Assembly (NCBI GenBank): GCA_026770705.1
Contig: JANJGN010000035.1
Location: 8,556,001 to 8,620,000 of the forward strand
DNA from: Isurus oxyrinchus
Lineage: Eukaryota
Direction: 5' to 3'
DNA length: 64,000 bases
In this document: one piece after another, positions 1-64,000 of the stretch
Layout of the letters: every line of letters begins with the position of its first letter
Numbering within the stretch: position 1 is the stretch's first letter
Position numbers and translations under genes: made by a program
Notes under the pieces: generated by a model
Databases searched by the model: none
Seen by the model: the letters and a program-made list of their open reading frames with translations, nothing else
Told to the model about the DNA's origin: nothing

Positions 1-103
1 TGCGGATAAATCACAAAATGTTGATGCTTTTCAAACGTCACACTGTTACTAAAAAAAATAGTTAACGGAGAAAATTATTCTTATAGGCATCTAGTCAAAA
101 AAC

Positions 104-900
104 TCAAATCACGTCCACAGGACTCCCTCTAACCACCGAGGGACAAAAACCCTGACCTCCAACTCCCCAACACACACTGACTCCCGACCACCAAACCCCA
201 TTAAGTCTCCTCTCCCCCATTCCCCTGCAGCTGAGACCCCGTTCCAATTCCACCCAACTTCTGAAATGCCCTTCCACCCCCAATCGCCAACTGCCGGCAT
301 TCTCCAATTCAACCACTCCCACGACAATTTGTCTCAATTATATCACCGTCGGAATCCCACGCCCCACACCCGAACCTCCGAGTGCCCCACCCATCCGCCC
401 TTGTGGTCCAAAGCCCTATCATGATGCAACAATGCACTACGGAATCTGTACTTCATCATCCCCAGCACTGGCACTTCTCCAAACCGGACCTCAGATGACA
501 GCAAAACCCCCCACTCTCCACGCCACCAAACCACACGCGACATTCTGAATATCCTCTCCTCTCGACCTCCCCCAAAGTGTGACTTCTGTAACCATCTCCC
601 CTTAACGCAGAAGCCTCACAACCCCCGAATCGCTGCTCAATGCCCGCACCCCCTGTTATTGATCCTCCACCCCACCACACCCGCAAATCCACCACAGCAA
701 TGCGTTCCCACTTGTCTTATGCAATTTTCTCCTCCCTCCTCTGTCAATTCCAGTGCCTGTTTATGTTCCCAGTTTAAAGGCAGCTAGGACCGCACAGGAT
801 GGCGGAATGTCAGGATATCCTTGAATCCTCTGGATGTGCTATTTTTTGGGTCCTGCGAGGTGCCTTGCGTGCAGCCCTCCAGCAGTACTGAAGAACTGAT
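104..900. repeat. C-rich degenerate interspersed repeat (unclassified)
   Basis: Strong C skew with loose CCAC/CCCC units; similar composition at 22730-23010. Confidence 0.35.
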
Positions 901-1249
901 GTGACAGCGAAATATTCAAGTGCACTTATGTCTGCATTTATTTACCATCACGCCTGCTGGCCATCTCTTTGAGAATGTAATTGGAATTCAGCAATTTTTC
1001 AACTGATTTTCTCCATTCTTAACAATGAAAAGAACTGTGGAAGTGCAAACAGGGCAGATACGCTGCAAAACGAGGCCAGGTAAATCATCAGGAATCGTGT
1101 TTTTGATGTTTGTTGCAAGATAAGGTGCTTTTTCACCTAACTTCAGTGGCCCGAAGTGTATACTTTATATTGTGTGCCTTCTATGAAATTTCCCACATGT
1201 CATTTAAATAATGTTGCTGTTTTGAGTAAATAAAGCATAATGAGAACCA

Positions 1250-1460
1250 GAAGACCATTAGACTTAGGAGCAGAAAAAGACCTTTCAGCTCATAATGTCT
1301 GCTCGGCAATTCAATGCCATCATAACTGATCGTATACTTTTCAATTCCACACTCCTGCTTTTTTCAATTACCATCCATGCCCTTACTTTCCACCTCATCC
1401 TCGAATATTCTTAAGAAGCCAGTCAGTAAAACCCTCTGCTGTAAATAATCCCCCAGATAT
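1250..1460 (-). mobile_element. CR1 LINE (family A) 3' end fragment
   Basis: accattagacttaggagcagaaaaagacctttcagctc...ctgctcggcaattcaatgccatcataactgatc resembles the reverse complement of CR1 3' ends; same motif at 21785. Confidence 0.65.
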
Positions 1461-1469
1461 ATGCGTGTA

Positions 1470-2690
1470 ATAGACTGCGAAATTAGTATTGGAAAAGATA
1501 GTTAATGAACAATGGCAGACGTTAAAGGAAATGGTTCTTGACTCAAAAGAAAAACATATCCTAGTGAGGACGAAGGGTTCTAGAAATGGGACAAAGCAAA
1601 GTTGGTTAAGGAAGCAAGTTAAGGATAACATTAAATTCATATAAATAAAAAAACAGAAATGTAGAACATATTAGATGTAAGCCAGATGATTGGGAAAGTT
1701 TAAAAAAAAAAACAGCAGACAATGACACAAACATTATGAAAGGGGAGATAGTAAAGTTTGATGATAAACTAGCAAGTAATATAGCAATAACATGGCAGTA
1801 AGAGCTCCTTTAAGATATAGAAGGGAAGTGAGTGGCCAAAGTGAACATAGGCCCTTTAGAAAATGAGGCTTGGAAAATGATAATGGGGAAGCAGGAAATT
1901 TCAGAGGAGTTAAATAAATGTTTTGCATCAGTCTTAAAGTTAAAATGCATTATTAGATTTACAAAAAGTATTAAATAATCAAGGGGAATGGGGAGGGAGT
2001 GATAAATACAACTTCAAGCACTACAGGAAAAATGTAGTAGGGCAACTACTGGGCCTAAAGCCGATATATGTCCCGGCCATGATGGGCCGCATTCTGGGAT
2101 ATCAAAGGTAAAATCTACAAAGATAATGGATGCAACTGAAGTAATCTTCCAAGGACCCTTAGTGTCAGGGCAAACATCCAGGGATTGGGACGCTACCAAT
2201 CTAATATTCATATGCAAAAAGGGACGGAGACATACAAATGTAACTGTAGACCAGTTAGATTAACATCTGTCATTCGTCAAATGTTAGAGTATTATAAAAA
2301 GGGTGTAATAAGAAACCATTTAGAAATACATAATATAATGAAACAGTGTTATCATGGCTTCATGAATGGGAAATCATGACTGGGAAATGTGTTACAGTTC
2401 TTTGAAGAGGTGACAAGCTGGATAGATAAAAGGGAACCAGGAGATATAATATATTTGCATGTTCAAACAGTGTTCGAGAAAGCATCACACATATTTACTG
2501 TCTGAATAAAATAAGAGCACATTCAATTGGAGATAGCATATTAGGATGAATAGAGCTTTGACTAACCAATGGATGGCAGAAAGTTGTGGTAATGGGGCAT
2601 TGTCAATTGGAAAATGGTAAACAATGGAGTACGACAGGGATCATTGCTGGGGCCACAGTTGCTTACAATATTAAATGATTAGGATGTTCT
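1470..2690 (+). mobile_element. CR1 LINE (family A) ORF2 reverse-transcriptase fragment, degenerate
   Basis: Translates to NCRPVRLTSV...HGFMNGKS and later a GV.QGSLLGP-like motif; many stops and frameshifts. Confidence 0.85.
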
Positions 2691-3915
2691 GTGCCCTACA
2701 ATATAGCTTATGTTACAGTAACTACTCCCAACAGTGCCTTATTCACCATCGTATACCTTATCCCCCCCTTATGGATTCTACATCTCCAATCCAAATTTTT
2801 TTGTTGATATGGTATTGGATATGACATAAATATTTTGAATTATCGTAAGCTGTTTCTTTTCAGCCATTTACCCCAGAATAAATTATTTGTTAACGAAGTA
2901 TCTGTGATTATATACCTTCAGAAATTTCCCTACACTAAGTGCAAGAGCAACAGAAGCATGGGAAGTTCACTACCTCTGTGTTGGCCAACAATCCACAAAC
3001 GGCTAAATGCTATAAAATGCACATGGATAACTGCATATTTTTCATTATTGACCAATTCCTCTTCTCAATGTCACAAAGTATTTTAACATTTCTATCATTT
3101 AGATTTCAATTACAAAATACAAGTTTTAAACTATGTTTGTTGACACACTTAACTTCCTCCAAAACCCAGCAAACTCATGTGAAGCCATATGAAAGCCATT
3201 ATTGATGAGAGGTGACAAATACATTCTGCATAATCTTACGTCCGCTCCCGTTAGCTACATTCCCCTGTCCTTCCAAAGTGAATGGATCGCCACATGTTAA
3301 GGCCCTCTCCATACAATTCTGCCAGTTGTTGTTTCACCTGGTAGTTTACTCTCGAACTTGAGAGCCCATAGTCATTACACTGAGGCACAAATCATAATCA
3401 GCTATGCATGGTGTTTCTTAGCTTTCTCCACCCTTCAATGCGTGCATGCTCAGTCGCTCATCATATTCAAGACATTGAAGATTAGACTCCAATGAAATCA
3501 GGGTTATGGATTTGTGGGTGACTAAGTGTGATGGAGTTCAACGATAAGCCATAAGATAAATGAAACGTTTGCAAAAAAACTTGGCCAATTACTATAATAG
3601 GAATAAAACATTGATGCCAGGAAATGTGCAGAAATTTTATAAGTAAATATGCTTCAGATAATAAGAATTGAAATGATATTGTTTGAAATTATTTGGTCGG
3701 AGAAAATGTCAACATGTCTTCATCCACTCTCCTTATTTACTGTGTGAACTCTAATAGCTGCTAATTATTCCATCTATTTCTCTGACTTTCCATAGATTTA
3801 CAGCACTTAAACCATTTACGCATCGTTTTCAGACAGATTTCAGCGGGTAGTTTCTGAAAGCAGAAAGTTTGCTGACAATTCTAATATATGTCCTTCTCGT
3901 CGCTTCACCTTTTAG

Positions 3916-4009
3916 GTATGTTGAAGAACCTACACAGAAAACAGGAGTTACAAGAGAAACTCCAGGATTTACTTTTGTCACCAGTGGAAAGAAAAGGAAA
4001 TTGCTCACG
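3916..4009 (+). pseudogene. GTPase exon A: (W)YVEEPTQKTGVTRETPGFTFVTSGKKRKLLT
   Basis: Acceptor ccttttag| and donor |gtgagt; 94 bp, phase 2 to phase 0; open frame; lies just downstream of where Walker A is expected in EHD-like GTPases. Confidence 0.88.
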
Positions 4010-4527
4010 GTGAGTGACCCCATGAATTTATGCAGAACATCGGTCCTTTCTGTGGTTTTATTAGTTGCTTGTGGGTAAGTTCAATGAGCAGGAAGCCACA
4101 CTTGGTGTATTATAGTGGCTTCTCTTTAAGCAGGACAACAGAAGTTATGATCTTCTTTGTCGACCTATGAGCGCATTGCACTGTTCCACTGACTCCCAAA
4201 GCCACTGAAAAGAAACTTTTGAAATATTCTGGGAGCGCCACCAAATGTTCAGACGCAGTTACATTGCCCCATCCTGGAACGACACTCACTCCTGAGTGCA
4301 TAGAAACGACACAGTTCTAAGTTGTATATCAAAACAGACAATTGATTCTTGTGGACAATTATCGTCTGATAGGAACAAATACAACATGCACCATTAATGA
4401 AGACTGGATAGTTACTTGCGTACCTCAGTACTTGACCAAAAATCAAAACCTTGCATACAATGTTCATTGTTATAAAACAACTAGGTTGAGCTTTTGTTGC
4501 TACTAATCCGTGTCTATGTTTGCACAG

Positions 4528-4582
4528 GGCAATGCAATGCTCCATCTTTACCCACACTTCCAGGCTCTGGAACAGATGGAAG
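4528..4582 (+). pseudogene. GTPase exon B: GNAMLHLYPHFQALEQME(G)
   Basis: Acceptor tgtttgcacag| and donor |gtacat; 55 bp, phase 0 to phase 1, matching both neighbours. The GNA motif is typical of EHD-like proteins. Not in the ORF track. Confidence 0.85.
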
Positions 4583-5559
4583 GTACATTCCGACGTGTTA
4601 GTAATATTGTAAAGAGCAGAAAGGGGGATTGGTGTCTCTCATCGTACTGATTACCTGAACGGGATATTATTCAACAATTATATTAATTGTTTTTCAATGG
4701 TCTGACCATGTGCAGATTTATTGAAGGTTCTGAATTATGCAAATTTAACAGGTTAAATAAATGTGAATAGAGATGTTGAGCGCCTGCCCTATTAGATGAA
4801 AAAAAAACATAGAATGATGCAACGTAAAGAAAACTTTGTCTGGTATGACGCATACTTGAAATATTCTGCTGATTGGCTGATTTTTGAGCAGCGCTTACGT
4901 TGTAAGTTTTTGTATTTCTCTCTTGGTGTTAGAAAAAAGCAGCATAAGTCACAAATGATTTGAAGTGCGGGAAGATAAGAACGAGGAAGGAACAGAAGGA
5001 CGTCAAATGAAACAGAGAATCATATAGCATTGAAGTAGCATATTTGGCCCATAGCGCCTGAGACAGCCAAATAAGTGCCAGCCGACGTAATTCCACTGTG
5101 CACTTATTAGACAGTTTCCCTGCAATTAGATGATCCTCAAGTGGGCATAGAGTAAACAAGTGTTACGAGGTCTTTAGCCTTTGCCTTTCAAAAAGTGAAG
5201 TCCAAACACTCAACGCCTTCTCTGTGAAAGTAAAATCGTCAGAACCAAGTTAATCATAAATCAATTTACAATAAATCTGATCTCACTGCTTACTGGTATT
5301 CCTGCTAAAATAAGCTCTTATATAGTCCTCCCTGTCGACACAATTTAAATTTATTATTTTGTAAATTGCTTCAATTAAACATGCCCTCAGCTTTTTGCTC
5401 CAGATGGAATACAAGAATATCCAATCCATCCTCCTCGCCAACAAAGCACCACTCGTGTCATCATTCTCGTAAACCTCCTCTTGGCTTTCCCTACTGAGAT
5501 CACATCCATCCTGTTATGCAATGACATGAAGTAAAATTGATGCCTAAACGAATAAAATC

Positions 5560-6540
5560 AATGCAACACAGAAAACGTGGGAAATATTGGCCAGCTCAGG
5601 CAGAAAAAGAAAGCGTTTGATGTTGACAAGGACAGATCATCAGATCTGATGAAAGAGAGTAACTGATTATATTTTGAGAATGTTGAAAGTCTGGGTGTTG
5701 GAGAGTGGATGAAAATAAACGGATTTCTGAGATAGAGCTGAGTGAAGAAGGGGTGAAGTTTCAAAGATGATTCTTGGTAACATGGAAAACAAGTGAACCA
5801 AGTATGCATCTAGTTGATAGGCGAATTGTTGTATAACAATGCACTGAACCTGAAATGAATGAATAAACAAATGATTATCACCACAGAATCAAAGAAACAG
5901 AGATATTAAGCAGAGTGGCGAAGAAGAAGGCATTCAAAATAATTGAACTTTGTGATGAGTTAATTTGCCTGTAAAGGCCACAATTCAAATATGAGATATT
6001 GCTCTCCGGGATTGCATTGGCAATCATTGGAAAATTATACGTGAGAGAAACTATGTCAATTGCAATCTCAAGTGAGATGAAGTTATTGCCATGCATTGAC
6101 TCTGAAGGGAAGTGATCTGAAAAATTATCCCCCGATCTCGGTTTTGTCTTCCAAACTCCATGGGATCAACTTGTGCTGCGAATATTTGTCAATGAATTGA
6201 GAAAAAATATTGAAGTGAAACAGTATTTTTGCTGGAAGCAAAACTGTGGCCTTGGATGTTGGGAAGACAGGAGACAAAAGAGCGGATGTTGTATCATTTC
6301 CGTTTACAAGCGAACGTGACCTGGTTAGGGAATGGCTGATGGCCTTGGCTGAGCTGCGGACGACTGTGTCACAGAGGGACTACTTTCTTCGAAATTCTGA
6401 CATTGGACGGTGGGCAACTATTTGTTGGAATGATGGTCAATATGAAGGAAAATATGGAGGATGATCCATTGAATGGTAAGGCCAGTGCTCAGGACAAAAT
6501 GATGAATGACGGAGAACAATGTTGAGGGATAGAGATTGTA
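5560..6540 (-). mobile_element. Penelope-like element fragment (terminal repeat plus degenerate coding region)
   Basis: Reverse complement of 5570-5660 matches the Penelope-type terminus seen at 56420-56550; purine-rich degenerate body. Confidence 0.5.
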
Positions 6541-6749
6541 AAAGTTTTAATGACAGAACATGCTGCGCTGGGGGTGGGGATTGGGGGGGTGTGGGGGGCG
6601 CTGCTGGCTGCCTTTGGTGACGTTCGCCAGGTATTTAATTGTGTAGTTTTTAAGGGGGTATCAATAAATTCGCCTGATGAGGAAACTAGAAGCCTTACCA
6701 GAAACAGTAGCACAAGAACGCTAAATGGAGTGCTACCCAAACCTACTCA

Positions 6750-7700
6750 ATGATCAAACTCCTCAACGTGTCTGTACTTCTTCTCACATTGAACAATGTT
6801 GCATTTAAAAGCACTCGAATTCTGTAAATCAAATACATTTTCATGAACGACCACAATTGATCCCAGCTATTCGAATTTTTGGTTGTCTTATTTCGAACAC
6901 TGCACACCTACTCAGGACCTTTCCTTCTTACTTTCGTATTTCCTTTATTGCACGTTGATAGGCATTTGCTGCTGGTCCGTGTTCTCTCCAAGCACTCAAA
7001 TTTTCATTATCTTTGTTCCGAATTGTCAACCCTTTCTCAACTTCAGTTATTCAATCAGTAGCCTTTCACGTCCCTTCCTGCATATTTCTATCCACAATTC
7101 TCGAGATGGTTATTCAATTAACACTCACAGTAAGCTGAGGGATCCCACAGATAGCTCCATTATGTTTCGACAAATTCCGATTCCACTGCAGAGGTAACTC
7201 CATTTTCCCATAATTCTTCATGTCATTTTCAACTCTTCTGAAAATGCAGGATTCCATATTTGCTTTTTGAATTGGGCTCCCACTTTTCCCAACCCGATGG
7301 TCCAGTCGAAATATGTTGCAATGCCCTCTGCAACGGCCTTTTGAAAGAAACAGTTCTGCTCTCATCCGTTTTTTCTTCCCTCCCAAAATCATTATAAAGC
7401 TGTTCCTGCACTCATTTTCCACTCCAGACACTTCCGCATTTAAAGGATCACCTCCTCTGTTTCCATGCAATCACAAAGCACACCTTCTGCTGCCCTCCAC
7501 TTTCAACTTTCCAAAGATTTACTTTCGTTCTACCTTGGTCCACTCCTCTACCAAATAAAAAACCACTCTCACAATCCGATTATATCTTTTCGTGCATGTA
7601 TAGGCGATGCAGCTGTTAAAATTTTTTCCTCTCTCATGAACAACAATGCAAGGGCACAAACACAACTTGCATGTGAAATATTTGTTAATCTATGATTATT
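6750..7700 (+). mobile_element. Penelope-like element RT fragment, degenerate
   Basis: cttctcacattgaacaat (LLTLNN), cccagctat (PSY), and FRQIPIP/cattccattctcccagtt-like segments typical of Penelope RT. Confidence 0.6.
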
Positions 7701-7769
7701 TTTACATTGTGCTTAAAGTATTCAATTTGGCCGTAACTAAATGCTGAGTAGTTAGCCATCTCAGCCTCC

Positions 7770-9190
7770 CTCAGAGGGCCTCAGTGTCACAGAGGCAAAT
7801 TTTAGCTAACTTGATTCACCCCACTTCTCATCGCGCAAATGTTTAAGACACTGAATGCTGCAAAAGCGATGGGCCCTGTTATCATTCCGGCAATAGTACC
7901 GAAATTCTGTGATCCAGGTCTTGTCGCAGTCCTACCCAAGCTATTCCAGCAAAAGGAAGGCGCAGGCTTCGAGCCAACGGGGTGTAAAATTGTCCAAGTG
8001 CGGCCTGTTCAGAAACATAAATGGCAAATCCAACCCTGGCAATTAAAGTCACATCAGTGTATTCTGGATGATCGGTAACCTGAAGCAAGGTGTCAACCAA
8101 AGTCTTATATAGCTGCATTTGCTGAGCAAAAATCTGCTCACTGATGACAAGTTTAGTATCGACCATGCCCACTCAACACTTGAACTCATTACAGCATTTT
8201 TTAAACATGGGGAAAAGAGCTGAACTCCAGACGTGATTTGAGAAAGTTGGGCATTTACATCAAGGACGCATTTGGCCGACTGTGGCGGCAAGGAGTCATG
8301 GCCAAACTGGAGCCATTGGTAATCAATGGGCAAACTCTCCGCTGGGTGTAGTCTTACCGATCACAAATGAGGATGTTTGTGGCTGTTGGAGGGCAGGCCT
8401 CATATTTCCAGGAAATCATTGTAGGAGTTCCTGACAGTGGTGGTCCAAGCCAAAACAAATTCAGCTGCTTCATCAATGATTCCAAATAATGTCAGAAGAG
8501 GGGATGATAGCACAATTCTTGCACCATGTAGGACTCCATCGATATAGGTGCAGCCCATGTGAAAATCCAAATGACATTGTGAGAATCCAGGCTTGGGCTG
8601 GCAATTGCCAAGTAACTTTTGTGCCACAAAACGACAATTCAAGGACGTATGATCCTTGACTTTGAATAGCATTACGATCGCTGAATCCCCAAGTAGCAAA
8701 ATCCCAGAGGGTACTATTGGCCATAAACGAACCTTCAATAGTAACATGAATGCTGTGTGTAGAACAGTAGGTCAGAAGATAGGAATCCTGCGGCGTATAA
8801 CCGACCTGGCGACTCCCCAAAACCTGTCCACAATCTACAAGGCACAACTCTAAACCTTGATGGAATACTCAGCACTTGCCTGGATAACTGCAGATGCAAC
8901 AGCACTCAACAATCTTGACACCATCCAGAAGGAAGCAGCCTGATGAATGCAACCGCACCCATAAACATTGGCCCCTCCCCCCCACACACCCCCCAATAAC
9001 CGCCCCCCCCAGCCGCCCCCCCTCGCCCCCCGCCCACCCCCCCCCCCCCCCCCACCTCACCACCACTGGTATACTGTATCAGCACTATCTAGCATCCAGA
9101 AGAAGCTCTAAAGAAAATCAGCAAGGATCCTTAGGCAGTACATTCCAAAGCCAAGTGTACTAACAACAAGAATGACATGGGGAGCAAATG
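7770..9190 (+). mobile_element. CR1-group LINE family B, 3' half of ORF2
   Basis: KTLNAAKAMGP..IPAIV, SCFIND and TPQNLSTIYKAQ motifs; degenerate. Confidence 0.85.
8971..9060. repeat. Poly-C / C-rich low-complexity tract
   Basis: Several runs of 7 or more C, the longest about 17, inside the LINE copy. Confidence 0.9.
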
Positions 9191-9199
9191 TGGGCTAAG

Positions 9200-11940
9200 C
9201 TGGCTTGGCCAACATTTCATGGCCATCTCTCGTTGAGGAGGTGTTCGGAATAGGCATCCTTGAACCGCAGTGGTCCATTTGGTGCACGTACACACACAGT
9301 GCTGAGAGGTAGGAATTTGTAGAATTTTGACCCAGAGACAATGGAGGAGCGGCAACATATTTCTAGGTCAGGGTAATGAGTGACTTGGAGAGTAACTTCC
9401 AGGTGGTGCATTTCTCACCTTTCTGCTTCACTTGACCTTCCAGATGGTATTGATGGTGCGTTTGGGAAGTGCTGTCTAAGGAGCCTAGGTGAATTCCTGC
9501 AGTGCTCCTTGTACATGGTGTATGCTGCTGCTATTAGGCATCGTTGGTTGAGTTTGTTGACGTTTGTGGAGGTGGTATCATTCTGTGGTATCAACTTCAT
9601 TCAGTGTTGTAGGAGCTGCACTCATCCAAGATAATGGGGAGTCTTCCATCCAACTGTTGACTTGTGCCCTGTAGGTGTTGGGCAGAATTTGCAAAGTCAG
9701 GACGTGGATTATTTACCACACAATTCCTTGCCCCTGACCCGCTGTTGTAGGCATAGTGTGGATATGGCTAGACCAGTTCATCTTCAGGACAATGGATATT
9801 TATATTGTAGATTCAGTGATGATTGTGCCATTGAACGTCAAGGGATGGTGGCTGGAGCCTCTTGTTGGAGATAGCCATTGTCTGGTGCTTGAGTGATGCG
9901 AATGTTACCTGACACTTGTCAGCCCAAGCCGGGATATTGCTGCATTTCGGCATGGACTGCTACAGTGGCCAATAACTCAGGAATCGCGCGAGACATTGTG
10001 CAAACTTCAGCAAACGTGCCCACTTCAAAGAACTGGACGTAAAAAAGGTAATTGATGAAGCAGCTGGAAAATACTGGGCCTAGAAAATGTCACTGATGAG
10101 CTACTGCAGTGATGCCCTGGAGCTGAGGTGCCTGACCTCCAACAACAACAACCATTTTCATTTGTGCTGCGAATGAATCCAACCAATGGACAATTATGTC
10201 CCTCATCCCCATTGACTGAAGTTTTGAAAGGGCTCTTTGGTGCCACACTTTGTCAAAGGTGGCCTTGCCGTCAAGGACTGTTATTCGCAAATCATGTCGC
10301 TAGTTCAGCTCTGTGTTACATGTTTCAATTAAATCTTTAACGATGTCAGGAACTGAGTGAATTTGGCGGAACCCAAACTCAGCCTCATTGAGCAGGTTCA
10401 CATTGGGTGCATGTTGATTATGTCTTCCGTTACGTTACTAGTGATCATGAGTAGCTGCTGTAATTGCCAGTTAAGATTTGTCCAGCTATCTGTGTACAGG
10501 TCATGCCTGGGTAATTTTCCACATAGCCAGAGAGATACCAGTTTTGTAGCTACATCGGAAATCTTTATCTAGGGATGCAGCTACTTCTGGAGCACGTGTG
10601 TTAAGTACTAATGCAAGAATACTGTCAGGGCTCACACCCTTTTCATCATCCGGTGCCTTTTGCGATTTCAAGACATCACGTGGGTACATAGAACTATCTC
10701 AGTGCTGATATAGGTGAATGCGTAGTTGGATCGTGCACTCTGGCTAAATATTGCGGCAAATGCTCCATCTTATTTTTGCACTAATGTGCTTGGCTCCCCC
10801 ATGATTGAGGACGGCAATAAATGTGTTCCCTCCTCCTCCAGTAGGATGTTAACTTGGGCACAAGCACTGCTGACTGGATGTGGCAGGACAGCAGAACTTA
10901 GATCTGATCTGCTGGTCATGTGATCTCCTATCTCTGTTCTTCTCTTGCTGCTAATGCTGTTTGACATGCAGGAAGTCCTGTGTAATACCTTCGCGAGGCT
11001 GACAACTCTATTTATATTTAGATATGGCTCCTGCTGCTCCTTGCATTCCTTCCCAATGTCTTCATTGAACCAGGCCTGATACCGTAGACTGAATGAAATG
11101 ATAGAGTGGAGGATATTCCGGGCAATGAGATTACTTGTTGTGTTCGAGCACAAATCTGCAACTTCTGTTGGCTGCAGCACTTCCTGCGTGCCGTGTCTGG
11201 AGGTGCTACGTCATTTCAAATTAAATCCCATTTTTCACTGCAGTAGCGGTACACAACACGATGGGCGGTATCTTCAAAATGGAGGCGGGACTATGCCTCT
11301 ACAGTGACAGTTCGGTCCTCATTCCTAACGATACTATCATGGAGGATGCATCTGTGGCAGTCAGGATGGTGAGGATGAGATCAGGTATGCTTTTGCCTCT
11401 TGTTGGCTTCCTCATCTCCTGCTACTGACCAAATCCAGCAACTATGTTACTTAGAATTAGGAGAACTCCACCGGTTGTGGGGCTCCCGAGCCACTCTTGG
11501 TGATGGACATTGATGTCCCCGAACCGGAACACACTGTACGCTCTTACCCCCATCAGTTCTTCTTCCAAGCGGTGTTCAACATGGAGGAGCACTGATTCAT
11601 CAGATGTTGCAGTGTGGTACGTGAAAATCAGCAGGAGGTTTCCTTGCCCATGTTTACCATCATGTCATGTTATTTCAGGGGGTCCACAGCCAATGATGAG
11701 GGCTCCTAGAGCAACTTCCCTCCGACTGCATACCAATCAACCGCCACCGTTGCTGCACCTGTCCTGCTGGGGGACAGGACCTAACCAGGGATGGTGAACA
11801 CTGTGACAAACTAAATTAGATATGATTCTGTGAGGATTATGCAATGTTGCTTCTTCACTAACCTGTATGAAAACGCTCCTAATTTTGGCACTAGCACCCA
11901 GATTTTAGTAATGAGGAGTTTGCAGGGCCAACAGGACTGA
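9200..11940 (-). mobile_element. CR1-group LINE family B, near-complete degenerate ORF2
   Basis: Minus-strand RITVLDGKATFDKVWHQRALSKLQSMG and QAWFNE..KECKEQ motifs; 3' tail near 9200. Confidence 0.85.
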
Positions 11941-12039
11941 TTATGTTGTCATTACCATTGCCTAGGTTTATGTCTGTTGGCCCATCCAATATCACCGATT
12001 TGTTCAGACCACGTAGAGGATTGATACAACAGAGTGTTT

Positions 12040-12330
12040 TTGATAGGCAACTTCAGAATGTATTCATGATTGAACCACATTCCTCTTGGTTTGGCCGTTA
12101 TGTGGCCCAGATCGGAAAAGGGCAACGGATTTGCTTCCATCATGACATTTGCGAATGAGAAAGCATTTTAAACAAGTCAACGGTTTCATATTCAGCATCA
12201 GAGTTTAAGTTCCATGTTTTTTATTGAATTAAAATTCTACCATCTGCCCTGGTGGCATTCGGACTCTGGCATCCAAAGCATTAGCGTGGATCTTTAGCTT
12301 AATTTTTCAACAACAAAATACCACGCAAAT
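12040..12330 (-). mobile_element. tRNA-type SINE, shark family
   Basis: Reverse complement resembles the SINE at 20540-20880. Confidence 0.55.
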
Positions 12331-13302
12331 GCCAACCATTCACTTATTGGATTTTTTCATTCAAGCCACTCACCTTCCTGACTTGCAAATGTATGGCTGT
12401 TCCTTCACTGTTGCTGCTTTTAAATCCTGGAGTTCTCTCCTTAACAGCCATGTTAGCGCACCTAAATTTTAACAGCATGCATTGCTGGACTCTAATAATC
12501 GAATATATAGGTTAGTTCATGTGTCAAAGCAGTCCTTACTTAATAATCAGAGATAACCAGAAATGTAGCCATTGCACAGAATTTAGAAGGTGGAATGGAA
12601 AGCAAAAGATGAATAAAGAGGGGAAGAAGAACCTAAATGGAAAAGAAGCAAAATGATAAATATTAAATCTTTAATAAGCAAGAGAAATAAGGAATATTTA
12701 GTGTAATTAAGCATGTATTCGGAATTAAAATTAGAGTACAAATTAAATAACTAATATAGAAAGGAACAATAAATTTATTGAGGAAAACAGATGAACATAA
12801 CTCAGGTGCGAAATAAACGGGACAGGTTGGGGGTGTCCGTGGTTATTGTGGAAGAGAAAATATACGAGGTATGCATAGAGACTAAATCGAAAAGAAGTGC
12901 ACCTCGGTGGGAAGTACACGCTAAGCATATGCAATAACTATTGAATATTCTGTGCGAAGGGGCCTAACATGATAGAGTCCGCAGCGTCAAATAAAATTGC
13001 AACAGACAAAATACAAACAAAATGGAAAATGGGAATGGCATAAACAGTTCAATAACAATTTCCTATCAAGGCACGCTACGCTTGGTCAGTCAACAATTTT
13101 TTGATGCAACAATTAGCTTCCAATATGCAATGAAAATGCAGGGGGTGAGCAGTTAAACAGTAACTTAGAGATGAAAATCCAAGGAAACAAAGATACCTGA
13201 TTCATTCGTCTTTGAGTGAATATCGAAGATTATTAAATTTCCAAATTAATGGATCCCAGAAAACTTTGAGTATCGTAAGTCAGGAGCACATGGCAGATTG
13301 AG

Positions 13303-13346
13303 CGGGGGGGGCGGGGGGGGGGGGGGGGGGGGGGGCGGGGGGGGGG
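13303..13346 (+). repeat. Poly-G tract (G-quadruplex-capable)
   Basis: About 43 nt, almost all G, interrupted by single C residues. Confidence 0.9.
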
Positions 13347-14020
13347 AGTTCATATGAGCGGCTAAAATAAAGATGACACATTTCGAATCCTTGCATTCCA
13401 TGTCCCATAAGAGAGCAGATCAGAAGCAAGGGTGTGATGGATGAAATAGCAATATTGCAGGACAGCCGAAGGCAGTGTTTCATCGTTGTACTAAGATACA
13501 CCATTATATCATCTAAAAGTCATGAAGAGAAAACGAAGATGTTCGCGGTCATACTGGAGTTCAATGGGTTTTCGGGGTGAAGAGTATGTTAATTTTTGGT
13601 GGCATTGGAAGGGTGTTGGGGTCCAATTATGTCGGGGGAAGTTCCGTGGAGTGTCAGACATTTCAGTGCAATGGAGGCGCAGAATCTAGACGTGTCTTTG
13701 GTTTATTTTCTCTTTTTTATGCATAGCAATTGATGCAACATACTTGAAACAAGCCTAAGGGAAAAAGTTGCAAAAGGGTAAAGTTTGCACATTAGTTTTG
13801 GGTTTATTTATGTTTCATAAATCCCAACTATTTTATGACATGTCCTAAATATGCAAAAAAAATGTGATGTGAAATGATGGACAATAAAAGGAAGGACATC
13901 TGGAAAGGAAAACCTTTGAATTTCAAAACACCAAGAATTGAACTCGAAAGTTGCGTTCTGAGACACCCGTTACAAATGTTAGTTTGGCTTCTGATGGCAC
14001 TCCTTTTGGTGCTCGTACAG

Positions 14021-14164
14021 GGGTGACAGACTACCTGGCCACTGAGGTCTGCACATCTAAACACAAGAACTTTAATAACTTTGTGACATTTATTGATACA
14101 CCAGGTCTTGTGGATGGAGACATGAGCTACGAATTTGATGTTGATAGAGCACTCTTCTGGCTTG
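14021..14164 (+). pseudogene. GTPase exon C: (G)VTDYLATEVCTSKHKNFNNFVTFIDTPGLVDGDMSYEFDVDRALFWL(G), containing the G3 DTPG motif
   Basis: Acceptor ctcgtacag|, phase 1. DTPG motif and a Y.FD...W segment as in EHD/sarcalumenin. The expected phase-1 donor reads ttaacg instead of gtaacg. Confidence 0.9.
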
Positions 14165-14359
14165 TTAACGTATCAACCCACACAGTGGATAAATATAAAT
14201 CAAGGCATGACTTAAACAACAACACTGAATTCTTCAGGAGCCTTATGAAGGTTCTGTCAAAATAAATGGAAAAGTTGTTTACATTTGCAGGCCAATTGAG
14301 ATATTGAACGATAATTCTGAGTGTGTGAGGGAACATGAACATGCAGGGAGGAATTAATT

Positions 14360-14720
14360 GCAGGAGAAATTAATGCATGGAAGGATCTGGGGTATTAGCA
14401 TCGTTGCTAATCCAGCATTTGCTGCCCATCGTGAATTGTCTCTGACACAGTGGTTGTCAGCCACCCAAAGATGCCGTCCAAGTCATTCCTGTGTACCCCC
14501 AGTGCAGTTAGGAAGGGATTTTAAGAACGAACATGCAACTAATTTGTAGGCGAGAACATGTAGATCTGAGTCAGGATTGTATGTGATTTGCCGGGAAGTG
14601 GCCGATGGTAGTTCCTCAAAGCACTTATTGATGGGGGCGGGGAGGTGGAGCCTGAGGGGAAAAATACTGCAGCTTTCTCGATTCAAGAGAGTTGCTCTTT
14701 CCAGGTTCTGCTCCACGAGT
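14360..14720 (-). mobile_element. tRNA-type SINE, shark family, degenerate
   Basis: catcgttgctaatccagcatttgctgcccatc is the reverse complement of the shared LINE-B/SINE tail. Confidence 0.5.
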
Positions 14721-15124
14721 GTGGAGTGGCAGCTTGCACCAGGTCTGTGAAACACTTCGCTATATTTCACCCAGGTCAACGTTTATGAACTTTTTATTTT
14801 GCACTCAAAAAAGTGGAGACAAAACGTCCCTTTCAGGTAACATGCACGTAGAGGATTTCAATGTAAGGATATCAAGGGGCAGGATCATACTTCATTGGAA
14901 CCTCCCATATCATTAAGACCAGATTTACTAGCTCATTACATGCTGTTTGTGAGCTTTTAAATACGCAGGTGTTGTGAACCATAATTTCCTCAGTCTGACA
15001 AATTTCAGTTTGCTAATTAATTAGCGGTTTTCAGATATATATTGAAGACATGGTCTTAACCTACTTGATACATGCGAACACAATGTGCATTAACCAAATT
15101 TTCACTTATTTACTTGCCTTGCAG

Positions 15125-15285
15125 GAGAGCAGGCCGACCTAATCCTTGTCCGCTTTGACCCAATGAGACAGGCTCTGTGTAAACGAACTCTGAACATTGT
15201 TGAAAAGCTAAACGAAACACATGGCGACAAACTGAAGTTTTATCTTAACAAGGCCGATGAAGCTGGTCATGAGAGTGACAGTCAG
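15125..15285 (+). pseudogene. GTPase exon D: (G)EQADLILVRFDPMRQALCKRTLNIVEKLNETHGDKLKFYLNKADEAGHESDSQ, containing the G4 NKAD motif
   Basis: Acceptor tacttgccttgcag| and donor |gtaagg; 161 bp, phase 1 to phase 0; D-L-I-L-V-x-F-D-P and NKAD motifs. Not in the ORF track. Confidence 0.9.
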
Positions 15286-15532
15286 GTAAGGAGATCACTT
15301 TAGCACATCTGCAACTTATCTTCATTGGCGCATTTAGATTCCATAATGATGTTCAAGTTTTGTGATGAATTCGTAGTTCAGAGTTCATGTCCATATTTTG
15401 AATTTTGTTTAGCACTGGGAAGAAAGTTATTGAGAAGGCAAGGACAGTAAAATGCTAAGATTTAGTCATTGACAGCACACCATAGTGAAAATGGCAGTAC
15501 AGGCAGTTAAACAAGTTTCTTTAATAGAATGA

Positions 15533-16600
15533 TGTTAGGAGATATGGAAACATGAAGTAACATGTGGGCTAACTTATTTAGCAAACTGGAGGCTTGATAC
15601 CTACAATATTTTCAAAATACTGCAATCCAGAGAGCTGGTCTGTTAAAGAAGTTCGAAGTAACTTTAATTTGAATAATCAAGGAATCCTGAAAGCTTGTGT
15701 CAGCATGGCTGTGTAGAGCTGAAGACATTTCAATGGTTTCATTTTTTGTGCATTTGCTAGAAAAAAGGTTCTTGTTGCGATAGGAACCCCATCACAGGGA
15801 GGCCGAAGCGTTGCTAGCAGGTTCTTGGAAATTAGGGCTAAAAAAAAATGTTTTGAGGAGCTGGTAAGTTGGTGTTCAGTGATTTCTCTCATCCTGAGAA
15901 ATTTGGGGATGGAAATTGCTCTGGGAGCATTGAATAGCCACTTGTAAGTATATGGCTGTTTTTTTGAGAAAGTCGGGGCAACGCCAGATTTGTGAACCTA
16001 ACTGTTTATGCAGTAATTGCAATCATACCAATAATCTGTGGCACAAGTTTAGCTTTGCAAATCCCTTGGAAAACCAACTTAATTGAAGACATTGGAACAT
16101 CGGAAGATGAGCAATAGCTGTTGCAGACCAATTCGGAAAGGTACTTGAGAGAATCAGAAGCTTTACCTTCGAAATTGAAGATTGAGAGAGACAGTTGTTT
16201 AACGAGAGTGTCTTATGTGATGTAAAAGCTGACGTCTGGTTCCAAAACTCCTAAACCTGTTGGTCTAATTTTGTTGCATCTGCCATTTGGTGTGTAGTGA
16301 GCACTGCTCGACAACAGTTCTCCTGTAAATTCAAATTCACCTCATCTAACTTCTGAACATTAGACTAGACAATATATGAGTTAGGGTTTTTTTTTTTCTG
16401 TTTTCAAATTATGTTTACCAATCTATATGTTGGCAGTTTAAAACCATGGAATCTTTTGGCTTTATACTCCTAATGATTTACTGGGATTTGATTACTTTCT
16501 TGCTTACTTTTTTTGAAAGAATGCTGGCCCATCGAAATAAGAGAATCGTGCCCTGTGATCAGTGGTTTCAAATTAGCTGAGAGAAAACAGATGTGATACA
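15533..16600 (+). mobile_element. Possible solo LTR
   Basis: ~1.07 kb non-coding block from TGTTA to GATACA; GAATG occurs on both flanks but offset by one base, so the TSD is imperfect. Confidence 0.3.
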
Positions 16601-17249
16601 GAATGTATACAAATGCTCTTCATGGAATACAGAATAAGCTTGTTCTGGCATGTGTTCCATAAGGTTTACGTGATGATTAAGTGCATTACATCATTAGAAC
16701 GCACAGTACATACATTAAGCGAATGGTGGTTTCAAAGGCCAATTTTTCTAAGACTTTTTATTAAAAAGTAAGATAAATAGTTATTCAGATATCGTGATTT
16801 GTATTCATATTTCTTTAATATTTAAGAAAAAAGAATTCTCCAAGTGGAAAGGTGGGATTGGTAAAACATGTTGAGTTTATTACACTTATAGAAATGCAGG
16901 TCAATGAGGTCACAGTTTAGGACTGAGCTTTCAAATCTGATGATATTAAAATTAATCCAACAAACTGCATAAATTAATACAATATTATCTGATAACAATT
17001 TAACGGAGGAGGATATATTACAGTGATTTTTACTGTTGTTAAGATGCACATGGTATTATGATTTGGAGAACGTATTTGTTGGGGCTAACCAACATACTTT
17101 AACCAAATAAAATCCAAAACAATTATTGGTTATGCACACCACTATGCTAGACGTTCCTATTAAAATATCATCTGTTAACAAAGTATTTGATTCAGTGAAT
17201 TATATGTGATTTGTCATACCAATAAAGACATCTTTACAGCACTTTGACC

Positions 17250-17540
17250 TTGAGTTTGTGGCATGGTAAAAGTCCCACTTCTAGAGAATTGATTCAAAAT
17301 TTCATACCGCTACAATTTTACATACTATAATTGAATACAATGTCAAAAACATCACCTGCTCTTCAGTACCTCTCAGGTTCTCGACTGTTAATGTAATTTC
17401 TTGTTGAATTGGCAATAACTGAAATTGCAGGGAAGAGAGAGTTCCCAAAATAATCCTTTAACCTTGCACACAATCAATGGACCATAGTATCTGTGCAGTA
17501 GCAATCAGAGTCATATTACCAATCCGTTCCTTGTTACCAC
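17250..17540 (+). mobile_element. Degenerate Deu-domain-type SINE (SacSINE1-like) fragment
   Basis: ctctcaggt...gcagggaagagagagttccc pattern recalled from this SINE class; related tail-like pieces near 14920-15050 and 56100-56220. Confidence 0.35.
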
Positions 17541-17579
17541 ACCTCCACACACCCACCCCCACCACTTCTTCCCAACTGA

Positions 17580-18150
17580 ACTCCTGGCTGAGGCCGTGTG
17601 AGCAACACCTGCGGTCTGTCCGCAAGAATGACCCAAACCTCCCTGTCGCTTGCCATTTTAACACTCCACCCCGCTCTCTTGCCCACATGTCTGTCCTTGG
17701 CTTGCTGCATTGTTCCAGTGAAGCCCAACGCAAACTGGAAGAACAACAGCTCATCTTCCGACCAGGCACCTTACAACCTTCCGGACTGAATATTGAATTC
17801 ATCAACTTTAAATCGTGAGCTCCCTCCCGCAATCCCACCCCGTTTCTGTTTCCCCCTTCCTATTTTTTCCAATAAATTATAAAGATTTTCCTTTTCCCAA
17901 CTATTTCCATTCTAAAAAATAAAAAAACATCCCCAGTAGAGCTATACCTTGAGTGCCCTAACATCCATTCTTAATTAGCACATTCGTTTAGATAATATCA
18001 CCAACTTTAACTTTAACACCTATGTTTACTATTGTACCATTGTCGTTGACATCTTTTGATGATCTGCTTCTATCACTGCTTGTTTGTCCATACAACTACA
18101 CACCCCCCAAACTGCTGAGTTTTTCCAGGTAATTCTGGTTTTGTTGTGTG
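17580..18150 (+). mobile_element. Penelope-like element 3' end (GIY-YIG endonuclease C-terminus plus terminal repeat)
   Basis: EQHLRSVRKNDPNLPVACHFNTPPRSLAHMSVLGLLHCSSEAQRKLEEQQLIFRPGTLQPSGLNIEF is a typical PLE endonuclease C-terminus. Downstream sequence is shared with 56230-56550. Confidence 0.88.
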
Positions 18151-18744
18151 ACATAGAGACTCGTAATGAAATTCAGGAGGAGAACGGCAACAGTGATATT
18201 GAATCCTACGGTTCCTTAGTATCGGGAACTGGCGTGTAAATAGAACATTCCAAAAATGAAATTTTAGATCAGTGTATGTTTTATTCATAGTTTTGAAACA
18301 GGCATGCCATCATCAAGTTTAGTTTTAAAGAGACCTTTGATTGTATAAACTTATTTCTATCTTTTTAGGCGAAAGGCTTTTCAAATTTCTAGCCATTAGA
18401 CACATGTTGAACGCCAGATTTAAACTTAACCATAACGTCATGGTTGTGATTCTGCAAATCTGCCGCTACACAGCCAATGTGATTTTAGTTTGTGTTCAAG
18501 CAATCCAATGTCATATAATATTTCGAATTTCACACTATAGACAACATATAAGTTTCCATTTCTCCCTTAATTTTGTGAAACCTGAAGTGCTACGACTTTA
18601 CCATGAATTGCCAACAGTAGTTTGGGGGAAGGGTAAAAGTCATTTTAATTTACTGACCGATGTGAACACAGTAATCCTCAATATATCCTTTCGGTGATGT
18701 ACCTATGTTGTCTTATTTTATGTCCAATTCGTTTGGGCTGTCAG

Positions 18745-18890
18745 CCAATACAGTGTGTCAATCAGATCCAAGGTGTATGCACAGCTATAGAAAGGATGAT
18801 CAACCGCACTGTGCACAACAAGCTGAATCAGCTCGAGAATGATTGAGAATTGATCATCAAAACTACTATTTGCAAGCTCCAGGAGAACAG
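18745..18890 (+). pseudogene. GTPase exon E: PIQCVNQIQGVCTAIERMINRTVHNKLNQLEND*ELIIKTTICKLQEN(S), with in-frame TGA
   Basis: Acceptor ctgtcag| and donor ag|gtgaca; 146 bp, phase 0 to phase 2; CVNQI..VC..IE..IN.TV...LN.LE.D pattern; TGA at 18844-18846. Confidence 0.82.
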
Positions 18891-19549
18891 GTGACATTTT
18901 AGCATTTTCTGTATTCAGAAAGTGCATTATACATTGCAAAGTGTGATAATATCAAAAAGGTTGTGCAAAGTGGTAGCAGAAAATAAGACATGAAAAGTAA
19001 AGAGGGAAAAGCGACAGGCAGTCAGAACTCTTTCTTAAGCAAGGAAGCTATGAACCAAAATCTCCAACCAAGTGAAACATGTCACATTATGCTCGTTATT
19101 TTGCATTTCACTTGAAGCAGAGTCTTAGGAGAAGCAGTAGGTGAGTCCTTAACCTCATATTTAATAGCTTCTGACTTTTATATAAGCCATGGTTAAGGTG
19201 ATATTGAGCTGAATTGAGACTTTCCGTGATGTTTTTGAGTGATTTAGCAATGGGAATTGCTTTTAATGTGGATGCCCAAGTTTAAGGATTCTCGTGTTGG
19301 CGATTGTTATTGTCTTGCACTTGTCTGCTTCGAAAGTCTATTATTAGTTTTCAATCAAAGGTGGAATATTGCCCAGGCCTTCTTGAAATTAAACAAAACA
19401 AGTACTTCTCTCCCTTCAGAGTCCGGATTAGCAATGAACTGTGACATCATGAGAAACCATCCGCATTTCTAGCCGTATTATGGAGAAATTATTGTTGACG
19501 AAACAACTGAAGATGTTTTGATCTCGAAAAGCTATTTAATGAAATGCTA

Positions 19550-20300
19550 CAGCCATTGAATGGAGCTGGAATGTGCGAATCAGACAAGTATCTCCATTTC
19601 CCCTTCTGTTCGCTACAAAACTAGTCAGCACATGAATCCTTTCAGGCGATTCCCTGATCTCCATTTAATTTACCTGTATCAGAGCTGCTTCATGCCAAAC
19701 ACGGTGAAATGCTCACCTACCCTCCCCCACCATCGCACAACCATTGACACGCCCTTTTGATGTCAAGAGATTTCAGTCGCATTTCACACCTTGAATTCTG
19801 TTCCTTTTTTTTATGTATGCAATTTGGTTGCAACGAAGTCAGAATTCGATTGACCCTGATGGAGCCCAAACACAGAACAGTTTGATGTTGTCTAAATGCT
19901 GTATGATAGCAATTCAATCGATCTCTCGTATGACAGTGCTGATGATGGGGAACAGTGCGCTCGGGCGTAAATTATCCAGGTTGATTTTGTCCCGGTTTCC
20001 ACGGAGAGATCACACTGGAGAAATGTTTTGCCAAACTGTCGGCTGCATGCCAGTGTTGTAGCTTGTGCAGGACCACCAACTCAGTTTTGGAGCAGAAGTA
20101 TCCAAGGTAAAGGCTGCTATGATTTTGAATGCATGTGTCTGCATCATCCAGCCCATTCATCCCGGGGCTGACAACACGTGCAATAAATCAATTTAGCTGA
20201 ACACAGACATTTGTGAATGTCAGTCTCAGGTGGATATCGAGGTAGGTCTTGAACCCGATGCATCTGGCTTATGATGGCTGAAATACTTTGAGCCTCTTTT
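19550..20300 (-). mobile_element. CR1-group LINE family B fragment
   Basis: atgccagtgttgtagctt and ttttgtcccggtttcc match the family-B copies at 10500-10560 and 24420. Confidence 0.65.
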
Positions 20301-20539
20301 TATTCCACCGACGTTTTGTGTTGCTCCATCATTCACGGTGGCAGGATTTTTATGCCCACACAACCCCCCCCCACACACCCCCCCACCCCGTGCAAAATCA
20401 CCCGCTTCCTTCAGTTAGAAATTTAATTGACCATCACAATTCATAACTGGATGTGACACGACTCAATATTTTTGAGCTGATACGATCCTTCTGGTATTAC
20501 ATATTGCAGTTATTCTTTCTTGGATAACTGAGCAACTGG

Positions 20540-20880
20540 TACGTGGTGACCTAGTGATATTGTCACTAGGCTGGTATTCCAAGGAAGGGGGGTTGAATCC
20601 CATCAAGACAGATTGTGCAAGTTGTATTCATTAAAAATGTGGAAGTAAATGTCTGAAATGATGTTGAAAACATTTTTGATTGTCACTTAAACTCAGGTGG
20701 TTCACTTATGTTCTAGAAGGAAGGAAATAGGCCACCTGTACGTGGCCTAACCTGCACATGACACCAGATCAACAGTAAATAATCTTAAATGCCCCCTGGA
20801 CATGGCAATTTGGGATGGGCAATAAATGCATTCCTAGTTAGCGACACCCACGTCTCATGACATAACAAAAAAAAAAAACA
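20540..20880 (+). mobile_element. tRNA-type SINE with LINE-B-derived 3' tail and poly(A)
   Basis: A-box-like GTGGTGACCTAGTGA and B-box-like GGTTGAATCCC; tail gggatgggcaataaatgc...gcgacacccac followed by an A run. Confidence 0.75.
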
Positions 20881-21779
20881 TTTTTTGTTTAGCCACATTT
20901 ACATTGCCATTTAACCAAGAACATTCCTTGTCGTTATGTTAATTATTGAGCGAAGAATATACACCCTGATAAGATTACACATTGTGGGATTAAACTTATC
21001 TTCCAGTCATGAACCACTGGGCTTCAAAAATACCAAGGATACAATTGCTAGATCTGTTGTAAATCGAACCAATTAAGGTCATTGTTAAATTCATGGATGC
21101 TGGTAGTTTAATCATGTACACGTCGAGGAGCTTTTTGCCCTCTTGCTCTTCCCTTCATACCTGCTAGAAGCAGAATCCAACAAATGTGCCCTTCATGAGT
21201 TGTCCAGCACAATCAGTAGTCCTGGATTCGCAATATCATTTGTATTAGATATTGATCTCCCCTGTCCTAAACACAGTAAGTGCCTCTGATGTCAGCAGCG
21301 CTTTTGTCTGTCATATATATGGCCTGGTGCCGTTAGACTTCATGGGATCAGGATGCAACTTTGAGGATACCAAGCGACATTCCTTCAGAAAAAATGAACT
21401 TCTGCGGCATCACCTTTGTCCGTTATGCCCTGAACGATAGACAAGCATGATAATGAATGTAACATGGCTCTCAAAGGGATTCAACGAGCATGACTAAATG
21501 AATCCAGTCATTAATTTCCCGATGACAGCTTTGTCCAGCATTGACCTGAAAATTATTCCTGCTTTAGTTCCTCTTGTCGATCGTTGCCACATAGATGATC
21601 GGCCTTGATTTTTTATTCATTTTCCCCCGACATTTCCGCGCAATTCAAGGGTAAGTAAGAGACAACTGCGTTGTACACATGTCCAAAGTCACATTTAATG
21701 AAATGGAGGCAGATTTCCTACCTGATCGAAATCAAGGATTTTATTAAACATTTATGAGAATTTTGCACTTGCAAACACA

Positions 21780-22630
21780 GAAATATAGAAACTAGGAGGA
21801 AGAGCAGGCCATTTACAACTTTCAGCCTGCTCCGCCAATCATTATGATCATGAATGATCATCGAACTCAATAGCCTGCTCCCGCTTTCTTCCCGTAACCT
21901 TTGATCCCTTTCACCCTAGAGCTTTATCTAACTCCTTCTTGAAAACAAACAATGTTTCAGTGCCAAGTACTTTCTGTGGCAATGAATTCCACAGTCTCAC
22001 CACTCTGTGAGTGAAGTAATGTCTCCTCATCTCAGTCCAAACGGTCTACTGCGTATCGTCAGACTGTGATCCCTGGTTCTGCACTCACCCACCATCTGTA
22101 AAATTCTTACTGCATCTACCCTGCCTAGTACTGTTAGAATTTTATAGGTTTCTGTTAGATCCCCCTTAATTCTTTTGAACTCCAGCGAATAAATTTTACT
22201 CTACTCAATCTCTCCTCACCATCCCAGGAATTAGCCACGTAAACACTAGCTGCACTTCCTATATAGCAAACAAACCCCTGCTAATCTAAAGACATGAAAA
22301 CTGCACACACTAATCCTGGCGGTCTCAAAAAGGCTCGGTAGAATTAATATAAGGCACCCCGGCACCTGTCCTTGAAACATCTGGCTATGAATGCCCACAT
22401 ACAATTTCCATTATTTACAGCCTACTTCATCCCCAGGCTTACCATCAGCAACTTTTGTACAAGGACAACGAAGTATCGTTGCACTTTTCCCTGTCTCAAC
22501 TGTAGCCATTCAGATAATAATCTGACTCTTTCTTTGCTACCAAAGTGGAAAACCTCACATTTATCCATATTATACTGCATATGCCTTGCATTTGTGCACT
22601 CACTCAGCTTGTCCAAATCACACTGACATG
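21780..22630 (-). mobile_element. CR1 LINE (family A) 3' fragment
   Basis: Minus-strand DKLSECTNARHMQYNMDKCEVFHFG motif; CR1 3' UTR near 21785. Confidence 0.88.
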
Positions 22631-23159
22631 CTCACAAATATCTATGATGGACCTTTAACTCTTAGAGTGTAACCCCATGCGGTATGGGCTTCTGGCCTCG
22701 CGTCGGTCACACGCACATACTGTTGCATTACCTCCGCCCCGACCACGGACACCACCATTCTGAAAGGAATGTCGACATCCAATGCCGGGCTCCGACCCCC
22801 CATTAACCTTTGCAGTCCTCCGAATTACCGGATCCACGATCCGGACACAAACAACCAGACCTGCAAACCTCCCACCTCTGACTCTGATCACGATCCTGAA
22901 CTTCGTGAAATGACTAACTGGACATCCCTAAGCTCTGAAAACCACCGCACAACAACCACATAGATCCCGTGCTCCCACCTCTGTACCACCCTGCCCGCCC
23001 CCATGAACTGGCATGAGTCAGTTTTGATTCTTAATGGGGCCGCGTACAGCTGGCAGTATCAGCTGAGCACTAAAGGAATTTTGAAGGAAAGGAAGTGTGG
23101 ACCAGATGGCATATAGCATTCCAAAAAAAACTTCCTTCATGTTTCGCTGACTGAAACAG

Positions 23160-25740
23160 CATTCATTGTGCATCCCTAGCTGTCAAGCAGAAGGTGGTGG
23201 TGAGATGACTTCTAGAACCGCTGCAACCCATGAGCTTTAGGTGCACGTATAGTTTTGTGAGGAAAATATTTCCAGTATTTTGTCCCAGTGACAGTGAAAT
23301 GATGGCTATATAATTCCCACTCAAGATGCTGAGCGACATGGAGGGGAACATCCAGCTCGAGCTGTTCCCAACTACGTTATTTCCTTGCTCTTCTAGATGG
23401 TAGTGGTCGTGAGTTTGAAACGTGTTGTCGAATGAGCCATGTTGATTTTCTGCAGTGTATCTTAGAGATGGTACACACTGCTGCTGCTGTGCGTCGGTGT
23501 TCGAGGGAGTATTTTTTTAATATTTGTGCCAATCATTCTAGATGGTGGGCAGTCTATTTTGAGAGATGAGGTTGTTTACTGTTGCATGATTCCTAACATC
23601 TGACCTTCTCTTGCAGTGAAAATATTTATCGGGCTATTCATGTTCAGTTTCCCGTCAATGCTAACCTCCAGGAAGTTGATAGTGCGGGATTCCTTCAAGG
23701 TAATACAAATGAGTATCAATGCATTGTGGTTATATTCAGTTTTTTGGAGATGGTCATTGCCTGGAACTTCTGTCACGCGAACGTTGCACGAATATTGTCT
23801 ATCCAAGCCTGGATATTGTTCAAGAATTGCTGCATGTCGTCATGGACTGTTTCCTAGGTAAGAAAATGAGAATCACGTTGAGTATAGTGCAATTATCAAT
23901 GACATCTTCATTTCTGACGCTACGATGGAAAGAACGTAATTGATGAAGCAGCTGCAGATATTTGGGCCCAGGACACTACCCTGAGGAAACTCTGCAGTGA
24001 TGTCTTGCTGCTGAGATGACTGACTTCCAACCTGCACAAACGCTTTCCATTATGCTAGGTATGACTCCAACAAGCCGAGATTTCACCCTTCTGATTTCCG
24101 TTGGCTCTAGATTTGCCCGGGCCCCAATGACGCCACACTCGGTCAAATGTTGCATTTGTATTAACGGCATTAACTCTCAGCTCGCATCGGCAGTTCAGTG
24201 ATTTGTCTCTGTTTGAACAAAGGCTGTAATTAGGTCAGGACCTGAGTCGCCCTGACAGAATCCAGATGAGACATCAGTAAGCAGGTTTTGGCTAAGCAAA
24301 TGCCGCTTGAGAGCAGTGCTGATGACCCTCCCATTACTTTGCTGATGATCTAGAGATGCTGGTAATTGCCTGGGTTCGATTTGTCCAGACTTTTCTGTAC
24401 ACAATTGTGCACATTGCCCGGTGGATGCCAGTGTTGTAGCTGTACAGGGTAGCTTGGCTGGGGGCGTGGCAAGTTCTGGAGTACATCTCGTCAATATTAT
24501 TATTGGAATGTGTTCAGGGCCCATTGCCCTCAGCTGTTTCTTGATATGACTTGGGGTAAACTTAATCCACTGAAGACTGGCATATGTGATTTGGGGCACA
24601 TCTGGAGGACAAAGAAATGCTTCATCGACTCAGCACTCCTGCCTATAAATTGTAGCAAATAATTCAGCCTAATCCCTTGCACTGATGTGCTGGACCCCTC
24701 CATCATTGAGGATGCTGCTAATTGTGGATCCTATACTCCATTGCGTTGTTTGCTTCTCATTCACCAATCAAGTTTGGACGTGCCAGAACAACAGAGCTTT
24801 CATCTGATTTGTTGTTTGTGGCATCGCTTAGCTCTCCCTATCACTTTCTGCTCTTGCTGTTTCGCACGCATGTGGAGCTGTGATTTAGCTCCAGCAGTTT
24901 GATGCCACATTTTTAGGTACGCATGGTGCTATTCCTGTCATTGCCTCCTGCATTATTTCCTGAACGAGCTCTGATTTCCCCGCTTGAAGATAATGGTGCA
25001 ACGTGGGATACATCGTGCCATGAGGTTACAGATTGTGTTCAGGTACAATTTTGTTGCTGCGGAATGCTGAAAGCACCTCACGTATAACGGGTGACTTGAC
25101 TGGCCTGTTCGAAATCTATCCCATTTGGCACGGTGGTAAGGCCACAAAACATGATGGAGTGTTATCCCCAATGTGCATGCTTGAAATTGTCCTCACAACG
25201 CGCTGGGGTCATTTCTAACGATACTGTCATGGACAGATGCGTCTGCAACAGGCAGATTGCTGAGAATGACGGCAAGTTTGCATTTCCCTCATCACCTTTC
25301 GCACACCGAATCTTACTTTTAGGACTCGTCAAGCTCTGTCAGCATTGGTGAACAGAGCCACCCAGAATACATCTGTGCCCATGTCACCCTCGCTGCTTAC
25401 TGCAGGTGGCGTTCAGCATGTAGATGTACTGATTTATTAACTGATGGAGGGTGGTACATAGTAATCAGCAGGATGTTACAATTGCCCATGCTTGACTTTG
25501 TGCCATGAAACTTGATGGGGTCGAGCGTCGAGGTTTTGCACACCCAGGGAATCTCCCTAGTGCATGTGTGCGACTGTGCCACCATCTCTGCTGGGCCTCT
25601 CCTTATGGTGGGACAGGACATGCTCAGGGATGGTGATGGTGTCTCCTGGGACGTAATATGTAATCTCTGATTCCATGAGGGCCCCTATGTCAGGTTGTTG
25701 ACTGATTATGGTTTGAGAGTGCACGCAGAATTTTGGCACC
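23160..25740 (-). mobile_element. CR1-group LINE family B, near-complete degenerate ORF2
   Basis: Endonuclease start (ISQQPDI..LMES..T...P..TITIP..VLSH..RPSRDGGTV), LWPYHRAKWDRFRT, and FTPSHIKKQLRAMGPEHIP motifs. Confidence 0.88.
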
Positions 25741-25899
25741 TGGCTGAGACTCTGCCATCAGCTGCAGTTGAGAAAGCCGCCCAGTCAAGTTTGTCATTAA
25801 AAAAGCAAGTTTCACACCGGAAGTGATTCACACCTTAAAGGCGCATTATTGCCCTCTGCACATTTGTTAATTTTCTCAATAAGCATTTAAAAGGACACT

Positions 25900-26460
25900 T
25901 AAATGACGTGGACGAGTTCATGATTTTTTTTTTACCAATCAGGCCATGGTATTAACTAAAGTAAGCGTGATGACACCTGGAGCGCCACCCGACGTCATCT
26001 CGCCCTTCAATCATAAGGACAGAAAAGGGGACGATCGCTAATGATTGTGAAATTCTGAGCTCCATTCACGACTTCTCTGATACTGAAACAGCCAATTTCG
26101 AATTCCTGCAAGGACTGAACTATTTCCAGCCCAGATTGAAAAGTTGCAAGTAACTTTAGAGTCACACAAATGTCAGGCAATGTCCATCTCCAAAAAGGAA
26201 GAATCTATCCATCAGTCCTTGATATTCAATGGCAGTTCTAATGCTGAATCTACGAACTATCAGCATCCTGGGTGTTACCATTGACCACAAACTGTTCTGC
26301 ACGTTCCATTGAAATATAATGGTCACAAGTGAACGTTAGAAGCTAAGGATGCTGCGACGAGTAAATCACCTCAACATCTTCTACATGGCAAATGTCAGGA
26401 TTGTGATGGAATGTGCTCTGCTTCTTTAGATGAGTACAGCTCCAAAAACGAGTCAATGAA
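25900..26460 (+). mobile_element. CR1-group LINE family B fragment
   Basis: ILGVTIDHKL and aatgtcaggattgtgatggaa motifs. Confidence 0.7.
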
Positions 26461-26851
26461 ACGAAAAAAAACATTACCCAGAATCAGGACCTGTGTGTGA
26501 GTTCATTGGAGGAGCGGCATTTATTTTATTTTTACCTCGTATGTTTGTTAGCTGCTCACGATACAATTTGACGTATTTCAGAGGGAAAATAATCTAAATT
26601 GTTATGGCGTCCACAATGTACTCAATTACTGACCTGTGTCTAAAATTAGACACATATCCACAGAAGGTATTGGAGACAATGGAATGATATAATCATATGC
26701 ACATACATCTTCAGTAATGTCCTTGTGCACATTGCTGAAATGTACTGTCGCCCTGCGATCAATTTTTAAAGTTGAAATTATATAATGGAGTTTCTGGAAC
26801 ATGTATTGTGCCCTCTAGCAATGAAAACAATATGCATGTGCATCATTTCAG

Positions 26852-27022
26852 TGAAAAGGCGTTGCAGAACAGGAAAGCATGGATCAAGTGTATGTTTCTC
26901 CGCTCCATGACATACCTGGCACCCTTGTCCCTGCTGGCAAGTTTTATCATTTCGAACACACAATGGAACATCTCACTGATATTATGGGAAAGGACGTGGC
27001 AAATATTTCACTCATCTGGGCG
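26852..27022 (+). pseudogene. GTPase exon F (hydrophobic segment): EKALQNRKAWIKCMFLRSMTYLAPLSLLASFIISNT-[frameshift]-MEHLTDIMGKDVANISLIWA
   Basis: Acceptor catcatttcag| in phase 2 (matches exon E) and donor |gtatgg. NR.A motif followed by a hydrophobic stretch. The protein-like reading switches frame at AACACACAATG (~26955-26965). Confidence 0.72.
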
Positions 27023-27199
27023 GTATGGATCTATTGTTTGACAGAGAAATGTGATGCAGGATTCAGCTGAGTAGATTATCCGTGCAATAAGTAGGCTGGT
27101 TTTTTAATGTGTGCCTCAGAAAATTGGAAATATACACTCTGGAGTATAGAGCAATAGAAGGTTAATGTCTCTGCTTTGCAAGGTTATGAATGGTCATGA

Positions 27200-27900
27200 A
27201 ATAATTAATGTTAAATTTTGAGTTCAATGCTTCCCTGCTGGCGTTTTTCGTTGGGTGGGCTGGTGGATATCGGTGACTGAAATAGGATAAATTGACCCCC
27301 CGTTGGGTTCCTTCAGGCCCGAACTCCCAACAGTTTTCCACAAAGGAGTGGGTCATAGCATCGGGCAGGCCCACCGCTCTTCCACAGTTGAAGTCCTTAA
27401 GTGAAGAGTTAGTAGCTAATTAGAAGCTGCTTCCAGCTCAGGCTCAAATATTAGGCTGGTGGGAGCATTTCTCCAATGTGAATGAAGCCCGTAAATCATC
27501 GGGTTTAGGCCTCGGGCTGAAAGTGTGCGCCATTTTCTGAAGCCCCCTTCTAGCATTGCATGCAACCCCACTATCTTGTCTTCCAGCTCTATTACCGTAT
27601 CCACCTGCCAAACATGTATCTTTTACCGGCATCTCCCCCGACAACCCGACTGCCCGCTAAGCACTCCTGAAGTCTTCAATACCCTCTCTGCCCTGAGGTC
27701 CTGAATGCTAAACCTTACAGCCATTCCTGGGACTTAAGCCGTGAGCTCCTCATGAATGTATTTTAGTGCCCATTGCAGTTTCTGTCACTGCAGGGACTGA
27801 AGAGCTCTCATTCAATCCGATTGTTTGGCAGCACACTAAAGCGTTTCTTACGCTCAGGTGAGGGGCATAAGCCCTCTTGCAGGCAATTCATGATTGAACA
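27200..27900. mobile_element. GC-rich interspersed repeat, putative non-autonomous DNA transposon (Harbinger/MITE-like)
   Basis: Shares phrase-level similarity with 49790-50400 and 58720-59110; no coding capacity. Confidence 0.35.
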
Positions 27901-28599
27901 TGAAAAAAAGAAAAAAACATGATACTTCTCTGCCTTCCATACAAATAATTTGCATGTGCTTTCTGTTCTTTTCCAAAGCCGAAGATTCTTCTGCTTCGTG
28001 ATTTAAAGGTCTTTGGCTTATTAGTTTCATTACATATTTTTCTGATCTCACCGCTTTAGCCATTGGAACAGAAGCACCAGAGATGTCCTCTTTTATTGAC
28101 TTTCCATTCCATCAACAATCACAGTAAATAGGCCTTCTTACACCATTACCAGAAACTGTGGTGCGTTGCTGTCCTAATCATATCTGCAGTTCTGCAACAA
28201 AAGCAGCATTCTGAAAGAAAGTTACCTACATGAAAACATGTTGAACTGCCCATTGACTCCGAAAATCCCTCCTCTTCTCTGTGCACCTTACATCACAAGT
28301 AACCAGATGCAACTTATATTATTTTGCATCCTAGATTTCCGTCATTCAATATCCTATATAGACATTCCAGGTGAAACAACAATTAATTTGAACTTTATAT
28401 ATAACACACCGTTACTAGTCACTCTCGAATACTTTTTGCCTGCACGTGGTCTGTCCAACAACTGGAGAACAAACGTAGATTGATTCCAGGTTTTCTGATC
28501 ACGTCCATTCATTTTGCAAAAGTGACACTGAGCTTCCAGTTTTTTTGTGATTTCATGTTCTAACTGGTCGCCCGTTGAATATGCCATTGCTGTCAAACA

Positions 28600-29050
28600 C
28601 TGTCCTTCTGCTTCCAAATATATGTTCAGCAACTGCATCCGCTCATGCAGTTAGACACTTTACATGGTTCCCAACAAGGCATCGAGATTAATATTTTCAC
28701 ATCATAAACTCAGCCTCAGTACTTCGGATTAGGACCTGTATTAATCATTGCGGCTTTCCCACTAACACCACCTCTGAACCGATCTTTTGCTAGGCTAACG
28801 GTGTTTCATTATCACCTCATTTCAACCTGCACCATCCTCATGTTTGCCAATTTATCTTTCCTGCCACAACCTCCCACAGATCAATGCTTTTGGATTCCCC
28901 TGCCACCACATCCTCTGTTCGGTACAAGCATAAAGTTTGTCAAATAAATAAAACTTTCCAGTTCTGAGACATGAATATTTAAACCAATATTCTCTCACCG
29001 CAAATGACACTGATGTCCGGACTGCTTTCAGCATTTAATATTTTCACATG
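28600..29050 (+). mobile_element. Penelope-like element 3' remnant, highly degenerate
   Basis: ttagacactttaca (LGTL-like) followed by a terminus ending ...ctgctttcagcattt. Confidence 0.4.
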
Positions 29051-29499
29051 TATTGCAGTAAAACTGGAACTGTTTCGGGACACAATGTTAAGGACCTTTG
29101 TTCTGTCTGTCCTCCTTATAGTGATTACTTGTTAGTGTGTGCAGCACTGCAGGGGCAGATTTAGTCTGTCTTTAAACTGTGATGTAATTATACGTGGCAC
29201 GTTTAGTAGCTCAATAGTGTTGGAGCACCATTCTGTGGAAGAGCCATGGTGTGACTGAACAGCAAAGGCCTAAGCTGATGGGAGTTGATTTGAGTGTTAA
29301 ATGTAATTTAACAGATGATATTTCAGTTTATGCATGGCATATCTCGTAGATGCACAGGAAAATAAAAAGAATTCAACCTCCAAATTTGGAAAGATACGCT
29401 GTCGCTAAATCTTACTGAATGTGAACTGAGAGAGTTTATTTGGACAGTTTAGAGGAAACTTACCTGTATACATGCTATCTAGTTTTCCTGGAGTGCTTC

Positions 29500-29660
29500 A
29501 GTGGTTGTAGGGGGTTGTGTGGCACAATGTGTAGCATCTCTTCTGTTCAGCCAGATGGGTCCAATTCATGCCTTGCTTCGGGACTCGTTGGCTATGGAAG
29601 CAATAATGTTATTATTGTGGCCGGGCAAGTTGATCATCAGTCTACAAATAATTCTAGTAT
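29500..29660 (+). mobile_element. Short SINE-like fragment
   Basis: ggggttgtgtggcacaatgtgtagc tRNA-like head. Confidence 0.35.
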
Positions 29661-29943
29661 TAATGAAAAGAGGCTTTAAAAAGCGGGAGAATTTCCTTCT
29701 CAGTATGACTGCCGAAGGCTACATAAAACAATTGCAGTATTTTGCAAATATAATCGTTGATTAATCAAGTGGGAGTCCATTATCACTTTGGACATTAAGG
29801 AGGAATAATCTTTGGATAGTGTAAATGCCGATTTTTTTCTGTACCAAATTCATATTGTACCCGATGTGGTAACAGTTGTTTTCTGATTTGTTCAGCTCTT
29901 AATGGTAAGTGTGATGAGATGCTCGAATTATGTCTATACTCAG

Positions 29944-30091
29944 AATATGGTGGTGAGCGAGAACAGCTTCACATATTTCTGGGATAAAATAATTGTTTCC
30001 GATTTTACCTTGGCAGTAGCAGTGCAGTAGCTACACTTTCTTTCAGGGGAGTTCAATTTTATTTGTTTACTTTTTGCTGACATGGTCTCAG
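29944..30091 (+). pseudogene. Weak candidate for the missing second hydrophobic exon (NMVVSENSFTYFWDKIIVSDFTLAVAVQ*LHFLSGEFNFICLLFADMVS)
   Basis: Acceptor tatactcag| and donor |gtaatt, hydrophobic and in the expected interval. However, it contains a stop, and its end phase and length do not fit cleanly. Confidence 0.2.
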
Positions 30092-30929
30092 GTAATTCGA
30101 TACATTAGGAAGAAACTACAATGTCTCGTACTTTACTTAACCTGGAAGAGATCAGCCTTTACCAGCAATTTAACACAATAGCATGTGGACATAATGGTGA
30201 ATTGCATAAAAAAGAAAGTGTGTGCAAATACCTCCTCAGGTATTCCGGGTCTGTCAAACATGTAAACATGTTCATTTCTCTAATTACAAGTGGTGCATAT
30301 CAAACATCTGGAACTGGCTAACTGGAGACATAAATCTCCTGGCTCTGAAAATATTGATTTGCCTCATGTTCATCTCGATGATGCTTGCAAAGTGTTGCTA
30401 AAGTTATATGTTATCCAGTTTATTCAGCTACTGACAACAATTACACGACTTGTTGTGTTCAGGAAGCATGCATTGTCACTCAGAAAGACTTTATTCAAGA
30501 CACAAGAGGCTTTCAGAAGATGTGGAAGTAGAAAAGGACCTAACAAGTAGTGATACTGTTAAAACAAAAGAACAGCAATAATACACTGAGTCCAGATGGA
30601 AGAAAGGGAAGATCAGAGACTGGGTTCATATTAGAGTTTACCACCATGAGAAAATGGGAAAAAGGTACAAAATACATAGGACGAGAGATATAAAGACTAG
30701 GAGACAGATTTAGGAAATGGAACATAGGGTTCGACAGAGATATAGAGACAGAAAGAGAGAGATAGGACTACATAGAGACACGGTGGAGAGAGAGAGAGAG
30801 AGCCCGCGAGAGGTTCACTGGCTGTAATAGAATATTATCACTTCCATGTCTGTAAAAAGAGTATAGTTACACCGGAATCTTACTTATCAAACTGAGCAGA
30901 GATAGCTTTTTCATGCATTGGATGTGTAA

Positions 30930-31250
30930 GAATTTTTACCTATTCCTATTTGCCCTTGCTTTGAGGGCATTTAAGAGTCAAACATATTGCTGTGTCTGGA
31001 GTCACATGTAGGCCAGACCTGGCAAGGATGGCAGATTTCCTTTTCAAAACACCATTAGTGAGGCGAATGTTTGTCTTTTCTACAGAAATCAACAATGGTT
31101 TTATGCTCTCCGTTAGAATTTTATTTCCAGGTGATTATTGAATTAGAATTCCAGCAGCTGCTTCGGCAGAGACTTGAACCCAGGTCCCCATAGCATTACC
31201 CTGGGCCCCTGGATTACTGGTTTATTAACAATATAACTAGGCTACTGCCT
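30930..31250 (-). mobile_element. tRNA-type SINE, shark family
   Basis: gagggcatttaagagtcaa...ggagtcacatgtaggccagacc...ttgaacccaggtcccca...ggattactgg; reverse complement of the 20540 family. Confidence 0.75.
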
Positions 31251-31442
31251 CTTCCCTTATCCCTTAATGAAGGGTTTATCCTCAAATTGCAAATATTCGT
31301 TAGAGCATTGACTTTGGATAATGTCTGCAGATTCAGATTGACAGGTCTGAAATAATAAATGGCTATGAATGAGGATAACGAGGAACTGTTGATCTTCGCA
31401 CACTACCCAGGTCTATTCTTAATTTCTGTCTCTATATTTCAG

Positions 31443-31528
31443 CATTCAATGCACCGTAGGGAGGAGAGAGAAAAAAACAAGTGCGAGCAAACCGTTATTC
31501 TGTCCAACGTGTTGTGGTTGAGAAAAAG
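31443..31528 (+). pseudogene. GTPase exon G: IQCTVGRREKK-[+1 A]-QVRANRYSVQRVVVEKK
   Basis: Strong acceptor ttctgtctctatatttcag|, phase 2; donor |gtcact; 86 bp, one more than a frame-preserving 85, with an A7 run at 31471-31477. Basic cytoplasmic-tail pattern ending VQ.VV..KK. Confidence 0.72.
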
Positions 31529-31702
31529 GTCACTGTCTGTTATTGCCCTGTTACTTCCCTGATTCGAAGTATCCTTCTTGTCTTCTCATATCCACTGCTG
31601 CATTTATTGCAAAACAATCATATGCAGATATGTAAATCTCCAAAATGTATTTCACGATATATTGCATTTACATAATTCATTTTATAAACCTTTTTTTTGC
31701 AG

Positions 31703-31759
31703 GTGCAGCTCAATGAGATGTATCTCTCTCAGTGTCTCTCAGAACAGGAATTGTGCTAA
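31703..31759 (+). pseudogene. GTPase terminal exon: VQLNEMYLSQCLSEQELC*
   Basis: Acceptor ccttttttttgcag|, phase 0; L.E.YL.Q..S..EL* terminal pattern; TAA at 31757-31759. Confidence 0.78.
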
Positions 31760-31872
31760 CGCGTTAATAGAGAGAGCCCACGTGTAGAAAATAGCATTGT
31801 TAGTGCCTAGCTCCGAGCTTCCGTGATATGTATGACACGTGGTGATGTAAACGAATGGAAACATTGTCTTCC

Positions 31873-31878
31873 AATAAA
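31873..31878 (+). promoter_or_regulatory. Candidate polyadenylation signal AATAAA
   Basis: First AATAAA seen after the terminal-exon stop, about 115 nt downstream. Confidence 0.45.
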
Positions 31879-32519
31879 CTGAGAATCCTATGCAGTCTGA
31901 CCTCTCATTTCTTCTGGAAGTTGCATTATTTATCTTCTGCCTTCTCTTATTGTGCTCATTATACTGCAAGCATGATGTTCATCTAGCACCCAATATGTCA
32001 CAATCAAACATTCCAGTGCATTGGTCAATTTCATAGGACTCATATAAAATATAAGCTGGAATCTACAGGTCCCACACGCAACCTTAGGAATGTGTATTTT
32101 GGAGGCTACAATTTTGAACTCAATTAATCATCAGAAAGTGATGCACTTCGGATTTCAATTTGATAATTTGAGTGGCATATATTTTTCCATTATATTTTGC
32201 TAGAATGTAATCACAAGCCCCTTGAAACATGACTTTAACATTGTATTGCAAGACCACTAAACGAACGATAAAGAATTTGTATCATTGTTGTAATTTTAAA
32301 TACATATGAATTCTTCCTCTCGGATATTTAAGTAAGTTACACTCCACAGGTTTCCCAGGCTCGAACTGCAAATTTAGTTATACCATGTTTACAAAGGTTC
32401 CCGGAGGATGATGATGAGGGCATTCATAATCTACAATACTATTGAATGTCAAAGGGGCTGGTTCGATCCTTTAATTTTTGGCAATGCTCACTCACGTCTT
32501 GCCAATGTGATTGCCACTT

Positions 32520-32830
32520 TTTTTTTTTTATAGCCAGCATTTATTGCCCAGCCCTAAGTGTAATTGCTCAGACGACATTTAAGTGTCACAACATTGCTCT
32601 GGGTTAGGTTCACATGTAGGTCAGACAATTTGAGAACAGAGGTTTTCCATCCCTAAAGGGACATTAGTGCAGCAGGTGCTGTTTTTCCTCTCCATAAAAC
32701 AATGCTTAAATGGTCATAAACATTTGGCCTTTAATTCAAGATTTCCATTGAATTCAATGTCCACAATCTGCCATCACCATTATGCAAGGACTTTGATAAC
32801 AAGTCCATTGACAATAACACTACGCCATCG
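32520..32830 (-). mobile_element. tRNA-type SINE, shark family
   Basis: Poly-T, then agccagcatttattgccca (tail), then the same body as 30930-31250. Confidence 0.7.
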
Positions 32831-33810
32831 CCTTCCAAACAGCCTAAGCCTGAATAATTTCCAGTCTCGATGTATAAGGACATGGATTCTCTCAGTATTG
32901 AGGACCTGAGAATGCTGATGAATTTTGTGCATTCATCAGCGAAATGTCCAACTTCTGAGGTTATAATGGTACAAATGAAGGCGGATGAGCCTGGAAAATA
33001 ACACTGAAGAACACCTGTAGTAATGTCCCTTGACTGCAATGATTGTCCACCAGCAACCACAGCCATCATTCCTTCTGTTGGTCAGCGTATTAAAAAGTAT
33101 CACAATAAAAAGTTGAGAGTTTCCTCCTATCCCATTTGACATCAAAATTCCTACTTCTCCTTGATGCCAAAATTGTCCATCTGTGCTCTCTCTGCTAAAC
33201 ATTTGAGTTCAGCTCTTTTGTCCATGTTTGAACTAACGCTGTGAATTTGTGGGAGCTGCTTGGTTCCGCTGAAACACAACCTGATCGTCAGTGAGTTCGT
33301 TGCTGTTGGGTAAATGCCGCTCAATAGCACTGCCGGCGGCACTTTCCACCACTTTGATGTTGATCAGGATCAGAAAAATTGGGAGGTAATTGGCTTGAAT
33401 GGAATTTTCCTGTTTTTAATTTCTGCATAGGAGTCATCTGTGATTTTTTTTTTCATTGCGGGGTGGGTGCCCGTTTTTCTTCTGTACTGGAATGGCATGG
33501 CTGCAGCTACTTCTGGGCCACAAATGTTTTGCTTCATTCTAGCAATATTGTGAGACCCCATAGTTTTTGGGGCTTACAATCCCTTCATCCTTTCCCTTAT
33601 CTTAAATGGCGTGAATCAAATTGGTTGATGGCTTGAATTTTCAGTTGTTGGGCACCTCAGGAGGTTGCCGAGGTGAATCATGTACATTGCATTTCTACCT
33701 GAAGACGTTTGCAGTGCGTCAGCCTTTTATTTTGCACTGCAATTTTCAGTCTTTCCATCACTGCGAATTAATTTTGCCTCCAATTTGTTCTTTGAATTTC
33801 CAACATAGCT
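32830..33810 (-). mobile_element. CR1-group LINE family B ORF2 fragment
   Basis: Minus-strand VVAGGQSLQSRDITTGVLQ...SEVGHFADECT motif. Confidence 0.8.
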
Positions 33811-34400
33811 GAGCGGGCCACCAGAGGTCTGAAAAAAATTCTGAACATGCAAGTCAGAAACGGTTTACCTGCAAAATCGCTAAGCTCGCTGGTGAAGTCC
33901 ACTTATGCTTGGACTCCTCATAAACATTGGCATTATCCGCGAACACTGTGAGATGTAATGCTCACCATCCTGTATATCGAAGCTGAGTTACTCTGCGTAG
34001 ACATTTGGGAGGAGGTGGATATAGTATGAAGCTCCAAACTCACCGCACAGGTTGGCAAAATAACGTGAATCCTCTCAAGCACTGGACCGGTTACCGAACC
34101 AGCTTGAAACCTACACACGCTTGGCAGGACTTTAAAACACTGTAAAAACTCACAGAAAGCTGACAACATTCCCACAGGCAATACAACTCCATTATACAGC
34201 TGAGAAGATCCAAATACATTGAGCCGTCCCATCAACAGCTGGCAGGCTCCAAGTCCATTAAAAACAGCTGCAAAATGCAGCGATTTAGATACCAAACTTA
34301 AATAGCCATATAGACATGGTACGATAGTGAAGTTATTGATAATCCCAGGAGCATCTGGTTAATTTCCACTACCTCCATCCTAGGCTCTCAAGTAATCTGG
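33810..34400 (-). mobile_element. Degenerate PIF/Harbinger-like element with N-terminal transposase remnant
   Basis: Minus-strand YPPP-[fs]-NVYAE*LSFDIQDGEHYISQCSR resembles the YP..RVYR...SF.....E.C..RLR start of HARBI1-like transposases; several stops. Confidence 0.4.
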
Positions 34401-36529
34401 GCGCATCAGTTATGAGTAGTGTTTTCAGGTTAATTAGTGTTACAGGTTCCCAATCAAATGGATCGCCATGAATTTTGCAGAAAATGGTAGAAACATTACA
34501 AATATTATAACATTCTGCAGTCATAGTGTAGAACGAAGGATTAGAAATGTCTTTATCATCCTGAGAAGTTATACGAGTCATCCCCCAAATGCACGGTAAT
34601 CCAGAGAGTAATGTTGGAGGAGGGAGGGGCGTGGGGCTTGGGGGTATGGGAAGGAGAACTTTTAGGTTGACTGTGAGTTTGGTAGCACGCTTCTTAATTA
34701 ATCCCGGATTTTAAAGGCAAATTAAAATTTAATGGAACTTTTTTTTTGTTTCTTGTGAAACCTAAGTGACAGAATTAACATCCCCAAATGAAATACATAA
34801 TGCAATTGTTGGAATAACTGCCCGTATCAATTCTTTATGTTCTGCTTAGAATTAAGCTGATATAAGTGCAGAGCTGTTCACTTTTTTTAATCAAATAAGT
34901 CCTTCGGCCGGACTTTCAATAACGTGTGAAGGTATTAGGCAAGCTGGAGAGTCCATTTGCAGCAATTTTTCCAGAGGTGATTGACTACAGATATGTAAAT
35001 AGATTAGAGAACCAGGGTCTGCCCGCCTTCGAAAAAAGGTCTTGAAAGGAAAATTGAAGAGGGGTTAATATCATGAGCGGACTGTAAAAGGGAAATGCTG
35101 CCTTCATTGTTCCAATTGATCGATAGGGCGAAACCTTTAATTCCCACCGAGGTAGAAGGACCAAAGTGCGATTATTATCTGTGCACAGTAAAAGGTCTGA
35201 ATGACACAGGAGGAGAATGTCTTTTTTTTTGCATTTATATGCAGCACATTCCTAGATGCTGTAAAGTACTGTCTTAGAATGTCACAGCGGTTGATATCAA
35301 CCAGCTTTTCAAAAAAGAATTTGATAATTAAATGAGAAGAAAATATAATACCAAGCTGCAGAGAAGCGCCAGCTGAGTCCAACCAGCTTACTTCCTCAGG
35401 TTTATAAAAAAGAAGCGGATCCAATCACATTGTATTTTTTTTGGTCGAAACAAACACGACGCTATGATTCCATGAGACACAATAATTCTACCTTGCGGTA
35501 ATGACTCATCATTCTGCAACCCAAGCTCAGCAAAGCATGATTACGATCATAAAACCATTTGGCCTCCATAAACCGGTCTTCCCTTGGGAAAGACTATAGA
35601 GAGGTTCAGGTTATTATTTCCGATTTTCTTTTTAGCTTTAGTGCAATATTCACGGAATCAAAGTGCATTGATCAGTTCACCCAATAGGATAATCTCTGCA
35701 ATGGTAACTAATGCAAAACACTCATAGACTACGTGATTAGAGCATTGTTTGCTGTCACATCCTGTACTGTAAAATGAGAAACACCACATGGCCCAAAGCC
35801 ATGCAAAGTTATATTTCTACAGGCTACTAACAGACCAATGAAACAAAACCGCCTACAACGAGCATTCCTAACCTGGGACCATCATAATCACGGTAATATG
35901 AAACCTATTAGCGGTAGTTATAGGGATGGCCCAGAAGGCAATTAGACATTCCATTGTAGAAAACCATCAACTGAGAAATATTCAGCCTCGTCTCTGAAAA
36001 AAAAACACGGCAAAAAAGTCACTTTCTTTCACAACATATCGTTGAGTCTGTAAGCTGACAGTAAACTTTTGATAGCGGTTTTGTAGCGGTGTAGTTCTTG
36101 TGACCTTACTTCCTTATGCACATGTGTTACTTGAATGCATCGAGCATGTTTATCATTTCTCCACAGTTTTTATGCTCTGCTTATCCTACAGTACTGTTTG
36201 TTTTTATACATGTTTTCAAATTACTGATAATTTGCAGTATCTCCGAGAAAATACCTGCCACATGAACTACAAATTATTTTAATGGACATACGCCCCGCAC
36301 TGGAAGCTACTCGCAAGACATATTAAAAAAGCTCTTACCATAATGAAAGCATATTGATAGTTGCTGTCCGTAAAGATAATTTAATTCGATATCAACATAT
36401 TAATAAGGCATTTGGAATAGTGCGTAGAGGTGTTAAGTCATTCGATTTCAACATCACACGCACTCATATCTCAAAAAAGTGAACAAAATATATAAGTTAA
36501 AGCATCAGCCATCTCAGTAAAAATGTCTT

Positions 36530-36850
36530 AAGGGGAGGAAGCGGAGTCACTGTAAATTCACCTGCTGAGCAATCCAAAGGCCCCGGTTAATTGTCTGGGG
36601 GATGGGATTCGAAATGTGTCACGGCAGCTGGTGGAATTTAATCACAGTTTATAAACCTGAAATTATCAATCAAGTCTCTGTTTTAGTAACCATTAAATCA
36701 ATATCAAATAGCATAAAAAAAATCTGTTTCATTAGAGTAGCAAATCTGCCATACCCATTTGGCCTGCATACGTTTTGTCTCCAGGCCCACATCATTGCTG
36801 TTGAATCTTTAATCGCTTAGCAAGCTGCTCAGTCGTATTTTAAAAAGAAA
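36530..36850 (+). mobile_element. tRNA-type SINE or LINE-B 5' region
   Basis: gggattcgaaatgtgtcacggcagctggtggaattta B-box-like head, as at 20590. Confidence 0.55.
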
Positions 36851-37036
36851 ATTCAAATAACAGACGGATCAGATGGCATTGCACTAGGCACTGGAAATTG
36901 CAGCACAAAGCCAGCCCTTTTGACCCTGCAAAGTGAACCTTCTTAAAATCTGGGCTAATGAATGTAAGCCGCGATTGCTGCCCAACAACCAATAGTTAGA
37001 CTTAGTAATACTCACGGCATGATAACCTACCACTAC

Positions 37037-37268
37037 AAAATCAGCAGTTGCTGGAAGAACTCAGCAGGGGTGACAGTTGACAGGAGACAAAGTCATTGTT
37101 AACGCTTTGAGTCCTTATGAATTTCTTGAGAACTGAACTGAAGTAAAATCATACGGGCTGGAAACACTAACTCTGTCCTTCTTTCCCCTGATGCTGTCAA
37201 GCCTCTTGAATGTTTCCTGTAATTTTTGTTTTTGTTTCAGATCTCCAGCATCCACAGCATTTTGCTCT
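37037..37268. mobile_element. Head-to-head inverted pair of Penelope-type terminal repeats
   Basis: Left arm gctggaagaactcagcagg...gttaacgctttgagtccttatga and right arm tcatacgggctggaaacactaac...ctgatgctgtcaagcc are imperfect reverse complements about ~37135. Confidence 0.65.
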
Positions 37269-37319
37269 GATAACTTACACCAACATCGCCTTCCCTGGAT
37301 ACGACGACAGGCCCACCAC

Positions 37320-37640
37320 TTAAGCGATGATTGTGTCGTGCTCCAGGCTGAATCTCTGGGGTACGATTAATGCCACAGCAGATGGTTGAGTTTGAATTCA
37401 ATATTAAATAAATTCTGGGATTACAAGCGTATTAATGCTGACTCTATAAAAAAAACCATCTGTTTTACGGATATCTTTCAGTGACGGAAATTCCTCATAC
37501 TTACCTGGCCTGATGTAATGAGACTCCAGACCCACAAAATTGTCCTTGACTCTGAAATGCCATCTCATCAAAGGCAATGAGAGATGGGCAATAAGTGCTG
37601 ACCTAGCCAGCGATGCCAACATCCCTTGAACGAATACATA
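37320..37640 (+). mobile_element. tRNA-type SINE with LINE-B tail
   Basis: Tail gatgggcaataagtgctgacctagccagcgatgccaacatccc. Confidence 0.75.
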
Positions 37641-39359
37641 ATGGGTGGGGGCACAGGGGTATACTCTCAGGAAACAGTTACCTGGCAGCAAACCACATCG
37701 AATGTTGTCCCCATGAATTCCGATATGATCAAGTCAAACGATGGCAAATGAAACTTATGTTGGCTTTTGCCAGTCGTGAATTGTGGTAGATATTTACACA
37801 GCAATGGAGGCTACAAGAATGCCCCATTCCCAATGATGCTGGAGCATAGCAGGCCAGTACAAAATACAACGCTGAATCATTTGCCAGCACTTACAGCCAG
37901 AAGAGCCAAATTGATGATTCAAAGCACCTGATTTTAAGAGGTGGGAAGAAAAATTTGATGCAGCAAAGGTTTTGAGCCCTGAAAATATGCTGAAAGTATT
38001 ACTGAAATATTCTGCTCCAGATATTACTGCCCCCTTATCCATTTTTTTTCCAATAGAGTTATTTCACTGGAATCCACCCAGCAATGGGACAAATTGTCAA
38101 GGTACGATCTGTCCTCAGGAAAATAAAAAAAAAAAACAGAATTCAACTCAGAAAATGACAACTCCGTTCATCCTCTCTCGATCATTGGCAAAGTGCTGCA
38201 AACAGTAGTCGACAGTGCTATCAGACATATCGGACTCAGAGTTAAACTTTTAACTTATGTTCAGTTTTTTAACCAGGGCGATTTTCCCCAATGCAGCAGT
38301 CAAACCTATCTCAAAGGAATGCAGTTGTGGCTGGTGGAACTGAATCCTTTCAAATCCAGGACATCACTGCATGGTGCTCGCAGGGTACTGCCCCATACCC
38401 AATTATATCCCAATACTTCATTATTAACGTTCCATTTATTACAAGTTCTGAGTGATGATGATATCCGATCATTGCACATTGTTCAGTACGTTTATCCATT
38501 TTTTTTTAGGCCCTGAAGCAGGAAGGCGTGGAAACTTTCAGGCTTGTGCAATTAACATTCGCAGCACACAATTGCAGACAATAGCCACATCCAACAAGTG
38601 AGAATCCAAATATATCCCCTTGACAATCATTGGCATTAGAAGTGCTGACGCCATACTATCGACATTCTGGGAGTTATAAATGATCAGAAACTGAACACGA
38701 CCAACCATATAAGTACAGCATCAACAAAAAGATGTAAGAATAGGGAAGATCCGCAAAAAAAACTTACTCACCACCTGGCTCCACAACGGCTATCAACCAT
38801 TCAAAAGTTACAAGTCAGGAATCTGTTGGAATATAATCCAATTGCCTTTATGAGTGCAGCTCCATCAATAGTCCAGAAGCTCGAAATATCCAGGAAATGG
38901 AGGCCTTCTTGGTTGGGACGCCGTCAACTACCTGAAACAAGGAGGCTCTGCACCACCTATGCACAGTGGCAAGAATGAATACCATCTATAAGATGTACTG
39001 TGTCAAATTGCCAGTAATCCTTAGACAGTCTCCTCCAAATTCCAGAACCCTACCACTGAGATGCAGTAGGGCAGCAAATGCATGGCAACACGACAAGCTC
39101 CAAGTCATTGCCCAAGCCGCATGCCATCTCTTCTTCAAACTACGTTGTCATCCCTTCACTGTCTTTGAGTCAAGACCCTCGATATCCCTCCGTAATAACA
39201 GTATGGATGTAGCTACACAACATGGGATGCATCTGTTAAAGATAGTGGCTTACCACTACCTTTGGAATGGCAATTAGGAGTACGAAATGAAAACACTGGC
39301 CTAGCCAGTGGCGGCCACCTCTGCTGAATGAGCAAAACTAAAAAGGAAATTAAAATTAA

Positions 39360-39802
39360 CAACACACAAGCAGCTGGAAACTACCCAGGACAAAGCAGCT
39401 CAATTCGTTGACATAACATCCAGAAACATTCACTACAAACACCGGCACACAGTGGCAGCAGATTCTACCAAGCACTAGATGCACTGCAGAATCTCATCAA
39501 GTCTGTTTCACACTTTCGAAACCCGCGTCTGCCACCATCTGGACGGGCAAAGGTTAAGATACATCGAGGTACCACTAGCTGGAAGTTCGTTTTCAAGTCA
39601 CCCAGCATCCTGATTATAATTCCATCACTGTGGCTAGGTCAAAATAATGGAAATCTCCCTAATAGCACTGTGGATGTACCTACACCACAGGAGCAGCAGC
39701 GGTTGAGGATGGCAGCTTAGCACGATCTTCTCAAGGGCAGTTCAGATGGGCAATAAAAGCTACCTATCGATGGATGTCCGCAACCTTTAAATGAATAAAA
39801 AA
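39360..39802 (+). mobile_element. Second LINE family B 3' end, in tandem with the first
   Basis: ccagggacaaagcagc...gatgggcaataaa...atgaataaaaaa. Confidence 0.75.
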
Positions 39803-40399
39803 TGTTCCTTACTACTTCCACAGAATCAAATTCGCCTGCCTCGTGTTCCTTCCTACAAGGTCCCTATATTTTCAAGCCATGATAATGCTTCCAGCCCCCT
39901 TACCATTCAGTGAATCCATTATCGCTGTTTTGCATTCTTACAATTCAAGCCCTATTGATAAGAAGGATGCCTCTCTCACAGCACAAGATTTTATGTTTGG
40001 GTCCGCTCACCTTTTCAAAGATTGACGCCCTTAAAAGACAGATTATTGACAAATTTAGGGTCTGACAGGAGGAGTTCAGTCGCAGGGGAAAGGTTGAAAT
40101 TAGCCACGTTTCAATTTTCTGCATTAAAAATTGCCTGTCTGTCTTGCACATTACCGATGCTTGTTCCATAGAGAATAAAAAAACTACACAATAATTAAGA
40201 CTCGTGAAAATATTTCAGCCAAAACCCACCAAACGTAAACAACTCGTCTCTTAAAATTACTTCTGCAGTTTTATCTTCTGGGTGACAGCTGGCTTTTCTT
40301 TTTGTTAAACCACTAAGGCTGTGGAGGTAATAGTCAGGAAACGTGCCATACACCAGAAATAGAAATTGTAAGTCAGGTCGATTTATATTTTTCCCTACT

Positions 40400-43300
40400 C
40401 TCCATAGTTATTCACCCCCACACACTATTTTGATGCCTAAACAGCAATTCGAGACCTATCAATAAGAAGGACACCCCTCTCACAGCATAAGATTTTACGT
40501 TGGGGCCCACTCATTCTTTCACAGATGGACGAACTTAAATGGCAAATTATTGACAACTTTAGGGCCTGACGGGTGGAGTTCAGCGGCAGGGGAAAGCTCG
40601 AAAATTAGCCATGTTCAGGTCCTGGCGCAAACGGTGGAGTTCACGGGGAAGCGCCTCAAAAACATGACTCCATTTAACAGCGAAGGACAAGAGAAAGCTC
40701 TAAACTGTGTGGGCTCCCCTCTTTAACTAGAATAACTGCTCCTTCATTCCCCTTAATGAAGGCGGAAGCAAACTATTCAATGAGAACACTTCCACATCTT
40801 CTGCATCATGTATACCTCTGCTCGACCATACTTTCCATAGTCATCTCTGGATTACTCCCAGTGTGACATTATACCGAGCTCAAAAATACGAGAAGAACGC
40901 AGATGAATGCGTGGCCTAAGAGTGGTGCAGGAAGCAGGGTTTCAGATTTCATGATCACATGGACCGTTTCACGGGATGTTCGGACCGATACAAGTGGGAC
41001 GGTCAACATCTGAACCACAGCGGGACTAACATCCTTGAAGGCGGTTTTTCTGGAGCTGGTGGGAGGAGTTTATGCTAATTCGGCAGGGGGAGGGGACACG
41101 GAATGATAGCAGAATATGGACACAACATAATACACTAAAACTATCAAGTCAGAGGAAGTACAGATGCATTAAGTTTCTTCGTGTTAAGGCAAGGCTGGAT
41201 TGCCTCTTCTTTAGTCCCGGGGAAAACAGGAAAAACGGATGCGTCAAAGGTAAGGATTGACAAGAAGAATTTTGACATATTAGCCATCACTAAGAGGTGG
41301 TTGAGGGAGGGACAAGATTAGCAGCTCAACTTTCCGTGATATATGAACTTCAGGCGAGACAGGGGAGGGAGAGTGTAGGGAAGGATAAACAAGGAGGAGT
41401 CATTGCATTATTACTTAAAGAATTATTTGCTGCAATGAGAGGAGATGATATCGTTAAGCGGGCATCGAATTAAGCTTTGTGGGTAGAGCTTAGGAATAAA
41501 AAGGGGGCAGACACACTCTTACGTGTTTATTGCAGGACTCCAGATCGTCAGCAGGAAATGAGGATCAAGCATATGCACAGTTGGTTGATCTGTGAAAAAA
41601 ACAATAAAAATAGGGTAATTGTGTTCACTGTTTTCACCGTTCCCAACAATAAGTGGGATAGACATTGGCAAGAGCTTGGATGTAGTGGATATCTTGAAAT
41701 GTGTACAGGGAAACTTTTTTAGTTTATATGTCTGGTGTCCAACAAGAGACGTGGCAGTGCTGTTCCTGATTCTGAGGAATGAACCCAGATAGTTGGCAGT
41801 GGTTTTGTTGGGGGAGCATTTTAGTGATAGTGGAAATTTAACCTTGTTATGTAACAATCAATAGACACCTTGCATAAAAATGTTTTGGATTGCAGAAGAA
41901 CAGAATTTAGTGAAATAAGGCAGCTTAAGAACAAGTTCGACTGGGAACAGCTACTTCGGGGAAAATCAATAGATGAGCAATGGTGCTGTTCAAAAAGGAA
42001 ATTGCGAGAGTACTGGTTCGGCATGTTACATTCAGGGGGATAGGAAGAAGAAATAAGCCCAGAGAACCAGAGATATTCGAAGAAGGAAAGATAGGCCTTT
42101 AGGAGGGTAAAGACGAGCAAACCAGTGGAAACATTAGTGGAGTGAAGAAAGTGCAGGGTGTAGCTAAGAAATCAAATCGGAGAGCAAGGGGGTGATAAGA
42201 AAAAGCTCTGGCTTGTAAAAGTAGGGAAAACACCAAGATATTCTATAAATATATAAATGGAGAGAGGATAATCAGGGAAAGAGTATGGCCGATTAGTGAC
42301 AAACGGGGAAGTCCTTGGGTGGAGCCACAGGGTATTGGTAGAGATTTGAACGAATACTTCTCATCCGTTCTCATCCCAAGAGAATGAGGATGAAGCTATC
42401 GAACTCGGGGAGAGAGAAAGCGAGACTCTTGAGCAAATTGATGTGTGCCATGACAACGTATTGGAGGTGATGGCAATTTAATGCTGAACAAATCTCCAGA
42501 TACTGTCCTAGGCTGCTGAGGGAGGAAATGGAGGAGATTGCAGTTGCTCTAACTCAAATTTGCAATTCCAAAATGGCCACGTGGGAGTTGCCAGTGAACT
42601 GGAGAACAGCTATTGTGGTTCCGGTATTTAAGACGGGTTGTAGAGGCAAGCCAAGGAACTGCAGAGCAATTACCTCATGTCAGTGGCATGGAAAATATTG
42701 AAAATAATTCTGAAGGAAAGAATCTATCTCCACTCGGAGAGGCAATGTTTGTTGAGAATTGTGAGCATGGCTTTATTAGAGGGAGGTCATGCCTCACAAA
42801 TTTGATTGTTTTTTTTGAAGGGATGACCTGGTGTGTAGCTGAGGGTAATGCTGTTGATGTAGTTTATGTGGATTTCAGCAAAGGCTTTAAAGGGTTTCCA
42901 CATGGGACTCTAATAAATAAGCCAATTTATATGGGATACAGGCTAATAAGATGAGGTTGATAAAAATGGCTTACTTGTTTGAGACAGAGGATGATGACAG
43001 AAGGATGCTTAAGTGACTGAAAGACAGTGTTCAGTGGAGTACCAGAGGGATTTGTGCTCGGTCCCCTATTATTTGTCATTTATATAAACGATATAGAAGA
43101 CTATGTGGGACATACAATTACTAAGTTTGCAGATAACAAAAAGATTGTCTGCATGGTGAACAATGAGTTTGAATATATTCGGTACAGGAAGGTATAGACG
43201 GGGTGGTCAAATTGGCAGATAATTGTCAGATGGAATTTAACCCAAGTCAATGTGAGATGATTCACTTTGGAAGGAGTAATTTAACAAGCAAGTATTCAAT

Positions 43301-44020
43301 GAATGACATAACAGTAGGGAATTCTGAGGAACAAAGGTGCCTTGGTGTATGAATCCATTGACCTCTGAATTCAGAGCGGCATTTTAGATGCCTGGTGAAA
43401 AAGCCCAAAGGACCTTGCCATTATCAATGAAAGCATCAATTACAAAAGGAGTCATGTTGGAGTTGTATAGAACTTATTGAGGCTACAGCTAGAGTACTGA
43501 TTGCAGTTCTGGTCGCCACAATATAGGAAGGACTTGATTTCATTGGCGGAAGTGCAGAGGAAATTCACCAGATTATTGCCTGGGATGAAATATTTAAGTT
43601 CTGAAGAGAGGTTGAATAGACATTGGTGGTTATCGGCTGAACAAAGAAGGCTGATGGGCGACCCAATCGAGGTGAACACGTTTATGTGGGGCTTGGACAG
43701 GTTGGAAAGGGAACAGCTTTTCCCCTTATTTGAAGGATGAGTCACGGGGGGACATAAGTGTAAGGAGAGGGGCAGCAGGTTTAGGGCTGATGCGAGGGAA
43801 AAAAAAACTTTTTACCCAAGGGTTGGTGACGGTCTGGAATGCGCTGCCTGGGAGGGTGGTTGAGGCGGGTTCCCTCACCTCTTTTAAAAACCACATGTAT
43901 GAACACTTGACACGTCATAACATACAAAGCTACCGGCCAATTGCTGGCAAATTGGATTAGTTCGAAAGGTTATTTGTTTATCCCTGGTCGGTGCAGACTC
44001 GATGTGATTCTGTGCTTTTA
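40400..44020 (+). mobile_element. CR1 LINE (family A): ORF1 3' part (SGNH/esterase-like) plus complete but degenerate ORF2
   Basis: DGQHLNHSGTNIL; LWVELRNKKG; HGFIRGRSCLTNLIVFFE...VDVVYVDFSK; GVPEGFVLGPLLFVIYIND; QFWSPQYRKD...VQRKFTR; WNALPGRVVEA. Confidence 0.93.
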
Positions 44021-45314
44021 ATCGCTTGGTTTTAATACATTTTCAAAATCTCGTTGGATTATCTTTAATTTTACCAAAAAACTGATGTTCATACAATCTC
44101 TGCTTTCCTAATTAACTTTTTTTTTTATTTCACCCCCTGCTGTGCCTCCAGTCCCACCTTCTCGAAGCAATTATCTGTGTTATTCACAGTCACAGCTTCA
44201 CGTTCTTGAACACTAACCAAAACGGTCAATGCAAACCTGAGGGATCTGACTTCTTTCTGCATATATGTGACCATTTAACATTCCCCTAGCCCGATGTGCA
44301 GCATTACCTTCATTGCTGTCAGCCCAGGATCAAGTCTATGCCGCATTTCATCAGTAAGCTTTACATATTGCTTAATGCATCGTTCCCACGTTTAGCAAAT
44401 TCCAGCATTATCAAACCCACATCTTAACACTGCGCTAAACAGAACTCAGCGCAGGGATAATGCTTCATGTAGTCCAAGAGATGTAAGATGGGGGCACATT
44501 TATTCTATCAGTATAATTCACAGACATGGTAATAGAATCTGCAGAGTAGAGATGGGTCATACAGACGTGATTGCTGATAGCGCCTCTATGTAGAAAGTGC
44601 ATTAAAAATCTGGGACATTTCACCGGGAAATTGTGTAGGTCAATTAAAAACTTCAAAACCAGTTATTTGTTCGCGAAGTATGCATGAACATGGGAAAATA
44701 AGAATAGCCTAAGTGGCACTGTAGATTGGACTATTAACTGAACACTCTGTTCAATGGGAGAATTTCTCTTCTCACGTACATTTCTAAGATCTCCGAACAT
44801 GTTACATTTTCATAGAAATAGAGTAATGCGTATAATTAGAAAAGGTTTCAGCAATAAGAAAATAAATCATCAGGTCATGAAACGTGTTAATTCAGATCTC
44901 TCACTGCCTACATTACTTTGGGCAATAGTTATATCCTTGCATAAACTGAAAGTAGTAGTTTCTCCTCGCAATCTGCTTTGCTTTGTTAATGAAGAACTTT
45001 ATGGTGAGGGCACGGACTGATTCCAAACACAGATTAAGGTTTCACTCTTTAATCTATTAAACAGTTGGTTTAAGTGGCAATGGCAAAAAAATCACCCATT
45101 TCATACGAAGGATTAACGATTGATATGAAATAGTAAAACAATCCCTGAATTTTGAACCTGAAGGTGAATTACATGGTGTAGCTGTCTATGCAATTGTCTG
45201 TGCGCAGAGAATGTATGTTCATAAAATACCGAAGGTTGTGTTTTTTTTAACCATCATGATTGTCCTTTAATCAGGGTGTGTTCAGTGACCTTGAGAAAAC
45301 GCAATACTGACTTA

Positions 45315-45420
45315 GTCAAAACACAGAATAACCTGGAAAAACTTAGCAGGTCTGGCAGCATCGGCGGAGAAGAAAAGTGTTGATGTTTCCAGTCCTCATG
45401 ACCCTTCAATAGAACTGTGC
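45315..45420 (-). mobile_element. Penelope-type terminal repeat with hammerhead-like core
   Basis: Reverse complement gttctattgaagggtcatgaggactggaaacatcaac...ccgatgctgccagacctgct is nearly identical to 56417-56500. Confidence 0.8.
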
Positions 45421-45569
45421 TTAGTCATGTAATTTAAAACCGACATTAAAACTATTGAAGATGATCAGAGCTTGGATTTACTGAGGACACTTATTTTGTT
45501 TTACTGTACTGGAAGGGAGGTGCTAGCAATTATCAGTTTAGCAATGCATTGTTGTTGAACAAACGTTTA

Positions 45570-45920
45570 GGCTTGTATTTTAATTCCTGCATGTGATGTA
45601 GTCATCAGTGGCTAGGCCAGCATTAATTGACCATTACTAACTGCCATTGAGTATGTGGTCGTGACCTGCCTGCATGAAGCGCTGCAGTTCATGTAGTGTG
45701 CATACACCGACAGTGCTGTTAGGGAGGGTGTTGTGGAATTTTGTTGCAGCGGCAGTGAAGAAAAGGGGATGTATTTAAAATTCAGGCTAATGACTGGCAG
45801 GGATGGAACACTCCAGGTGGTTGTGTTCCCATGTGTCTAATGCACTTGTTCTTCTACTTCTTAACTGTTGTGGGTTCGGAATTTGCTGACCTGGGTATTG
45901 ATCATGTTGTAGTCATTTAA
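45570..45920 (-). mobile_element. LINE family B 3' end
   Basis: gtggctaggccagcattaattgacc tail and body matching 23160-23460. Confidence 0.7.
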
Positions 45921-46149
45921 AAAAAATCAAACGTGTTGCATATAAACTTGAAAGGTGTTGTTCAGGTGTCACATGTTTACGTATTAAGAAGTGATTATCA
46001 GGCTCGTGAGGTGGCGCAAAATTGGCGATGCTCAATCGGCCAATACTTTCAGTTTGCCTCTAACACTCTGTTCCATTGCAAATAAAAGAATTAAATCTCA
46101 GAAGCTGTGGAGAACAAGCAGCGGAAATAACACTGTCCATTTTGTGGCA

Positions 46150-49100
46150 CAGAGCGAGACAAATGTATAACCTTCTGTGGCACAGCGTTAATTAAATGAG
46201 CGTGAAAGAGCACCAGTTACTTGAGTTCGAGGCAGGGAGTAAAGGGGCGACAGGGCAGAGCGAGAAATGTTTGAGCCACTGTGGTGCTTGATAGGGCCTG
46301 TGAGAAGCGAGAATCGTTGGAGATAGAGCATGGTTAGCCGGTTGTATGCAGTTTCAAAGCATTTGTTCTGGAACCAAAATTGTGGCATGACATCACAGAG
46401 TACGGAGTGGCTGAGTGTTGGATGTGCTTTTTCTATTAATCTTATTTTGGAGATTTCAATCGGGCAGATGAATCAGGGTTCTTATAATAACAATAGTAAT
46501 AATAACAATAACAATAATTATATTAATACCAGCACAAACAATACCAGAAAAATTTGTTAAAATAAATAACTATTTTCATCAAACACTATGAGTGTCGCAG
46601 GCCAGATGATGAGTTCTGACATCAGAAAGTGGGTTCTGGTGATTAAGAAGTGATTTCGGGCAACAACTACTGAGATATGTGTCTTCTGTTTGAGGAATTT
46701 TGGCTGAGGCTTACTGAGTTTGAGGCAGAGGTAGATAAACTGTAATGTATCGGGAGGGGTAAAATTACCCAGATAATTTGATCCAGAATACAATCACTGC
46801 AATCAAGCTTGGGAGTTTGTATTTGCCACATGATCAGGGGCAAATGCGTACAACTGTTAATGAGGCACGTTTGGAAACGAAAAAGGTAGCAGTTGATTGA
46901 ATTTCAGCCATTACAATTGTCCATTAGTTTCAAGATTCTTGTGAAATTTTATGGATGAGAGTGCAGTGGGGTTGGGGGATGGGGAGGGTGGGGGCGTGGG
47001 TGTGGGTGCGGTTGATGCAAGGCTGATGAGCCAGGTGGCCATTACACTGTGCTGTAGGAAACGCTTCTAGAGGTGGGTGCAAGTAGGGATGTAATTATAG
47101 TGGAGACAATAGAGTCAATGGAATAGAAATAGTTCTATGTAGCTGAGAAAGAGAGCCCAGACAGTTGAGATAACTGACCATTGCCATTTACTTGGACAAC
47201 GGTTTGGCTGGAAAGTGGCTTGCAATTGGATTTGGACCTGTTAATTCATGTAGATTACGTAGGTTAAAACGACAGAGATCGTACTGGGAAAGAGAGTCTG
47301 AATACCGAGTATGCGTAGAGGGCCAACATTGTGAAGAACTATCTAAATTTTTGTAAACTCTTTATTATTACCGGGGTCTCAAGCAATTTGCAATGGAGCC
47401 ACTGAGGTCAGGGACATGAATATGTCGTTCAAAGATAACTGTGGGAGAAATAGGCTTTCATTATTGTACACTGGCACCAATAATGTATAATTGAGTAGCT
47501 GGACCGTTCGGACGGTCATCGGCTACATCGTGCTGGAACCAGTCTTCTGGTGAATTGATTAACTGGGGCGGCAGAAGTGAACTTTTCTTTTTCAGACTAA
47601 ATCGCGGAGAAGTGGGGCTGGGCGACATTCACGTGAAGGTAAAATGCTAAATCAATTGGAAAGGGACAATTTAGAACAGCGAGATAGCCATAAGTGCCTT
47701 TACAATGAAACAGGGGGAGGAATTGGTTGTGCATGCACATCTACGATTGCAACCGCAAGTGTTTAGAGAAACCAGAAAAAAGGAAGAAGTAAGCAATCTG
47801 CAACTGACTGCACATGGCATTGGTACCAAAATAACTGGTTTGTTTTGGCGACAGGGGGTAATACGCTCATAGTGGACATCCTTTACTCGAAGCATTCAGG
47901 GGAGAGGCTTCAACGTATTGAAGTCTTTGAAAACGTCAATTCACAGCAGTTGCATTTATAAAGCAGTTTTGTAGCAGAGTGAAAGCTACCTAACCCGCGG
48001 CCTTCCTGTTATCTGTGGGCGTCGACATCCACAGTCAGTTTCCAAATGCTCTTTGTAAAGGCACATCTACGACATATGCACAGAAAAGCAACCAATATGA
48101 GCAGGCCAAAGTTCTCGGTGGAAAGGCACGGCAATATAAAATAATAAAACAACTTTAGGTGTTTAACTGAGCCAATGTCCTACTAATTCTTCATAAAATA
48201 GATAAACATATTATCTCACATAGTTAAACAATGTTCCGCTCGAAAATTAAAATGTAATTGGCATTTTGAAAGAACAGGAAAGAAAGAGAAAAACGTATTT
48301 AAATTGAACTATTAATTAAGTATGACATTAGTGCAATAGGAAATGAAAATCCTGGTTCTCAAGAACAAGATAAATAATCAGTTTTGGTTAGCGACAAGAA
48401 ATTACAAAGTGCAGGATTCAGTTGTGGAAGAAGGTTTAGGCCCTTTAACAACTGTTGGAGTGAGTCACAGGGATATATTATTGAAGCTTTAAAGGAAGAA
48501 TATGCAGTTACAATGGCTTTTTTAAAAAGTGCATTAAAATTGACATTCAAATCAGCAAACGTAGACCGAACATAAGTTAACAGACTGGTTTCTAGGGAAG
48601 TTATTAGAACAGCACGATGTGCTGTACAGCAGAGAGTAAAGTGTCATGTGCCTGGTGATGTGCAATTGTGCAGAATTACTTAATGGCTTTAATTAGTCAT
48701 AGCATGATCAAGTTTACTACTTACTTTTATGGACGAAAGGGGACTGTCCAAGCATAGTGTTTTCCACATGATTGAGACAATGATAAGGCTCTGAACATGG
48801 ATATCTCTAACGTGAACAGCGAAAATAGAATATTTTGTAGGTCAATACAAATCCATTGATAGGCACTTGGGCGAATAACTGTAAAATTCATCAAGGTATC
48901 TTCCATTGTGAAAGAAAAGCTTTTTGGAACATAGCAAATGTAACTCATCTATTCAAAAATTGACAAAGAAAGAAAGCATTGAGCCATAGGGACGATAGGC
49001 AAAAATCTAACACTGTGAAATCGGAAATCTGTTGCGAAGGAGGTTATAGCCGGGAACTTAGGCAATCTTAATGGGTTTATTCCGGGAAAATAAGATTTTA

Positions 49101-49780
49101 TGAGCGTAAAATAATGTTTTTTTTTGTAATTTATTAGAGTCATTTGAGGAAGTAACAATTAACGCTGTTAAAGGGGAACGTGTAAATCTAAATGTCGAAT
49201 GATGTTCTGCCACCTCAAACTCCGACACAAATAAAAAGGAGCTCATGGGTCGAGGAAAATATATTCTTCTGGGTAGTGAGTAACTGTTCTTAATCGAATA
49301 AATGAAATGCTGTGGAGTTAAGTACTGTGCTCTCGAGCATGTACAGTCTACATCAATATCTTGGATGCCGGGAGTTAATGCATGCTAGCTAAATGAGACT
49401 ATTACACAAACACATATAGCAAAAAATGTTGCCAACAGGAGTAGAGTCTGCAAATGGAACTTTGAAGTGAATAGGTAGAAATTAGGCAGATGGGACACAA
49501 TGTGGAAACATTGAATCTGACCAATTTCAACTTAGAAATAAAAAGCACAAAACTATTTATCTGTATATAGATGGTAAAGTTCGGACGTACTGAAGAAACA
49601 GAATGTACCTATGGATGAATCAAGAAAAAGGAAGCTCGACAGTTCATAATTTTTTTTAGAAATCAACTAGAATGGTAGAATTTACTGCAAGTGGAATGAA
49701 CCAGGAATATCAGGGAAGCTTTAATGCAACTGGACAGTGACTGTGTAAGATCACATCTGGAACATTGTGCATCGTTTTTG
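46150..49780 (+). mobile_element. Old, heavily decayed near-full-length CR1 LINE (family A) with ORF1 zinc-finger/coiled-coil start
   Basis: ORF1-like LFEEFWLRLTEFEAEV at ~46690; SGNH-type segments at 47080-47560; ORF2 remnants ending RSHLEHCASF at 49750. Confidence 0.65.
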
Positions 49781-49789
49781 CATAAAAAT

Positions 49790-50400
49790 AAAATATGGGT
49801 TAGAATGTTTAATCATGATGGCAGGGTTTCCCGCCCCACCTTCCGAAGCTTGGGCAGGGCACACATCCGAACAAAACTGACTGTTCCACGGCGAATTCAT
49901 GGTTCAAGAGCCTTAACTAGCTGCCGGTGGGACGTCTGACCCACAGTCGGGATGCAGTACATATTAGAGATAGCAGCTTATCTGCAACTCTGCCGTCCCT
50001 GTAGCTCCATAAGCTGCTGTGGACAGATTTGGGACGGCAGGCAGTTGCCGGGCCCTAGGTGCTGGCTTTACATGAAGAGGTTTGCTTTATGTCTTCCGAA
50101 TTGTGGAAGGAAAGGGCGGCTTCCTGGTTTTGGCAGGGGTATTTGGACGGGCTGCAGAGGTGGACAGTGTTGTACCGGTAGCATGACCTTAAGGAGTTGG
50201 TGTCGAAATTAAAGCAGCTTTATGATTGAGAATTCACCCACCTTCGCATTTACCATCTGCAGCGCGAGGTCTGAATCTAAATATTTTAGGCCTTACCCAA
50301 TTCCCGTAGAGTCCTCTGGCTGGCCTAAAAATGCAGAGTGGTTGGGACCAACATTATGTGGTGAAGATTTTGCCAATTAAGGCGCTCATTTGGGGTACCT
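49790..50400. mobile_element. GC-rich putative non-autonomous DNA transposon
   Basis: Abrupt GC-rich insert between two CR1 pieces; similar in style to 27200-27900. Confidence 0.35.
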
Positions 50401-51060
50401 CCACCAGACTTCCAGGCAACACTTTGTGGACCTGATCCACTTGTTGAGTGAGAAAAGTCGTTTTCTCACGTCACATTTCTTTTTTTTGCAAATCACTTTA
50501 AATCTGTGCCCTTTCAATCTTCATCATTTACAAGCGAGAAAAAACTGTTCCTTATCTACTCTGCCTAGGCCACTCATTATTTTTAAAATACCTCTCAAAT
50601 CTTCACTTTCCGTGCTTCTCTCCACGTAGGAAAGCCCCAAACTCTCTAATCCATCTCATAGATGAATTACTTTAGCCCTGGAAGCATTTCTGCAAACCAT
50701 TTCTGCACTGTCTCCAATGTGTTCATGTCCTTCTTATAATGTGGCGCCCCAAACTTTACTAAAATGTCCACCTGATGTCTAACGAGTGTTGTGTATAATT
50801 TCAGCATAACCTCCCGGCTCTTCTACACTATGAACTTATTAATGAACAACACGATATTAAATTTTTATTAAATGCTTTCTCAAAATGTCCTTCCACTTTC
50901 AATGATCTGTACTCAGGTGCTCTCAGGCCTTCATGCTCCTACAACACCTTCAAATATTCAACGCATAATTGATATGGGCTGTCCATGTCCTTCCTAACAA
51001 AATACATCTTTTCCTCATCGAACTTCATCTGTCAACTTTCTGCCCACTCTATCAATTCCA
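50400..51060 (-). mobile_element. CR1 LINE (family A) 3' ORF2 fragment
   Basis: Reverse complement gives FGAPHYKKDMNTLETVQK.F motif. Confidence 0.8.
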
Positions 51061-53410
51061 TACACCTTCTTCTAGCTCGATGATCGTGTCCAAATGGACA
51101 TAGCTATTAGAATATGTTTGTGGCAGGCGGTGGGGGATCCAACATGAGGTAGTCACATACTTCAACTCATCCTCACCATCCTGCATGTGGAAGATGCATC
51201 GGACCATGACAGCATTGTTAGGAGTGAATGCCACATAGTCATTCTGGTGATGAAGCCCCGCCTTCACATTGAGGTTACGCTTCATCGAGGTAGTCTGGCA
51301 CTACCACCGTGCTAATATGTATGATTTCAAACAGATTTAGCAAGTAAATGCAGGGCAGCCTTCAGCCACTATGGGCTATTAAAAGTGGCAGAATTGCACA
51401 CGAACACAACGTGTATACTCATGGTCTGGCAGATCCCCAACTTTACCAATCACATCAAGTTTTGGATCAACACTGGTTCATGGAAGAGTGCAGGAAGGCA
51501 TGCCAGGAGTAGCGCCAGCCATACCTAACAATGAGGTGTGAACGTACTGAATCTATAACAGGGGACTACTTGTGTGTCAAAGAGCACAAGCAGCAAATGA
51601 TAGGTATAGCTAAGCGATCCAACAACCAACGTATAAGATTTAAGCTCTGCAGTCCTGTCACATCCAATGACACTTAAAGAACTCACTGGAGGAGGGCCCA
51701 GATATGTCGTCATCCTGAATGATGAAGCAGCCTACCACAATAATGCAACCGATAAGAATGAAGCATTCGCTAGAACATGAAACTAGAAGGGCCGTGTGGA
51801 TGATCAATCCTGCATCCTCTGCAGGTCCCCCACATCACATATGCCAGTATTCAGCGAACTTGATTCACCCCACGTGAAGCAGGAAACAGCTGAAGGCACA
51901 GTATACTACAAGCACTGTGCGTCCTGACAAAATTCCATGAATAGTACTGAAGGTATCTGCTCCAGAAATTGCAACGCCCTAACCAAACTCTTGCAGTATA
52001 GCTACAACAAAGACAAAAAAAGTAGTTATCTTGAAAATTACTTTGGAATGTCCTGTACACAAAAAGCAGGATAAATCCAACCCGGCCAGCTGCAGTCCCA
52101 TTAGTCCTCTCTGGATTATCAGAAACACAATGGAATTGGTCCCCAACAGTGCCTCTAAGTCAGACTCGGTGCACAATAAGCTGTTCCCCGATGCCCAGTT
52201 TGGGTTATGCAACAGCCACTTACCTCCTAATCTCATTTCAAATATAGAACAACGAGCTGAACTCCCGAGGTGAGGTGAGAGTTGTAGTCCTTGACATCAG
52301 GGCAGCATTGAAGAAAAATGGCAACAAAGAGGCCGAGCTAAACTAGAGCCAATGAGAATCTTGGAGAAAACACTCCACTAGTTGGTGTCATACCTAGCAC
52401 AAAAGAAGATGGTTGTGGATGTTGCAGGAGGATCACCTTAGCGCCAGTCAACAACAGCAGGACTTTCCGAGGGTAGTGTCCTAGGTCCAAACATCTTCAG
52501 CTGCTTCATCAAAGAGCATCCTTCCATAATAATGTCAGAATTGGGGATGTTTGCTGATGATTGCACAATGTTCAGCACCATTCCCAACTATTCAGGTACT
52601 GAAGCAGTTCATATCCAAATGCGCCAAGTTCTGCACAATATCCAGGCTTTGTTTGACAAGTGGTAAGAAATATTTGCACCACACAAGGTTTGGTAATGAC
52701 GATCCCCAATTGCATAAAATCCAATATCGCCCCTTGATGTTCAATTACACTAACATCACTATGGTCATCCTGAGAGCTATAATTGGCCAGAAACTTAATT
52801 CTCATAACCATAGAAATATGAGAGCTACAGGAGCAGTTCAGAGGCGACAAATCGTGCATCGTGTAACTCACCTCCTGACTCCCCAAAGACTGTGGGCCAT
52901 CCAGAAGTTTCAGATCAGGTGTGTGATGGAATAATCCCCACTTGCCTGGATGAGTGGAGCTCCCACAACATATAAGAAGTTTGGGACCATGCAGGACAAA
53001 ACAACCTGCTTGTTTGGCACCACAGCACAACAATTAGCGCCCTACAGATCCGGCGCACCAACGCAGCAGTGTGTACCAACTACAAGAAATTCACCGAGGC
53101 TACTTCGAGAGCACCTTTCAAATCCATGACATCAGCCCTTCAGAAGGACAGAAAACAGACAGGCAGTAACTGTATGTGGAAACATTACCTCGATAGTCCC
53201 CTCCAAGTAGTTCACCATTCCGAATTTGAAATATATATCCCTGTTCCTTCAATGTCTTCTTAACAACACTATGGAACTCCCTTCTTAACAGCACTATGGA
53301 CGACAGCGTTTCAAGAGGGAGTTCACCATCCCCTTGTCAAGGGCTGGTCGGGATGTGCAATAAAAATTCTGGCCTAGTCAGTGAAGCCTACATCTAGTGG
53401 ACGAATAAAG
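51060..53410 (+). mobile_element. CR1-group LINE family B, near-complete ORF2 and 3' tail
   Basis: CPVHKKQDKSNPASCSPIS; EGSVLGPNIFSCFIKE..SIIMSELGMFADDCTMF; tail ggatgtgcaataaaaattctggcctag. Confidence 0.9.
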
Positions 53411-55960
53411 CAAAGAAACACTGCCACCCTCACTGTTTACAACACTCTCAAACGTCACAGGATGCCGAAATGTTGAACTTTCCCCCTGCAGATCAAGGTC
53501 TGGATTATAAATATATATCAGGTAAAGCACGGGTACCAATACCCTCCCCTGGGGCAGTGAACTATAATATTTCCTCCAGCCAGAGAAAGAGCAGTTGGCC
53601 ATTGCTCTCTGCATGCTATATATAGCGCAATTTTTTTCAAGATTGTTTCAAGAATAACAATTTTGCATACGCTCTGGCGTGAAACTCTATCAAACACCTT
53701 TAAGAATTCCTTGTACACCACCTCAGCAGCATGACCCGTCGAATTTTTCAGTTCCCTCTTCATAAAACAGCAGCATGTTTGTTAAACACTATTCCCTCTT
53801 GATTAATCCATGCAGCCTCTTTTTTCTGAAACCCATATTTTTCCCATTCTGTCCCGAATAATTACTCCAAGAATGTTGCCCACCCCTGAAGATAAATTCA
53901 TTGGCCTGTTATTTCAGTACTTATCCCTCCAACATTTTTGAACAAGGGGTAATTGTTGCAATTCTCCAGCCCTGTGGCACCCACAGTGAATGGTTATGGT
54001 CATTGCCCATAAAATTTCCACTCCCACTTCCCTCTCTATCGTTGTCCCAATCTCAATCAGTCCGTTGCCTTGTCAGTCTTTTCAACACTTCCTCCTTATC
54101 AATTCTGAACTCTTATATTGCCAGAACTTCCTCGCCTGTTACCGTGGCTTGGGTAGCATCAAAATTATTGGTAAGGGAAGATGAAGAGAACTTTTTTTGA
54201 TACCGCAGCCATGTCTCCTTCTTCCATGTGCAACTTGCCTTTTAAATCCTGATCGGCGCCTTTCCTTTTACCACGGTATTACTATTTTTGTTGCTCCAGA
54301 TTTTTTTTGGATTCCCCGTCATGTTGGCTGCCAATCATTTCTCCTAATTCCCCGTCACTTTTCCAATCTGGGTTTTCATGACGGCTCTTAAGGTTCTGTG
54401 TTCTCTTTAGTTCTGAATTATATTTTGTATCTGACACCTGTCTTAAGTGCACATTTACTTCTTTATCATAAATTCCATCTCCTTTTTCATTCATGAAGCC
54501 CTGTATTGTTTTCCGTTACGTTTTCGATTGAATATACCTTCCCTGCGCCCAAACCAATTCTTTTTTGAAGCTATCTCATTGTTCAGAGACAGATCTTTGC
54601 TTCAACATTTCCTTTCAGTTTATCTGGATCACTTTGTTGTTGCCCCATCGATGTCGGCTCTCGTCCACTTAATTTTTTGGACGCAGGATGGCCTACCGTC
54701 CATTTTTATCATAATCTAAAAACATACAATACAAAGATAATATTTTCCTAAATGTTGCCCCACTTACACTTCATCTACTTTGCCCATCACATTGCTTAGA
54801 ACCAGGTCCAGTTCTTATATTGTTGTAATGAACACGTTACTCGTGTATATAATTCTGCTGAGCACAAACTATGAGCTTTTGCCCGACTCTTCAGTTTGCA
54901 CGACCCAAGTCTATATTATAACTAACCCATGATGTTTGTATCTCTTTGTAATTTTCCTGCAGACGTGTGCTTCTATGTCCTTCTCACTATTTGGCGGCCT
55001 TTTGACTACACCGGGCGATGTTTTTCATACATTTTGCCCCTTAACACCAGCCAAATTATTTTATCCTTGAACCTTCCGGAATAGCCTTGTTCCTCAGCAC
55101 TGCAAAGCTGTCGTTAAGCAGCACTGCCACTTCTCCCCCTATCTTCCTTCATTCCCTGTCTTCTCTGCACACATTGTAAACACGAATATTCAAAACGCAG
55201 TTCTGCCCTACCTTGATCCAGGTCTCTGTTAACGCCACAAACACATATTTACATATGACAACCCGTGCCTGTAACTCCCCAAACTTAATTAGTATACTCG
55301 GTGCACTCAAATGCATGCACATAAACCAAGTTATATATATATATTATTTTACTCTTTCCCTTACCCCGGCGTTATTATAAATATACTACTCTCCATATTA
55401 GTGCAATCTGTCCCGCCCAGTTTTTTTCTGCACCCTGGTATTCCTCTCTAATGTTACCGCTTCTCCCAACACCCCTACTGTGTTATTTTAAAACCTCCTA
55501 ACAGCACTAGCGAAAGGACCCGGAAGGAACTCCGCCCCAAACTGTTTAGATGCAAACATTCCGACTTGTATAGGTGCCATCTCCTCCATGGCCATTCTCA
55601 GTGTTCCAGAAATCTAAACCCCTTCATGCTTAACAAACTTTCCAGCCACTCATTCATTTGTCGCATCCTCTGAATACTGTACTCACTGTCATGTGGCAGT
55701 GGCAGTAATGTGGTGATTAGTACTTTTGGTGTTCTGCATGAGAAATGTCTTCCTGGCACCGTACGATATGAATGCAGGAACAAATCCCTCTTCCTAAGTA
55801 AGTAAGTGGTTCCATTGTAGACTATGACATAGGCTGAAAACCCTCCGCCCAAATATTGCCGTGCAGCCGCTCCATGGAATTCAATACCTTGGCAGCAGAG
55901 AGGCAACACTATACCTTGGAATCGCGTTCACAGCCAGAGAAACACCTTACGATATGCCCG
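53410..55960 (-). mobile_element. CR1 LINE (family A) ORF1/ORF2 fragment
   Basis: Minus-strand VVYKEFLKVFDRV, LPQGRVLVPVLYLIYI, and ORF1 LLPLPHDSEYSIQRMRQMNEWLESLLSMKGFRFLEH. Confidence 0.85.
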
Positions 55961-56229
55961 TGAAAACATGTTGGGCTTTATGATTAAGCTGTCTACTATT
56001 TTTCCCATTACATTGTGGGGCAGAACTTATATATATTGCTTTATTTATTTTGTTCCCTTTTGCTAACCCTTTTAATAAAATTAAAGTACATTTCAATCTT
56101 ATTGTTTTATCACTCCATCATTGTGGGAATTTGCAAAGCACATTTTCTCTGTGCAGTAAAGTTAAGGTATAAAGCAAAATAACATATTTACTGAGAATTA
56201 GGCGTTTATAGCTTTCCAGGCGTGTCCTG

Positions 56230-56560
56230 GCATCTATTGAGCTTGATGATCTTCTTCTATCACTGCTTGCTTGTCTTTACAACCACCCCCCCTCCACTTC
56301 TCTGCCCCCTCCCAACGCACAACGCCTCCCCCTCCACACCGCCCACACATAAACGCACACACACACACACACACCTTAAACCAGTTTATATTTCACTCCT
56401 TTCCTATTTCTACTTTGTTCTGTCGAAGGGTCATGAGGACTCGAAACATCAAATCTTTTCTTCTCCACCGATGCTGCCAGACCTGCTGAGTTTTTCCATG
56501 CAATTCGTTTTTTGTTTTGGATTTCCAGCATCCGCAGTTTTTTTTTTTTGTTTTATATCG
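56230..56560 (+). mobile_element. Penelope-type terminal repeat with hammerhead-like core
   Basis: Matches 18050-18150; contains CTGTCGA-A-GGGTC-ATGAG-GACTC-GAAAC at 56420-56447. Confidence 0.8.
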
Positions 56561-59500
56561 ATTGAGATGCGTTTTCCACTTAAATCAATGCACAGCATAT
56601 TTTCATAATCTCACAGTTTTGTCATAATTTCGCTGCCGGAAGCAACTGTTGAATAAGAACCAGAAAGCTCGATGAGATTTTACTGCTGCATTTTCATCAA
56701 ATAAATATATATATTTTTTAATTGGTGTGCCTCAGGGCAAAGACAATAGGTATCATGTACCACAGTTTCCCAAGTGATATAATCAGAAGTTTGATATTCT
56801 GATATAATTTAATAAATAACAACTCACGTCCCGTCACAACACTTTGCAAGGGAAGTGCCCATGCACTCAATGACGACCTAGTTTTTCAGGAACGTTTTTA
56901 AATAAGGCAAAATTGCAATTAGGCGCCAAGCCAAAGATTACTTTGTGAAGCCTGGTCTAAGATGGCAATTGTGTAATCGACTCAGTAATTACATTTGCAA
57001 TCATCATATAATATAAGATATTATTTATCCAGTCCATAATGGAAGGCCGCTTTCGTAACTGAAAGCCTCTTGAAACTTTTCTTAAGTATTTTTTCGTTTG
57101 TTATCACCCGACACATGGTTCCTCGCTTAATCATTTACACCTGAGCACGTTCACTAGAGTTCAACCTTTTCATTTTTCCTTACTTGTCTCTTGCTTTATT
57201 CACATCCAATGTAACCCTCTTTAAGTTATTTCGTTGGCAGCTGACCTCTCGCCAAATCAAGCTGTACTTCGTTATTTGTAAGGTGTGTCTTCTCCAAATA
57301 ACAATCTTTGTTTATTACATTGATCTTTTTTAGCCTGTAGCTCCAGCCCGCAGCTCCCAATTCAATTCGTTGACAATGCTATCAACCTGACCTTTGTTAG
57401 CTACTGAAACACACGTACAGACAAATCTTTGAGTTTCAAAAAAAGTATTATGAATTTACAAATGCCTTCTGCTTTTCACTAGATACAGTGAAATTTACTG
57501 GGAAATCTCGTAAGAATTATTAAAAAAAAATCAAATGCACAAGTGTCAGAACGTGGATTAGAAATTGCACAAAAATAGAACAAAGATTATTAGGATTAGG
57601 GAAGAGATTGCTAAACCTCTGCGTGACTTTGGATCACGCGGCCAATCATTAAAAGAACATCTGGCAGGATATAATGTTATAAAATAAAGAAAAATGTTTT
57701 TTTATCTCTCGTTCTGGGACAGAAATAGAGGGAGCCATAAAGATATCCAATTTGTTTCTATCCCATATGCGATCCACCAACGATTAGAATCACTGAATTT
57801 GTTTTTGGCTAAGGGTCCATCTAATTCTCCTTGAAATCCTCATGACCGTGGACTCCTTTGGTCAAGCTTCAGACTTCACTGTGTCCTTCCTCAGCGAAAG
57901 AACAATCTGGAACACCCTTGATCTAAATGTCCTTCATGTTAGCTGTTCTCTGAATGAATTAAATTCCTTTCGCAAATTAGGCGGTTATTGGGTAGTCCAT
58001 CAATCTCTGTTGTGCCCTCCTTACATTTTGCTACCGTCCTAATTTTGGAACAATTGACCAGTTTTGAAATGATGTTCTGTGATCCAAGATGCAACTTTTT
58101 CATATATGGTGTGAGGAGCATAAGCCATAGCACTGATCCAGTAGTAGTACACAATCTACAATCTTCCAACCTAAGTATTAACCTAAATCAAACGCTCTCC
58201 TTTCTCTCCTTCAACCCTCTTTTTTTATCGTGCTGGTCATTGACTATAAGGCTCCTGCTCGGGCCTCTGGCGGGAATGGTGCCCTTCATCATCATTGGGT
58301 TGGGCTGTCGGCTGTAGGGCCAGGTCGGAGCTCTTGTAGTGATGACGGATTTGTTTTCGGGGCGGCATGTGATAAAGGGATTCAGCTGAAGGAGGTGTGC
58401 TACTAGTTTACTTTCTTGTCATAAATTCAATGCAAATATTCAATTAACAGTATTAGCTGCACGCATCCATTTGCAATGCCACATTGTCTCTTTTAACAAT
58501 TTGAAGAAATGCATTTCCCAATGTTAACTTTTTTCGATTCTAGCTATTTCTTTTATCTTGCCACATCCATTATTCTTCTGACACAATTCAATTATTTCAT
58601 TTTTTCCCGTTTGTTCCATATTGAGATTTTCATTGTTTTTGGTCGAATTTGGCAACAGAACGTGGCATTTTCATTTACCATACAGCATCCCTCAAAATAC
58701 TCTCTAACCAGCAGCAGCTCCTACCCTGGCCTCTCGAGTGATACCGCAAACCCACGCTGTCTGCTTCCCCAGGCCTCAAATACCTGCGAAATCAATGAAA
58801 AACAATACTTAGAGTTTTTTGTTCCCCTTGACAGGTTTCACTAATGTCCTCGGTATTACTTGCAGCCCCTGCCTATCCTCTCCAGTTTCTCGGACAGCAA
58901 ATGCCAGGGAGGTGCTGGCCATTCAGATTGTACGGCAGATGCCTGAGGTGGGACCTCCTCCCTATCATGAGCGCAAGTCATAATGCATCAAATAAGTTTT
59001 GATGAAGCATTAAATATCTGATGGGCAGGTAACACGCCCGGGAAGTGTTCGCTACCATGTCTCCAGATTGCGGAAATGTAATGGTCCATGATTCTACAGA
59101 ATTTTAACATAATCAGTTTTCATTCATTCTTCTGTTCCAATTTTCTGCCAGAAGACACGTCATTTGAATTATTTGCCTCATCATGCATAAGACCACTGAT
59201 AATTGTGAAGTGAGACGGCAGGCATCGAGACATGGTCAGTTGGAAGAGGTTCAGAAACACATTGCTGTTGGCATTAATCTGATAAACTCAATAGTGTTCA
59301 ACCCAGCTGAGAGACTCCGCAGCCCCACACCACATCCGTTCCTCATCCACCCAACACTTTTTTTTTACACGCATGCACACACAATATCTGTTTTAATTAC
59401 TTTTGTCAGATGCAAATGTATTTGTGTTCCCTCATTCTTTCCTTTCAAACTTATTTTTTTTCATCTTGGCTGTAGGCGAACTCTCTGTTCTCCCTGCTTA

Positions 59501-59639
59501 ACCATCTCACTTCATATTTTTCCACTTTCATTTCAACTTGTCACTTAACTGCTCAATCTGTGTGCTTTCTAATGAAAGTTTAAATCAAATTGAGACATCA
59601 TCATTAGTTACAGTATACCCAATTCTGTCATTTGCATCC

Positions 59640-59990
59640 TTTGAAATTAGTTTAAGCAACTTGTAATATAAATTCGATGCAAATTTTGACCGTACGGCTT
59701 ATCAGGAATCTACCTACTTCAAACATAAATATTAGGACACTCCCCCAGCCACATTTGAGCAAGGGAACTCCAAAGTCTTACAATCGTTGGAAAGATTTTT
59801 TATAAAAACTCTTTTTCTCTGTCTTAAATTAGCGATCGCTTATTTTTAAGCAATAGCCTCGAGTTCCGGATTTCCCATAAGAAACATGCCTTCGACACCC
59901 TGTTAAATTCCGCTCAACATTGTAATTGTTTCAATCAAGTCGTCTCTTATTCTTCTGAACTTCCCAGATAAAAGTATAGCGAGTCCTGAG
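59640..59990 (-). mobile_element. CR1 LINE 3' fragment, degenerate
   Basis: gggaactccaaagtcttacaatcgttgg and ttcaatcaagtcgtctcttattcttctgaac match the reverse complement of the CR1 ORF2 end. Confidence 0.6.
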
Positions 59991-60679
59991 AAATATACAG
60001 TGATGAGCGAAGTCAATGGCGCAAATATTTCTGAGACAATTAATTACTCCATGACATCTGCTTAGTACCATAAATCCTATTGCACCTTGTCGCACATGAA
60101 TCAGTCAACTTATATTTGCATGATTTATTTTCTCTGTTAAAGGACACTGCTTTACTGCATTTCTTTAAACATAATCAATGAACTTCTGCATGACCTTGAT
60201 GACGTGTGTTTACTGAATGGACCCAATTACAGGTTATAATCGTTTATTCGAGCAATTGCAAGGAGGACACTATCACAATAAAGCTTGAGACAGTACTCTG
60301 CTAAACTGCAAGTATTCAGCGTATTTCTATATTATTTGTCACGTACAAAACAATTTCCAGATTCAGATCTCATCAGCATATAGGTTCACATTTCAAGACA
60401 TCTCTGGTAACGAATACTTCCCTTTATGTTTTCACGCAGGTAGAGACCATATAATCTGTTCTTCCCCTATCTGTTGAAGAGCAAACTAAACCTGAGGTGT
60501 TATTGCCATCCCCTGACATCAGTCCGGCTCCAATGCCTTCCTGTTGCCTGCAGGCCATGAAGGCTGTGCAAGCTTAATCTGCTAACCTTTAACTGCCAAT
60601 GTGCAAAGGGATTTTAAGAAATTATTTAATTTTCAGTATGCCATTACTCTACCCCTATGTTTTCCCTAATAATTACTGT

Positions 60680-61200
60680 ATCCCTTTATTTTTAACCCGT
60701 ACTGCGGTCCCCTCCCTAGCCTGATCGCATTGTGCTTATGAACTGAGATGCTTCAGCTGGCACATTGGAGCCGTATACAGCGCTCAGATATGGGTTGACC
60801 ACTACTGTGGTGGGAGAATTGTGGATGTGTACAAGCCTGCAGGTACCAGCTCGTGGTGTACATTATGATGCAAAACTTCTGTGTAGCGAATACCAAACCA
60901 TTTGTCATTCTTGGATGCATAGCCCCACAAGATGGACCAGTCGGTTTCGTTTGAGATGTTTCAATCTTCTCTAGTCAGACTGTGGAAGTAGATGCCAGTG
61001 GAGGCTGGGTAGTGTTAGACGTCCAATGCCGGATATGAAGCAAATCCTTACTACAATTCGAGACCACTGTTTTATTTATTATTCCTCGTTGTGGGTTGCA
61101 TTCGGCATGCTGCAACAAAGTATTCTCCTGTGTTGCGGGATGAGCAGTGATGATCCCCAGCCTTGTTGGCTGTACTGATATGCCCACGACCAGAATCATA
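60680..61200 (-). mobile_element. Probable Ingi/Vingi-clade LINE RT fragment, degenerate
   Basis: Minus-strand KPTGPSCGAMHPRMTNGLVFATQKFC aligns by eye to the Vingi-type KLAGTSWGA..TLR...LVFSTAEYC motif; an upstream ..RHW..N..FH segment is also compatible. Confidence 0.45.
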
Positions 61201-62827
61201 GATCTGTGGAGAAATTCACATCGGCTCCCGTTCACTGTGCCAACGCTTGGTCAATTCTCATGCATCTTTTAGTGTGTGTAATGCCTCCAATTATTGCCTC
61301 TTTTCATGTCTACAAGTGTGTATATTATTCCCCTATCATGTTTACCTCATATGGCCCATGCCTGTTTGTTCCGGGCTCACTTTATCCATCACCTTATTCC
61401 CCACTTGCGGAAGTGGAGTGGGGGGTAGTGGTGGGGGCGGGTGTCCTATGTTGCTCTTTGGATTTGCCTCTTTCCATATCGTTAATCACCTGTCGGTCTC
61501 TGGCTTTCTTCCTTACCTCATGCAATTATTTTCTTATTTCCCTCACAAATCCTCACTTCCTTCATTTTAGTGGCCCTACGTCTACCACTCCTACGCTGAT
61601 TCCCTGAGGTAACCACGTTGCTCTTCTTGTAATTTCATTTGGGAGAACCTGGCATTGCTGCCTGAGGTAGCCTGAAGGCACAATAGAATATTTTATTGTC
61701 TCAAAAGTGACACACAAAATTGTGGCTGAACCGTTTCATTTAGATTTATCCAAGCTTCAGTAACTCAGCCAAAAGCTGGATTTCTGCCAAACACTGTATA
61801 GGTCCTGAGCTTAACTTCATATTTTGGGAACAGACTTACAAACACAATATGTTGTAGCATTTCAATTACTGCCAATGGATGTCAAACTTTTTAAAATGAA
61901 AATTCCCTTTTGGGAAATTGTCAGGGACCAAATACCAAATTTTAAACTTAGTAAGAATTTTAATTTACTCTATCAAACTTAAAACTACCGCTTTCTTATA
62001 TGTGTTGATTTGTTTCGAAGTTTTAGTTCCGAGATGTTTATTGACATGTTCTTTACAATGCATTGCATCCTCCTCATTCGAAGTAACGTCTTAAATTATA
62101 CTGAACTCTACATCTCAAGATTGTACCAAATTCAAATAACAGTGCTGTTGAGAGGCAGATTTCCTTTCATATTTAATTAATCTTTTCACAAAAATCCCGT
62201 TAATCCTTTGGAATGAGATAGAGCATGTGTTTATGCTTTTGAGTTTTCCTAGAATTCCTTTGAGCATCGGATACTTTACCCCCCCCAGAATTTTAGAATA
62301 CCAACTCCTATGAATTAATGCAACTTGTATGTATTAATCCCCATCAGCTTAGAAGCTGGTGATGCTAATCTGCAAAGGCGGTGGTAAATAGAATGCTTCA
62401 TCTAACCCTGTCTAGCTTCATGATAACTTCAAATAGCGACCCTTTTTGCCAGCAATCTCAACTCAAAATTTTTGCCCAAAACTTTAGAATGTCTTAGTAT
62501 ACCTTGCCTTTAACATAACATGGGGCTTGAAACCCTATAATGATGAACTGCACACACAAATAGCAATTTGCAGTAGAAAACACATTCAAGTTCACATACA
62601 AATGTTTCCAACATACAGGCAAACGCATATTTAGAGGTAAGAATTTATATTCCTGTATCCTTAACATAACAAATTAAAATTCTCATATTCGAATCGAAAC
62701 TTCAAACAGCAGTGCGGGAAATAAAGGGATCTTGAAGGGTGCACCAAAAGTGACAATCAAACTGGCGAAAGCTCACATTTCCACAGCTGCTTCCTCTTAG
62801 TGCTTATTTACTCCCTAGAGGTAGTCC

Positions 62828-62830
<3 letters not shown>

Positions 62831-62876
<46 letters not shown>
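62831..62876. repeat. (TC)n microsatellite
   Basis: About 22 uninterrupted TC units. Confidence 0.95.
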
Positions 62877-62880
<4 letters not shown>

Positions 62881-62939
62881 CCTACCCACCCCTTCTGTGC
62901 AGCGTATTTTGTAACTTATTTAAATTAATCTTTTTTAGT

Positions 62940-64000
62940 TATAGATCTTTATTAGCGGAGCATTCGGGTCCCAATGATCCTTCAAATTTTTCAGGAAAAT
63001 CTCATCATCCTGCATTATACACCTCCAATTCATGTCTCCCTCCTCCAAGGCTTCCTTGACTGCCATTTCAAACTCCCTGTGCAGTGCTCTCGTCTTCTGT
63101 CGATCTGGGACGTCCCCATGTTTTGCCCTGTCTCCGTTACTAAGCTTTAATGGTAACATTCCCCAAATATCAGCTTGGCACTTCGCCTTCACCAGTGTGT
63201 GGGTATCAAGGTGGTGAAACGCATGGAAATCATGCATTACCCGTAGTATGTTCCAAGAATCTGCGTTGCTCTGCCGAGTTCTACGTCTCAGCATTTTTTA
63301 AGCAAAACCTGCTTCTCCCACGGTCTGAATGGAAGGTGACGAACTTTCTCTGTAATTTCCTCATCCTCTTCGCTTTCCCTAGCCCCCTTTCTCCATTCGG
63401 ATTTCAGTTTGCCTCCCCAGACTGTACATTTCCTAACAGTTACTGCCTTATGCACCATGGGTTACCATGGCTGTCGCTACTGGCTCAGTCTGTTCTGATG
63501 TGACCTAGTCTCTGTTTCTCCAATCCACTGGAATTTATTTAGCTGGCTGAACAACCGTAGGTACAATAGGATAATGACCATTAACCCTTTCTTTTCCTTA
63601 TCCTTTTTCTGTTCTATCCACCATTGTTTTTGTTCCCCAGCAGTCCCCAGTCTGTCCTTCCCCCAAACCCCCCACACCTCCTGCTGCATTTTTTATAATT
63701 GGCTTTGGCTGATGTTTCTCAATATACCTCGTAATGGAGTCTGCAGTTCCTCTGTCGAGTTCCATGGCATAATGCTCTTTCGCTGATGGCATTCCGTTTT
63801 TATACCCGTCTATCTCTGTGCGGCATGTTTGCACGGTCCTATCAAGTTACTTACTTGAGGTGTGTGGTTTTCGCATATGTGCTGGGGTTGGCCTCCCTGT
63901 GCGGCCTCGGCTCAGGTTATCTCTCAAACTGCCAGCACGACTCCATCCTCCAGTTAGTTGGACCCGGCCTCCCTGTGTGGTTTTGGCTAAGGTGAGGTTA
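62940..64000 (-). mobile_element. Endogenous retrovirus-like gag remnant with leader; element continues beyond window
   Basis: GCCATGG start at ~63765 (MELDRGTADSITRYIEKHQPK). Later EEITEKVRHLPFRPWEKQVLLK, then after a frameshift WNILRVMHDFHAFHHLDTHTLVKAKCQADIWGMLP...AVKEALEEGDMNWRCIMQ. This resembles the capsid PF.P.. start and the D/NW..I...Q pre-MHR segment of gamma/epsilon-like Gag. Stops and frameshifts present. Confidence 0.55.

What the first reader, a model, noticed from the sequence alone, without database searches (positions are those of the whole stretch)
3916..31759. Hidden 28-kb gene for an uncharacterised membrane-anchored dynamin/EHD-like GTPase, apparently decaying
Seen in sequence: eight exons with splice signals and consistent phases, G3 DTPG and G4 NKAD motifs, a helical region, a hydrophobic segment and a basic tail. 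Established: DTPG/NKAD in this context marks EHD/sarcalumenin-like dynamin-superfamily proteins. Inference from memory: it belongs to a poorly studied fish/invertebrate family (zebrafish si:dkey-98f17.5-like) of unknown function. A GTPase with a C-terminal membrane anchor suggests membrane remodelling or, by analogy with Mx/GBP/atlastin, an immune role. Several residues I recall as conserved are changed (VRFDPMRQ vs VFFDPMGQ, GVTRETPG vs GVAIETQG), consistent with a diverged duplicate under relaxed selection.
Basis: partly seen in the sequence, partly recalled or inferred. Interest (0 to 1): 0.7.

Follow-up and report, generated by a model that had tools for sequence, protein, structure and literature searches.

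The report
Dead dynamin-like gene copy in shark
This is a broken copy of a shark gene for a dynamin-like protein predicted to sit in membranes; an intact copy lies 1 Mb away, and the many dead copies were likely carried along when neighbouring immune-receptor (NLR) genes duplicated.

Summary
The exons are real, but the gene is dead, not merely decaying. The window holds nine exon remnants (3916-31759) of a 12-exon gene. Exons 1-2, with the Walker A motif, lie just upstream, and exon 7 is deleted. Three donor sites are lost, and there are two in-frame stops and two frameshifts. An intact, spliced paralogue (449 aa) lies 1 Mb downstream. Nine other broken loci lie among NLR immune-receptor genes on the same contig. 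Shared stop codons show that copies were duplicated again after death, and one edge of the window's block breaks into an NLR gene copy, so the copies are likely passengers. The intact protein is a third gnathostome paralogue, sister to si:dkey-98f17.5. Its model folds like EHD4 (Z 25) but has no EH domain and carries a predicted two-segment membrane hairpin. The family G4 is S/TKAD; the NKAD here is a pseudogene substitution. The family spans many eukaryote groups, has bacterial relatives, was not seen in mammals or birds, and appears unstudied. The window feature is ordinary; the family is moderately interesting.

The parts
1..55948 (+). In-window part of a ~60-kb duplicated block (G000:C35:8551689-8611948) matching the intact locus at C35:9553126-9614657, introns included
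   Evidence: blastn pieces 78-82% identical and colinear; edges aligned
3916..4009 (+). Exon 3 (switch I region); AG/GT intact; A88T, T89R, Q92P relative to the intact copy
   Evidence: A88 in 93 of 96 homologues
4528..4582 (+). Exon 4 (YPHF loop that aligns with the EHD KPF loop); AG/GT intact
14021..14164 (+). Exon 5 with G3 DTPG; 3-nt insertion; donor reads TT at 14165-14166 (GT in the intact copy); read-through stops at 14263-14265
15125..15285 (+). Exon 6 with G4 (NKAD here, SKAD in the intact copy); F182R and G187R
   Evidence: G187 in 92 of 96
17604..18143 (.). Site of the ~5.3-kb deletion that removed exon 7; occupied by a ~0.5-kb piece of a dispersed repeat
   Evidence: paralogues E, F and J keep exon 7
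18745..18890 (+). Exon 8 (long helix) with in-frame TGA at 18844-18846, shared with paralogue F
26852..27022 (+). Exon 9 (first hydrophobic segment); 1-nt deletion near 26961
30291..30403 (+). Exon 10 (second hydrophobic segment); in-frame TAA at 30399-30401; donor reads TT
31443..31528 (+). Exon 11 (basic stretch); 1-nt insertion
31703..31759 (+). Exon 12 with the stop codon

Best explanation
The stretch is an intron-containing pseudogene with eight disabling lesions, copied from an intact 12-exon gene 1 Mb downstream, and likely multiplied as a passenger of duplications in the surrounding NLR immune-receptor cluster. Shown: exon map, lesions, intact paralogue J, nine further broken loci, stops shared between copies, interleaving with NACHT genes, and a block edge next to an NLR LRR-like exon. 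Inferred: unequal crossing-over or other non-allelic rearrangement among the repeated NLR units made the copies; the ancestor of this copy stayed under some constraint for a time, died, and was then copied again (D and F). The intact product is predicted to be a membrane-inserted dynamin-superfamily NTPase: EHD-like G domain and helical bundle facing the cytosol, with a two-segment hydrophobic hairpin where EHDs have their lipid-binding tip. By analogy it would oligomerise and bend or tether an endomembrane on nucleotide binding (untested).
For: Lesions in the window copy D: exon-1, exon-5 and exon-10 donors lost, exon 7 deleted, TGA in e8, TAA in e10, -1 in e9, +1 in e11. J at C35:9554068-9593118 has 11 of 11 GT-AG introns and an open 449-codon frame, and contigs of run X5 join its exons 5-6 at GT..AG with loose ends matching J's exons 4 and 7 (one run, RNA status a guess). 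10 of 11 loci examined are broken. D and F share the e8 TGA; I, H, A and G share a TAA at codon 413. D-F dN/dS 0.91, neutral simulation median 0.91 (0.63-1.43); J lineage 0.22, p 2e-9. 30 of 96 NACHT matches in G000 lie on C35, 27 of them at 0.63-9.71 Mb and 15 within the span of the copies. D's 5' edge abuts a 12-kb copy (78%) of the region just after the NACHT exon at C35:8656287, with an LRR-like exon 1.3 kb from D's exon 1. Model of homologue P0011: pLDDT 89, best fold EHD4 5mvf, Z 25.1, rmsd 4.2, 322 aligned; two hydrophobic segments in 82 of 96 homologues.
Against: The D lineage ratio is 0.60 (p 0.017 against 1) and F's 0.53, just under the neutral range, so the copy was probably not dead on arrival (rough majority-rule ancestor). 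In the span of the copies most NLRs are broken too: only 4 of 15 NACHT matches there sit in stop-free frames of 480 aa or more, and one of those has a degenerate Walker A, so selection on NLRs as the driver is inferred, not shown. The LRR-like exons were recognised by pattern; the two 28-aa pieces sent to Pfam gave no hit. I fetched only parts of the 3-Mb array, so unit boundaries of most copies were not mapped. Nothing on the intact protein's activity, nucleotide or location was tested.
Confidence: 0.8

Rival explanations
1. The gene itself went through birth and death as an immune-type GTPase array (like GBP, IRG or GIMAP clusters): copies were kept for a while under selection and later lost.
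For: At least 11 loci in two or more age classes (about 65-72% and 76-88% non-coding identity); D, E and F lineage ratios of 0.52-0.60 suggest a period of constraint; location among NLR genes.
Against: Only 1 of 11 loci is intact; shared stops show duplication after death; pairs among copies I, H, A, G and C give 0.82-1.43; the family is slow-evolving, 56-59% identical between shark and mollusc or crustacean over the full length, unlike fast immune GTPases (recalled knowledge).
Confidence: 0.15
2. The window copy still makes a functional truncated protein or a regulatory transcript.
For: Exons are better kept (81-93% identity) than introns (about 82% at aligned sites) against J, and G3 is unchanged.
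Against: The exon excess is explained by constraint on J (lineage ratio 0.22). The first lesion is at the exon-1 donor, ahead of the Walker A exon; H66, A88 and G187, each kept in 92-94 of 96 homologues, are changed. Only 0.94 kb of J's upstream DNA came with the block.
Confidence: 0.04
3. The lesions are assembly or sequencing errors in an intact gene.
For: Two lesions are 1-nt indels, one beside an A-run.
Against: The others are substitutions and a 5.3-kb deletion; one stop is shared with a separate locus; J on the same contig has no such errors; D differs from J at 18% of non-coding sites.
Confidence: 0.01

Closest known systems
EHD1-4 ATPases (EHD2 2qpt/4cid, EHD4 5mvf/5mtv/7sox)
   Same: Best sequence matches in the PDB (E 8e-9 single, 5e-15 profile) and best fold (Z 25.1, rmsd 4.2, 322 aligned, model 20-441 to chain 19-403): G domain plus a composite helical domain from both ends; a YPHF loop aligns with the KPF loop.
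   Different: No EH domain; two predicted membrane segments at the helical tip where EHDs only insert a loop into the outer leaflet (PMC9741607, passages); G1 GNHSAGKS and G4 S/TKAD instead of the EHD forms; about 17% identity.
TbMfnL family and its bacterial homologues (bioRxiv 10.1101/2023.06.28.546890); bacterial two-TM relatives of EHD/sarcalumenin (PMC7016017)
   Same: G domain followed by two C-proximal membrane segments. The family profile pulls ~460-aa bacterial proteins at 26-39% identity from Verrucomicrobiota, Planctomycetota, Kiritimatiellota, Rubrimonas and Myxococcales, the same taxa that the paper lists for bacterial MfnL; median 115 bits against 59 for EHD2.
   Different: TbMfnL has a mitochondrial targeting signal and was reported absent from animals. 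The eukaryotic family studied here is one side of a long branch from the bacterial proteins. No TbMfnL sequence was on hand and none of the paper's accessions appeared, so the link rests on taxa and architecture.
Zebrafish si:dkey-98f17.5 and si:ch211-11k18.4 gene groups (uncharacterised)
   Same: Same family, about 450 aa, 56-61% identical to the shark protein.
   Different: J and D fall in a third group (sharks and rays, sturgeon, bichirs, lungfish, coelacanth; SH-aLRT 98), sister to dkey-98f17.5 (96); no teleost among the rows sampled.
Mitofusin / BDLP / IniA
   Same: Dynamin-superfamily fold with a membrane-inserted hairpin between stalk helices; Z 15-19.
   Different: Clearly lower fold scores than EHD, longer proteins, no PDB sequence match for mitofusins.
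Unprocessed pseudogenes in tandem immune-gene clusters; lineage-specific NLR expansions in sharks (PMC8455134, passages)
   Same: Birth-and-death turnover of clustered NLRs, broken copies mixed with intact ones.
   Different: Here the dead copies are of an unrelated neighbouring gene.

Membership tests
Unprocessed (duplicated) pseudogene | Keeps the parent's introns and flanks, colinear | tested here: met
   60-kb block 78-82% identical to the J locus
Unprocessed (duplicated) pseudogene | Disabling lesions in the coding frame or splice sites | tested here: met
   8 lesions
Unprocessed (duplicated) pseudogene | Neutral coding evolution | tested here: met
   D-F 0.91, neutral median 0.91; whole D lineage 0.60, slightly under the neutral range
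Unprocessed (duplicated) pseudogene | No protein product | not testable with these tools
   No proteomics; contig-level RNA data cannot show absence
Dynamin superfamily (intact family members) | Dynamin_N-type P-loop domain with G1, G3, G4 | tested here: met
   PF00350 above cut-off in 6 of 6 proteins; G1/G3/G4 columns
Dynamin superfamily (intact family members) | Helical bundle built from both sides of the G domain | tested here: met
   Predicted model and alignment to EHD4 over residues 20-441
Dynamin superfamily (intact family members) | Assembly-stimulated NTP hydrolysis and membrane remodelling | not testable with these tools
   Needs biochemistry
EHD proteins | C-terminal EH domain | tested here: not met
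   No EH family hit in 6 of 6 proteins; the 449-aa model ends in a helix that aligns to EHD4 residue 403
EHD proteins | G4 NKAD | tested here: not met
   S 76, T 17, A 2, N 1 of 96; NKAD only in pseudogene copies D and E among the shark loci
EHD proteins | KPF oligomerisation loop | tested here: inconclusive
   YPHF aligns there; P in 84 of 96, F in 53 of 96
EHD proteins | ATP rather than GTP use; stable G-domain dimer | not testable with these tools
   No assay; the complex predictor was not available
MfnL family | G domain followed by two C-proximal membrane segments | tested here: met
   82 of 96 homologues by a Kyte-Doolittle window
MfnL family | Branches within the MfnL clade | tested here: inconclusive
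   No TbMfnL sequence; family separate from the MfnL-like bacterial proteins in an unrooted FastTree
MfnL family | Mitochondrial targeting signal | not tested
   No predictor run; the structured part starts at about residue 13
si:dkey-98f17.5 orthologue group | Branches with dkey-98f17.5 proteins to the exclusion of other paralogues | tested here: not met
   Separate group holding its own coelacanth and bichir genes (quick trees, SH-like support only)
Sarcalumenin | Signal peptide and lumenal acidic region | not tested
   No sarcalumenin sequence compared; some database names say 'sarcalumenin-like'

The most novel reading that the evidence does not exclude
The intact gene belongs to an unnamed, very old eukaryotic branch of the dynamin superfamily that keeps the two-membrane-segment build of the bacterial EHD/MfnL relatives. 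It is present in animals (where that build was reported absent), choanoflagellates, amoebozoans, alveolates, cryptists, hemimastigotes and metamonads, has three paralogues in jawed vertebrates, and was lost in mammals, birds, crocodilians and turtles. It would be an integral-membrane counterpart of EHD acting on an endomembrane, directly testable in zebrafish or Xenopus.
Probability: 0.55. Interest if true: 0.6.

Novelty: new member of a known kind. Interest (0 to 1): 0.3.

Why it matters
The window feature itself is an ordinary dead duplicate and matters little, except as a clear case of a bystander gene copied at least ten times inside an NLR cluster; shared stops and block edges could be used to order the cluster's duplications. 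The more useful by-product is the parent family: a well-conserved, widely spread dynamin-like protein with no functional paper in my searches, apparently absent from mammals, which may be why it was overlooked.

Tried and rejected
Expression of the window copy: no RNA holder listed; none of 4 runs laid covered window 13700-15700, while 1 of the same 4 covered J. These are contigs, so the blank is not evidence. A second co-duplicated coding gene inside the window: the 82-aa frame at 57942-58187 (-) first looked like an LRR exon but has 7099 first-look candidates in the genome and no Pfam or PDB hit, so I treat it as a decayed repeat; the 120-aa frame at 62938-63297 (-) gave nothing. Rfam: 0 matches in the window and 7 nearby loci. 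A 99% identity peak between duplicates was a TG microsatellite. The ch211-11k18.4 paralogue, present in Carcharodon, was not found in G000; this may be a search or assembly limit. Accession match to the MfnL paper: none among the members listed for 8 of 10 bacterial proteins found. Plasmids: no match. The mixture-model tree with bacteria did not finish; FastTree was used. Earlier scan notes: none.
Full report
1. Observation. One exon used as query found 463 proteins, led by shark proteins named 'uncharacterized'. tblastn of nine such proteins against the window (seven shown) gave colinear hits from 3917 to 31756. The window is G000:C35:8556001-8620000. The host is a lamniform shark by inference: the intact paralogue is identical to the Carcharodon protein at 305 of 308 aligned residues.

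2. Gene map. A whole-genome search with a 449-aa catshark homologue gave 60 exon matches, all on C35 between 6.66 and 9.59 Mb (a floor). The locus at C35:9554068-9593118 (J) has 12 exons, 11 of 11 GT-AG introns and an open 449-codon frame. Contigs of run X5 join J exons 5 and 6 at GT..AG, with loose ends equal to J's exons 4 and 7 (1 of 4 runs, RNA status guessed). Aligning J's exons to the window copy (D) gives 11 of 12 exons: e1 and e2 upstream of the window, nine inside, e7 absent.

3. D is dead. Lesions: exon-1 donor lost; exon-5 donor TT; exon 7 removed by a deletion of about 5.3 kb with a 0.5-kb repeat piece at the joint; TGA in exon 8; 1 nt missing in exon 9; TAA and a TT donor in exon 10; 1 nt extra in exon 11. 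Near-invariant residues are changed: H66L in G1 (H in 94 of 96 homologues), A88T (93 of 96), G187R (92 of 96). J versus D: dN 0.104, dS 0.177, non-coding distance 0.21 over 29,656 sites. Lineage ratios against a majority-rule ancestor: J 0.22, D 0.60, F 0.53, E 0.52; D versus F 0.91; a neutral simulation gives 0.91 (0.63-1.43). So D's ancestor was probably constrained for part of its history, then died before the D-F split, since both carry the same exon-8 TGA.

4. The array. Of 11 loci examined, 10 are broken by stops, frameshifts or splice-site loss; two of them (H, A) may each be two fragments of different age. For B, C, G and K I fetched only 10-20 kb, so their missing exons rest on the genome search. 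I, H, A and G share a TAA at codon 413. The same contig holds 30 of the 96 NACHT matches in the genome, 27 between 0.63 and 9.71 Mb, 15 of them among the copies; a 606-aa frame at C35:9709566 has NACHT, NOD2_WH and NLRC4_HD2 above cut-off. D's block runs from C35:8551689 to 8611948 and matches J's locus from 0.94 kb upstream of the ATG. Directly left of it lies a 78%-identical copy of the DNA that follows the NACHT exon at C35:8656287, with an LRR-like exon at 8551329-8551246. The block edge thus falls in what would be the intron between a NACHT exon and an LRR exon. Copy E is followed by DNA matching J's downstream region, including a broken NACHT gene. I infer that the gene rode along in NLR-cluster duplications. 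Against this: 11 of the 15 NACHT matches in that span are short or interrupted, so the driver is not shown. Shark NLR expansions are published (PMC8455134, passages read).

5. The parent family. A 65-row tree (IQ-TREE quick search, SH-aLRT only) shows three gnathostome groups: ch211-11k18.4, dkey-98f17.5 and a third with J and D, sister to dkey-98f17.5. The representative search gave 1814 proteins at E<=0.001, 200 at E<=1e-30, of which 150 were listed. Of 20 looked up, named sources include Pigoraptor, Monosiga, Clastostelium, Hemimastix, Hemiselmis, Vitrella, Paratrimastix and Blattamonas. Blattamonas lacks mitochondria (recalled), which argues against a purely mitochondrial role. With a lizard query, the best 120 of 1180 hits were 16 lepidosaur rows, then amphibians and fishes; no named turtle, crocodilian, bird or mammal was among them, though some rows are unnamed and only 7995 candidates were scored. 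Loss in those groups is likely, not shown.

6. Predicted structure and mechanism. The AlphaFold2 model of P0011 (96-row alignment) has pLDDT 89 and pTM 0.80: two N-terminal helices, G domain 58-255, a long helix 267-343, short helices to 400 and a closing helix 410-442. Best folds are EHD4 (Z 25.1, rmsd 4.2, 322 aligned) and EHD2 (Z 21.9), then mitofusins (Z 19.4). Two hydrophobic segments near 323 and 380 occur in 82 of 96 proteins (9 have one, 5 have three). They sit where the EHD helical tip binds lipid (PMC9741607, passages). I infer a hairpin with both ends in the cytosol, and nucleotide-driven assembly that bends or tethers membrane. ATP or GTP use is open.

7. Bacterial relatives. The profile found 154 relatives among 222 candidate stretches in bacterial genomes, 80 kept. 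75 of 80 gave complete frames of 404-601 aa; 42 show two hydrophobic segments, 29 one and 4 none. Their G1 matches by construction of the search. Profile comparison with one of them: probability 99.8, 262 columns, 28%; the match covers the G domain and start of the long helix, not the hairpin. They form their own side of a long branch (unrooted). Their taxa are those listed for bacterial MfnL in bioRxiv 10.1101/2023.06.28.546890 (section 5 and passages read), which reports no such architecture in opisthokonts and mentions a small sister group as an ancient paralogue. Its supplements (alignment, full tree, accession table) were not seen and bear on this link. PMC7016017 (passages) states that the closest bacterial homologues of EHD and sarcalumenin have a pair of transmembrane helices.

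8. Literature. The two zebrafish gene names occur in 1 paper, as a table row (PMC3530609, passage). Searches found no study of this family; PMC11789081 (passages) does not mention EHD; PMC12699882 (one passage) only cites TbMfnL. Other papers were seen as search listings only. The library lacks most subscription journals.

9. Verdict. Real exons, dead gene. A pseudogene in a tandem array is a known kind of thing; interest 0.3, raised a little by the passenger history and by the unstudied parent family.

Noticed in passing
G000:C35:0.63-9.71 Mb: Large NLR (NACHT) cluster: 27 matches, 12 in stop-free frames of 480 aa or more; many further near-identical NACHT frames of about 588 aa on small contigs such as C55, C62, C65, C79, C87, C133.
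   Followed up: partly
G000:C35:8656287-8654839 (-), L051:4839-6287: 483-aa open NACHT frame 35 kb past the window end whose Walker A is degenerate compared with the 606-aa NACHT frame at 9709566.
   Followed up: partly
window:19116-19263: Intron-8 stretch matching the alternative C-terminus of the annotated Carcharodon protein P0001, which thus lacks the membrane hairpin; may be a gene-model artefact or an intronic last exon.
   Followed up: no
G000:C35:9509065-9529456: About 20 kb of low-complexity tandem repeat 25 kb upstream of the intact gene.
   Followed up: no
window:17604-18101 and 56373-56518: Pieces of a dispersed repeat that also occurs as 1.2-3-kb copies at 80-91% identity nearby, with long frames resembling a retroelement (by eye, recalled); one piece sits at the exon-7 deletion joint.
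   Followed up: partly
window:56561-64000: Belongs to a different duplicated block, matching C35:8503113-8510375 (78-79%) and 8725817-8729647 (66-67%).
   Followed up: partly
G000 whole genome: No ch211-11k18.4 orthologue was found although Carcharodon has one; may be a search or assembly gap.
   Followed up: partly
P0220 (Callorhinchus LOC103188467): A long-branch chimaera member that groups with the dkey-98f17.5 proteins in the FastTree.
   Followed up: no
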